Below are positions 1 to 49,192 of a stretch of 49,192 nt of DNA, piece by piece. The position numbers and the translations under genes are program-made. The notes beneath the pieces were generated by a model. The model worked only from the letters and a program-made list of their open reading frames with translations. It ran no database searches and was not told the DNA's origin. Source of the stretch: a candidate division WOR-3 bacterium (lineage in GTDB: Bacteria > Hydrothermota > Hydrothermia > LBFQ01 > DSFT01); the NCBI GenBank assembly GCA_965649115.1, contig CBFGJN010000007.1, positions 1-49,192 on the forward strand. The letters run 5' to 3'. Numbering within the stretch: position 1 is the stretch's first letter; each line of letters starts with the position of its first letter.

Positions 1-114
1 GGGGCCTTCTCCCCCCAAAGCCGAAATATGGGTATTTTAAAGGCGAAGCCTTGAATATAGGGTGGGTGGGAAAATAAAGAAAAATAAATAATTCCAGAAT
101 TATTAGACAAGGCA
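1..114 (+). mobile_element. MITE-like intergenic repeat, partial copy ending at the right (R) end
   Basis: aaggcgaagcctt hairpin, gggtgggtggg tract and the terminus gaattattagacaaggca, all shared with the other copies. Confidence 0.8.
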
Positions 115-132
115 AAAATCTCCTATTTATAT

Positions 133-146
133 CCTTTAAAATTTTT
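133..146 (+). promoter_or_regulatory. CTTTAAAATTTT box (-10-like TAAAAT 6 nt before ATG), representative of about 20 copies in the window
   Basis: Same motif recurs 6-10 nt upstream of 18 transcription-unit-first genes on both strands. Confidence 0.75.
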
Positions 147-148
147 GT

Positions 149-1765
149 ATGGTTTTAAAAAGCCAGATAAACACGAATAGCCAGGAATTTAAAGAAAATT
201 ATAATCATAATAAGGCTGTTGTTGAGGAGTATAAGAAGATTCTTGAAGAAGTTAGAAACAAAAGAGATGAAAAAGCTGTTAAATTGCAAAGAGAAAGAGG
301 CAAACTATTAGCAAGGGAAAGGGTCTTAAAGCTTATAGATCCAGGAACGCCATTTTTTGAGTTATCACCTCTTGCTGCTTATAATATGTATAATAATGAA
401 GTTCCACAAGCTGGAATTATTACGGGAATAGGAATTGTAGAGGGAAAAGAGGTTGTTATTGTCGCTAATGATAGCAGTGTAAAAGGAGGAACATATTTTC
501 CTGAAACAATAAAAAAACATTTAAGAGCACAAGAGATAGCACTTGAAAATAACTTACCTATAATATACCTTGTAGATTCGGGAGGTGTATTTCTTCCAAA
601 ACAAGCAGAAGTTTTCCCTGACAAGGAACATTTTGGAAGAATTTTCTATAATCAGGCTATTATGTCAAGTAAAGGTATTCCACAAATTGCTTGCGTTATG
701 GGTATGTGCACAGCTGGTGGTGCCTATGTTCCCGCTATGAGTGATGAGAATGTTATTGTTAAAAATCAAGGAACAATTTATCTTGGAGGTCCTCCATTAG
801 TCAAAGCGGCGACGGGTGAGGAAGTTAGTGAGGAAGAATTAGGTGGAGGTTATTTACATTCTTATGTTTCAGGTGTAACTGATCATTTGGCAGAAAACGA
901 TGAACATGCTATTGAAATTTTAAGAAGTATAGTTAGAAATTTAAATAGAACAAAAAAACTTGATTTTATAGAAATTGTAGAAAGTGAAGAGCCTATTTAT
1001 GATATTGATGAAATTCTTGGAATTATTCCCAAAGATATTTATAAACCTTTTGATATTAGAGAAATTATTGCGAGGATTGTTGATGGTAGCAGGTTTGATG
1101 AATTTAAGAAAAATTATGGTCAAACATTAGTTTGTGGGTTTGCTCATATTAAAGGTATTCCTGTTGGAATAATTGGTAATAATGGTGTTCTATTTTCTGA
1201 AAGTGCTTTAAAAGGTGCTCATTTTATAATGCTTTGTTCTCAAAGAAGAATCCCAATTATATTTTTACAAAACATAACAGGTTTTATGGTAGGCAAATTC
1301 TATGAAGAACAAGGGATTACAAAGCATGGAGCAAAGATGGTTCAAGCTGTAAGCACAACACAAGTTCCAAAAATTACAATAATTGTAGGTTCATCCCATG
1401 GAGCAGGAAATTACGCTATGTCAGGCAGAGCTTATAATCCAAGATTTCTTCTAATGTATCCATTTAGTAGAATTTCAGTTATGGGAGCAGAGCAAGCATT
1501 TCTTGTAATGAAAATTATAACAGAAAATAAATATAAGAGAATGGGTTCAGAAGTTCCAAGTGAAGAAATTGAAAAAATAAGAAAAGAGATTTATGAGAAG
1601 TACGATTATGAAGGTTCAGCTTATTATTCAACTTCAAGACTTTGGGATGATGGGATAATTGACCCGAGAGACACAAGGGAAATTTTAGGTTTTCTATTAT
1701 CAGTTTGCTTAAATAAACCAATTGAAAATTATTCTGAAAAATCTTGGCCTGTTTTTAGGATGTAA
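149..1765 (+). CDS. Acyl-CoA carboxylase carboxyltransferase (beta) subunit, 3-methylcrotonyl-CoA carboxylase-like
   Basis: [55 protein letters not shown] motifs. Confidence 0.92.
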
Positions 1766-2243
1766 TTCTCTTTGATACGACAACTTTTGCAGGTTTCAAC
1801 AATTTCCCTTTATATAAATATGCTTTTTCAAACTCTTCTAAAACAACATTATCAACATCTCCCTCTTTTATTAATAAAGCTTCACATAGCCTTGGATCAA
1901 ATAATTTTCCTTTAAAGGAAATTTGTTCAACACCATTATCATTTAAAAACTTTATTAACTGTTTATAAATCATTTCAACACCTTTTTTAATTTCCTCGTT
2001 ACCTTGAAATTTATTGAGGTATTCCAAAGCCCTTTCAAAATTATCTACAATAATTATAATTTCTTTGAATATCTTTTCTCTTTCATTTTCCTTTGCTTCG
2101 TTTATTCTTCTTTGAACATCCTTTTTGTAATTTTCATAATCAGCAAGTAATTTTATGTAGTTTTCTTTATATGTTAATATCTCTAAATTCAATTTTTTAG
2201 CCTTTTTCATAAGTTTCTTTTGAATTAAGGGATGGAATATCAT
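1755..2243 (-). CDS. grpE: Nucleotide exchange factor GrpE (start moved from 2267 to the ATG at 2243)
   Basis: [38 protein letters not shown] box 7 nt upstream of 2243. Confidence 0.88.
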
Positions 2244-2270
2244 AATTGAAATTTTAAAGTTAAACATAAG

Positions 2271-2350
2271 TGCTGTGTTGCTGTGTCTAAAAATTCTGAA
2301 AATATAATTATCTGTGTAATTTCCCAGTAATTAAGCCTTCGGCTTATAAA
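2271..2350 (-). mobile_element. Partial MITE-like copy with a duplicated 8-bp terminus (tgctgtgt tgctgtgt)
   Basis: tgctgtgtctaaaaattct terminus and aagccttcggctt hairpin. Confidence 0.7.
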
Positions 2351-2557
2351 TGCTTTGTCTAGTAAATGGTGTTAAATTATTGATTATCAAAGACTTATTA
2401 AAAACTCGTTAAAATGCTTGAAATAATGGGGGAATTATTGGGGGGCGAAGCCCCCCCACTGCCGAAAAATGGGTATTTTAAAGGCGTAGCCTTTATTTTC
2501 AGGGTGGGTGGGCAAAATATAGAAAAATATATATTTTTAGAATTACTAGACCCAGCA
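2351..2557 (+). mobile_element. Full-length MITE-like element (207 bp)
   Basis: TIRs tgctttgtctagtaa ... ttactagacccagca; double IHF-like palindrome at 2373-2397; two GC hairpins; G-tract. Confidence 0.85.
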
Positions 2558-2587
2558 ATTTATTAAAGCTTTAAAATTTCATAACTT

Positions 2588-4063
2588 ATGTTAAATAAAC
2601 CTGAAGAATTTTTTATTAGATTAAAAAAAGTAGAAGAACTTAGAAAAATCGGTATTGAACCATATGAATATAAATTTAAAAAAGAATATAGTGCAAAGGA
2701 GTTGAAAGAAAAATTTGATGAATTAAAAGATAAAACAATAAAATTTGCGGGAAGGTTAATGAGTGTTAGAATAATGGGAAAATCATTATTTGCTAATTTA
2801 AGAGATGAGACTGATGATATTCAAATTTATATAAAAACAGGAGAAACAGAAAACCCTTTTAACACAGAAAATACTGCAAAAGCTTTTGACAAATTTTTTG
2901 ATATTGGAGATATTGTAGGTGTTGAAGGTCATCTATTTAAGACACATACAGGAGAAATTACAATTTTCGTTAAGAAATTTAAAATGTTATCAAAATGTTT
3001 ATTACCACTTGCTGATAAATGGCATGGATTGAAAGATTTAGAAACACAATATCGTGAAAGGTACTTACATCTAATTGTAGATAGAAGCGCTATTGAAACG
3101 TTTAAGAAAAAATCACAAATTATTAAATTAACAAGAAAATTTTTTGAAGATAATGGATTTATTGAAATTGACACCCCGACATTACAACCAATATATGGAG
3201 GTGCTAATGCTAATCCATTTGAAACGTATTCAAATGCACTTGAAGCAAAATTATATTTAAGGATAGCAAATGAATTGTATTTGAAAAGATTGATAGTTGG
3301 AGGTTTTGAAAAAGTTTATGAAATTACAAAAAATTTTAGAAATGAAGGAATAGATAGAACTCATTATCCTGAATTTATTGCTATGGAAGCTTATGCAGCA
3401 TATTGGTATTATTACGATATGATGGAATTGGCAGAAAATTACTTATCTTTTTTAGTCAGAAGTTTATTTAGTAGTGATGAAATTACATATGAAGAAAAAA
3501 CAATTTCTTTTAAATTACCATTTAGAAGAATTTCTTATATTGAAGAATTGAAAAATGCTCTTGGTTTTAATCCAGTTGAAGCAGATTTAGAACTTCTAAA
3601 AGAAAAAGCAAAAAATTACATTCACAATGTTGAAAAATTACATAGATGGAAAATTATTGACAAATTATTTGATGAATTAGTTGGTAAAAATTTAATTGAA
3701 CCCACAATTGTAATGGACCATCCAATAGAAATTTCACCTCTTGCCAAAATTCATAGAGAATTCAAAGATAGAGTTGAAAGGTTTGAAATTTATTTAGCGG
3801 GATTTGAAATTGCTAATGCTTTTAGTGAATTAAATGATCCAATTGAACAAAGAAGAAGATTTGAAGAGCAAATAAATTTAAGAAATTTATCTAATGATAA
3901 GGAATTACCCGAAGAAATAGATGAGGACTTCTTAACAGCTCTTGAATATGGAATGCCACCAACAGGTGGTATTGGTTTTGGAATTGACAGAATATGTATG
4001 ATTTTACTTAATAAATCATCAATTAGAGATATTATTCCATTTCCTCAATTAAAACCAAAATGA
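2588..4063 (+). CDS. lysS: Lysine--tRNA ligase (class II)
   Basis: OB-fold N-terminus, [43 protein letters not shown]. Confidence 0.97.
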
Positions 4064-4629
4064 TAAAGAATTTAAAGTTTGATATTTTTAGTAAATTTAA
4101 GGACTTTGAAAAAGTTATAAATAATAATGATATTGGAATTTTCCTCTTTGTAAATGGAAAAAACTACATTTTAGGAAAGTTTTCAAGGGATTATAGTTTA
4201 TTTTCAATTTTAGATGAGTTAATTGAACTTTTTAAAAATATAGAAATTGACGATAGAGTTGAAATTTCAGATGAAATAATTGAAAAATTAGAAGTTGGAA
4301 CATATATTAAAAATGGTGAGATTTTTAAAATGAAAAAATCATCTATTTTTCATAACTTCTATATTGATTATAGAATTGAAATTTTGTGCGGTAATGATAC
4401 TGCACAAGTTTATATCAAAAATCCAATAGAATTAGATTTTAAAAAAATTATGGAAAGTTTTAAAAATTGTCAATTAACGATAAATCCAATTATGTTGAAT
4501 ATAAAATGTAATTCAACTTCAATTATTTTATTTAAGGATGGTAAAGCTCTTATTAAGGAAAAAGATATAAGTGAGAATAGAGCAAGGTCAATTTATGAAA
4601 AAATTATATTTGTAAATTGCTTTGTGTAG
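4060..4629 (+). CDS. Hypothetical protein whose C-terminal half resembles the C-terminal domain of long ThiF/MoeB proteins
   Basis: ATGA overlap with lys[10 protein letters not shown] ... [11 protein letters not shown] ... RARSIYEK. Confidence 0.6.
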
Positions 4630-4710
4630 TAATTCTAAAAATATCATTATTTAGGCTTATTTCCACATAAATTGGCAAAGCCACCTAATAACCCCACGAA
4701 AAATAAGGCT
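4618..4710 (-). mobile_element. Degenerate MITE-like remnant that supplies the stop codon of the upstream ORF
   Basis: tgctttgtgtagtaattct terminus. Confidence 0.55.
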
Positions 4711-4712
4711 GA

Positions 4713-6167
4713 TTAGATTTCCCAATTATTAACTTTCAATTTCCAATATGAAGTTTTATTCTTAGTTTGGAATTTCTTATTAGTTTTAATTGAGGAAATA
4801 ACACTCAAAATTTCTTTTGAAGGTATTTTCTGGTTATAATTAAATTCTTCTGTAAATTTTGTAGTGTAAGTTCCATTTCTAAATTCTTCACTTTTTAAAA
4901 TCTCTATTAAATAATCTATGTTTGTTTTAATGCCAAAGATTTTATATTCATTAAGAGCATTTATGATTCTGTTTATTGCTTCTTCTCTTGTTGTTCCATA
5001 TGAAATTAATTTACTAATCATAGGGTCATAGTACATAGGAACTTCATATCCAGTATAAATTCCACTATCTAATCTAATATATGGTCCAGATGGCTCTATC
5101 AAAAATTCAATTTTTCCAAAACTTGGAGCAAAATTATTTAACGGATCTTCCGCATATATTCTTGCTTCTATACAATGTCCATTAGGTTTTAATTTTGAAA
5201 GATAACCTATATTTTCTCCATTTGCTATTTTTATTTGAATTTCAACTAAATCTATATTATATCTCCACTCTGTAATAGGATGCTCTACTTGTAGTCTTGT
5301 ATTCATTTCTAAGAAATAAAAATTCTTGTTCTCATCTAATATAAATTCAACTGTTCCGACATTTAAATAATTTATAGCTTTTGCAAAATTTATAGCACTT
5401 TCAATAATTTTTTCACGAGTTTTTTCATCAATTGATGGACTTGGAGATTCTTCAATAATTTTTTGATGTCTTCTTTGAATTGAACATTCCCTTTCTCCAA
5501 GAGCAATTACATTTCCAAATTTATCTGCTACTATTTGAACTTCAATATGTTTTGGTTTTGAAATGTATTTTTCAAAATAAACAGTTCCATCTCCGAATGA
5601 ACTTTCTGCTTCTTTTACAGCAATTTCATACTTTTCTAATAATTCATCTTCATTAAAAACAATTCTCATACCTTTACCACCGCCACCTTTTGAAGCCTTT
5701 ATTATAATAGGATAACCAATTTCTTTTGCATATTTTTTAGCATCTTCATAAGAATTTATTTTCGGAGAACTTGGTAAAATTGGAACATTTGATTTTTTAG
5801 CTATTTCTTTTGATGTTATTTTATCACCTGCTAATTGCATGCTTTCTGGTGTTGGTCCTATAAAAATCAAACCCGCTTCAATTACTTTTTTAGCAAATTC
5901 TGGATTTTCTGATAGAAAGCCATAACCAGGATGGATTGCATTAGCTCCTGATTTTAGAGCAATATCTATAATTTTTTCCATATTTAAATAGCTTTTTGAA
6001 CTTTCAGAAGATCCTATATAATAAGCATAATCGCTTAATAAGACATGAAGAGCGTTCTTATCTGCATCTGAATAAACCACGACAGAAGGTATATTCATTT
6101 TTCTTAGTGTTCTTAAAATTCTAACAGCAATTTCTCCTCTATTTGCTATAAGAACCTTTTTTATCAT
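4713..6167 (-). CDS. Biotin carboxylase subunit of an acyl-CoA carboxylase (no fused biotin-carrier domain)
   Basis: IANRGEIAVR, HPGYGFLSEN, GGGGKGMR, RECSIQRRHQK, EMNTRLQVEHP. Confidence 0.93.
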   Translation of the reverse strand: MIKKVLIANRGEIAVRILRTLRKMNIPSVVVYSDADKNALHVLLSDYAYYIGSSESSKSYLNMEKIIDIALKSGANAIHPGYGFLSENPEFAKKVIEAGLIFIGPTPESMQLAGDKITSKEIAKKSNVPILPSSPKINSYEDAKKYAKEIGYPIIIKASKGGGGKGMRIVFNEDELLEKYEIAVKEAESSFGDGTVYFEKYISKPKHIEVQIVADKFGNVIALGERECSIQRRHQKIIEESPSPSIDEKTREKIIESAINFAKAINYLNVGTVEFILDENKNFYFLEMNTRLQVEHPITEWRYNIDLVEIQIKIANGENIGYLSKLKPNGHCIEARIYAEDPLNNFAPSFGKIEFLIEPSGPYIRLDSGIYTGYEVPMYYDPMISKLISYGTTREEAINRIINALNEYKIFGIKTNIDYLIEILKSEEFRNGTYTTKFTEEFNYNQKIPSKEILSVISSIKTNKKFQTKNKTSYWKLKVNNWEI

Positions 6168-6409
6168 TTTTTTATGGAAAACAAAACAATAATGGAGACT
6201 AATAAAAGAAAAAGCACTATATTTACAACGGTTAAAATTGTCATGAATTTACTAATTTTGTTTATTATATCGTAAATTTTAAAAACTCTTTCTGCTTTAT
6301 CTGAATAATCTTTCATTATGTTCTTTATATCCGACCAAATTTCTTCTATTTCTTTAAGTATCATAACCATTGCTTTTAATTCTTCTTCATTATTTCTATT
6401 TTCTTCCAT
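6164..6409 (-). CDS. Small protein with a C-terminal transmembrane helix
   Basis: TAAAAT box 9 nt upstream; ATGA coupling to the biotin carboxylase; hydrophobic C-terminus. Confidence 0.75.
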   Translation of the reverse strand: MEENRNNEEELKAMVMILKEIEEIWSDIKNIMKDYSDKAERVFKIYDIINKISKFMTILTVVNIVLFLLLVSIIVLFSIKK

Positions 6410-6446
6410 AAGTTTAAAATTTTAAAGTAAAAGTTAAAAGGCGGAG

Positions 6447-6650
6447 TGCTGTGTCTAATAATTCTGGAATTATTGATTTTTCTTATTTTTCCCACCCACC
6501 CTATAATTAAGCCTTCGGCTTATAAATGCCCATTTTTAGGCTTTGGGGGGCAAAGCCCCCCATTAGACCCCCCATTAAATCTATAACTTCTTTAAAATTT
6601 TTATAAACTATTGATAATCAAGGACTTATCATTATTTATTGGACAAAGCA
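6447..6650 (-). mobile_element. Full-length MITE-like element flanked by the 9-bp direct repeat aaggcggag
   Basis: TIRs; repeat at 6438-6446 and 6651-6659; nearly identical to 16314-16505. Confidence 0.9.
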
Positions 6651-6659
6651 AAGGCGGAG

Positions 6660-6825
6660 CGCTGTGTCCAAAAATTCTGGAATTATTTATTTTTCAAAAG
6701 CCTTCGCCTTTAAAGTACCCATTTTTTGCTTTGGGGGCGAAGCCCCCCAATAAATCAACAATTTCCTTAAAAATTTTATAAATTATTGATTATCAATCGC
6801 TTAACAATAATTATTGGACAAAGCG
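6660..6825 (-). mobile_element. Second tandem MITE-like copy with an internal deletion
   Basis: cgctgtgtcc ... ggacaaagcg, followed by aaggtggag (6826-6834). Confidence 0.85.
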
Positions 6826-6834
6826 AAGGTGGAG

Positions 6835-6959
6835 TGCCTTGTCTCCCCACCCACCCAAAAATAAGCCTTTGGCTTATAAAAACGCCATTAAAATCTATAA
6901 TTTCAGTAATCATAAATTTTTGATTATCAAGGATTTAACGCTATTTACTAGACAAAGCA
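6835..6959 (-). mobile_element. Third, most degenerate tandem MITE-like copy
   Basis: tgccttgtct ... ttactagacaaagca. Confidence 0.8.
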
Positions 6960-6960
6960 T

Positions 6961-7200
6961 TTTGTTGTTGAAATAAGAGCATATGGCAAAACAAAAGAAT
7001 AAATTGAAGAATTTACAAGAAGAGAATGGGAATGGAATGACCCTGAATTATGGAAAGAAACATATGAAAAATTATTTGGAGAACCATTTCCTTATCCCGA
7101 AAGTAAAGTGTTTAAAAAATTGAAAAAATATGAAATTGTTTGGCAAAAAAATTTTTATGGTATTGAAATGGTATATTTTACTATACTTACAAAAGCTTGA
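6961..7200 (+). pseudogene. Probable 3' gene remnant truncated by the repeat, with an internal TAA at 7000
   Basis: Frame reads FVVEIRAYGKTKE*IEEFTRREWEWNDPELWKETYEKLFGEPFPYPESKVF...TKA*; protein-like composition, no start or promoter box. Confidence 0.5.
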
Positions 7201-7235
7201 AAATTCACACTTATATGAATTAAAATTTTCGGACT

Positions 7236-8834
7236 ATGCTAATTTCCCTTTTCTCTCAAATGAGTTTATATGGACCAGAAAGCCCAGATTGGCTTCAAGG
7301 AAGACATGACTTTAAGAAAACAGGAAAATCCGCTTGGAAGTGTAACAATCCCGCTATTGCAGATAGATTATGGAATGATAGAACAAGTTCAGATTGTTTT
7401 GGTCAAGGTGGTAATAATGTTGTTAATGTTGTAATGGATGTAAATGGAGATGGCGTTAATGAGGTTCTTGGTGCTGGAAATTATACATGTCCTTTTATTA
7501 GTATTGGCATTAGATTAAGAACTTATCCTGCTAATTCAAGCTCTTATCTATGGCAGTTATATTGGAATAATTCTGCTTCAAATACTGATGCCAATTTAGA
7601 TGCTTTTATGGCAGGTGCTATAACAAATAGTGGTAGAAGATTATTTAGTGTTGATTATAAGGAGGGTTTCTTTGGAAGTCCTAAAAGATATTTTACTGCT
7701 GTTAGTGTAAGTGGTGGAAGTGGTTCAGTTATTTACCAAAAACAAGATTGTTCAAATGATAATCCTTGTTCATCGGGACTAACAATAGCAGATGTTAATA
7801 ATGATGGTTGTCCTGAAATATATAGAGGTGTTAATAATAGAGCAGTTTCAATAAATGGATGTTCTAATAGTTATAGTGAAATATGGAATTATGATTTAGG
7901 AAATACTGTTGGAATACCTGTTATTGGTAAGATTGATAATGACCCTGATTGGGATATTGCTTTTCCCGTAGCTCCAAATATAATTAATGTAAGAAGAGCA
8001 AGTGATGGTGGTTTTAAGTTTTCTTATACACTTCCTTCAAACTTTCCTAATCTACTTGATTATGATTTTTATTCTAATGTTTTAACTGCATATGATATTG
8101 ATGGTGATGGAAAAGATGAATTAATTGTAAGGACTGGCTCTCAAATATTGGCTTTAAAATATAATGGAAGTTCATTTAATGTTTTATGGAGTTCAAATTA
8201 TTCAACGGGTTCTGCTATTGCTATTGGACCGATATTAAATGGAAATAATTTAGGTATAGCGGTGAATTCATCAGGTTCATTGCTTATTATAGATGCATCA
8301 AACGGTTCCCTCGTTGCTTCAACATCAAATGCTTATTGCGGTGCTCCTACAATTACAGATATAAATGGTGATGGGGTTTGGGATGTTTTAATTTCAGAAT
8401 GTTCTTGCGGAAATCCAACTGGTTATAGTAGAACAAATGGATTTTCTTCTCCTGTTTGGCAGGCTGGTGGTTGTGCTAGTGAGCCTCCAATCAGCTCTGA
8501 TTTAATAGTTGCTAAGTACTATCTCAATCCCGACAATACAGGGAAGATGGTTATTGTAGAAGGTGATTTTAGTTGTGATACAAATGTTTGGATGTGTGAT
8601 GCGGCAGAATTTCCTACACCTATTGAAGTAAAAGAGAATATATCATATTCAAAAGGCTATTTAAAAATAGAAAATTATAAAGGTTTTATTGAGATTTATA
8701 ATCTTGATGGAAAGAAAATTTATAAAGTTTTTTACGATAAACCAATTAAGTTAAATCTAAAAGATGGCTTATATCTTCTAAAAACAGAAAACAAAACATA
8801 TAAAATTTTATTAAAGAAGGAGGTTAAGCAATGA
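7236..8834 (+). CDS. Secreted FG-GAP/VCBS-repeat protein with a T9SS-type C-terminal domain
   Basis: Repeated DxNGDG/DxDGDG motifs; C-terminal IYNLDGKKI ... GLYLLK. Confidence 0.85.
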   Translation: MLISLFSQMSLYGPESPDWLQGRHDFKKTGKSAWKCNNPAIADRLWNDRTSSDCFGQGGNNVVNVVMDVNGDGVNEVLGAGNYTCPFISIGIRLRTYPANSSSYLWQLYWNNSASNTDANLDAFMAGAITNSGRRLFSVDYKEGFFGSPKRYFTAVSVSGGSGSVIYQKQDCSNDNPCSSGLTIADVNNDGCPEIYRGVNNRAVSINGCSNSYSEIWNYDLGNTVGIPVIGKIDNDPDWDIAFPVAPNIINVRRASDGGFKFSYTLPSNFPNLLDYDFYSNVLTAYDIDGDGKDELIVRTGSQILALKYNGSSFNVLWSSNYSTGSAIAIGPILNGNNLGIAVNSSGSLLIIDASNGSLVASTSNAYCGAPTITDINGDGVWDVLISECSCGNPTGYSRTNGFSSPVWQAGGCASEPPISSDLIVAKYYLNPDNTGKMVIVEGDFSCDTNVWMCDAAEFPTPIEVKENISYSKGYLKIENYKGFIEIYNLDGKKIYKVFYDKPIKLNLKDGLYLLKTENKTYKILLKKEVKQ

Positions 8835-9295
8835 TAGTTTTTATCTTTTCTTTTGACTTATCAGATATTGCTAACTATTACAAAAATATTCAATTAAATG
8901 AAAATTTTGAAATGACATTCTATAAATCAAAATCAAATAGAATTCGCTATAAAATCTTTGGAGATTATTACGAAAGTAAGGATAAAACAATATATGAAGG
9001 ATATTTACCTAATGGTTCAAAATCAAGAATGGAGTTTTACGAAAATAGCTATATTTATTACTTAAATGATAATGTTATTGAAAATGGTGTAATTGAAATA
9101 CCAGTTTATTCTCCATATAAAATGTTCATTTTTCTTTATGAGAATAACTATCCTTATGAAGTTATTGAAAAAGATGATGTATTAAATGTAATTTTTAATA
9201 CAGATGGAAATTATTGGTTTTTTAGAATAAGAGCAAGTGATTATAGAATTTTACAATATAGCCCTCCCCTCAAAATAAAAATTGATTTTAAATAA
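8831..9295 (+). CDS. Hypothetical, probably exported protein
   Basis: GGAGG SD and ATGA overlap; short hydrophobic N-terminus. Confidence 0.7.
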   Translation: MIVFIFSFDLSDIANYYKNIQLNENFEMTFYKSKSNRIRYKIFGDYYESKDKTIYEGYLPNGSKSRMEFYENSYIYYLNDNVIENGVIEIPVYSPYKMFIFLYENNYPYEVIEKDDVLNVIFNTDGNYWFFRIRASDYRILQYSPPLKIKIDFK

Positions 9296-9326
9296 TTGCT
9301 AAAAGTAATGGCTCCCACCTCCTGTT

Positions 9327-9352
9327 TGCCCCTGTCCCCCCGGGGGCATTTT
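9327..9352 (+). terminator. Putative intrinsic terminator between convergent genes
   Basis: tgcccc-N10-ggggca stem followed by tttt. Confidence 0.45.
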
Positions 9353-10704
9353 CATTTATATATTTTTATTAAAACTTTATCTTTATTTTTTTCGTAAATC
9401 TCGGAAATTTTTTCCTCAATTTTTTTATTCATTAAGATAAATTTTATTTGTTCTCTAACATCTTCATATTTTGTAATTTTTTCAGGAATAAATTGTTTAA
9501 CTCTTAAAATTAAATAGAAGCCATCCTTATATATAGGTCCAATAATTGAATTTTCTTTAACATCCTTAAAATATGGTTTTAAATCATTTGGAATAGCATT
9601 TTCAGGAACATATCCTATTTCAGTTGGAGCAAATGAATTTTCCTTAGCAGTTTCTTCAAAGTTCTTTTTAGCACTTTCAAGAATAGTTAAAACTTTTTCT
9701 CTTGCTTTCTCAATATCTTCTTTTGAAGGTTTAACCTTAATAAGAATATGACTAAGCTTTACGGAATCAGAAGATTTATCATTAACTTTAAATATATTAT
9801 AACCTAAGGGTGTTCTTATGGGTCTTGTCCAAGAACCTTTTGGTGTTGAAAAGATTTCTAAAATCAAATCTTGACTTAGCAATTGAGATAAGTAATTTTT
9901 TTTAAGCCAACCTAATTCAATAATACTATCATCTGAGAATTTTTTTGCTAATTTATCAAAATTTTCTCCTTTCTGTAATTTTTTATAAATTTCCTTAATT
10001 TTATCATATGCCTTTTCTTCCTGTTCAAATGAAACGGAAACAGGAATTACAATTTGTTCTAAATAATAAATGTTTGGTTGCTTTGGGAAGGAATCTTTAT
10101 GTGTTTCATAAAAATTTTTGATCTCATCCTCAGTTATTGTAATTTCAGGAACAATATATTTTGAAATATATTTTTGAATTAGTATCTGCTTCTTTATAAA
10201 CTCTCTTTGATTTTCAATAAATTCTTTTATTGTTAAATTGTTCTTTTTTAGTTCTTCATCAAAAATTTTTTTACCTACAAATAAGAAAACTTTATTAGCA
10301 AGTTCAGGGTCAGAAAAACTTATTAAACTATCTGGGATTTCATAACTTTTTAAAATTTTTTTAATTTCAATTGTATCATTTGGATTTATACCCATTGACT
10401 GAATTTTATTAAAAATTTCAATTCTTCCATATTGGAAATATATATTGTCAATATAATTTTTTGAAAAGTTTTTAAATTCTTCTTCACTAACCGATAATGA
10501 ACTATCATTCTTAGCAAGAACAAGAATCACTCTTTGTTTTATAAAGTTTTTTAAAATTTCATTTTTTATTGAATCATTTTCCTGTAATGTTGTGCTTCTA
10601 TAAGCTTCTTCTAATTCAGAATAGAAAATTGGTTCATCATTTACAACAGCAATTACTTTATCTAAAAGTTTTAAACTATCAGATGATAGAATTAGAAAGA
10701 TCAT
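9352..10704 (-). CDS. surA: SurA-like periplasmic chaperone / PpiC-type peptidyl-prolyl isomerase
   Basis: DKVIAVVNDEPI N-domain; FDKLAKKFSDD, PIRTPLGYNIFKV, SHILIK parvulin motifs. Confidence 0.8.
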   Translation of the reverse strand: MIFLILSSDSLKLLDKVIAVVNDEPIFYSELEEAYRSTTLQENDSIKNEILKNFIKQRVILVLAKNDSSLSVSEEEFKNFSKNYIDNIYFQYGRIEIFNKIQSMGINPNDTIEIKKILKSYEIPDSLISFSDPELANKVFLFVGKKIFDEELKKNNLTIKEFIENQREFIKKQILIQKYISKYIVPEITITEDEIKNFYETHKDSFPKQPNIYYLEQIVIPVSVSFEQEEKAYDKIKEIYKKLQKGENFDKLAKKFSDDSIIELGWLKKNYLSQLLSQDLILEIFSTPKGSWTRPIRTPLGYNIFKVNDKSSDSVKLSHILIKVKPSKEDIEKAREKVLTILESAKKNFEETAKENSFAPTEIGYVPENAIPNDLKPYFKDVKENSIIGPIYKDGFYLILRVKQFIPEKITKYEDVREQIKFILMNKKIEEKISEIYEKNKDKVLIKIYK

Positions 10705-11349
10705 TTAATTTTCCTTCTTTTTCCAATCTTCTAAAAATTTTTCAAGTCCAATATCAGTTAAAGGATGTTTTATCATCTGATAAAATACATTAGGTGGAAT
10801 TGTAGCTATATGAGCTCCATATAAAGCTGATAGTAAAACATGTCTTGGATGTCTGATGCTTGCAGCTATTACTTCAGTTTCAATATCATGAATAGTAAAT
10901 ATTTCAACAATTTCTTTAATAATTAAAATCCCATCATGGCCAATATCATCAAGTCTTCCAATAAATGGAGATACATATCTTGCACCTGCTCTTGCTGCAA
11001 TAAGAGCTTGAATTGGATTGAAAATTAACGTTGTATTAACACTTATTCCTCTATCAGAAAGGTACTTTATAGCTTTTATACCATCTTCTGTAAATGGAAT
11101 CTTGATTACAATATTTGGATGAATATCAGCTAATTTTTGTGCTTCTTCAATCATTTCTTCAAACTTCAAAGTTGTTACTTCCGCTGAAACAGGACCTTTT
11201 ACAATTTCACATATTTGTTTTAAAATTTCATATGGATTTCCTTTTTCTTTTGCTAAAAGAGAAGGATTCGTTGTAACGCCACTTATTATACCCCAATCAT
11301 TCAATTTTTTTATTTCTTCAATGTTAGCACTATCTATGAAAAATTTCAT
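10705..11349 (-). CDS. tal: Transaldolase (small TalC/FSA family)
   Basis: [34 protein letters not shown]. Confidence 0.9.
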
Positions 11350-11379
11350 AGTTTGAAAATTTTAAAGCCAATTTAATTC

Positions 11380-11584
11380 TGCCTTGTCTAGTAATTCTAA
11401 AAAAATGATTATTTCTATATTTTCCCCACCCACCCTATGAATAAGGCTTCGCCTTATAAATACCCATTTTTCGGTTATGGGGGGCTAACGCCCCCCTTAA
11501 TCCCCCCATAAAATCAATAATTTCCCTAAAAATTTTATAAGTTATTGATTATCAGGTGATTGACAATAATTACTGGACAAAGCA
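11380..11584 (-). mobile_element. Full-length MITE-like element with an exact 9-bp target duplication, atttaattc
   Basis: TIRs tgccttgtctagtaa ... ttactggacaaagca; repeat at 11371-11379 and 11585-11593. Confidence 0.9.
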
Positions 11585-11593
11585 ATTTAATTC

Positions 11594-11675
11594 TGCTTTG
11601 TCCAATAATTCTGAAATCTTTGTTTTTCCCTCCCACCCTGAAAATAAGGCTACACCTTACAAATGCCCTATTTCT
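11594..11675 (-). mobile_element. Older partial tandem copy
   Basis: tgctttgtccaataattct terminus, cccaccc tract, aaggctacacctt. Confidence 0.75.
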
Positions 11676-11677
11676 AT

Positions 11678-12721
11678 TTAATTTCTTATTTTAAATTTAG
11701 CATAAATTGGCAAATGATCTGAAAACCCTTTTCCAAGATGAATAGTAAAATTGCCTTCAAACTCAACTTGCCATCTATAAGGTATCCCATCAATCAATAG
11801 ATAATCTGCTTTAAAAACATTAAAACTATTTTTTATATAAAAAATGTTTGAATTAGTATCAAGAAGAGATTGACTAATTAAAATATGGTCTAATGTTCCC
11901 CATTTATTTTTGAAATAATGACTTCCTATTTCTTTATTTCTTAACTCATTCCATAAGTCGTACAAATAATTTTTATTTGTAAGAAATTCTTTTAAGCCAA
12001 CAATTGGTTTGTAGTTAAAAGCATCACCTTCCAAAACATCGCTTTCGCTATCATCAAAGTTTGTATTAAAATCTCCAAGTGATATAATTTTCATTTTCGG
12101 ATTTATATTAAAAAGACTATCTAATATCTTTCTGTGAATTTTTGCAATTTTTATTCTTTCGGATTCAGGAGCAACTTTACTTTTCCAATGATTTACAAAA
12201 ATTACTAAGGTGTCCTTATTTACTAAAATTTTTGCCATTAATATATTCCTAACATCAGGGATTGTTTTATAACCTATTGCTTTAACAATTTTATATTTTG
12301 AAATTAAGGCTGTTTTAACAATAGAAAATTGAGGTTTATCTGCTATTACAAAACATTTATAATTTAAATCTTTTATATGATTAAATAATTCTTCAATTGC
12401 TCTTCTTGTTTCAATTTCTTGTAATCCTATAATGTCAGGATTTAAATCACTTAAAACGTTTTTTATGTTTTCAATTTTTTTTAGGAAAAATGCTCTTGAA
12501 TAATTACTTGTTTTTTGTGAGTAATCTTTGTATTCGTATCCATTCTCAACATCATCAAATAAATTTTCAACATTATAGCTTGCAACTGTTAAAATACTAT
12601 CGTTTTTTATTGAATTTTCTACACAATTTATATCAAGTTCTTCAAAATTCTTTTCTTGAATTTTTGTAAGTTTTATTGTTGAACAAGAAGAAAGGATTAT
12701 AAATAGTAAAAATTTTTTCAT
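11678..12721 (-). CDS. Endonuclease/exonuclease/phosphatase (EEP) family lipoprotein
   Basis: LSSC lipobox; SYNVENLFD, GLQEIE, NHWKS, GDFN, LDHILIS, SDHLP. Confidence 0.88.
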   Translation of the reverse strand: MKKFLLFIILSSCSTIKLTKIQEKNFEELDINCVENSIKNDSILTVASYNVENLFDDVENGYEYKDYSQKTSNYSRAFFLKKIENIKNVLSDLNPDIIGLQEIETRRAIEELFNHIKDLNYKCFVIADKPQFSIVKTALISKYKIVKAIGYKTIPDVRNILMAKILVNKDTLVIFVNHWKSKVAPESERIKIAKIHRKILDSLFNINPKMKIISLGDFNTNFDDSESDVLEGDAFNYKPIVGLKEFLTNKNYLYDLWNELRNKEIGSHYFKNKWGTLDHILISQSLLDTNSNIFYIKNSFNVFKADYLLIDGIPYRWQVEFEGNFTIHLGKGFSDHLPIYAKFKIRN

Positions 12722-13242
12722 TTAGCTTTTATGTTGATATAGTATATAAACTGGGGTTCTAAAAAAATTTCCTTTTCTAAATTTTTTGCTAAAATTTTTA
12801 CTTGTTTTTTAGCAGGAAATGAAAATTCCGATGGAACTTTATAAGTTAATTTTTGGCTATCTGTCTCAAAAATAACTTCATTTACTTCCCCTTCAAGGAC
12901 AATATAACAGCTATCCCTATTTATGTCCTTATTGAATTCTTTCTTAATTTGATACTCATAACTTTTATGTTTCACTTTTTCTTTCTGATAACTTGGGAAC
13001 TTAAAAACCCAAACATAACCCCCCTTTAAAAAAAAGCTATCTTTTTTATTTTCATATTCAATATAATAAAAACCTTCTGGAAGTTGCATCTCATATGGAA
13101 TATAACCCATATAGAAATAATAATACTTATTGGAAATTCTTACATATAAACTTTCAGGTTCAACAAGTTTTATAATAAAATCATTCTTTAAATGTTCATC
13201 TTTTATGCTATCAATAATTATTTGTCCAATAAGAAAAAGCAT
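12718..13242 (-). CDS. Hypothetical, probably exported protein
   Basis: ATGA overlap with the EEP gene; N-terminus MLFLIGQ. Confidence 0.7.
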   Translation of the reverse strand: MLFLIGQIIIDSIKDEHLKNDFIIKLVEPESLYVRISNKYYYFYMGYIPYEMQLPEGFYYIEYENKKDSFFLKGGYVWVFKFPSYQKEKVKHKSYEYQIKKEFNKDINRDSCYIVLEGEVNEVIFETDSQKLTYKVPSEFSFPAKKQVKILAKNLEKEIFLEPQFIYYINIKAK

Positions 13243-13251
13243 TTTTTATTT

Positions 13252-13276
13252 AAAAAGAGGGCGGATAAACCACCCT
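13252..13276 (-). terminator. Intrinsic terminator directly after the acidic peptide gene
   Basis: Minus strand AGGGTGG-TTTAT-CCGCCCT-CTTTTT. Confidence 0.7.
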
Positions 13277-13454
13277 ACTCCTCTTCCTCCTCTTCATCTT
13301 CCCAATCTTCTTCCTCCCATTCTTCATCGTCTTCCCATTCTTCGTCATCTTCCCAGTCTTCATCATCTTCCCATTCTTCGTCATCCCAATCTTCATCTTC
13401 CCAATCTTCTTCCTCTTCTTTTGCTAAGAGCCATCTTTTTTTAATCTCTTCCAT
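13275..13454 (-). CDS. 59-aa Asp/Glu/Trp-repeat peptide (missing from the ORF track)
   Basis: MEEIKKRWLLAKEEEEDWEDEDWDDEEWEDDEDWEDDEEWEDDEEWEEEDWEDEEEEEE; SD AGAAAGGAGGTGA; synonymous codon variation between repeats. Confidence 0.85.
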   Translation of the reverse strand: MEEIKKRWLLAKEEEEDWEDEDWDDEEWEDDEDWEDDEEWEDDEEWEEEDWEDEEEEEE

Positions 13455-13457
13455 GAT

Positions 13458-14630
13458 TCACCTCCTTTCTTCAATTTTTATATAAGGCTTGTTCAATTCG
13501 CCTTTAAATTTCTCCCTTGGTCTTAAAAGCCTACCTCCTAATTTCCAATACTCTAAAACATGCGCGCACCATCCAACAACTCTTGCCATAGCAAAAATAG
13601 GGGTATATAAGTCAAATGGTATTCCAAGCATATAATAAATACTTGCTGCATAGTAATCAACATTAGGATATATGTTCTTTTCTCCAAGAATTGGTCCTGC
13701 TTTCTCTTCAAGTTCAATCTGCATATCTACCCATTTGCGATTGTTTGTAAAGTCCGCCAATTTTAAAGCTAGATTTTTAAGAATTCTTGCTCTTGGGTCA
13801 TAAGCTTTATAAACTCTATGTCCAAAGCCCATTATTCTTTCTTTCTTTGCCAATTTATCTTTTAAATAATTTTCAACATCTCCATTATATTTTTCTTCAA
13901 TTTCAAATAACATTTTCATAGCTTCTTCATTAGCACCTCCATGAAGAGGACCTTTTAATGTTCCTATTGCACTTACAATAGATGAATATAAGTCAGATTG
14001 TGTTGAACAAGTAACAATTGCTGAAAATGTAGAAGCATTCATCCCATGCTCTAAATATAAAATTAATGTTTTATCAAAAACTTCAATCTCAATATCAGAA
14101 GGCTCTTTTCCTCTTAGCATATATAAGAAATTTCCTGCATGATTTAAGTTTTTATTTGGTCTTATAATTTCAAGGTTATTTCTTATTCTATGAAAGTAAG
14201 CTATAATTGTTGGTAATATGGCAGTTAATTTAATTGATTTTTCAATAATATCATCTTCTTTTTTTGACATAGCATTTTCATCTAACATTCCTACAAAAGA
14301 AACAACTGTTCTTAAAACATCCATAGGATGAGCACTTTTTGGAATTAATTCTTCTTCCTTTAATAAAATTTCAGGAATGTCTCTATTTTCTTTTAATTTG
14401 TCGATAAATGTTTCAAGCTCATCTTTTTTTGGAAATTTCTGATACAATAACAAATAAGCAGATTCTTCAAATGTTGAATTGTTAGCGATTTCTTCTATTG
14501 GAATACCTAGATAATATAATTTTCCATGCTCACCATCTATATAACACAAGCTCGTTTCCGTAAAATATATATTCTCAAGTCCAGAACTAAATACCGCCTC
14601 CCCTATCTCCTTAATATCTTTCATTTTCAT
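13458..14630 (-). CDS. gltA: Citrate synthase (or 2-methylcitrate synthase); start may be the second ATG at 14624
   Basis: GPLHGGANE, IMGFGHRVYK, YPNVDYY, FAMARVVGWCAH. Confidence 0.9.
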   Translation of the reverse strand: MKMKDIKEIGEAVFSSGLENIYFTETSLCYIDGEHGKLYYLGIPIEEIANNSTFEESAYLLLYQKFPKKDELETFIDKLKENRDIPEILLKEEELIPKSAHPMDVLRTVVSFVGMLDENAMSKKEDDIIEKSIKLTAILPTIIAYFHRIRNNLEIIRPNKNLNHAGNFLYMLRGKEPSDIEIEVFDKTLILYLEHGMNASTFSAIVTCSTQSDLYSSIVSAIGTLKGPLHGGANEEAMKMLFEIEEKYNGDVENYLKDKLAKKERIMGFGHRVYKAYDPRARILKNLALKLADFTNNRKWVDMQIELEEKAGPILGEKNIYPNVDYYAASIYYMLGIPFDLYTPIFAMARVVGWCAHVLEYWKLGGRLLRPREKFKGELNKPYIKIEERR

Positions 14631-14994
14631 CTCCTCCTTTTAAAGCCCTTTTTAATGTTTCAAGACTTAATAATGCACATTTTTGTCTTGTTTGTATAAC
14701 GCCTCCAAGCATCTCTAAGAATTCATTTTCTTTTAAATTTAAAATTTCATCAATTGTTCTATTTATTGACCATTCTGATAAAATGTCTGCTGATGCTTGA
14801 CTTATTGAACATCCATGACCTTCATAACTAATTTCCTTAATTTTATTGTTTTCAACTTTTACATAAAAAATTATTTCATCTCCACAACTTGGATTACCAA
14901 GATGATAAAATTTATTAAATTCTTTTAATTTTCCTCTATAACGAGGATATTTATAATAAATAAATAATGGATGCTCAAAAGGATTTCCATTCAT
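14611..14994 (-). CDS. sufU: SufU/IscU (NifU N-terminal) Fe-S scaffold protein; start moved to 14994
   Basis: NPSCGD, GCSISQASA, RQKCA; the track start at 15024 lies inside the tRNA. Confidence 0.85.
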   Translation of the reverse strand: MNGNPFEHPLFIYYKYPRYRGKLKEFNKFYHLGNPSCGDEIIFYVKVENNKIKEISYEGHGCSISQASADILSEWSINRTIDEILNLKENEFLEMLGGVIQTRQKCALLSLETLKRALKGGDENERY

Positions 14995-14999
14995 AAAAG

Positions 15000-15088
15000 C
15001 GGAGGGAGTGGGATTTGAACCCACGATCCCCAGTTAAGGGGATAACGGCTCTCCAGGCCGCCGCCTTCGTCCGCTCGGCCATCCCTCC
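15000..15088 (-). tRNA. tRNA-Ser(GGA), CCA not encoded
   Basis: Acceptor stem GGAGGGA/TCCCTCC plus G discriminator; anticodon loop CTGGAGA; long variable arm ATCCCC-TTAACT-GGGGAT; GGTTCAAATCC T-arm. Confidence 0.95.
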
Positions 15089-15096
15089 AAATGAAA

Positions 15097-15122
15097 ATAA
15101 GCTTTAAAATTTTAAAGCTTAT
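15097..15122. promoter_or_regulatory. 26-bp perfect palindrome carrying the TAAAAT box on both strands (putative bidirectional promoter)
   Basis: ataagctttaaaattttaaagcttat between the divergent tRNA-Ser and prfB. Confidence 0.75.
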
Positions 15123-16189
15123 GGAAATTTTGAATCGCTTTAAAAAACTTTTAGACTATCTTTGAATTAGATAAAATAGAAAGCAGAATTAAAGAAATTG
15201 AACTTTTATCTTCAAATAGTTCATTTTGGGAAGATAGAAAATTGGCACAAAAATTAATGGAAGAACTTTCCGATTTGAAAAATAAAGTTGAAGAAATTGA
15301 AACTATGAAAAAATTATATGATGAATTATTGATATTATATGAGCTATCAAATGAAGATTTAGATTTTCAAGAGGAGTTTGAAGAAAAACTAAAATTTTTT
15401 GAAAAAAAATTAAATGAAATTGAATTAAAATTTTTACTTAATGAAAAGGAAGACATTTCAGATGCAATTATTGAAATTCATCCAGGAGCAGGTGGAACAG
15501 AAAGTCATGATTGGGCTGAAATGCTAATGAGAATGTACATAAGGTGGATAGAGAGAAAAGGATTTAAATATGAAATTCTTGATATTTTGCCTGGTGAAAC
15601 AGCGGGAATAAAAAGTGTCTCAATTCTTGTAAAAGGAAAATATGCCTATGGATTGTTAAAGAGTGAGATTGGTGTTCATAGACTTGTAAGAATTTCACCA
15701 TTTGATGCTAATAACAGAAGACATACATCATTTGCATCTGTTTTTGTTTATCCTCAAACGGAAGATATTAAAATTGAAATAAATGAAAATGACTTAAAAG
15801 TTGAAACATTTAGATCAAGTGGTGCTGGTGGTCAGCATGTTAATAAAACTGAAAGTGCAGTTAGGATTACACATATTCCTACAGGAATTGTAGTGACTAT
15901 AAGGAGTGAGAGATCCCAACACAAAAACAAGGAAATAGCTATGAAAATTCTAAAAGCTAAATTATATGAATTTTATAAGCAAAAAGAAGAGGAAAAAATT
16001 AAAGAGCTTGAAAAACAAAAAACAGATATTGGCTGGGGTTATCAAATTCGTTCATATATTCTACACCCATATAAACTTGTAAAAGACCATAGAACAGAAT
16101 TAGAAATTACAAACCCTGAAGCAGTTCTAGATGGTGAAATAGATGAATTCATAAAAGCTTATCTTTTTTGGAAAACTAAAAGAAAGTAA
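15121..16189 (+). CDS. prfB: Peptide chain release factor 2, with +1 programmed frameshift at CTT TGA (15160-15165)
   Basis: 14-codon [17 protein letters not shown] continues in the +1 frame; SPF and GGQ motifs. Confidence 0.95.
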
Positions 16190-16312
16190 TTACCAAGACA
16201 CTTTTTTAGCGTTAATTTTTTCATTATCAATAACTTATAAAAAATTACTGAAATTATGGTTTTTATAGGGAGTTTATTAAAGGGGGCGTTAGGAAGCTGA
16301 AAGCTTACAGCA
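16190..16312 (+). mobile_element. Degenerate older MITE-like copy
   Basis: tatcaataactta half-site, G-runs, ends in tacagca. Confidence 0.55.
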
Positions 16313-16313
16313 A

Positions 16314-16505
16314 TGCTTTGTCCAATAAATAATGATAAGTCCTTGATTATCAATAGTTTATAAAAATTTTAAAGAAGTTATAGATTTAATGGGGGGCTTT
16401 GCCCCCCAAAGCCTAAAAATGGGCATTTATAAGCCGAAGGCTTATTATTAGGGTGGGTGGGAAAAATAAGAAAAATCAATAATTCCAGAATTATTAGACA
16501 CAGCA
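16314..16505 (+). mobile_element. Full-length MITE-like element with an 8-bp duplication, tacagcaa
   Basis: TIRs; repeat at 16306-16313 and 16506-16513; near-identical reverse complement of 6447-6650. Confidence 0.9.
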
Positions 16506-16541
16506 TACAGCAAAATTTTTCTGCTTTAAAATTTCATATTT

Positions 16542-16727
16542 ATGGAATGGATACAAGCTTTAACAATTATAGCAAGTCTTTTTGTATTTATTAGTATTGT
16601 TGCTAATTTATTAAATAAACGTATAGATGACATTAACAGAAGGCTTGATAAATTAGAAGATGATATTAGAGAAATAAGACAAATTCTTTATAAAATTTTT
16701 GAAACTCCTAAAAAGGAAGGTAATTAA
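16542..16727 (+). CDS. Small protein: N-terminal transmembrane helix plus coiled coil
   Basis: TAAAAT box 9 nt upstream; heptad pattern RIDDINRRLDKLEDDIREIRQIL. Confidence 0.75.
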   Translation: MEWIQALTIIASLFVFISIVANLLNKRIDDINRRLDKLEDDIREIRQILYKIFETPKKEGN

Positions 16728-16764
16728 ATAAAGCTTAATTATATTACATAATTTAATTGCTTTA

Positions 16765-16837
16765 TTTAAAGGCTTATTTTCGGGTGGGCGGGCAAAAAAT
16801 AGAAATAATCTGTTTTTCAGAATTACTAGATACAGCA
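16765..16837 (+). mobile_element. Partial older MITE-like copy
   Basis: gggtgggcggg tract and gaattactagatacagca terminus. Confidence 0.75.
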
Positions 16838-16846
16838 CTTTTTTAA

Positions 16847-17004
16847 TGCTTTGTCTAGTAAATGGTGTTAAATAATTGATAATCAATAACTTATGAAATT
16901 TTAAGAAAATCATTAATATGGGTAAGTAGAGCCGAAGGCTCAATTATAGGGCGGGCGGGAAAAATATAGAAATAATTATATTTTTAGAATTATTGGACAA
17001 GGCA
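16847..17004 (+). mobile_element. MITE-like element with an exact 9-bp target duplication, cttttttaa
   Basis: TIRs; repeat at 16838-16846 and 17005-17013. Confidence 0.9.
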
Positions 17005-17030
17005 CTTTTTTAAGACTTTAAAATTTTAAA

Positions 17031-18254
17031 TTGCTATTTATAGCCCCATTTAGTTATGTCTATTCAATTTTCATAAAAGATTTCAAAATTTTTTTGGGAA
17101 GCGAAATTGGAATTTTAGTTTTAGATTTAAATAGTTATAAAATTCAAAATCAATACATTACTAATTCAAAGGTTGATTTTATCACTTATAATGGTAATTG
17201 GATATATTATTTTTCTGAAAATAGTATTTACAAAATTAGTTTAAATTGGCAACTAGGACAAAGCCCATTTCTAATCAAACAAAATGTCCAAAAACCAAGA
17301 AAGTTTGGAATTTCAGAAGATTATAAAATTGTTTTAGATTATGGGAATTATAGAAAAATTTTAAATGATGCTGGATTTGAAGAAAATAATTTTTCAGGAA
17401 AAGTTTATTGGTCATCTTTTGATACTATAAATTTTCCACATAAATCCATTTGGAATTTTAAGAAAGGTCATATAAATGTTAATTTTTCATATGAATATGG
17501 TGATTATAATTTTATTGGAACAGATGGTTTAGGATTAAGAATTTATTACAAAAATTCACTAACGATGAAAGATTCTGTTATTGTTGGAACATTTAACAAA
17601 ATTTATAAATCTGCTTATATTAAGGATAATAAAATTTTCATAATAGGTGATAAAGGTATTGATATTATTGATGAGAATTTAAATAGTTCCGATTTTATAA
17701 AAATTGATGCTTGTTCAAATGAGGCAGAAATTATTGAAAATTATGTTTTTTGTAAAAATAATATATATCGGATTGAAGAAGGTCAAGCATTTGCCATTAT
17801 GAAAGCAGTTAATTATAATAGAATAAAAAAAATGAAAGATAATTTTTATATCTTGACAAATGATGGTGTTTTTAAATTTGATGGGCAAAATTTAGAAAAA
17901 ATTTATAATGATTTAGCCTATGATGTTTATTTAAAGAATGATAGTGTAATGTTTTTAAAGAAATATGATAAATTCGTTAAAGTTATTGATAGCTTGAATT
18001 ATCTTTGTTCAAGATATGGTATTGAAAATTTAAATAATAATGAAGTTTATAATTTCAATTTAGGGAATGTTAATGATTGTTCCTTTTATAATAATGAAAT
18101 TTTTGTTGCAAGTAATAATGGGCTTTTTAAAATTTTATTAGACAAAAAACAACTTTATCAATATCCAAATATAAGGAATGTGAAGAAAGTTTTAATTTTT
18201 AAAAATCATTTGCTTGCCTTAACTGAAAAAGTAATTTATTTAATAAATTTATGA
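17031..18254 (+). CDS. Hypothetical beta-propeller-like protein
   Basis: Repeated beta-strand motifs (FIGTDGLGL, LTNDGVFKFDG, VASNNGLFK); TTG start 6 nt after TAAAAT. Confidence 0.7.
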   Translation: MLFIAPFSYVYSIFIKDFKIFLGSEIGILVLDLNSYKIQNQYITNSKVDFITYNGNWIYYFSENSIYKISLNWQLGQSPFLIKQNVQKPRKFGISEDYKIVLDYGNYRKILNDAGFEENNFSGKVYWSSFDTINFPHKSIWNFKKGHINVNFSYEYGDYNFIGTDGLGLRIYYKNSLTMKDSVIVGTFNKIYKSAYIKDNKIFIIGDKGIDIIDENLNSSDFIKIDACSNEAEIIENYVFCKNNIYRIEEGQAFAIMKAVNYNRIKKMKDNFYILTNDGVFKFDGQNLEKIYNDLAYDVYLKNDSVMFLKKYDKFVKVIDSLNYLCSRYGIENLNNNEVYNFNLGNVNDCSFYNNEIFVASNNGLFKILLDKKQLYQYPNIRNVKKVLIFKNHLLALTEKVIYLINL

Positions 18255-18397
18255 AAAAACCTTATTAAGAAGGACATAAATTATAGTTTTTATGCAGAGG
18301 ATTTAGAGGGGTGAAGTCCCCCCAAGGCGTAAGAATGGGCATTTTAAAGCCGAAGGCTTATTAAATAATTATATTTTCCGAATTACTAGACAAAGCA
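18255..18397 (+). mobile_element. Degenerate MITE-like copy with intact R end
   Basis: aagccgaaggctt and gaattactagacaaagca. Confidence 0.75.
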
Positions 18398-18432
18398 AGA
18401 ATTATTTTTTTTCTTAACTTTAAAATTTGAAA

Positions 18433-21045
18433 ATGCTCTTAATAATTTCTATTTTTGATACCAAACTATTAGAGAAGCTTAAATCATATAAAAATGATGA
18501 TTATATTGATGTTCTTATTGTATTAAAGGACCAAAAAGTTCTAAAAGAAAGTTCTAATTACTTAAATAATGTAAATTCTCTAAAATATTATCACTTTAAT
18601 AGTCAAACTAATTTTTTGAATTATTTAAAGACACTTGATATATTAGAATTTAAACAATTTTGGGTAATTAACGCTATTTGGGTTAGAATAAGAGTTAGAG
18701 ATTTGTGGAAATTAGAAAGTAGAAAAGATATAGAAAAAATTTATTATGACAAAGATAATTTTTTTATTTTTTCAGATATAAAAGAAGGTTCAAGAATAAT
18801 GCTTGATACTCCAACTTATGGAATTAAATTAATTAAAGCAGATAGTGTTTGGATTAAGTACAATATAAAAGGAAGAGGAGTTATAATAGGTAGTATTGAT
18901 ACAGGGGTTGATACGACTCATCCGGCATTAAGAGGAAAAATTTTGAGTTATTGGCTTGACGCAGTAAATTACCAAAATTATCCTTATGATGACCATAACC
19001 ATGGAACACATACGATTGGAACGATGGTTGCAGATTCAAATATAGGTGTTGCACCAGAAGCAAAAGTAATAGCTTGTAAAGCATTTAATAAGTATGGTAG
19101 TGGAAGTGATTTTTCAATTTTATCTTGTATTGAATTTTTTGCTGAACTTAAAGCAAATTATGGATTAGATATTAGAATTATAAACAATTCTTGGGGGATA
19201 TATCCAGGTAATGATACTTGGCTTTGGAATGCTATTTGGAATGGATGGAGGGTAAATAATATAGTACCTGTTTTTGCTGTTGGTAATAAAGGACCAAATC
19301 CAGGGACAATTTATAGTCCTGGTGATTATCCATTTGTAATTGGTGTTGGAGCAGTTGATATTTCAGACACAGTTGTTAATTTTTCAAGTAGAGGTCCAGC
19401 TCCAAATAATACACCATACAATGATATTTCTTTTTGGTCAAGAATTGATTGGAATTATATTAAGCCAGATATTATGGCACCAGGCAGAAATGTTTATTCA
19501 ACAATTAGAAATGGAAGTTATGGATATGGAAATGGGACTTCTATGGCTGCACCGCATGTTTCAGGCGTAATTGCTTTAATGCTTGAAAAAAACCCAAATT
19601 TAAGCTATTATCAAATTTATCAAATTATAACAGATATAGCAAGGGATAGGAATTGTAATGAAGTTATTTGGCCAAATAACAATTGCGGATGGGGAAGGAT
19701 AAATGCTCTAAAAGCAATTGAAAGTATAACTTATGGAAGTTTTGCTTATTTAGTTTTTATAGATAAAAACATCTATGATAAAGATAATAATGGAAAAATT
19801 GAACCAAATGAAACAGTTTATGTAGATATAAAAATTAGAAATGTGGGTTATGATACACTAAAAAATATATATGCGAAAATTTCAACAAATTCAAACTTAG
19901 TTAATGTTAATATAATAAAAGATTCAATTTATTTTGGAAACTTACCACCACAATTTGAAATAAATGCATTTGCTATTGGTGATAGTTTTAAGTTTTTAGC
20001 TAATAATTTTAATGATGGTGATAGTGTAATTTTTAATCTTTTAATTTCAAATAAAAACTACAAGTTTAAAGTAATTCTTGGAGAAATACCAATCGGAACT
20101 GCTACAATTGACACAACAATTTCAAGCTTATCGTTTTCAAACAATGGAGAATTTAAAGAATTTAAATTTCCAAAAGATAGTTCAAATTTATTATATTTTG
20201 GTTCAATAGCATTTGGAAATTCCGAAAACTATTTAAGTGATAATTTTTACAATTCAAAAGACATTTATAACATTTGGGGAATATATAAATCAAATGATTA
20301 TTTAGATGAAAATTATAAGTTCATTACAGGTGATGGGAAAATTAAAGTTATAGGTAATTTTTATGGAAAGCAAAATGACAGCATAATCTATTTGATTTAT
20401 ACTATTAAGAATGTTTCTAACAATTTTATAAACAACTTTTTATTTGGTTTATTTATGGATTTTGACATTAAAAATCCTAATAATGATTTTGGTTGGTCTT
20501 TAAGATGCTCAAATAATTATGGTGGGATTGTTTTAAAGTCAAATGATTACAATTATTTTATAGGAGTTTTTTTAATAAATGGAATTTTCAAATCAAGCAG
20601 AATTTTTCCAAATAATATAACTTTAAATAAAACAAACAAATTCAATCTACTAAATGGGACACTCGGAGATAGCATTAACTTAAATCCAAATGATTATTCA
20701 ATTGTTATATCATCAGGTCCTTACTTTCTAAATGTAAATGATAGTATTATTTTAAAATTCATTATTTTTGCTTCAAAAGATACAATAAAGTGTAATTCAA
20801 CTCATTTGAGTGAAAAAAATGTTTTTAAAATTGATAATAAAAATTCTTATTTAATTTTAAATCTTGAAAAAGGCACTAATGTTAAATATGAAATTTATGA
20901 TGTTAGTGGAAGGTTAATAAGCAATTATGAGAGCTTCCTAAGCAAAGGATATTATAAGCTAAAACTTAAAGTTAAGAGGGGTATTTATGTTTTAAATGTT
21001 AAAATAAATGAGAAAAAATATCGTCTGAAAATTTTGCTCTTTTAA
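18433..21045 (+). CDS. S8 subtilisin-like serine protease with prodomain and T9SS-type CTD
   Basis: IDTG, HGTHTIG, GTSMAAPHV catalytic triad; IYDVSGRLI ... GIYVLNV. Confidence 0.92.
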   Translation: MLLIISIFDTKLLEKLKSYKNDDYIDVLIVLKDQKVLKESSNYLNNVNSLKYYHFNSQTNFLNYLKTLDILEFKQFWVINAIWVRIRVRDLWKLESRKDIEKIYYDKDNFFIFSDIKEGSRIMLDTPTYGIKLIKADSVWIKYNIKGRGVIIGSIDTGVDTTHPALRGKILSYWLDAVNYQNYPYDDHNHGTHTIGTMVADSNIGVAPEAKVIACKAFNKYGSGSDFSILSCIEFFAELKANYGLDIRIINNSWGIYPGNDTWLWNAIWNGWRVNNIVPVFAVGNKGPNPGTIYSPGDYPFVIGVGAVDISDTVVNFSSRGPAPNNTPYNDISFWSRIDWNYIKPDIMAPGRNVYSTIRNGSYGYGNGTSMAAPHVSGVIALMLEKNPNLSYYQIYQIITDIARDRNCNEVIWPNNNCGWGRINALKAIESITYGSFAYLVFIDKNIYDKDNNGKIEPNETVYVDIKIRNVGYDTLKNIYAKISTNSNLVNVNIIKDSIYFGNLPPQFEINAFAIGDSFKFLANNFNDGDSVIFNLLISNKNYKFKVILGEIPIGTATIDTTISSLSFSNNGEFKEFKFPKDSSNLLYFGSIAFGNSENYLSDNFYNSKDIYNIWGIYKSNDYLDENYKFITGDGKIKVIGNFYGKQNDSIIYLIYTIKNVSNNFINNFLFGLFMDFDIKNPNNDFGWSLRCSNNYGGIVLKSNDYNYFIGVFLINGIFKSSRIFPNNITLNKTNKFNLLNGTLGDSINLNPNDYSIVISSGPYFLNVNDSIILKFIIFASKDTIKCNSTHLSEKNVFKIDNKNSYLILNLEKGTNVKYEIYDVSGRLISNYESFLSKGYYKLKLKVKRGIYVLNVKINEKKYRLKILLF

Positions 21046-21082
21046 AGAAGGGCGAAAGTGTTAAAACCTTTAAAATTTCAAA

Positions 21083-21958
21083 ATGATTTTCTTAACTTTC
21101 TTATATGAAATTAAAGTTATAGACGGAACAAAAAATGAACCTGTTGATTCCGCAGTATCATATATATTTAAAATTACACAAAATAATGTTGAATTAATAG
21201 ATAGTTATAAAGTTAAAAATGGGATTTTGAAATTTGAAATTAAAGATACTTCAGTTAAAGCAATTGGTATTCAAACGGATTATAAGGGATTTAGTTTTTA
21301 TAGTCCTGTTATAAATTTACCTATTAAAAATGAAAGTTTATTTGTATATCAAGTTAGCAATGAAGGTAATGTTCAATTTAAAGAATATGGTGCTTTTATT
21401 GTAAATCAAGATAGTATAATAATGGTAGCAGAGGATATTATTTTATCAGTAAATTCAAATAATGCTTTAATTCCAAAAGAACCTATAAAATTAGTTCTTC
21501 CAAAAGGCTTTGAAAATTTTAGATATAATGGTCTTCCACACGATAGTGTCCAAATTGTTGGTGAAAGTCTTTTAATTAAACCATTTATTATTCCAAATAA
21601 TAACAACCTTATTAGTTTCGTTTATATGGTTAAAAAGAAATTATTGCTTGAAAGGAATTTTGGTAATATAAATTACACCGTAGCAATAAGAAAAGACTTA
21701 AAACATAATATTAAAAACTTATCAAAAGGAGATATTCAAAAAATGGGAAATATAGATATACAACTATATAGAGGAAATAAACCTTTTAGTGTTCAGGCAA
21801 GCGTTATGCCATCATTTGATCTAATTAATTTGATAAATAAAAATAGATTTGTTATTGCTGGAATTGTTATTGCCATTATCGTAATAATCATTTTAATTTT
21901 ACAATCAAGAAATAAAGATGAAACTAAAAGTAAAACATCTAACGAAAAAAATCAATAA
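21083..21958 (+). CDS. Hypothetical exported protein with a C-terminal membrane anchor
   Basis: Short hydrophobic N-terminus; FVIAGIVIAIIVIIILIL helix. Confidence 0.75.
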   Translation: MIFLTFLYEIKVIDGTKNEPVDSAVSYIFKITQNNVELIDSYKVKNGILKFEIKDTSVKAIGIQTDYKGFSFYSPVINLPIKNESLFVYQVSNEGNVQFKEYGAFIVNQDSIIMVAEDIILSVNSNNALIPKEPIKLVLPKGFENFRYNGLPHDSVQIVGESLLIKPFIIPNNNNLISFVYMVKKKLLLERNFGNINYTVAIRKDLKHNIKNLSKGDIQKMGNIDIQLYRGNKPFSVQASVMPSFDLINLINKNRFVIAGIVIAIIVIIILILQSRNKDETKSKTSNEKNQ

Positions 21959-22463
21959 TAAAATAATTTTTGAAAATGTAAGTTTTGAAATAGAAAGTGG
22001 AATTTTATTAATAAGAGGTCCAAATGGTTCAGGAAAAACAACACTACTTAAAATTTTAGCAGGTTTTGAAAAACCATCATCAGGAGAAGTAATTTATGAA
22101 AACATAAATAATTTTGAAATTTCATATCTTGGGCATAAACTTGGAATTTATATGGAATTAACTGTTTTAGAAAACTTAAAATTTTTTGGATTTGATGAGA
22201 AATTAGTAGAAATTTTTAAATTAGAAAAATTTTTAAACTACAAGGTAAAACTTCTTTCAAGGGGCTCTTTACAGAAGATAGGTATTATTAGAGCATTATC
22301 AAAAAAATCAAAACTATATTTACTTGATGAACCATTTACATCGCTTGATGAGGATTCAAAAAGAATTTCTCTTGAAGTTATAAAATCTTTATCAAAAAAT
22401 AAAATTTTTATTATAACAACTCACGAAAATATTGAAATATCAAAAAACTATATTTTTCTTTAA
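21918..22463 (+). CDS. ABC ATP-binding protein, CcmA-like
   Basis: GPNGSGKTT, YLGHK, LTVLENL, LSRG, LLDEPF. Confidence 0.85.
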   Translation: MKLKVKHLTKKINNKIIFENVSFEIESGILLIRGPNGSGKTTLLKILAGFEKPSSGEVIYENINNFEISYLGHKLGIYMELTVLENLKFFGFDEKLVEIFKLEKFLNYKVKLLSRGSLQKIGIIRALSKKSKLYLLDEPFTSLDEDSKRISLEVIKSLSKNKIFIITTHENIEISKNYIFL

Positions 22464-22479
22464 TTAAGCATTAAAAAAC

Positions 22480-22595
22480 TGCTGTGTCTAGTAATTTGGC
22501 ACACCCGCTCTTAAAATAAGGCTACGTCTTATAAATATCCCAACTTTTGCCTACGGGAGGCTTTGCCCCATTAAACCCCCACAATAAATCAGCTG
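22480..22595 (-). mobile_element. Degenerate MITE-like copy
   Basis: tgctgtgtctagtaatt terminus, aaggctacgtctt. Confidence 0.7.
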
Positions 22596-22599
22596 TTTT

Positions 22600-23637
22600 C
22601 TAAAAAATAAAATCCACAATTTCTATTCCAAATCCTTCAATACCTTTATAGTTTAAAGGATTTGGAGTTATCACAATAATTTTTTCATATCCTAAATCTC
22701 TAATAATTTGGGCACCTATTCCATAGTTTCTAAATACCTTATCCTTTTCATTTAAATTATCATCTACATCCAAATAAATAAATGCTCCCCCATTTTTTGA
22801 AATTATCTCTAATGCTCTTCTTTTCTTTCCATAATTAATATCATCAATTATAAATAACTCATCAGCTAAAATAAACCTCCTATGAACTCTAACAAATTTA
22901 ATTTTTTCAGAACTTGGTTTTTCAAGAACATAATGAATTTTATTATAAATATCCTTATAAGTGTGAAGTTTAAATTCTCCATATTCAGTTTTAACCTCTT
23001 TTTCAAAAATTTTTTGAACAATCCTTTCCTTTTTAAATCTATAAGCGATCAAATCTCTAATTGTCGTAATTTTAAGATTGAATTTTTTAGCAATTTCAAT
23101 AAGTTTTGACATTCTTGCCATATTTCCATCATCATCCATTATCTCACATATAACACCAGCGGGATAAAAATTAGCAATTTTAGATAAATCTACACTTGCC
23201 TCCGTGTGTCCGGCTCTTTCAAGAACCCCTCCTTTTCTACCACACAATGTATATAAATGTCCAGGTTTTATAAAATCATCTTTTCCTTTTGTTTCATCAC
23301 AAACCATTCTGGCAGTTAAAGCTCTTTCATATGCAGATGTTCCAGTTTTAACATCTTTATAATCAATTGGATAACCAAATGGCGTTGAAAACTTTGAAGT
23401 ATTTTCAATAGGAACCTCTAAATCAAGCATATGAAATCTTTCATAATTTATTGAAATACAAACTAAACCACCACCTACCCTTGCCATAAAATTAATATGC
23501 TCTGGCTTAACAATTTGAGCTGGAATAAAAAAATCACCTTCGTTCTCTCTATCTTCATCATCTACTATAATAATTATATTTCCATTTTTGATTTCCTCAA
23601 TAGCAGTTTCTATACTTACAATCAAATTATTTTCCAT
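22600..23637 (-). CDS. ribB: 3,4-dihydroxy-2-butanone-4-phosphate synthase fused to a degenerate GTP cyclohydrolase II-like domain
   Basis: DDEDRENEGD, RAGHTEASVDL, VICEI; C-domain has GIGAQI but lacks the Zn-binding cysteines. Confidence 0.9.
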   Translation of the reverse strand: MENNLIVSIETAIEEIKNGNIIIIVDDEDRENEGDFFIPAQIVKPEHINFMARVGGGLVCISINYERFHMLDLEVPIENTSKFSTPFGYPIDYKDVKTGTSAYERALTARMVCDETKGKDDFIKPGHLYTLCGRKGGVLERAGHTEASVDLSKIANFYPAGVICEIMDDDGNMARMSKLIEIAKKFNLKITTIRDLIAYRFKKERIVQKIFEKEVKTEYGEFKLHTYKDIYNKIHYVLEKPSSEKIKFVRVHRRFILADELFIIDDINYGKKRRALEIISKNGGAFIYLDVDDNLNEKDKVFRNYGIGAQIIRDLGYEKIIVITPNPLNYKGIEGFGIEIVDFIF

Positions 23638-24959
23638 TTTGTTCCTTCTTTTGTGTCTTCTAAAATAATACCAATTTCTCTCAATCTATTTCTTATTTTA
23701 TCTGAAATTTCAAAATTTCTTTGTTTTCTTAAATCTTGTCTAACTTCTATAATTAAATTAATTAATTCTTCAAGTTTGTTATTCTTTTTCTCAAAATCCA
23801 AATTGAACCCTAAAACATTTAAAATCATTCTAATTGTAAATGCAATGTCATTTGCAATTTCAAAATTTTTATATGCTAAGTTTATGTGTTCAAAAATAAT
23901 AGCAAGTGCCTTTGGTGTATTTAAATTTTCATCCATAGCTAATTCAAATTGTTTTAATAATTCATTATAAATTTTTCCTTCATCCTTAAATTCCAATAAG
24001 AAATTTTTAATCCTGTGCCAACTATTTTTAGCATCTTCTAATAATTCATTTGAAAATTCAAGAGGTGATCTATAATGAGCTTTTAGAAAGAAAAGCCTTA
24101 TAACATTAGGCTCATAATGTTCTAATAAATCTTTTGCAGAGAAAAATAATCCTGTTGATTTTGACATCTTTTCACCACCAATTGTCAAAAAGCCAGTATG
24201 AATCCAAAAATTAGAAAATACCTGACCTGTAAAAGCCTCACTTTGAGCTATTTCATTTTCATGATGAGGAAAAATTAAGTCTTCTGCTCCTCCATGAATA
24301 TCTATTGTTTTTCCAAGATGAGTAATACTCATAGCTGAGCATTCAATATGCCAACCTGGTCTTCCTTTTGAAAAAGGACTGTACCAATAAGGCTCTCCTT
24401 CCTTATATGCTTTCCATAAAGCAAAATCATAAGGTTTCCTTTTTGAAGGGTCAGGCTCAATCCTATAACCACTTATTAATTCATCTAAGCTCTTTTTTGA
24501 AAGTTTTCCATAATTTTCAAATTTCTCAACATCAAACCAAACATTTCCATTACTTATATATGCAAAGTTTTTATTTAATAAACTTTGAATAATTTCTATA
24601 ATTTCTTGAATATGAAGCGTAGCTTTTGGATAAAATTCAACATCTTTGAAATTCATTATCTTGGCATATTTAATATATTCGCTTTCATATTTATATGCTA
24701 ATTTTCTCCAATCAATGTTTAGTTCTTTTGATTTATTTATAATTTTATCGTCAATATCAGTAAAATTCTGAACATATATTACTTCATATCCTTTATACTC
24801 CAAATATCTTCTTAAAACATCAAAACTTGTAAAGGTTCTAAGGTGCCCCGCATGGGGCACATCTTGAACTGTCATTCCACAAACGTACATTCTAACCTTA
24901 TTTTTTTCAATTGGTTTGAATTCCCTTAATTTTGAAGATAAGGTGTCAAAAAGTCTCAT
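23622..24959 (-). CDS. cysS: Cysteine--tRNA ligase
   Basis: YVCG, HAGH, GRPGWHIECSAM, FPHHENE, KMSKS. Confidence 0.97.
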   Translation of the reverse strand: MRLFDTLSSKLREFKPIEKNKVRMYVCGMTVQDVPHAGHLRTFTSFDVLRRYLEYKGYEVIYVQNFTDIDDKIINKSKELNIDWRKLAYKYESEYIKYAKIMNFKDVEFYPKATLHIQEIIEIIQSLLNKNFAYISNGNVWFDVEKFENYGKLSKKSLDELISGYRIEPDPSKRKPYDFALWKAYKEGEPYWYSPFSKGRPGWHIECSAMSITHLGKTIDIHGGAEDLIFPHHENEIAQSEAFTGQVFSNFWIHTGFLTIGGEKMSKSTGLFFSAKDLLEHYEPNVIRLFFLKAHYRSPLEFSNELLEDAKNSWHRIKNFLLEFKDEGKIYNELLKQFELAMDENLNTPKALAIIFEHINLAYKNFEIANDIAFTIRMILNVLGFNLDFEKKNNKLEELINLIIEVRQDLRKQRNFEISDKIRNRLREIGIILEDTKEGTKWKII

Positions 24960-24961
24960 AC

Positions 24962-27580
24962 TTAATTATTTATTAATTTATAAGTTCTTTCATTTACTTT
25001 TAAAATATATATTCCTTTTGACTTAATAGGGATTTTGTGTATTCCATATTGAGCTGATTTAATTTCTGAATGATGAATTTTATAACCACTAACTGAATAA
25101 AGAGAGATATTTAAATTCTGAGCTTGCTTAAAGTGATACTTAATTAGAATTTGTGAATTTTTAATAGATGGATATATACCAAAGGGTATTAGTCCAACTT
25201 CATCAGATGAACTTATAAAGCAATTAAGAACTGCTGACATGAACTCTTCTCTTTTATTCCAACCTGTTTGGGTATTACTTATTGCTTCAAAAGGTCCTGC
25301 CAAGAAAACTGTTTTACATGGGATTTGATAAACAACTGCTCCACCATAATCTCCACTTCCTGTAACACCTGTCCATCTAAATGCTCTTCTTGAATTAGGA
25401 TTATTAGGTGCTATATTATCATCAGAATTTGCATTTTGTGCCCCGTCTGGATTTACTAATCTAAATTTTAAACCATTTCCAACAGGATCACCCGTTTCTC
25501 CAACAATTGTCTTATAAGCAATACCTGTTTGAACGATATTAGCACCGAGATAACTTTGAATGAATTGACTTCCTATTGGATCTTCTGCCAAGTACTGACT
25601 TGAAATGAATAGTTTTTTACCTGAATTTAACCAAGCTATTAGAGAATCTCTTTCTGCTGATGTTAAAACATCAGTATTTCTATTACCTGTATGCCAAATG
25701 ATAATTTCTCTTGTATTAGATCTAAACAACTGTGGTTCATTAAATCTAACAAGTTCATAAACTTTATTTAAACTATCTAATGCAGAAGTATAGTAGGTTT
25801 CAAAATTCGTTAAAGTGTCAGCATCTACTACAAGAATTTTAGGAAATCCAATAATTAATCTTAAATTTATTATTGTATCAGCATTTTGAGGCGTTGAGTT
25901 AACTTTAACTTTAAAATCCCAAAATCTTGGTTCAGTTCCACTTACACTAACTTCAAAGAAATCCGAAGGTTCTAAAATTTGTCCCATATTTAAATTGCTA
26001 ACATTTATATCTCCATCTACAACATTTATATTTGGATCATCATTTATAAGCTGTAAGCTAACATTAGAAGCATCTCTATAACATCTTGGATTTGAAATTG
26101 TTAAGAATAGTTTAACCTGCTCACCAACTTCTGCTCTCTGATTATTATTATAATTACTATCATCAACTCTAATTTTCAAAATACTTACACCTGCAAATTT
26201 AGCCATTCTAACTGCTTTAAACATATTCACTCTTCCGCTTCCAAGTTTTCCAGCATAAGATGGATTAAGAGCATCTATATTATCAGTAGAGCATATTAGG
26301 ATTGAATCAACTTCATCAACACTTAAACTAGAATTTGCAGCCTTTATCATTGCTCCAACACCAGCAGCGGATGGACTTGCCATAGATGTTCCAGAATAAG
26401 CTGCATAAATAAAACTATTACTTGTAGAGTTCCAAGCAGTGGAATAAACAGGGTCACCAGGTGCTGAAACATCTACACAAGAACCATAATTTGACCAACT
26501 AGGTTTTTGATCATTCTGATTTGTTGCTGCAACACATATTGTAGCATCGTTATAGCAGCAAGGATACCTTGGCGATGAACCTACATCAGCACCTTCATTC
26601 CCAGCTGCTGCATAATTATTTGCACCCATACTTCTTGCATATAACAGTGCGTTTCTTGCAGAATTATTATAATTTGGACCTCCATAAGAATGATTAGTTA
26701 TGTGAGCACCTTTGTTAGCAGCATAATAAGTACCATTTATTGCATTATAGATATATCCACAGGCTCCTGTTTGAAGAGCCATAGCTTTTGCATTCCAAGC
26801 CTCACCAGCAACACCAACATTGTTATTAGTCCAGGCTGCCATAATTCCACTAACATGTGTTCCGTGATCGTCATAAGTAGCATTACAAGGATTTGGTTTT
26901 GGATTATTATCATTGCCATAAAAGTCCCAGCCTATTAAGTCATCAATAAAACCATTACCATCATTATCTGCATTATTTAGATCGCCAGGGTCAAATTGCC
27001 AGGTTGAACCATTAAAAATTAGCGTTTTACCATTTCCATTAGCATCTTCACCTAAGTTATTCCATATTATACCTCCAAGGTCAGGATGGTCCCAAGCAAC
27101 ACCACCATCAATAGCAGCAACTACAATATTATCTGCTTTTGTAATGTCCCAAGCATTAAATGCTTGAATTTTTGGAAGATGCCACTGATTTGAAATAAGA
27201 GGGTCATTAGGAACAATATCCATTTTATAAATAAACCAAGGTTCTACATATTCAAACATTCCTGTTGATTCTAGATCTCTTATCACTTTATAAACATCAA
27301 CTTCTGAATTAAAGTAAATAACGATTATCCTATCAAGACCAAATTCAATAGCCTTAGGAGTGATTTTACCAAGGATAAGACCTTCAACTGACTTTATATT
27401 TTGAGAATTTAAAACACTATTTACACTATTTGGAAGTTTATAAAACCTTGTAAGAGCACCATTTACATATTTCATATCTCTCAATTCAAATAGGGGAAGA
27501 TATTCTCTTTTTATTTGGGCAATTACCCTATCTTTGAAGTATAGATTTTGATCATTTAAGGTTAAAAGAAAAAACATCAT
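24962..27580 (-). CDS. S8 subtilisin-like serine protease with T9SS-type CTD
   Basis: IDGG, HGTHVSG, GTSMASP; LYSVSGYKI ... GIYILKV. Confidence 0.92.
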   Translation of the reverse strand: MMFFLLTLNDQNLYFKDRVIAQIKREYLPLFELRDMKYVNGALTRFYKLPNSVNSVLNSQNIKSVEGLILGKITPKAIEFGLDRIIVIYFNSEVDVYKVIRDLESTGMFEYVEPWFIYKMDIVPNDPLISNQWHLPKIQAFNAWDITKADNIVVAAIDGGVAWDHPDLGGIIWNNLGEDANGNGKTLIFNGSTWQFDPGDLNNADNDGNGFIDDLIGWDFYGNDNNPKPNPCNATYDDHGTHVSGIMAAWTNNNVGVAGEAWNAKAMALQTGACGYIYNAINGTYYAANKGAHITNHSYGGPNYNNSARNALLYARSMGANNYAAAGNEGADVGSSPRYPCCYNDATICVAATNQNDQKPSWSNYGSCVDVSAPGDPVYSTAWNSTSNSFIYAAYSGTSMASPSAAGVGAMIKAANSSLSVDEVDSILICSTDNIDALNPSYAGKLGSGRVNMFKAVRMAKFAGVSILKIRVDDSNYNNNQRAEVGEQVKLFLTISNPRCYRDASNVSLQLINDDPNINVVDGDINVSNLNMGQILEPSDFFEVSVSGTEPRFWDFKVKVNSTPQNADTIINLRLIIGFPKILVVDADTLTNFETYYTSALDSLNKVYELVRFNEPQLFRSNTREIIIWHTGNRNTDVLTSAERDSLIAWLNSGKKLFISSQYLAEDPIGSQFIQSYLGANIVQTGIAYKTIVGETGDPVGNGLKFRLVNPDGAQNANSDDNIAPNNPNSRRAFRWTGVTGSGDYGGAVVYQIPCKTVFLAGPFEAISNTQTGWNKREEFMSAVLNCFISSSDEVGLIPFGIYPSIKNSQILIKYHFKQAQNLNISLYSVSGYKIHHSEIKSAQYGIHKIPIKSKGIYILKVNERTYKLINN

Positions 27581-27608
27581 ACTAAAATTTTAAAGGTTAG
27601 AGATTGGA

Positions 27609-27929
27609 TGACTTGTCTAATAATTCTGAAATTATTTATTTTTCTATGTTTTCCCCACTTACCCTGAAAATAAGCGAAATGTTTATAAATACCCATTTTT
27701 ATGCTTTGAAGCCTTTTTAATTGATAGTGTTCGGAAACCCCCTTTCAAAAGTTCAAAAATTTAATAAGTAATAAAACAGAGCTTTAAAAACTTTAATCAT
27801 TTTTTTCGGCATTGGGGGGCTTTTGCCCCCCAAAGCAAAAGATGGGGAATTTATAAGCCAAAGGCTTAAATTTAGGGTGAGTGGGCAAAAATAGTAAAAT
27901 AAATAATTTTGGAATTACTAGACACAGCA
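27609..27929. mobile_element. Two back-to-back MITE-like copies with R ends facing the two divergent promoters
   Basis: tgacttgtctaataattct at 27609; gaattactagacacagca ending at 27929; ggggggcttttgcccccc hairpin. Confidence 0.8.
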
Positions 27930-27964
27930 CCTAATTCTTTAATTATCCTTTAAAATTTTCAAAT

Positions 27965-28933
27965 ATGTTTGATGATATACTGGATATTCACTTTAAAAGG
28001 TGGGCAGAGGGAAAGAAAATTATTGAATTAGCACTTTTAAATGATGATATATTTTTAGATTTCTTTGAAACTAGAAAAAACTTATTTAATAAGAAACATT
28101 ACGAATTTATGTTAAAATTAAAAGATGGTTTTTCAGGTTATTTTGAATTTTTAGGTTCTATAAGCGAAAACAAAATTAAATTAAGAAATATCCTAAATGG
28201 TGAAACTTATGAAGTAATTTCTGATTTAAAGCCAATAAAGTTTGACATTATTATTTCAAGAATTTATGAAGATAGTGGAGAATTGAAATTGCTTGAAGAA
28301 TTATCATTTATTGTTCCTTACTTTCTAAAAAATAGATTAGATTTTAATCAACAACCCTATCAAAATTATTTAAATTTCATAAATCAAATAAATTTTACAA
28401 AAAATTGGGACGGCTTTGATTATAAAGAATATATATTTTTCTTTACAGTTGAAAATAATGATATCATAAGGTTTATTAACTTCATTAAAAAGACAAACTT
28501 TATTACAAAAACTGACATTGGATTTGTTATTAATTTGAAAGGGAAAATTTTAAAATTCCTAAAAAGACTTCCAATCTATCCAAATGAAATTATAAATGAT
28601 GCTGAATTTGGCATTATTACCTTAATTCCAGTTTCAGATAAAAGAGATATTCCAGTTATAACATTTTTTAGTATAGGTATGGCGAAAGCGTTCTTTGAAT
28701 ATGCAAAAAATAACTTAAAAATTGTAGGTTGTGCTATAAAGCAAGATGAAAACCTAAAAGAAATTAATTTTGAAGAAGAATTTAATAGTCAATATAAAAT
28801 TGATTTATTGGAATTTTATAATAGTAAAAAAACTTATAGTGAAGAAGAATTTAAATTTTACTATAATCTTGAAGCACATTTTAAAGAGATTGGTGCTTTA
28901 AATTTTCTTGAAATTCTTGAAAAGAATGAATGA
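27965..28933 (+). CDS. Hypothetical protein
   Basis: 322-aa ORF with TAAAAT box 8 nt upstream. Confidence 0.75.
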   Translation: MFDDILDIHFKRWAEGKKIIELALLNDDIFLDFFETRKNLFNKKHYEFMLKLKDGFSGYFEFLGSISENKIKLRNILNGETYEVISDLKPIKFDIIISRIYEDSGELKLLEELSFIVPYFLKNRLDFNQQPYQNYLNFINQINFTKNWDGFDYKEYIFFFTVENNDIIRFINFIKKTNFITKTDIGFVINLKGKILKFLKRLPIYPNEIINDAEFGIITLIPVSDKRDIPVITFFSIGMAKAFFEYAKNNLKIVGCAIKQDENLKEINFEEEFNSQYKIDLLEFYNSKKTYSEEEFKFYYNLEAHFKEIGALNFLEILEKNE

Positions 28934-29555
28934 ATTAGAGGCTCTTTTAAAAATTTATGGAATAAAAGAAATTTTTCTTCCTGAAAATTATTTTGATAAG
29001 CAGAAAATTTTGAAAATTTTTGAAGAAAAAATTAAAAATTGTACGAAGTGTGAATTACATAAAAGTAGAACAAAATTTGTTTTTGGAAGTGGTAATCCTT
29101 ATTCTCAAATTCTCATTATAGGTGAAGCACCTGGCTTTGAAGAAGATAAAAAAGGAAAACCATTTGTAGGAAAAGCTGGAAAACTATTAACAAGTATATT
29201 AGAAGAAATAGGCATAGATAGAGATAAAGATGTTTTTATAACAAATGTTGTAAAATGTCGTCCTCCAAACAATAGAGACCCAAAAGAAGTTGAGATTTTA
29301 ACATGTAAGCCTTATTTAGAATTTCAAATAAAAATAATATCTCCAAAGTTAATTGTAGCGCTTGGAAGGTATTCTGCTGGACTTTTAAGTGCAAGACCAC
29401 CAGAAAAAGCACTTCAAAATAGAGGCAAAATTATTGAAAGTATTTATAAAATTCCACTTTTAATAACTTATCATCCCGCTGCTGCATTAAGAAATCCAAA
29501 TTTAACACCAATTATAAAATCAGATTTAGAAAAAATTAAAGAATTCTTGAAATGA
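28926..29555 (+). CDS. Uracil-DNA glycosylase family 4 (Fe-S type); start moved to ATG 28926
   Basis: CTKCEL, GEAPG, PFVG, KCRPPNNR, TYHPAA. Confidence 0.92.
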   Translation: MNELEALLKIYGIKEIFLPENYFDKQKILKIFEEKIKNCTKCELHKSRTKFVFGSGNPYSQILIIGEAPGFEEDKKGKPFVGKAGKLLTSILEEIGIDRDKDVFITNVVKCRPPNNRDPKEVEILTCKPYLEFQIKIISPKLIVALGRYSAGLLSARPPEKALQNRGKIIESIYKIPLLITYHPAAALRNPNLTPIIKSDLEKIKEFLK

Positions 29556-30442
29556 TAGTTTGTTTATTTTTCTTTTTAAAAAATGGTGATTTTAGTGAAG
29601 TTGAAAAAATTGGATATGAATTTTGGGAAATTGAAAACTTGGATATTGAAAAAGAAGATAGCTTTTTGGTATTTTGGACAAATGATAAAGGCTATTTAAC
29701 TCAAATTGTTTATAATGTTAAAGACCCTTTCGTAAAAATTTATTATTTAAATGAATGCTATAAATTTAAATTTAAAGCTTCACTTCTGGATGAAGAAGTA
29801 AATGCTCAAAAAAGCTTAAACCTTCAAGTAATCGAAATTAAGAAGTTTGGAACTTATGATAGTTTAATTTTTAAATTAATTTTTTATAACAGTGAAGAAG
29901 TTTGTAAAATTAAGTTTTATAAAATTGAAAGTAATTTTTTAAAAAATTTGAATTTTGAGGATTATAAATATAAACCAAAATTCTGGAATGTTGATAAAAA
30001 CAAAATTTGGCAAGTTGTTCAATTAAATCCTGGAACAATTTATAGATTAGAGATTTCTGCCAGTGGTAATTATAAGCTTCAAATTGATTGTATTGATTAT
30101 AAAGAAAATTCTAAAAAATTTAAAAATAATGTTGTTTTAATAGATACAATTAGTGCTTATTGCTTTAAACAATTTTTTGTTTTTACAATTGATAGTGGGA
30201 AAATTTCCCAAATAAAAAGTGAAATTTTGGGGACACTTGATTTTGTAATTTCTACAAAAAGTAAAAAAATTTTTATTTATAAAAATGTTGATTACAATGG
30301 TAAAATTCTTATTTATGATAAAAATGGTAGATTAATTAAAAATGAAAGTTTTTCTGAAAATCCAAAAATTTTTGAATTTGATAAAAGAGGAAAATTTTTA
30401 ATTGTTATTCCCAAAAAATTAAAAAAGGAGATAAAGTTATAG
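29552..30442 (+). CDS. Hypothetical exported protein with a T9SS-like CTD
   Basis: ATGA overlap; IYDKNGRLIK ... RGKFLIV. Confidence 0.65.
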   Translation: MIVCLFFFLKNGDFSEVEKIGYEFWEIENLDIEKEDSFLVFWTNDKGYLTQIVYNVKDPFVKIYYLNECYKFKFKASLLDEEVNAQKSLNLQVIEIKKFGTYDSLIFKLIFYNSEEVCKIKFYKIESNFLKNLNFEDYKYKPKFWNVDKNKIWQVVQLNPGTIYRLEISASGNYKLQIDCIDYKENSKKFKNNVVLIDTISAYCFKQFFVFTIDSGKISQIKSEILGTLDFVISTKSKKIFIYKNVDYNGKILIYDKNGRLIKNESFSENPKIFEFDKRGKFLIVIPKKLKKEIKL

Positions 30443-30963
30443 TGCGTATTGAAGGAGGAGAAAAAAAAGGATTTATTATAAAAGTTCCCAAAGACATTAG
30501 ACCTACATCATCATTTATTAAAAAGTCTATATTTGATACAATTGGTAGTTTTATCTTAGATAAGGAAGTTCTTGAATTATTCGCGGGAAGTGGAGCATTA
30601 GGTTTTGAAGCACTTTCAAGAGGTGCGAAAAGTTGTATATTTGTTGATATTTCAAGAAGTTCTCAAAAAGCAATAGAAGAAAACATAAAGAAATTGAATT
30701 ATCAAGATAGAGCAATTTTTATAAAATCAGATGCAATAAAATTTTTAAAAAACTGTTCAATTAGTTTTGATATTATTTTAGCTGACCCACCTTATGATTA
30801 TGAACATTATGATGAACTTTTAAGTTATGGATATTTAAGACTTAAAGAAAATGGAATTTTTGTTCTTCAATTATCATCAAAAACAAAATTAAATTTAAAT
30901 TTATTTTCAATCCTTAAAAATTACAAAAAAGGTGAAACAAGTGTTTTGTATTTAGTAAAATGA
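30442..30963 (+). CDS. rsmD: 16S rRNA m2G966 methyltransferase
   Basis: IRPTS, LFAGSGALGFEALSRGA, DPPY. Confidence 0.92.
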   Translation: MRIEGGEKKGFIIKVPKDIRPTSSFIKKSIFDTIGSFILDKEVLELFAGSGALGFEALSRGAKSCIFVDISRSSQKAIEENIKKLNYQDRAIFIKSDAIKFLKNCSISFDIILADPPYDYEHYDELLSYGYLRLKENGIFVLQLSSKTKLNLNLFSILKNYKKGETSVLYLVK

Positions 30964-30974
30964 TTTTTTAATTT

Positions 30975-31306
30975 TTAAGCATATTTTTGGAATTATCAGA
31001 CAAGGCAATTATTTAAAGCCATCCTAAAATGATGTTAATTGATTGATTATCAACAACTTATAAAAATCTATCTAAAATAGCTGTGTCTAGTAATTCTAAA
31101 AATATAGTCATTCCTATATTTTGCCCGCTCACCCTGAATTTAAGCCTACTGCTTTTAAATATTCAGAGCCCCCCTTAAATTCACCCCATAAAATCATTAG
31201 TTTCATTTTACAATTAGCTTTGTCCAAAGTAAGGCTTATTCATATGATGAGCGAGTGGACAAAATATAAATAAAATAAATGCTTTCAGAATTATTAGACG
31301 TAGCTA
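30975..31306. mobile_element. Cluster of degenerate MITE-like fragments
   Basis: gaattatcagacaaggca, ttgattatcaacaactta, gctgtgtctagtaattct, gaattattagac. Confidence 0.7.
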
Positions 31307-31312
31307 AAAAAC

Positions 31313-33226
31313 TTAACTCTCCCTTTTTAGCATCTCATAAGCTTCTGATAATTTCTTAAATCCAATATCACCTTCTTTCCTTTTCCTAATTGAAACCCCT
31401 TCATTCTCAACCTCTCTTTTACCAACTACAAAAATATATGGAATTTTATGAATTTCAGCATCTCTAATTTTATATCCAACAGTTTCTTTTCTGCTATCAA
31501 TTTCAACTCTAAAATCAGAAAAATAATTATAAACTTTTTGAGCATAATCTAAAAATTTATCTGAAACAGGAATTATAATAATTTGAGTTGGTGAAAGCCA
31601 AAATGGAAATTCACCTCCATAATGTTCAATTAAAATACCCATAAATCTTTCAATTGAACCAAAAATTGCTCTATGAATAATAATTGGCGTTTTTTCTTTT
31701 CCATCTCTATCCACAAATGTTAAGTTAAATTTTCTTGGTAAATTAAAGTCTAATTGAATTGTAGTACATTGCCATTTTCTATCAAGAACATCATATAAAT
31801 GGACATCAATTTTTGGACCATAAAACGCAGCTTCACCTTCTAAAACTTTATAACTTAAATTAAGTTTTTCAAGAGCATTTTTTAATGAACTTTGAGCATT
31901 TTCCCATTCCTCAATTGTCCCCATATATTTATTAAAGTTATTTCTATCATAAATTGATAATTGAATTTCAAACTTATTAAAGCCAAACTTATTTAAAATT
32001 TCTTTCATTAAATCAAGAACATCAATAATAACTTCTTCAACTTGATAATCTGCACAAAATATATGACTATCATCTTGGGTTATATTTCTAACTCTCAAAA
32101 GTCCGTGTAATGTTCCACTTCTTTCATAACGATAAACAGTAGCAACTTCAAATAGTTTCAAAGGTAAATCTCTATAAGAAAATTTTTTTGACTTATAAAT
32201 TAGAATATGAGCAGGACAATTCATAGGTTTAACGCCAAATTCCTCGTCCTTTCCTTCAATTAAAAACATATTTTCTTTATAATATTCAAGATGTCCAGAA
32301 ACTTTCCAAATATCAGTTTTTAAAACATGAGGTGTCCAAACAAGTTTATATCCTCTTTTTAGATGTTTTTCTTTTGAAAAATCTTCAAGAATTTTCCTTA
32401 AAATTGCACCTTTTGGATAAAAGAAAACAAATCCGCTACCTGCAATTTCAAAAAAATCAAATAATTCAAGTTGTTTCCCAAGAAATCTATGATCTCTTTT
32501 TTTTGCTTCTTCAAGCTTAAATAAGTAATCTTCTAATAATTCTTTACTTGGAAATGAAACTCCATATATTCTTTGTAATTGAGGATTATTTTCATCACCC
32601 TTAAAATAAGCTCCACTAACATTTAAAATTTTAAATGCTTTAACAAGCCCCGTTCTTGGAATATGTGGTCCTTTACATAAATCAACAAACTCTCCTTGAA
32701 AATAAACTGAAACTGTTTTCTCATTAAATTCTTCAATTAACATTACTTTATAAGGTTCATTTCTTTCACTAAAAAACTTTTTTGCATATTCACTATCCCA
32801 ATCTTCTCTCCTAACATAATAATCACTTTCAATAATTTTATAAGCTTCTTCTTCAATTTTCTTCAAATCTTCTTCACTTAATGTTTTTCCATTAAAATCA
32901 ATATCATAGAAGAATCCTTTTTCTATTGGAGGTCCTATTGTTAGTTTAGCATCTGGATATAATCTTTTAACTGCTTGTGCTAATATATGAGCAGATGAAT
33001 GCCAAAAGACCTTCTTGCCCTGATCACTATTAAAATCTAAAATTTCTATTTCTTCATCATTATTTAGAACTTCAAAAATTGGTCTTGTTAGGTCAAATAA
33101 TAATCCATCTTCCCTTTTGGCAACGATGTAATTTTTAAATTTTTCATCAATTTCTATTAAACTTTTATTTTCATTTACTTCATAAATAACTTCTTCCCCA
33201 CTTGGAAACTTTACTTTAATTTTCAT
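31313..33226 (-). CDS. thrS: Threonine--tRNA ligase
   Basis: FWHSSAH, DLCKGPH, KPMNCP, GEAAFYGPKID, IHRAIFGSIERF. Confidence 0.97.
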   Translation of the reverse strand: MKIKVKFPSGEEVIYEVNENKSLIEIDEKFKNYIVAKREDGLLFDLTRPIFEVLNNDEEIEILDFNSDQGKKVFWHSSAHILAQAVKRLYPDAKLTIGPPIEKGFFYDIDFNGKTLSEEDLKKIEEEAYKIIESDYYVRREDWDSEYAKKFFSERNEPYKVMLIEEFNEKTVSVYFQGEFVDLCKGPHIPRTGLVKAFKILNVSGAYFKGDENNPQLQRIYGVSFPSKELLEDYLFKLEEAKKRDHRFLGKQLELFDFFEIAGSGFVFFYPKGAILRKILEDFSKEKHLKRGYKLVWTPHVLKTDIWKVSGHLEYYKENMFLIEGKDEEFGVKPMNCPAHILIYKSKKFSYRDLPLKLFEVATVYRYERSGTLHGLLRVRNITQDDSHIFCADYQVEEVIIDVLDLMKEILNKFGFNKFEIQLSIYDRNNFNKYMGTIEEWENAQSSLKNALEKLNLSYKVLEGEAAFYGPKIDVHLYDVLDRKWQCTTIQLDFNLPRKFNLTFVDRDGKEKTPIIIHRAIFGSIERFMGILIEHYGGEFPFWLSPTQIIIIPVSDKFLDYAQKVYNYFSDFRVEIDSRKETVGYKIRDAEIHKIPYIFVVGKREVENEGVSIRKRKEGDIGFKKLSEAYEMLKRES

Positions 33227-33734
33227 AATTTATTTTACTTTCAAAGGGAACACTATTTTGAATTACATAAGCAGCAGGACATTTATTATTAGCTAATTTT
33301 CTAATTTCTTCAATTTTTTCTTTATTAGCATTAGTTTTTACTTCAAGTTCAATTGAAATTTTTTCAACAGGTGGAACATCTTCAATATCAAAAGTGGATT
33401 TCATATTTACTAAAATATATCCTTTTGCTTTTAATTTTTCAATTTTTACACCCATTTGCGTAGCAATCGTCATAAATGTAGTAGCATAGCAACTTATCAT
33501 TCCAAGAGCACATATTTGAATAGGATTGGGAGCATTACCATGACCACCTGCAATTTGAGGTTGATCAGTAGAAATTTCAGCTATTCCATTAGGATATTCT
33601 ATTTTAGCCATAAATTGAATATGTTTATCAAAGATCCACTCACCTTCTACGATAAATTCTCTTTTTGAAGGAATTTCATTATTTAAAATTTTCTTTCTTG
33701 TTTCTTCAATAGCAGATAAATTAACATTATTCAT
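33216..33734 (-). CDS. OsmC/Ohr-family protein
   Basis: DQPxxxGGxGxAPNP, SCY and CP cysteines. Confidence 0.8.
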   Translation of the reverse strand: MNNVNLSAIEETRKKILNNEIPSKREFIVEGEWIFDKHIQFMAKIEYPNGIAEISTDQPQIAGGHGNAPNPIQICALGMISCYATTFMTIATQMGVKIEKLKAKGYILVNMKSTFDIEDVPPVEKISIELEVKTNANKEKIEEIRKLANNKCPAAYVIQNSVPFESKINYEN

Positions 33735-33827
33735 AGGTTGAAAATTTTAAAGTTCTTTGTCTTACTTTTAAATTATTTTTATCTTCATTTTCTTGTATCC
33801 ATTCATTAAACAGAATAAGGACATTTT

Positions 33828-34140
33828 TGCTTTGTCTGATAAGTAATTTAAATAACTTTGCCCCCTGAAAGAAAAATGGGTATTTATAAGCAGAAAGCTT
33901 AATTTTAGAGCAAAAGAATAAAGAAAAATAAATGCTTTGCCCAAAAGGCGTAGCCTTGAAGACAGGGTGGGTGGGGAAATATAGAAAAATATGTATTTTT
34001 AGAGTTGCTTTTAGAAAGCTCTCTGCCGAAGACTAAAATAAAAAATAATTAATAGATGGCAAACTTCCTACCGAAAAAAGTTTTTCTTGCTTTATTTAGT
34101 AAATAATAAGGACAAATCCCCTATAACCAATTAGGAATAA
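33828..34140. mobile_element. Degenerate MITE-like fragments
   Basis: tgctttgtct, aaggcgtagcctt, gggtgggtgggg. Confidence 0.6.
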
Positions 34141-34143
34141 AAC

Positions 34144-35262
34144 TCATTTTGTTAATTCACTTTTAAAAAGCTTCAAAACATTTTCAACTGAATGATATTT
34201 CAGAAGATAATCATAAGCTCTACTTGTAATTTCATTTCTTAAATTTTCATCTTTAATCAATTTTTCAATAATACTTATAGCATTTTCTAAATTTTCTGTC
34301 AAAAAACCAATTTTATAATTTTTTAAAATATCATCAGGATCAACATTTAAAGAAACAACAACAACCTTATATTTAAATGCCTGTAAAAATGTATTAGGAA
34401 AACCTTCCCTTTTACTCGTATTGACAAAAATCCAAGATTTTTTAAAATAGTTTTCTGTTTCTTCAAGGCTTAATTTCCCAAGATATTCTAAATTACTCGG
34501 TTTATTATTTAAAATCATTTCTTTTGGAAAATTTGGACTATCGGAGCCAATCATTATAAATTTGTAATCTGGCATTTTTTTTGCTATTTCCAGAAACAAT
34601 AATGGTTGTTTTCTTTCAGAAAGATGAGAAACCCATAAAATTAAAGGCTCTTTATCCTTTTCAATAAGTTCATTTTTAATTTCAATAATTGAATAAACAA
34701 TTTCAGCATTTAATCTAAAAGCTCTTTTTAATTTTTCTTTTTGAAATCTGTTTTGAACGATTCTTTTATCCATTAAGTAAATACCAAGTGAAAAACAAAT
34801 GTCATAAAGAAGATAATTTATAAGGAGAAATGGAATTTTGTAAATTTTTTTATAGTTTTTAAGAGCCTTAAAAAAATTTTTTGTATTATAAAACCAATCA
34901 ATTGTAATATCTTCTGTTGAAAACCAAAATGTTTTTATTCTTAAAATTTTTGATAAAATACCAACAGTAAGAAGAAATGGATAGTTCATTCTCAAATATA
35001 TAATATCAGGCTTAATTTTGAGAATATAATAAATAACTTTTGGAAAGTCAAGAATACCAAAAATGCTTGTGTTTTTTAAAACTCTAAAAATTTTTATATT
35101 TTCAATTATTTCAAATTTTTCTTTTTTTAATGGATTTGAAGTTAGATAATAAACCTCAAACAAATTAACTAAATTTTTTGCTGTTAAGTAAGCTTGAACC
35201 TCTGCTCCTCCACCAAAATTATCCCTTATAAAGTAAGGCATTAAAAATAAAATTTTTTTCAA
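34144..35262 (-). CDS. Glycosyltransferase family 4
   Basis: GGAE, RKQP, FVNTSKREGFPNTFLQA. Confidence 0.9.
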   Translation of the reverse strand: MKKILFLMPYFIRDNFGGGAEVQAYLTAKNLVNLFEVYYLTSNPLKKEKFEIIENIKIFRVLKNTSIFGILDFPKVIYYILKIKPDIIYLRMNYPFLLTVGILSKILRIKTFWFSTEDITIDWFYNTKNFFKALKNYKKIYKIPFLLINYLLYDICFSLGIYLMDKRIVQNRFQKEKLKRAFRLNAEIVYSIIEIKNELIEKDKEPLILWVSHLSERKQPLLFLEIAKKMPDYKFIMIGSDSPNFPKEMILNNKPSNLEYLGKLSLEETENYFKKSWIFVNTSKREGFPNTFLQAFKYKVVVVSLNVDPDDILKNYKIGFLTENLENAISIIEKLIKDENLRNEITSRAYDYLLKYHSVENVLKLFKSELTK

Positions 35263-35265
35263 TTT

Positions 35266-37575
35266 TTAGTAAATTACAATCCTTTTTGATAAGTTCTTCG
35301 TCTTTAAAATATAAATACCTTTTGGTAGAAAAATTTCTTTTGATTTTCCTTTAATATACAAACTTCCATTAGCTTTGTAAATTTTATATTCAACTTCACC
35401 TCCAAAGATGACTCTATTACCTTTTATAATATAATCATTAAAAGCAATTTCCCTATTATCTGTAAGAATATCAAGCTTCCACATACTTCTTCCATGAGTT
35501 GCAACAATAAGTTTATTATTTACAATATCCATAGCAAACACATAAACATTAGGAATTCCATCCATTTTCTGCCAATTTTGTCCATTATTGTTTGAATAAT
35601 AAACCCCATCCTCCATCCCTACAAAGATAGTATTTCTTTGAAAATCTATAGCAAATGTCCTACAAGTTCTGCCAGAAGGTAAATTTCCCGTTATATCAGT
35701 CCAGGTTTGTCCTGCATCATTTGAGTATAAAACTTTTCTATTATTTGTTCTACCAACACATACATAAACATTTTTGCTATTATTCGGATTAACGATAATT
35801 TTTCTAATTGGACTTGAAGAAACATTTAAATTAGATGATCTATTTATCCAATTAGCTCCTTGATTATATGTAAAATAAAAATGCCCCTGATTAGAACCTG
35901 TATAAATTGTATCTGAATTTGTATATGAAAATTTTGCAGCAAGTAAAACACCTGTTGCTCCTGCTAAACTTGGACTAATAGTACTCCAATTATAACCACC
36001 ATCGTTTGAAAACCACAATCTATAAGTTCCTACAATAATTGTTCCATCTTGATGAACATCAACTGCCCCATTAGCCCAGTCAGCTCTATCGTTGAACCAT
36101 GGGTGCTTATAAAATAGATACTGCCAAGATGGATTTGGATATCCACTTGTTAATTGATATTTACTAAAATACCATAAGTAAATATAACTTGTCCAAAAGT
36201 AATTCGGATTTTGTAATTCAAAAATCGTAGGACCACCATCACCACCACTAACTTCTCTCCAAACTGGTAAATTATATAAAATTGGTGTTCCATTATCCTG
36301 TGTGCCACCTGTTATAACCCATTCATCATTTGGTTTAATAGCAAGCGTATAAAATTGTAATGTTCCAAGTCCTTTATTTATATTTATCCAAGTATTTCCA
36401 TCATCATAGCTTTTCCATATTCCACCATCTGTTGCCACATATAATGTTCCATCAGGACCATATGCAAAATGATGAATATCAGGATGAACGATATTTTTTG
36501 CAATTTCCGTCCAACTACTCCCTCCATCAGTGCTTTTTATAATTCCATATTGACAAGAAGAACCATAATTATGAACTCCACCAGCTATCACTACATTTGG
36601 ATTACTTGGTTTAACAATCAAAGCATGATTATAAAATCCTTGACCGCAAAGATATTCAGGAACATTTAATTGTATCCAAGTATTGCCTCCATCAGTAGAT
36701 TTATAAAAAGCATATAAGTAATAATTGTTAGAGCCAAAAGCAGCATAAATGACATTAGGATTACTACTTGAAATTGCTAATTGAGACCTAAAATAGCCTG
36801 ATGTAGGAAGATTATTTATTTTTGTCCAAGTTGAACCTCCATCTGTTGATTTATAAATACCTGTTCTTAAACTTGCAGCAAATAAAATATTTGGATTATC
36901 ACTCCTATAAACAAGATCATTTACTTGATCATATATATTTGATGCTGTCCAACTATTACCTCCATCATCAGAATATACAATACCTAAATCACTTGCAACT
37001 AAAATTCTATGTGTAATCGGATTTATAATAATTCTTGATATATAGGAACCAACTTGGTTTGAATTTGCAATTTTAACCCATGTATTACCACCATCAGTGG
37101 ATTTGAATAATCCATCACCAGGAAAACAAACTGAACAATAATTCATCTCCCCTGTACCATAGTAAATAATATCTGGATTAGAAGGGTCAAAAGCTAATGC
37201 TCCTGATGTTAATGTAGGTAAATTGTCAGTTAAAGGTGTCCATGTTAACCCTTGATCCGTTGTTTTCCAAACACCACCACCTGCTGTTGCAACATATATT
37301 ATACTTGGATTTGTAGGATGAGTTAAAATAAATGTCATCCTTCCCGAGTTTGATAAACCATCTGACCAAGAACCTTTTTCTATATAAGAAGGACCTATAA
37401 ATTGCCAATTAAACTGATTTACTTTATTAGAATAAAAAATATCGCCAACTTTTGACCATTCACCTTTTTCTAATGCTCTTAATTTTAGGCTTTCTGGGTC
37501 AAGAAATTTTACCGGACTTTCCTTTTCCTCAAAGCTTTTAAATTCCCAAGGTAAATAGAAAAAGATATAAATCAT
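35266..37575 (-). CDS. BNR/Asp-box (VPS10/sortilin-like) beta-propeller protein with T9SS-type CTD
   Basis: Many STDGGxTW repeats, VHPDIH, GGTQDNG; IYKANG ... GIYILK. Confidence 0.88.
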   Translation of the reverse strand: MIYIFFYLPWEFKSFEEKESPVKFLDPESLKLRALEKGEWSKVGDIFYSNKVNQFNWQFIGPSYIEKGSWSDGLSNSGRMTFILTHPTNPSIIYVATAGGGVWKTTDQGLTWTPLTDNLPTLTSGALAFDPSNPDIIYYGTGEMNYCSVCFPGDGLFKSTDGGNTWVKIANSNQVGSYISRIIINPITHRILVASDLGIVYSDDGGNSWTASNIYDQVNDLVYRSDNPNILFAASLRTGIYKSTDGGSTWTKINNLPTSGYFRSQLAISSSNPNVIYAAFGSNNYYLYAFYKSTDGGNTWIQLNVPEYLCGQGFYNHALIVKPSNPNVVIAGGVHNYGSSCQYGIIKSTDGGSSWTEIAKNIVHPDIHHFAYGPDGTLYVATDGGIWKSYDDGNTWININKGLGTLQFYTLAIKPNDEWVITGGTQDNGTPILYNLPVWREVSGGDGGPTIFELQNPNYFWTSYIYLWYFSKYQLTSGYPNPSWQYLFYKHPWFNDRADWANGAVDVHQDGTIIVGTYRLWFSNDGGYNWSTISPSLAGATGVLLAAKFSYTNSDTIYTGSNQGHFYFTYNQGANWINRSSNLNVSSSPIRKIIVNPNNSKNVYVCVGRTNNRKVLYSNDAGQTWTDITGNLPSGRTCRTFAIDFQRNTIFVGMEDGVYYSNNNGQNWQKMDGIPNVYVFAMDIVNNKLIVATHGRSMWKLDILTDNREIAFNDYIIKGNRVIFGGEVEYKIYKANGSLYIKGKSKEIFLPKGIYILKTKNLSKRIVIY

Positions 37576-37610
37576 AATTAAAATTTTAAAGGAGAGTTTT
37601 TTGGTATAAA

Positions 37611-37762
37611 TGTTTTGTCTAGTAATTCTAAAAATATGATTATTTCTATATTTTCCCCACCCACCCTATGAATAAGGCTTCGCCTTATAAATACCCATTT
37701 TTCGGCAGTGGGGGGCTTCCTATAAAAACCATAATTTCAAAAAATTTTTTATAGACAAAGCA
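37611..37762 (-). mobile_element. MITE-like copy, first ~95 bp nearly identical to the 11380 copy; further remnants extend to ~37900
   Basis: tgttttgtctagtaattct ... tagacaaagca. Confidence 0.8.
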
Positions 37763-37914
37763 TTGCTTTATTACCTTGTAATCAAGCCTTTGGCTTAAAA
37801 CTTCGCTCCCCATAAAATTAATAGTTCCACTAAAACTTAAGAAAAAAATAAAGCCTTTTGCTTTATGGGATTTTGTCTCCCTAATCAAATAAATAAATTA
37901 TTTTTCCTATAATT

Positions 37915-40900
37915 TTAAAAGGGGGCAATTATGAATTTTTCATCTTGTGCATCAATTGTAATTTTAGAACCTTCACCTATTTTACCACTTAAAATTAATT
38001 TGCTTATTTCATTTTCAATTTCTTTTTGAATAACCCTTCTTAATGGTCTTGCTCCAAGTATTGGATCAAAACCCTTAATTGCTAAAAGTTCTAATGCTTT
38101 ATCAGTTATTTCCATATCAATTTTTTGTTCTTTAAGTCTTAATTTTAATCTGTTTATTAATAATTTTGAAATTTCAATAATTTCATTCCAAAGAAGTGGC
38201 TTAAAAACAATAATTTCATCAATTCTATTTATAAATTCAGGCCTAAAAAACCTTTTTACAACTTCAATAACTCTTTCCTTGACAATTTCAAATTCAAAAT
38301 TAAATTCTTTTAGTAATTTTTCTTTTTCTGAATTGTCACCTCTTTTATAAACATCTTTAAATCTTTCAGAAAATCTTTCCATAAATTCTCTAATATAATC
38401 ACTACCAAGATTTGAAGTCATTATTATTACGCAGTTTCTAAAACTAACAGTTCTACCTTGACTATCTGTTAATCTTCCATCTTCCAAAACTTGTAAAAAT
38501 AAGTCAAAAACTCTTGGATGAGCCTTTTCAACCTCATCTAATAAAATGACACTATAAGGTTTCCTTCTAACTGCTTCCGTTAATTTTCCACCTTCTTCAT
38601 AACCAACATAACCAGGTGGAGCTCCAATTAGTTTTGAAATTGAATGTTCTTCCTTAAACTCCGACATATCAAGTCTAATTAAAGCATCTTCTGAACCAAA
38701 TAAAAACTCTGCAAGTGCTTTACTTAATTCAGTTTTACCGACACCAGTTGGTCCTAAAAATAGAAATGAACCTAAGGGTCTTTTTGGCTCACTAATTCCC
38801 GCCCTTGCTCTTCTAATTGCTTCTGAAACTGCTTTAACTGCCTCTTCCTGATTTATAATTCTTTGGTGTAAATAATCCTCCATATGTAATAATTTTTTCT
38901 TTTCTTCTTCCATCATCTTTTGAAGTGGAATACCAGTAATTTCTGAAACAACCTCTGCAACATCTTCTTCATCAACGATAATTTCATCCTTCCTTTCCCT
39001 TTTCCTTGAAAGTAATTCCTTTTTTAATAATTTTAATTCCTCTGAATACTTCTCCCAATTTTCAAGATCTGCTTTGCTTTCTGCTTCTTTAATTTTTTCT
39101 TCTAATTCGCTTATTCTTTTTTCAATTTCCTCATCTGTCTTTTGAATATTTTCAATTTCTTTTAACTTTTGAGTTAATTGCTCTTTTAACTTCTTTAATT
39201 CTTCAATTCTTTCGTAGTTTTTATCTTCATTAGCTTTGCTAATTTCTTTATCTATCCTCTCTATTTCGGATAAAATTTTTTCTTTTGTTGGCTTATTATA
39301 CAAAACTTTCAATTTTTTCCTTGAAGCAGCCCTATCAAGAACATCTATTGCTTTATCAGGCAATTTTCTATTTTGAATATATCTACTTGATAACTTAACT
39401 GCACTTTCAATTGCACTATCACTTATCTTAACATTATGATATTCTTCATATCTATTTTTAAGCCCTCTTAAAATTTCAATAGCTGAATAATAGTCAGGTT
39501 CATCTACCCAAACAGGTTGAAATCTTCTTTCTAATGCACTATCCTTTTCAATATAATTCCTATATTCGTCAGGTGTAGTTGCTCCTATTACTCTAATTTC
39601 TCCTCTTGCTAATAATGGTTTTAACATATTTGATAAATCCAAAGGTGCTCCCTCTGCTCTACCTGCTCCAACGATTGTATGAATTTCATCAATAAATAGA
39701 ATAATATCATCTCTTGATTTCAATTCATCTAATAATTGCTTAGTTCTTTCTTCCATTTCTCCTCTATATTTTGTTCCAGCAATTAATGCACCAACATCAA
39801 GTTGTAAAATTTTTTTATTTTTTAGGAAATCAGGAACATCTCCTTTAACAATTTTTTGAGCAAGTCCTTCAACAATAGCAGTTTTACCAACACCAGCAGG
39901 TCCAACTAAAACGGGATTATTTTTTTGCTTTCTTCCAAGTATCTCTATAACTTGTTCTATTTCTCTATCTCTTCCAATAATCGGATCAAGCTTATTTTCC
40001 TGTGCAAGTTTTGTAATGTCAATTGTCCATTTTTCAAGAGCAGATTTTTCTTCCTCTTTTATCTCCTCACTCCAAGAGCTAGTTCTAACAGCTGATTTTA
40101 TAGCATTTAATAATTGATTTAATATCGTTCCACCAATTGTTTTACTTTCAGCAAGAGCTTCTATAATATCATTAGCAGATATTTCATCTTTCATAGATGC
40201 AATTTTATTTAAAATGCTTTGAACAAAAATTGAATACTCAACTTTTTCATTCTTATTTAAAATTTTGTAAATTATCCTTCTTGGATCTATACCATTATCG
40301 TATAAATGAATAAGTGAGCTTCTAATTTTATCTTCATAATCAGCAAGAGTTGAAATAAGCTCATCAACATTATAATAACCATATTTGTAAGCTATTTCTT
40401 TTATGCTATCTACGAATTTTCTTGGAACGCTTATTGTTTGTTCTTTTAATGTCCAAGTGCTTGAAAATTCATCTGGAAATAATAATCCCTCAAATTCAGA
40501 AAACAATTCTTCAATTATACTTCTAAATATACTTCTCGTTCTTGTAGGAACCCACCTTTGTGTAGTAATTTGAACAAAATCTCTTTCTCTTTTACCTGTT
40601 ATGTAGTTTTCAATACTTTCAGAAATAAGTTGTAAAAATTTATTTATTATTTCTCTTGCAAACGAACTTGAATAATTATAAGCAATCTGATTTTCCAAAT
40701 CGTTAAAAGCTCTTCTATAAGACTGAGTTAAGCTTTCTAATTGACTATATAGCATTTCAAGTGTTTTTTGAACCTCTCTTCTTGCCTGCTCAACAGATAT
40801 TCCTTTCTTTTCAAGCCACTTAGCAAAAGGATTCTTTTCAGATGTCATAAATAATGAATAAAGTAAATGATCAGTATCTACCATACTCTCCCCTCTTTTC

Positions 40901-40971
40901 TTTGCTATCTTTTCAGCATTTTCCAAAATCGCTTTGGCACTTTCAGAAACTTTTTTCCCTTTCCACTCCAT
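37915..40971 (-). CDS. clpB: ClpB/ClpC-family double AAA+ chaperone with an enlarged N-domain
   Basis: [48 protein letters not shown]. Confidence 0.88.
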
Positions 40972-41056
40972 AACTTACCTCCTTTTAGTTAACAATTTAT
41001 GAAACGAAAATTTTAAAGGAGAGTTTTTCTGCAGTTTGAGATTTAAAATTTTCACT

Positions 41057-42016
41057 ATGAATTTAATGACATTTATTTTGATAGGACAAAGTATAGAGAT
41101 ATATGGGGAAGAAGATACAAAAGAGGAACAGGTTAATAAAGAAGAAACAGATGATTATATATGGTTATGGAAAAAGAGTAAGGAACATACTGGATTTATT
41201 ATAAGAATTCTTGAACCAGAAGGGCAAATAGTTGAAATATATAAAGAAGGTTCAAAAAAACCTATTCATAAAGCAGATATTCCTACAAGTTTTGAGAGAA
41301 TGTTTGCCGAGGAAGGCTTTTATAAAATTGTCATTGGAGATTGGTCTAAGAAATTTGAAATAAGAAGAGGTTTTGAATATACACTTTATTTAAAGAAACC
41401 TTCTAGAAAAGAAGAATATGATGACTATTCAATTGTTAGAAAACCTTCAAAAGAAACAATTATAAAAATTCTTGAACCGAAGGGTTCAAGTGTTGAAATT
41501 TATAAAGAAAATTCTACAATTCCTATTCACAAGAGTGATATTCCAACAAGTAAAATTATACATCAACCTGGATTTTATAAGGTTATTGTTTATAATAATA
41601 ATTCAAAGTGGGAAGGTAAAATTGAAGTAAAGGAAAATTTTGAAAATATCATTTACGTTAAAAATTTAAAACCTATCAAACAAGAACCAAAAGTTATTAG
41701 TGAGGAAAGTTTTTCTGCACTTGTAAATAACATAAAAGATGAGATTTCAAGTTTTACAAAAAAAGATATTTTAAAAACAGCAGTTGATAAAAATTATTTT
41801 TATACAAAACACTTAGTTCAATTATTAGATTTGTTTATTAGTGAGATTGATAAGGAAGATGTTGTAAAGATGGTTTATCCAAAAATCATAGACAAAGAAA
41901 ACATTCATCAAATTTACTCAAAATTTATGAGTTCTATTTCAAAGGAAAACATAAGAAAGTGGATAGAAGAATATGATAATGAGGAAAATAATGAAAAAAA
42001 GGAAGGTTGGAAATGA
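41057..42016 (+). CDS. Exported protein with an internal duplicated domain and a DUF4476-like C-terminus; start moved to 41057
   Basis: ILEPEGQIVEIYKE..PIHKADIPTS and ILEPKGSSVEIYKE..PIHKSDIPTS; C-terminal YPKIIDKEN. Confidence 0.75.
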   Translation: MNLMTFILIGQSIEIYGEEDTKEEQVNKEETDDYIWLWKKSKEHTGFIIRILEPEGQIVEIYKEGSKKPIHKADIPTSFERMFAEEGFYKIVIGDWSKKFEIRRGFEYTLYLKKPSRKEEYDDYSIVRKPSKETIIKILEPKGSSVEIYKENSTIPIHKSDIPTSKIIHQPGFYKVIVYNNNSKWEGKIEVKENFENIIYVKNLKPIKQEPKVISEESFSALVNNIKDEISSFTKKDILKTAVDKNYFYTKHLVQLLDLFISEIDKEDVVKMVYPKIIDKENIHQIYSKFMSSISKENIRKWIEEYDNEENNEKKEGWK

Positions 42017-42546
42017 GAAATGTTATATTTTTAATTCTAATATCTTGTGCAACAGGATATTATGCCAAAGGCTCAGTTGTAAAAATTGACAAAACCAAAA
42101 ATTATAAAATTGCTATTATTCCACAATTAAAAAGTAATTATTTAAATGAAGATGATTTAAGGAAAATTTACAATGCCTACTATTTGGAGTTTTCAAGTAT
42201 TAAAAATTTTACAATTGTAGAAAGAGAAAAAATTGAAGAAATTATAAAAGAACTGAATTTTCAATATTCTGGCCTTGCTGATGTTAATAATGCAAAGGAA
42301 TTTGGAAAGTTGGCAGGAGCTGATTTAGTAGCGACTTATGAGGTTATTTCAGCAAGTGAAAAAATGGATGATTTTTTAAAAGAGATAGTCAGAGAGCTTG
42401 TAATTTCAATTAAAATAATTGATATTCAAACAGGTGAAGTTTTATATGTAGGTAGGGGGAGAGAAGAAGGATTTAGTGATAAATTGGATATTATAGAGGG
42501 AGCAGTTTCCAATTCAATTCATGCCCTAAAACTATCATTAAAATGA
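42013..42546 (+). CDS. CsgG/HfaB-like lipoprotein
   Basis: LISC lipobox; FTIVEREKIEEIIKE, FGKLAGAD, IIDIQTGEV. Confidence 0.8.
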   Translation: MRNVIFLILISCATGYYAKGSVVKIDKTKNYKIAIIPQLKSNYLNEDDLRKIYNAYYLEFSSIKNFTIVEREKIEEIIKELNFQYSGLADVNNAKEFGKLAGADLVATYEVISASEKMDDFLKEIVRELVISIKIIDIQTGEVLYVGRGREEGFSDKLDIIEGAVSNSIHALKLSLK

Positions 42547-43100
42547 AAAAAATTATTATTTTCGTTTTATTAACTTCTTGCATTAGTGCTACAACAAAGG
42601 AAAAATTAAATTACTTTATTGAAAAAAGGAATTTTAAAATTGCCTTAATTCCATCAAAATTCGGAAACAATTTAGACAATGTCGTAGAGGCTAAAATTAT
42701 TTCAAAGTTAAAGAATTTTGATAATATTGAAGTTATTGAAAGGAAAGATTTGAATAAAATTATAGGAGAAAAATCATTTTGGGATGAAGTAGGGAGTGAT
42801 AGTTCAATTATTGAAAATTTTAAAATTTCAAACATAGATTTGCTTGGAATTTACAATGTTGATTATTTTGATGAAAGATATGATGATTATTGTACAAGTT
42901 ATTGGGATATTAAGGAAAGTAAAATAAAAGAAAGTTGTAGATGGACGAAAATTTATGAAATAGCCATAAGTCTTAAAATTATTGATATTTCAAATTCAAA
43001 AGTTATTTTAGCTGAGACGGGAAGTTCAAAGGCTTTAAGTCTTGAAGATTGTATAGAAGATGCTATTGAAAGCATGTTTTCAAAAATAAAAGGAGGTTAA
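42543..43100 (+). CDS. CsgG-like lipoprotein paralog
   Basis: LTSC lipobox; EVIERKDLNKIIGE, LKIIDISNSKV. Confidence 0.7.
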   Translation: MKKIIIFVLLTSCISATTKEKLNYFIEKRNFKIALIPSKFGNNLDNVVEAKIISKLKNFDNIEVIERKDLNKIIGEKSFWDEVGSDSSIIENFKISNIDLLGIYNVDYFDERYDDYCTSYWDIKESKIKESCRWTKIYEIAISLKIIDISNSKVILAETGSSKALSLEDCIEDAIESMFSKIKGG

Positions 43101-43104
43101 GAGT

Positions 43105-43887
43105 ATGATGATGCTTTTATTTTTACAAATAAACAAAGCAGTTGAAATTATAAAAGATGGAAAAGTAGACTGGTCAAAAGGTATTATAACTGCTAAGGGA
43201 TATGGTGTTTTTGATGTAAATAGCAAAAATCTAAATGCGGAAATTCTTAAAGCACAAAGAGTTGCTGTTGTTGTTGCTCAAAGGAACTTACTTGAAACGA
43301 TAAAAGGTGTTTATATAAATTCTGAAACAATTGTTGAAGACTATATGCTAAAAAGTGATTTAATCATAAGTAGAGTAAATGGACTTATAAGAGGGGCAAG
43401 AATGATTGGAGAACCAAAGATAGATAAGCAAAATGGTATTGTTGAAGTAGAAATGGCTATTGATTTATATGGTGATAATAGCTTAGCAAGTGCTATTCTT
43501 CCTGAAATTCTAAAAAACACTAAAAAGCCAAAAATAGATGATATAAAAGATAATCCAAATTTTTCTGCATTAGTTCTTGATGGTTCGGGAAAGGATATAA
43601 AACCTTCTTTATTTCCAAAAATTTATGATGAAAATGGAAATTTAATTTTTGATACCGCTTGGCTTATAGATGAAAATAATCCAAGTGCTAAAAAAGTTAT
43701 AACATTTGTAGAAAATTTAAATGATATTTTAAATGACCCAGAGCTAAAAAATAATCCTCTTGTTATTAAAATAAAATCCGTTTTAAATGGAAGGGATATT
43801 GTTGTTGATAAAGATAATGCTAATAAAATCAAATGGATTAAAAAGGCATGGGAAATTGGAAAGAAAATTGTTTTAACACTATTTTAG
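43105..43887 (+). CDS. LPP20-like envelope protein
   Basis: VDWSKGIITAKGYG, AQRNLLETIKGV; GGAGG SD. Confidence 0.7.
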   Translation: MMMLLFLQINKAVEIIKDGKVDWSKGIITAKGYGVFDVNSKNLNAEILKAQRVAVVVAQRNLLETIKGVYINSETIVEDYMLKSDLIISRVNGLIRGARMIGEPKIDKQNGIVEVEMAIDLYGDNSLASAILPEILKNTKKPKIDDIKDNPNFSALVLDGSGKDIKPSLFPKIYDENGNLIFDTAWLIDENNPSAKKVITFVENLNDILNDPELKNNPLVIKIKSVLNGRDIVVDKDNANKIKWIKKAWEIGKKIVLTLF

Positions 43888-43897
43888 GGGGTTAAAT

Positions 43898-44938
43898 ATG
43901 ATTTTATTCTTAATTTTACAAAGTGAAAAAACTATAATTTCAGAAGGTGTCTCTTCAATAAATAATGTTTCAATAGATGTAGCAAGGGATAGAGCAATAT
44001 CAGATGCCCTAAGAAATGCTATTGAACAGGCACTTGGAACTTATATAGAGAGTCAAACAATTATTGATAATTATCAACTAATTGAAGATAACATTCTTTC
44101 AAAATCAAAAGGTTATGTAAAAAGTTACAAAATTATTTCTGAGAAGCAAGATGAGGGACTTTATAGAGTAAAAATTATGGCAATTGTAGATAATACTAAA
44201 ATTGAAGATGACTTATCCGCTTTGAAAATTTTAATTTTAGAAAAAGATAGACCAAGAATGCTTATTCTTGCTAATGAAGAATTTTTAGAAGATTTACTAA
44301 TAGAAAAGTTTTCAGATAAAGGTTTTCCAATTTTAGATCAAAAAAAATTAAAAGAAAATATGAGAAAAGAAGAATTAAGACTAATTTTTGAAGGTGCTAA
44401 TGATACATTAATAGCAAGGTACGGTTTAAGAGAAGGTGCAGAAATGATTTTAATTGCTAAATACAAAGAAAATGATAAAAAAATTGAAAGTTATAATGTT
44501 AGCTTAAAGGAAGTTTCAATTTCTTCAAGATTAATAGAACCAAGAAGTGCTGAAATTATAGCTTCTGTTAGAATTGATAAATCTTATCCAAACATTAATC
44601 AAGCAATAAAAAACCAATTAGTTGATTCATTATTTAATTTATTACTTCCAAAAACTACGAAAAAACTTCAAGAAAATAATATAGTAAAAATTTACTTATA
44701 CAATGTTGATTTTGATAAAGTTTCAAAATTAAGAGAAATTTTATTCAGTAATGTTAGAAAAATTGAAAAAATCATTCTGAGAGAATTCGTTGAAAACAAT
44801 GCCATATTGGAAATTATAACACCTGAAAATCCAACAGCAATTGCTCAAATTATAAAAAACAAGGTAAAGGAAATTGAAATTAGTGAAATTGGTAGTAATT
44901 CATTATATGTAAGATGGAAAGTTAAAACCAAACAATAA
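43898..44938 (+). CDS. FlgT N-terminal-domain envelope protein
   Basis: ARDRAISDALRNAIEQALG ... SKGYVKSYKII. Confidence 0.72.
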   Translation: MILFLILQSEKTIISEGVSSINNVSIDVARDRAISDALRNAIEQALGTYIESQTIIDNYQLIEDNILSKSKGYVKSYKIISEKQDEGLYRVKIMAIVDNTKIEDDLSALKILILEKDRPRMLILANEEFLEDLLIEKFSDKGFPILDQKKLKENMRKEELRLIFEGANDTLIARYGLREGAEMILIAKYKENDKKIESYNVSLKEVSISSRLIEPRSAEIIASVRIDKSYPNINQAIKNQLVDSLFNLLLPKTTKKLQENNIVKIYLYNVDFDKVSKLREILFSNVRKIEKIILREFVENNAILEIITPENPTAIAQIIKNKVKEIEISEIGSNSLYVRWKVKTKQ

Positions 44939-44943
44939 ATTTT

Positions 44944-45093
44944 TGCTGTGTCTAAAAATTCTAAAATCGTTTATTTTTTATTTTTCCCACTCGCCCTGAA
45001 ATAAAGGCTACGCCTTTAAAATGCCCATATTTCGGTTATGGGGGCAATAGCCTCCTTAAATAACCCCCCTAATAAAAACTACTAGATAAAGCA
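44944..45093 (-). mobile_element. MITE-like copy; further remnants extend to ~45325
   Basis: tgctgtgtctaaaaattct ... actagataaagca; aaggctacgcctt. Confidence 0.8.
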
Positions 45094-45327
45094 TAAAAAT
45101 TTCCATTTTTCGGCCGTGGGGGCTACACCTCTCAAAACCACCCAATAAAATCAAGAACTTAGCATCATTTGAAAGTATTCATTTTATCATATTTTGTTCA
45201 ACTACCCTGAAAATAAGCTTTCATCTTAAAAGCTTCGTCCCCTTAAATCCCCCCAATAAATAAAACACAATAAATTGGCAATTTGGAATTTATCAGTCGG
45301 CGTATTTCCCCCACTCCCACCCTTATA

Positions 45328-46536
45328 TTAATCCTTGTGAAAGGCAATAATTTTGCCTTTTTTAAAAACCATTTTTAAATTATTTACAGCACCATTATAA
45401 ACTAAGTATCTGTAATCATCAAAATCAAAAACAATAAAATCAGCAAATTTTCCAACTTCTAAACTACCTACAAATTTATCCATATCTATTGCTTTTGCTG
45501 AATTTATCGTGCTAGCTAAAATCGCTTCTTCAATTTTCATATTTAATAACATAACTGATAACAAAATAACAAATTGCATATTTTGAGTAAAGGAAGTTCC
45601 TGGATTAAAATCAGTTCCTAATGCTATGGTACAACCACTATCTATTAGTTTCCTTGCAGGTGGATATTTATTTTTTCTTAATAAAAATGTTGTAGAAGGC
45701 AATAAAACGCAGACCGTTTTACTTTTTGAAATTAACTTAATATCATTATCACTTATCTCATTCAAATGATCAAGTGAAACAGCATTAAATTCAACTCCAA
45801 GTTTAGTACCACCTATATTATAGAACTCATCAGTGTGTAATTTTAATAAAAATCCTAATTTTTTAGCTTTACTTAAAATTTTTCTTGTTTGTTCAATTTC
45901 AAAAACCCCTCTTTCACAAAAAACATCAACAAACTTAGCTAAATTTTTCTGCTTAATTATTTCTAAATTTTTTATAACTTCATTAACATATTTTTCTCTA
46001 TCGTCTATAAAATCATGAACTAAAAATGTTGGAACAATTGTAATTGGTTTATCGTTTAATTCATTAGTAATCTCAAGAATTTTAATTTCATTTTCTAAAT
46101 CAAGACCATAACCACTTTTAGCTTCAATTGTAGTAGTTCCATATTCAATAAATTTCCTTATAAATTTTTTCACATATTTTTTTATTTGTTCTTTATTAGC
46201 ATTTCTTGTATCTTTAACAGTTTTTAAAATACCACCACCCATCTCTCTAATTTTTAAATAATCAAAACCTTTTAATCTCAATTCAAATTCAATAATTCTA
46301 TCTCCGTAAAAAACCAAATGTGTATGAGGATCAACAAATCCTGGAAGGATTACTTTATCTGAAACATCTATTACTTTACTTGCTAATTTTAGATATTCAG
46401 AAGGTAAATCGCTATCCTTTCCAATCCAAATTATCTTATCATCAAAAACAATAGAACCATTTTCTATAATTAATGGATTTGAACTTGTAAAAATTTGCTT
46501 GGCTTTTCTTAAAATTTTTATTTTCTTATCATCCAT
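45328..46536 (-). CDS. hutI: Imidazolonepropionase
   Basis: PGFVDPHTH, GGGILKTV, EAKSGYGL, DVFCE, TDFNPG. Confidence 0.95.
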   Translation of the reverse strand: MDDKKIKILRKAKQIFTSSNPLIIENGSIVFDDKIIWIGKDSDLPSEYLKLASKVIDVSDKVILPGFVDPHTHLVFYGDRIIEFELRLKGFDYLKIREMGGGILKTVKDTRNANKEQIKKYVKKFIRKFIEYGTTTIEAKSGYGLDLENEIKILEITNELNDKPITIVPTFLVHDFIDDREKYVNEVIKNLEIIKQKNLAKFVDVFCERGVFEIEQTRKILSKAKKLGFLLKLHTDEFYNIGGTKLGVEFNAVSLDHLNEISDNDIKLISKSKTVCVLLPSTTFLLRKNKYPPARKLIDSGCTIALGTDFNPGTSFTQNMQFVILLSVMLLNMKIEEAILASTINSAKAIDMDKFVGSLEVGKFADFIVFDFDDYRYLVYNGAVNNLKMVFKKGKIIAFHKD

Positions 46537-48692
46537 TTGTAAATTTCTCCTTCAAATTTAACAATGTATATTCCATTTCTCAAATCTGTTTTTATTTCAT
46601 TATAACCTGCATTTAAATTTCCATTAAATTCATAAACTTTTCTACCATTTATAGAATAAATTTTTAAACTAATTTTTCTGTTAGTTCCAAGGTTTAACTT
46701 AATTACACCATTACTTTCAAGCTTTATAGTCCAAACATTGTTAAATTCATCATTTGAAGTTATATTACAATTTATATTTGGATTGTAAATAAACTCAATT
46801 GCATCAGATATTACAACAACACTATTGGAGTTTTCAGAAGTCTTTGAATATAAAATAACTTTTGAATTACTATTTAAACAAAAGCTACCAAAATTTACCC
46901 ATCCCGTATCATTTAAATTATTTGAAAATTGATTTAAATAAATGATAGTATCTCCGTTTGCTCTTAAAATTCTATATTTTGCTTGTGAAGTTCTATTACT
47001 TCCTTTTCTTATCCAGGCTCTTAAACTATAACCACCAGGGCAATTTATTTGAGGATTATAAATAACTGAATCATTATTTGATGTGTAGTTATATCTATAA
47101 TCACCTGCATAACCTGTATAAGAACTTAATGGCCAAGTTCCATAAGCATTCCATCCAACATTGCCATCATCTACAATCCTATCATTACAACCACTAAGAG
47201 GTCCTTGATAAATAAAAACGACAGCATCAAAACCTATTCTTTGATTTTCTCTCCCCGAAATTGTAGTATCTCCAAGTGTTATAGAACCATTATTTATTGA
47301 ATAACCTGCATTAAATTCATAATTACCCAAATCAACCCATTGATTATTATATAAGCTTTGGTCTATCCATTTTTCTGATATACCATTTCTATGATAAATT
47401 TTATATCTTACATAAGCTTGACTATTTTGAGGAATATAAACTCTCACTTTATAAACGCCAGGAAATGGTAAAATTGGCGTCCATCTTGCCCAATTAGTAA
47501 TAGCACCTGTCCAAGAATAAGTCCAAAAATGATGACCTCCATTATAACCAATTAAACTATCAAACCACCAAGAACTATAAGGTCCTCCTCTCTTGAAATT
47601 ATAACTAAATTCATCAAATAGTGTATCCTTCCAAGATAAACCATTTACAAGTGATATGTAGTACTTCCAATCCCAATATGGTCCGGGGTCAGTGTGGCAA
47701 CTATAACCTCCACCACCCGGAACATTACAACCAGGGACTTGATTATGTCCAAGTATTGCTGATGTGTCTCTTATTTTGGGAATTGAATATAAATCCGCTA
47801 ATGTTCTTGTTATCTTAGCAGATATTGAATAAAGCGTATCTGTATACCAACCATTTTGATTTATGTACCCTTCGTGCTCAATTCCAATAGACCTTGTATT
47901 ATAATTCCAATAACCTGCATGCCAAGCAATATCTTTATGGCAAACCATTTGTGTAGAATGCCCATCAGACGATCTTAGAACATAATGTGCTGATGCTTGA
48001 GCATTAGGATTTTGAAACCAAGAAATAGCACTATTATAAGAACCCTCAGTTGTATGAATAATAACTTTACTAATTGGATAATCATAAGGTCTATTAGCAT
48101 CTGTATAATTACTATTACTTGCGGGAACAAATTGATTAACAAAGCTAAATTCTGGTTGTGGAGAACAATCTGCAGTAAATATCAAATTTGCTTTGAAAAT
48201 TGGTGCTTTTGGATTGGGTTTTACTGATAAATTATAAAATTCAACACCCTCTCTATAAATTTTTAAGACATCCTCCACAAACAAATCATTTTTTCCATAT
48301 TTTTTTAAAGCACATATTAAATCATTAGAGCATTCATTTAAAAATTTTCTTAGTAATTTAGAAGCATATCTGATATTATTTTCTTCACTCTCAACTAAAT
48401 AAGCCTTTATACCATTTAATGTAATTTTTTTGTTTATACAATTTTCACATTCAATTTCAATCGTTTTATTATAATTTATTGGGATTGAAAAATCCTTTAT
48501 TCCCATTATTCCAATAGAACTATCAATAGATGGACATTTATGGTGATAAAATCGTGTCTGAACATAAGCAATAGATTTTAATAGTTCCTTATCAACACCT
48601 TCAATTCTGCTGATATTTGAAAAAAGGCTATCAAGATATTTGTAGTAATTAACCATTTCCAAAGAAGGAGCTGAAAGGAGATAAATTAACAT
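46518..48692 (-). CDS. Secreted N-acetylmuramoyl-L-alanine amidase (Amidase_2) with accessory domains and T9SS-type CTD
   Basis: IIHTTEG, SAHY, AWHAG, SIGIEHEG, HTDPG; IYSINGRKV ... GIYIVK. Confidence 0.9.
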   Translation of the reverse strand: MLIYLLSAPSLEMVNYYKYLDSLFSNISRIEGVDKELLKSIAYVQTRFYHHKCPSIDSSIGIMGIKDFSIPINYNKTIEIECENCINKKITLNGIKAYLVESEENNIRYASKLLRKFLNECSNDLICALKKYGKNDLFVEDVLKIYREGVEFYNLSVKPNPKAPIFKANLIFTADCSPQPEFSFVNQFVPASNSNYTDANRPYDYPISKVIIHTTEGSYNSAISWFQNPNAQASAHYVLRSSDGHSTQMVCHKDIAWHAGYWNYNTRSIGIEHEGYINQNGWYTDTLYSISAKITRTLADLYSIPKIRDTSAILGHNQVPGCNVPGGGGYSCHTDPGPYWDWKYYISLVNGLSWKDTLFDEFSYNFKRGGPYSSWWFDSLIGYNGGHHFWTYSWTGAITNWARWTPILPFPGVYKVRVYIPQNSQAYVRYKIYHRNGISEKWIDQSLYNNQWVDLGNYEFNAGYSINNGSITLGDTTISGRENQRIGFDAVVFIYQGPLSGCNDRIVDDGNVGWNAYGTWPLSSYTGYAGDYRYNYTSNNDSVIYNPQINCPGGYSLRAWIRKGSNRTSQAKYRILRANGDTIIYLNQFSNNLNDTGWVNFGSFCLNSNSKVILYSKTSENSNSVVVISDAIEFIYNPNINCNITSNDEFNNVWTIKLESNGVIKLNLGTNRKISLKIYSINGRKVYEFNGNLNAGYNEIKTDLRNGIYIVKFEGEIYKWMIRK

Positions 48693-48762
48693 ATTTAAAT
48701 TTTAAAGGGTTTTTAATTTTGCTTTTCTCCCCATTAAATCCCCTATAAAATTGGACAAATTA

Positions 48763-49095
48763 TCACTTAACATAACTTTCAACAATTTTAATAATTTTTT
48801 TAGCTTTTTCAAAACCACTATCTATTGCTTTTTTATTTTGTAATTCTCTATAATAGCCACCAAGATGACTTAATAATAAGTCTCTATCTTTCCCCAAATC
48901 TTTAATGCTCCTCAACTCTTTATAAAATTCCTCAACTTTCTTAAACCTATCCCTTACCTCTTCATCAGAAACCAAATTTTTAGAGATAAATAATGCCTTT
49001 GCTACATATTTTATATCAATATAACGCTTAGCTTTTTTATCAATTTTTGCCAAATCTAATTTCTTTAATGCCATTTCATTTCTTCCATTTTTCAT
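48763..49095 (-). CDS. Hypothetical protein
   Basis: 110-aa ORF with TAAAAT box 7 nt upstream. Confidence 0.7.
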   Translation of the reverse strand: MKNGRNEMALKKLDLAKIDKKAKRYIDIKYVAKALFISKNLVSDEEVRDRFKKVEEFYKELRSIKDLGKDRDLLLSHLGGYYRELQNKKAIDSGFEKAKKIIKIVESYVK

Positions 49096-49130
49096 AAATA
49101 AAATTTTAAAGGATAAAAACTAAATCAAAT

Positions 49131-49192
49131 TGCTGTGTCTAGTAATTCTGAAAATATATATTTTTCTATGTTTTGCCCACCCACCTTGAATA
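49131..49192 (-). mobile_element. MITE-like copy cut by the window edge
   Basis: tgctgtgtctagtaattct and cccacccacc. Confidence 0.8.

Follow-up and report, generated by a model that had tools for sequence, protein, structure and literature searches.

Canonical Sec/signal peptidase I signals comprise n-, h- and c-regions and are typically ~18–25 aa long, and whether far shorter N-termini can serve as export signals is the question raised by the 49,192-nt stretch of DNA analysed here (hereafter "the window"; contig CBFGJN010000007.1), which comes from an uncultured hot-spring candidate division WOR-3 bacterium (Hydrothermota; Hydrothermia). A sequence-only reading of the window had quoted 14 predicted exported proteins that open with Met and a few hydrophobic residues, and had proposed a minimal export signal, possibly coupled to an altered SecA/SecY/LepB pathway. 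We re-read the sequence, in which all 14 N-termini stand as quoted, residues and positions alike, and searched the genome to which the window belongs (1.85 Mb, 94.5% complete, ~27% G+C).

Such N-termini could be artefacts, i.e., mis-called starts or assembly frameshifts in the A-rich Lys codons of an n-region, with the real signals being longer, but this we find barely credible. Mis-called starts had already been argued against, and rightly so, as 12 of the 14 window starts have an in-frame stop 0–7 codons upstream. No codon separates stop and start at the SurA-like peptidyl-prolyl isomerase (MIFLILS, 10684–10704, minus strand; Rotamase domains), whose ATG does adjoin the tal stop codon, and one codon does so at MIVFIFS (8831–8851, plus strand; a 154-aa protein with an AAGGAGG Shine–Dalgarno site and no family in the Pfam scan) and at MLFLIG followed by Gln (13225–13242, minus strand; 174 aa, of no known family). 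The distance is three codons at the TTG-initiated MLFIAPFS (17031–17054, plus strand; 407 aa), where the stop lies within a TTTAAAATTT box; at MLLIISIF (18433–18456, plus strand) of a T9SS-tailed (PF18962 at 20857–21030) protease of the subtilisin family (S8); at MIFLTFLY (21083–21106, plus strand; box-preceded), which begins a 291-aa protein with a C-terminal hydrophobic segment and no family in the Pfam scan; at MMFFLLTL (27557–27580, minus strand; box-preceded) of an S8 protease (Peptidase_S8) with a T9SS tail (PF18962 at 24974–25177); and at MLIYLLSA (48669–48692, minus strand; box-preceded) of an N-acetylmuramoyl-L-alanine amidase (Amidase_2), also T9SS-tailed (PF18962 at 46542–46706). 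It is four codons at MLISLFS followed by Gln (7236–7256, plus strand; TTAAAAT box), the start of an FG-GAP-like protein with a T9SS C-terminal domain (PF18962 at 8610–8819), and at MIVCLFFFL (29552–29578, plus strand), the start of a 296-aa protein that overlaps the upstream gene's stop (ATGA) and matched no family in the Pfam scan; five at MMMLLFL followed by Gln (43105–43125, plus strand; 260 aa, AAGGAGG site, in an operon with two lipoproteins); and seven at MILFLIL followed by Gln (43898–43918, plus strand), which begins a 346-aa FlgT_N-like protein (FlgT_N match) with an AGGGGG site. At 18433, a TTG two codons upstream could extend the N-terminus by M-K only, and in the 17031 protein the uncharged stretch may extend to residue 16.

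Room upstream exists at the two remaining examples, and this favors the artefact. At MIYIFFYL (37552–37575, minus strand; a BNR/sortilin-type beta-propeller with Sortilin-Vps10 and BNR families and a box 7 nt before the ATG), the stop is 30 codons upstream, with ATG, GTG and TTG absent in between. The start of MNLMTFILIG followed by Gln (41057–41086, plus strand) is ambiguous: 18 codons separate it from the stop, and initiation at a TTG (41036) would supply a normal MRFKIFT... n-region, though the ATG is the likelier start because that TTG falls inside or upstream of the TTTAAAATTT box. Against the artefact, none of the window examples has an MKK-type start upstream in the other two frames, lipoprotein signals of the MKK type have come through intact in this assembly, and independent genomes from two families show the same short starts. 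Moreover, the short-type pattern is common to 140 ORFs genome-wide, with an in-frame stop at most five codons upstream in 102 of them and no extension possible, even with near-cognate codons, in 100. Independent genome-wide support for the called starts comes from GGAGG, which peaks at −12 and lies at −15 to −9 in 205 ORFs, and from TTAAAAT, whose first base lies 12–16 nt before the start codon in 366 of 1728 ORFs.

Tabulation of the T9SS-tailed set against the other ORFs bears out that the short N-termini of the window belong to a genome-wide pattern. Classified by eye, 29 of 42 assessable T9SS-tailed proteins consist at their N-terminus of Met plus 5–9 uncharged hydrophobic residues, and 6 of the 42 bear canonical K/R signals. 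Strict criteria (five or more hydrophobic residues among residues 2–7, and no K/R/D/E before residue 8) capture 21 of 41 T9SS-tailed ORFs vs 154 of the 1688 remaining ORFs (odds ratio 10.5; Fisher test, p = 1.8e-11), and K/R occurs in residues 2–6 of 9 of the 41, compared with 1110 of 1729 ORFs overall. A Pfam scan of 93 short-type proteins assigned families to 55, of which 38 are envelope or extracytoplasmic (e.g., BamA, TonB-dependent receptor, OmpA family, BamD-like, SurA/PpiD-like, DsbA-like, YceI, PBP transpeptidase domain, peptidases) and 10 are cytoplasmic (including Cas2, Pth and CutA). The short pattern alone is therefore not specific for export. Within the window, it is present on none of ~20 recognizable cytoplasmic genes (by eye). 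Several short-type proteins also have CxxCH haem-attachment motifs, and haem attachment at such motifs needs a protein that is exported unfolded.

These cytoplasmic carriers, together with a genome of ~27% G+C and a −10-like box 12–16 nt before the start of many genes, are what could be expected if the N-termini were no export signal but a by-product of biased codon and amino-acid usage where genes begin, in an AT-rich genome with leaderless mRNAs, present on exported proteins by chance. We regard this as highly improbable given the strong T9SS-tailed enrichment and the predominance of envelope families among annotated carriers. Likewise, the pattern is found on genes with a Shine–Dalgarno site and is retained by SurA genes of the sister family whose upstream DNA is, by eye, richer in G+C, while K/R is common at N-termini overall.

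The composition of the short N-termini is itself structured. Their layout is Met, then 5–7 Leu/Ile/Phe-rich residues, often with Ser, Gly, Thr or Ala last, and the first strongly polar residue follows at position 7–10 in 110 of the 140 short-type ORFs. This residue is Gln in 43 of 140, where 6% would be expected from the Gln share of the D/E/K/R/N/Q pool, and K/R in 11 of 140, where 39% would be expected. Of the 43 N-termini with Gln, 35 have L, I or V three residues before it (−3). Immediately before it (−1), 24 have S, T, G or A and the other 19 have L, I, F or Y, bulky residues that break the small-residue rule for this position. Residues 9–22 are net acidic in the short type (−0.33 vs +0.38 in other ORFs, p = 3.5e-5).

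Comparison with homologs places this Gln. The short N-termini occupy the signal-peptide position of orthologues and in-genome paralogues that have ordinary 15–22-aa signals, and the same Gln usually comes next. Specifically, in three in-genome paralogue sets a 17–22-aa K/R signal ending ...AQ aligns with a 7–9-aa N-terminus whose last residues are ...SQ or ...LQ, and from the Gln on the mature sequences resemble each other; the 7236 N-terminus, for example, aligns with the 22-aa K/R signal, ending ...LNAQ, of paralogue C16:19817. SurA-like N-termini are 7–9 aa long at all 5 resolved loci (of 7; all five from its own genus) in the window genome's family and at 11 of 11 loci in the sister family, whereas other families of the class have signals of 9–17 aa, several with K/R. 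Short and longer SurA-like signals precede a common mature motif, D-[KR]-[IV]-[VIA]-A, and Gln follows the hydrophobic run at 24 of 27 resolved loci. BamA orthologues show the same short-vs-longer pattern.

Together, the envelope carriers, the alignment with canonical signals, the +1 Gln and the peak in one order support the proposed minimal export signal: the short N-termini are probably real Sec/signal peptidase I signals cut to ~7–9 aa, with an inherited cleavage site just before Gln. Export and cleavage are here inferred from sequence comparison. Less likely, in our view unlikely, is that the hydrophobic N-terminus serves as a tag for export or retention and is left uncut by signal peptidase I—anchored in one leaflet or trimmed by another protease—on proteins that cross via Sec or YidC with targeting information in their mature part. 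A run of 5–7 residues is too short for a membrane-spanning helix or signal, the −1 residue is bulky in 19 of 43, and the Gln is missing in three close SurA orthologues and in the window genome's BamA, all of which fits an uncut tag. Yet the Gln sits exactly at the ...A-Q cleavage site of canonical paralogues and orthologues, and its roughly five-fold enrichment is hard to explain if no cleavage occurs there. Nor would soluble periplasmic chaperones and outer-membrane barrels (SurA and BamA, respectively) be expected to remain anchored.

The T9SS cargo, selected by its C-terminal domain, extends the lineage comparison; here the starts were called by a script and the N-termini classified by eye. 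In G009, of the sister family, 8 of 12 cargo proteins are short; G032 has none at 9 aa or less and 7 of 12 with K/R; G024 has 10 of 12 with K/R; G031 has 5 with K/R and 5 uncharged ones of 12–18 aa; and in G046, of another class, 10 of 12 are MKK-type. Short signals reach their highest frequency in the window's order.

If the N-termini are indeed shortened signals cleaved by signal peptidase I, the following mechanism can be envisaged. Met1 would be retained, its free amino group supplying the sole positive charge of the n-region, and a hydrophobic heptapeptide would suffice to open the SecY lateral gate, a step that growth at high temperature and the smaller residue at one position of the pore ring may facilitate. 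LepB would then cut before Gln, the length of the signal being about that of the extended P7–P1 segment bound by signal peptidase I, and the exposed Gln would cyclise to pyroglutamate, possibly spontaneously at hot-spring temperature. Spontaneous cyclisation is proposed because no plant-type glutaminyl cyclase (PF05096, the only type searched) was found in the 94.5% complete genome. Canonical K/R signals (~two dozen, by eye) and lipoprotein and twin-arginine signals coexist with the short ones in the window genome, so its machinery would accept both long and short signals. If this is true, all previously known bacterial export signals would be longer, and standard prediction tools would probably overlook the short ones.

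The accompanying proposal of an altered SecA/SecY/LepB pathway is not supported as stated. The window genome has one SecY, SecA, YidC and LepB, all of ordinary appearance, and inspection of SecY, SecA and LepB revealed no clear change that accounts for the use of short signals. LepB gave one match each in 38 of 41 genomes, and the aligned copies, including that of the window genome, retain SGSM/SSSM and KR motifs that match E. coli signal peptidase I in the alignment, Ser and Lys being its catalytic residues; the 6 sequences aligned from the window's order lack an aromatic loop of ~8 residues. SecY is canonical, with Ile at five of six pore-ring positions; the position equal to E. coli I187 is Ser or Ala, compared with Ile or Val in other families, and Aquifex SecY also has Ala there. 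YidC is single-copy, and its C-terminal tail is short and thus forms no Oxa1/YidC2-like ribosome-binding extension.

The unexpected alteration is instead in the SRP pathway, which the sequence-only reading had listed only for inspection: Ffh, FtsY and 4.5S RNA were found in none of the searched genomes of the window's class, whereas other classes of the phylum have SRP components. Absence of SRP occurs naturally in mitochondria (PMC8321541) and is tolerated by Streptococcus mutans mutants (PMC8546722), as those sources describe. The window's class would resemble both in membrane-protein biogenesis without Ffh and FtsY, and differs from the cases described there in that it extends across an entire clade of bacteria that are apparently free-living. 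This loss could suggest that the short N-termini feed some other targeting route that has replaced SRP in the clade, the Sec/LepB reading being only partly right. Such a route appears decidedly unlikely, however, as no candidate factor was found and the two features do not go together: SRP-less class relatives keep canonical signals on T9SS cargo (the 10 of 12 in G024), while in two SRP-bearing genomes of other classes (G050 and G163) SurA or BamA begins with a short uncharged N-terminus. SRP loss is therefore not the explanation of the short signals.

Set beside known signal classes, the short N-termini are like Sec/signal peptidase I signals in being N-terminal and hydrophobic, in their aliphatic −3 residue, in their occurrence on periplasmic, outer-membrane and secreted proteins, in sharing the position of accepted signals in SurA-like and BamA orthologues and the three paralogue sets, and in the presence of SecYEG, SecA and LepB. 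They differ in a total length of ~7–9 residues, in the lack of a basic n-region, in h- and c-regions merged into 5–7 residues and in a bulky −1 residue in a large minority. The usual Sec h-region has ~7–15 residues, such that runs of 5–7 are at or below its lower limit, and they are below the h-region lengths functional in E. coli. In that species, prl (SecY/SecE) suppressor strains export proteins with defective or missing signal sequences. The putative short signals would work in a similar way, i.e., translocation with a much weakened signal and Ser/Ala at one SecY pore-ring position, though unlike prl this would be how a wild lineage normally exports proteins, and its SecY is otherwise canonical. 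The Gln recalls the Q-rule of Bacteroidetes, in which substrates have Gln at +1 that is cyclised to pyroglutamate (PMC5837995, PMC10653852) and which is reported as Bacteroidetes-specific within the FCB group (PMC5837995). As in the rule described there, +1 Gln is enriched in canonical and short signals, T9SS cargo included; unlike it, the present case concerns another phylum (Hydrothermota) and far shorter signals, with no plant-type cyclase found.

Three other signal classes were considered and rejected. Type IV pilin (class III) signals have a short charged leader ending in Gly and then ~20 hydrophobic residues, whereas the short N-termini have no charged leader and their hydrophobic run is over by residue 7–10. 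The Tat n-region motif RR-x-[FLIVM]-[LIVMF] is absent, as the short type has by construction no K/R/D/E in residues 2–7 and hence no twin-Arg before the run; twin-Arg signals of normal length are present in four ORFs elsewhere in the window genome. A lipobox is missing from the short N-termini, bar a few loose-pattern matches, which sets aside a lipoprotein (type II) signal. Lipoproteins form a separate set, and the claim that they keep a K/R signal largely holds, K/R being present in 58 lipobox ORFs and absent from a few; by way of contrast, the window itself has ordinary lipoprotein signals in MKKFLLFIILSSC (12683–12721, minus strand) and MKKIIIFVLLTSC (42543–42581, plus strand), and a further lipoprotein signal in MEMRNVIFLILISC (42007–42048, plus strand).

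The sequence-only reading had drawn attention to 14 gene starts in the window, from 7236 to 48692, whose products open with Met and a few uncharged hydrophobic residues and then turn polar (i.e., short-type N-termini), and had argued that start mis-calling cannot explain the pattern. Reading the window sequence confirmed all 14 N-termini as quoted, and three-frame views bore out the argument on start calling: 12 of the 14 starts have an in-frame stop 0–7 codons upstream, the ATG of the SurA-like gene is directly abutted by the tal stop codon, and no alternative start lies in the other two frames at any of the 14. At 18433, extending the protein to a TTG two codons upstream would add just M-K; at 37575, 30 codons are open upstream, none of them ATG, GTG or TTG; and at 41057, translation from a TTG at 41036 would yield a normal n-region, MRFKIFT, though this TTG sits at the conserved TTTAAAATTT box. 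Most of the N-termini cannot be longer, given the in-frame stops and the near-cognate codons. The idea that assembly frameshifts are the source of the pattern was also rejected, as the other frames carry no upstream MKK-type start, Lys-rich lipoprotein signals are intact, and the same starts were found again in independent genomes. Support from outside the coding sequence comes from a GGAGG peak 12 nt upstream of starts (205 ORFs at −15 to −9).

The pattern was then tabulated across G000, the genome of which the window is contig C7 (1.85 Mb, 99 contigs, 94.5% complete, G+C ~27%; the sequencing run for the window DNA is labeled as a hot-spring metagenome). The T9SS C-terminal domain (PF18962) picks out exported proteins independently of their N-termini and gave 45 matches, of which 3 lie at contig ends and the other 42 were classified by eye. 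Met plus 5–9 uncharged, mostly Leu/Ile/Phe residues, then polar sequence, begins 29 of these 42; 2 start MMELILI, 2 have ambiguous N-termini, 6 carry canonical K/R signals of 17–23 aa that end in Ala plus Gln, Glu or Lys, and 3 lack a signal or are fragments. A strict automatic rule (at least 5 of residues 2–7 hydrophobic, no K/R/D/E before residue 8) was satisfied by 21/41 T9SS-tailed ORFs vs. 154/1688 others (odds ratio 10.5, p = 1.8e-11), and these enrichment tests rule out composition bias as the sole cause.

Once ORFs with a continuing, membrane-anchor-like N-terminal hydrophobic stretch had been dropped, 140 short-type ORFs were left. Regions holding 96 of them were fetched for a Pfam scan and 93 proteins were scanned (three of >1100 aa were dropped), with a family found for 55 at E <= 1e-4. 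Envelope or extracytoplasmic families account for 38 of the 55: BamA, a TonB-dependent receptor, three OmpA-family proteins, BamD-like, SurA-like, PpiD-like and DsbA-like proteins, YceI, NlpC/P60, a penicillin-binding-protein transpeptidase domain, soluble glucose dehydrogenase, and peptidases of families M1, M10, M14, M16, M28, S8, and S49. Six more are ambiguous and one is a polytopic membrane protein. The remaining 10 are cytoplasmic (two Cas2, Cas6, Pth, CutA, a nucleotidyltransferase, an alcohol dehydrogenase, CinA, an HTH protein, and a bactofilin). The short N-terminus is thus overwhelmingly an envelope feature, although the pattern alone is not fully specific. Ordinary signal classes coexist with it in G000, with roughly two dozen canonical type I signals (by eye) and four twin-arginine signals of normal length. 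Lipoproteins largely keep a K/R-containing signal, as had been proposed (~58 lipobox signals), although a few lack K/R.

Comparison with homologs places the short N-termini at the signal-peptide position. Among 30 SurA-like loci from 40 relatives, an N-terminus of 7–9 aa directly precedes the mature start D-[KR]-[IV]-[VIA]-A-V-V at 5 loci of the window's genus (the own-family count leaves out two further loci whose start the script did not resolve) and at 11/11 loci of the sister family. Families elsewhere in the class (Hydrothermia) have 9–17 aa there, several with K/R (MKKFLILFLPLVVLAQ, MIHRLALLLVPALMLAQ, MRRTGLLVLLLSGFLYAQ, MIKILILFFSQ), and Gln directly follows the hydrophobic run in 24/27 resolved loci. 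BamA orthologs follow the same pattern, with the frame in the window's family opening at most 7 codons ahead of the hydrophobic run. Within G000 itself, three paralog sets pair a canonical with a short signal, such that a 7–15-residue gap falls within the signal and the mature start is shared: MLRLLITITLFISIGYAQ vs. MIFLIISQ, each ~12 residues ahead of a CxxCH motif; MRSFYLILFFFGVLNAQ vs. MAMLFVIELQ; and MIRKIIKIMILTMGGIYYLNAQ vs. MLISLFSQ, the latter from the window gene at 7236. All three comparisons support reading the short N-termini as signal peptides.

Residue composition fits such a role. The first strongly polar residue falls at position 7–10 in 110/140 short-type ORFs; Gln takes this place in 43 (the proteome predicts 6%) and Lys or Arg in only 11 (39% predicted). 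Residues 9–22 are net acidic (−0.33 vs. +0.38, p = 3.5e-5), which is what one would expect where an exported mature chain begins. Counted from the Gln, 35/43 have L, I or V at position −3; at −1, 24 have S, T, G or A, and 19 have L, I, F or Y. The bulky −1 residues of these 19 are the chief objection, at the sequence level, to a textbook cleavage site. The Gln that five window proteins were said to carry directly behind the hydrophobic run is indeed there (7257, 13224, 41087, 43126, and 43919), and Gln follows canonical and short signals alike in G000 and in most sampled relatives of the class. PMC5837995 restricts the Q-rule, among members of the FCB group, to Bacteroidetes; Gln likewise follows the signal here, but in a different phylum, such that the rule seems to reach beyond Bacteroidetes. 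A plant-type glutaminyl cyclase (PF05096) was not found in G000, which is 94.5% complete.

The short form is unevenly spread among relatives. T9SS cargo was chosen by its C-terminal domain in five other genomes, 12 proteins each, and classified by eye from script-called starts, with 2 unclear in every genome. In G009, from the sister family of the same order, 8 were short and uncharged and 2 had K/R. Three genomes of the same class had no short uncharged signals (in G032, none at <=9 aa): G032 had 7 with K/R and 3 uncharged at 10–16 aa, G024 had 10 with K/R, and G031 had 5 with K/R and 5 uncharged at 12–18 aa. G046, from another class, likewise had none, and its 10 K/R signals were MKK-type, 18–21 aa. 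In five genomes of other classes, sampled for two genes each, both canonical and fairly short uncharged signals occur. The extreme short form thus reaches its highest frequency in the window's order, and intermediate forms occur elsewhere. AT bias is not its whole cause, since sister-family members with G+C-richer upstream DNA (by eye) keep it. One sister-family genome, G017, has 7% contamination and second copies of BamA and SecY, and counts from it need care; its BamA copy matches the second genus of the window family and its SecY copy diverges from all of the class.

The sequence-only reading had named SRP among the components that might have changed in this lineage; its apparent absence emerged unexpectedly. 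The Ffh M domain (PF02978) was matched in 0/41 genomes of the class and in 14/14 control genomes, the SRP GTPase domain (PF00448) in 0/5 genomes of the class, two of them 99–100% complete in 3–4 contigs, and SRP RNA (RF00169) in 0/5 class genomes vs. 4/5 genomes of SRP-bearing classes. Phylum-wide, 99/151 genomes matched PF00448, most with two strong matches of Ffh/FtsY-typical frame length, while families of the window's class had none except weak matches in one family. The weak match tested, in one genome of family f3, proved to be a PEP-CTERM-associated ATPase, and the single mid-strength SRP54-domain matches in families f18, f22, and f26 proved to be FlhF (one genome each), the tested genome of each keeping FlhF only. 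A tblastn search of G000 with queries taken from other classes, 6 of FtsY and 5 of Ffh, gave no match better than E = 0.001, and the SRP search found no DTAGR motif in a GTPase context. SRP components were thus not found in any searched genome of the class, nor in several other families of the phylum. Loss of SRP as the sole cause of short signals was rejected: G024 lacks SRP and has canonical signals, and two further relatives (G050 and G163) have SRP yet carry short uncharged signals on SurA or BamA, a pattern in which SRP absence does not track short signals.

Nor does the export machinery account for them. An altered SecA/SecY/LepB pathway had been suggested, and inspection found nothing in SecA, SecY, LepB or YidC that explains the short signals. 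LepB has one match per genome in 38/41 genomes, and the SGSM/SSSM and KR motifs, which we take to hold the catalytic Ser and Lys, are kept in 19 copies, G000 included, aligned to E. coli signal peptidase I. LepB of G000 (C51:2593–3252) and the other aligned sequences of the window's order (6 in all) lack an aromatic loop of ~8 residues that precedes the last strand, and ~5 residues of an earlier loop; 13 aligned copies from other families of the class have both segments. SecY was found in 41/41 genomes, single-copy except for two copies in one contaminated genome. A remodeled SecY was rejected, as a 30-sequence alignment is canonical except at one position of the pore ring, presumably formed by I82, I86, I187, I191, I278, and I408 of E. 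coli SecY. Ile occupies the equivalents of I82, I86, I191, I278, and I408; at the I187 equivalent, SecY of the window's genus (in G000, encoded at C64, L159:1291–2604) has Ser, three related groups and Aquifex have Ala, and the other members of the class have Ile or Val. These LepB and SecY differences are tied to short signals by weak correlation only. SecA is present, with no Cys among the 80 C-terminal residues examined. YidC is single-copy, and its C-terminal tail of only ~11 residues argues against an Oxa1-like tail compensating for SRP loss.

How such peptides might act can be sketched. Residue 2 is bulky in nearly all short-type cases, so Met1 should be retained, and its amino group would be the sole positive charge. 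The heptapeptide would enter the SecY lateral gate and trigger opening; LepB would bind it as an extended P7–P1 strand and cut before Gln, which would then cyclize. At high temperature, the barrier that it normally takes a long signal to overcome may be lower, an idea that builds on studies of prl suppressors and of the allosteric activation of the translocase by signal peptides. The strongest reading, which we put forward tentatively and hold to be rather doubtful, is that a large clade within the hot-spring phylum rewired protein targeting: it would have dropped the otherwise universal SRP (Ffh, FtsY, 4.5S RNA), and one order would export most non-lipoprotein envelope proteins with 6–8-residue signals, too short for a membrane-spanning helix, each acting as a gate-opening plug plus a full P7–P1 substrate segment for signal peptidase I and not as the textbook membrane-spanning hairpin. 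Were that so, it would set a new lower bound for Sec signal requirements.

If heptapeptides do work as signals, Sec export would, in a natural lineage, need neither the n-region nor a long h-region, with bearing on substrate recognition by SecA and SecY, and very small secretion tags could be tested in thermophiles. Predictors trained on signals of at least 15 aa would probably miss most of the secretome, and T9SS cargo would seem signal-less. The apparent absence of SRP in a clade of apparently free-living bacteria makes SRP-free membrane-protein targeting testable in nature. The class has a cultured member, strain sy37 (PMC12285271; class assignment from PMC12542636), and term searches of these two WOR-3 papers found no mention of SRP, ffh or secretion. 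Searches of the openly accessible literature, supplements aside, found neither lineage-wide ultra-short signals nor SRP-less free-living bacteria described; signals of such shortness across a lineage, with putative export and cleavage, thus appear to be undescribed.

Upstream regions carry features of their own. Genome-wide, TTAAAAT starts 12–16 nt ahead of the start codon in 366/1728 ORFs, a spacing that would fit a −10 box on leaderless or near-leaderless mRNAs. The TTTAAAATTT box lies 4–9 nt upstream of the start codon at 7236, 17031, 18433, 21083, 27580, 37575, 41057, and 48692, in several cases (17031, 18433, 27580, and 37575) behind a TTAGAATTA-N-T-N-GACAA block; the placement of both motifs points to probable leaderless or near-leaderless transcripts. 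Consistent with this, tRNA-Ser(GGA) (14999–15088, minus strand) ends 4 nt ahead of the ATG at 14994 of an IscU/SufU-like gene. An ORF with a GTG start, called at 15024, runs on through the end of the tRNA (MGSNPTPSAF...), and on contig C31 the same tRNA-derived peptide stands ahead of another short signal. Between citrate synthase and the gene at 13242, a 59-aa ORF (13275–13454, minus strand) encodes a strongly acidic, Trp-containing, EDWEDDEEW-like repeat; an overlapping frame and the opposite strand also give low-complexity ORFs there.
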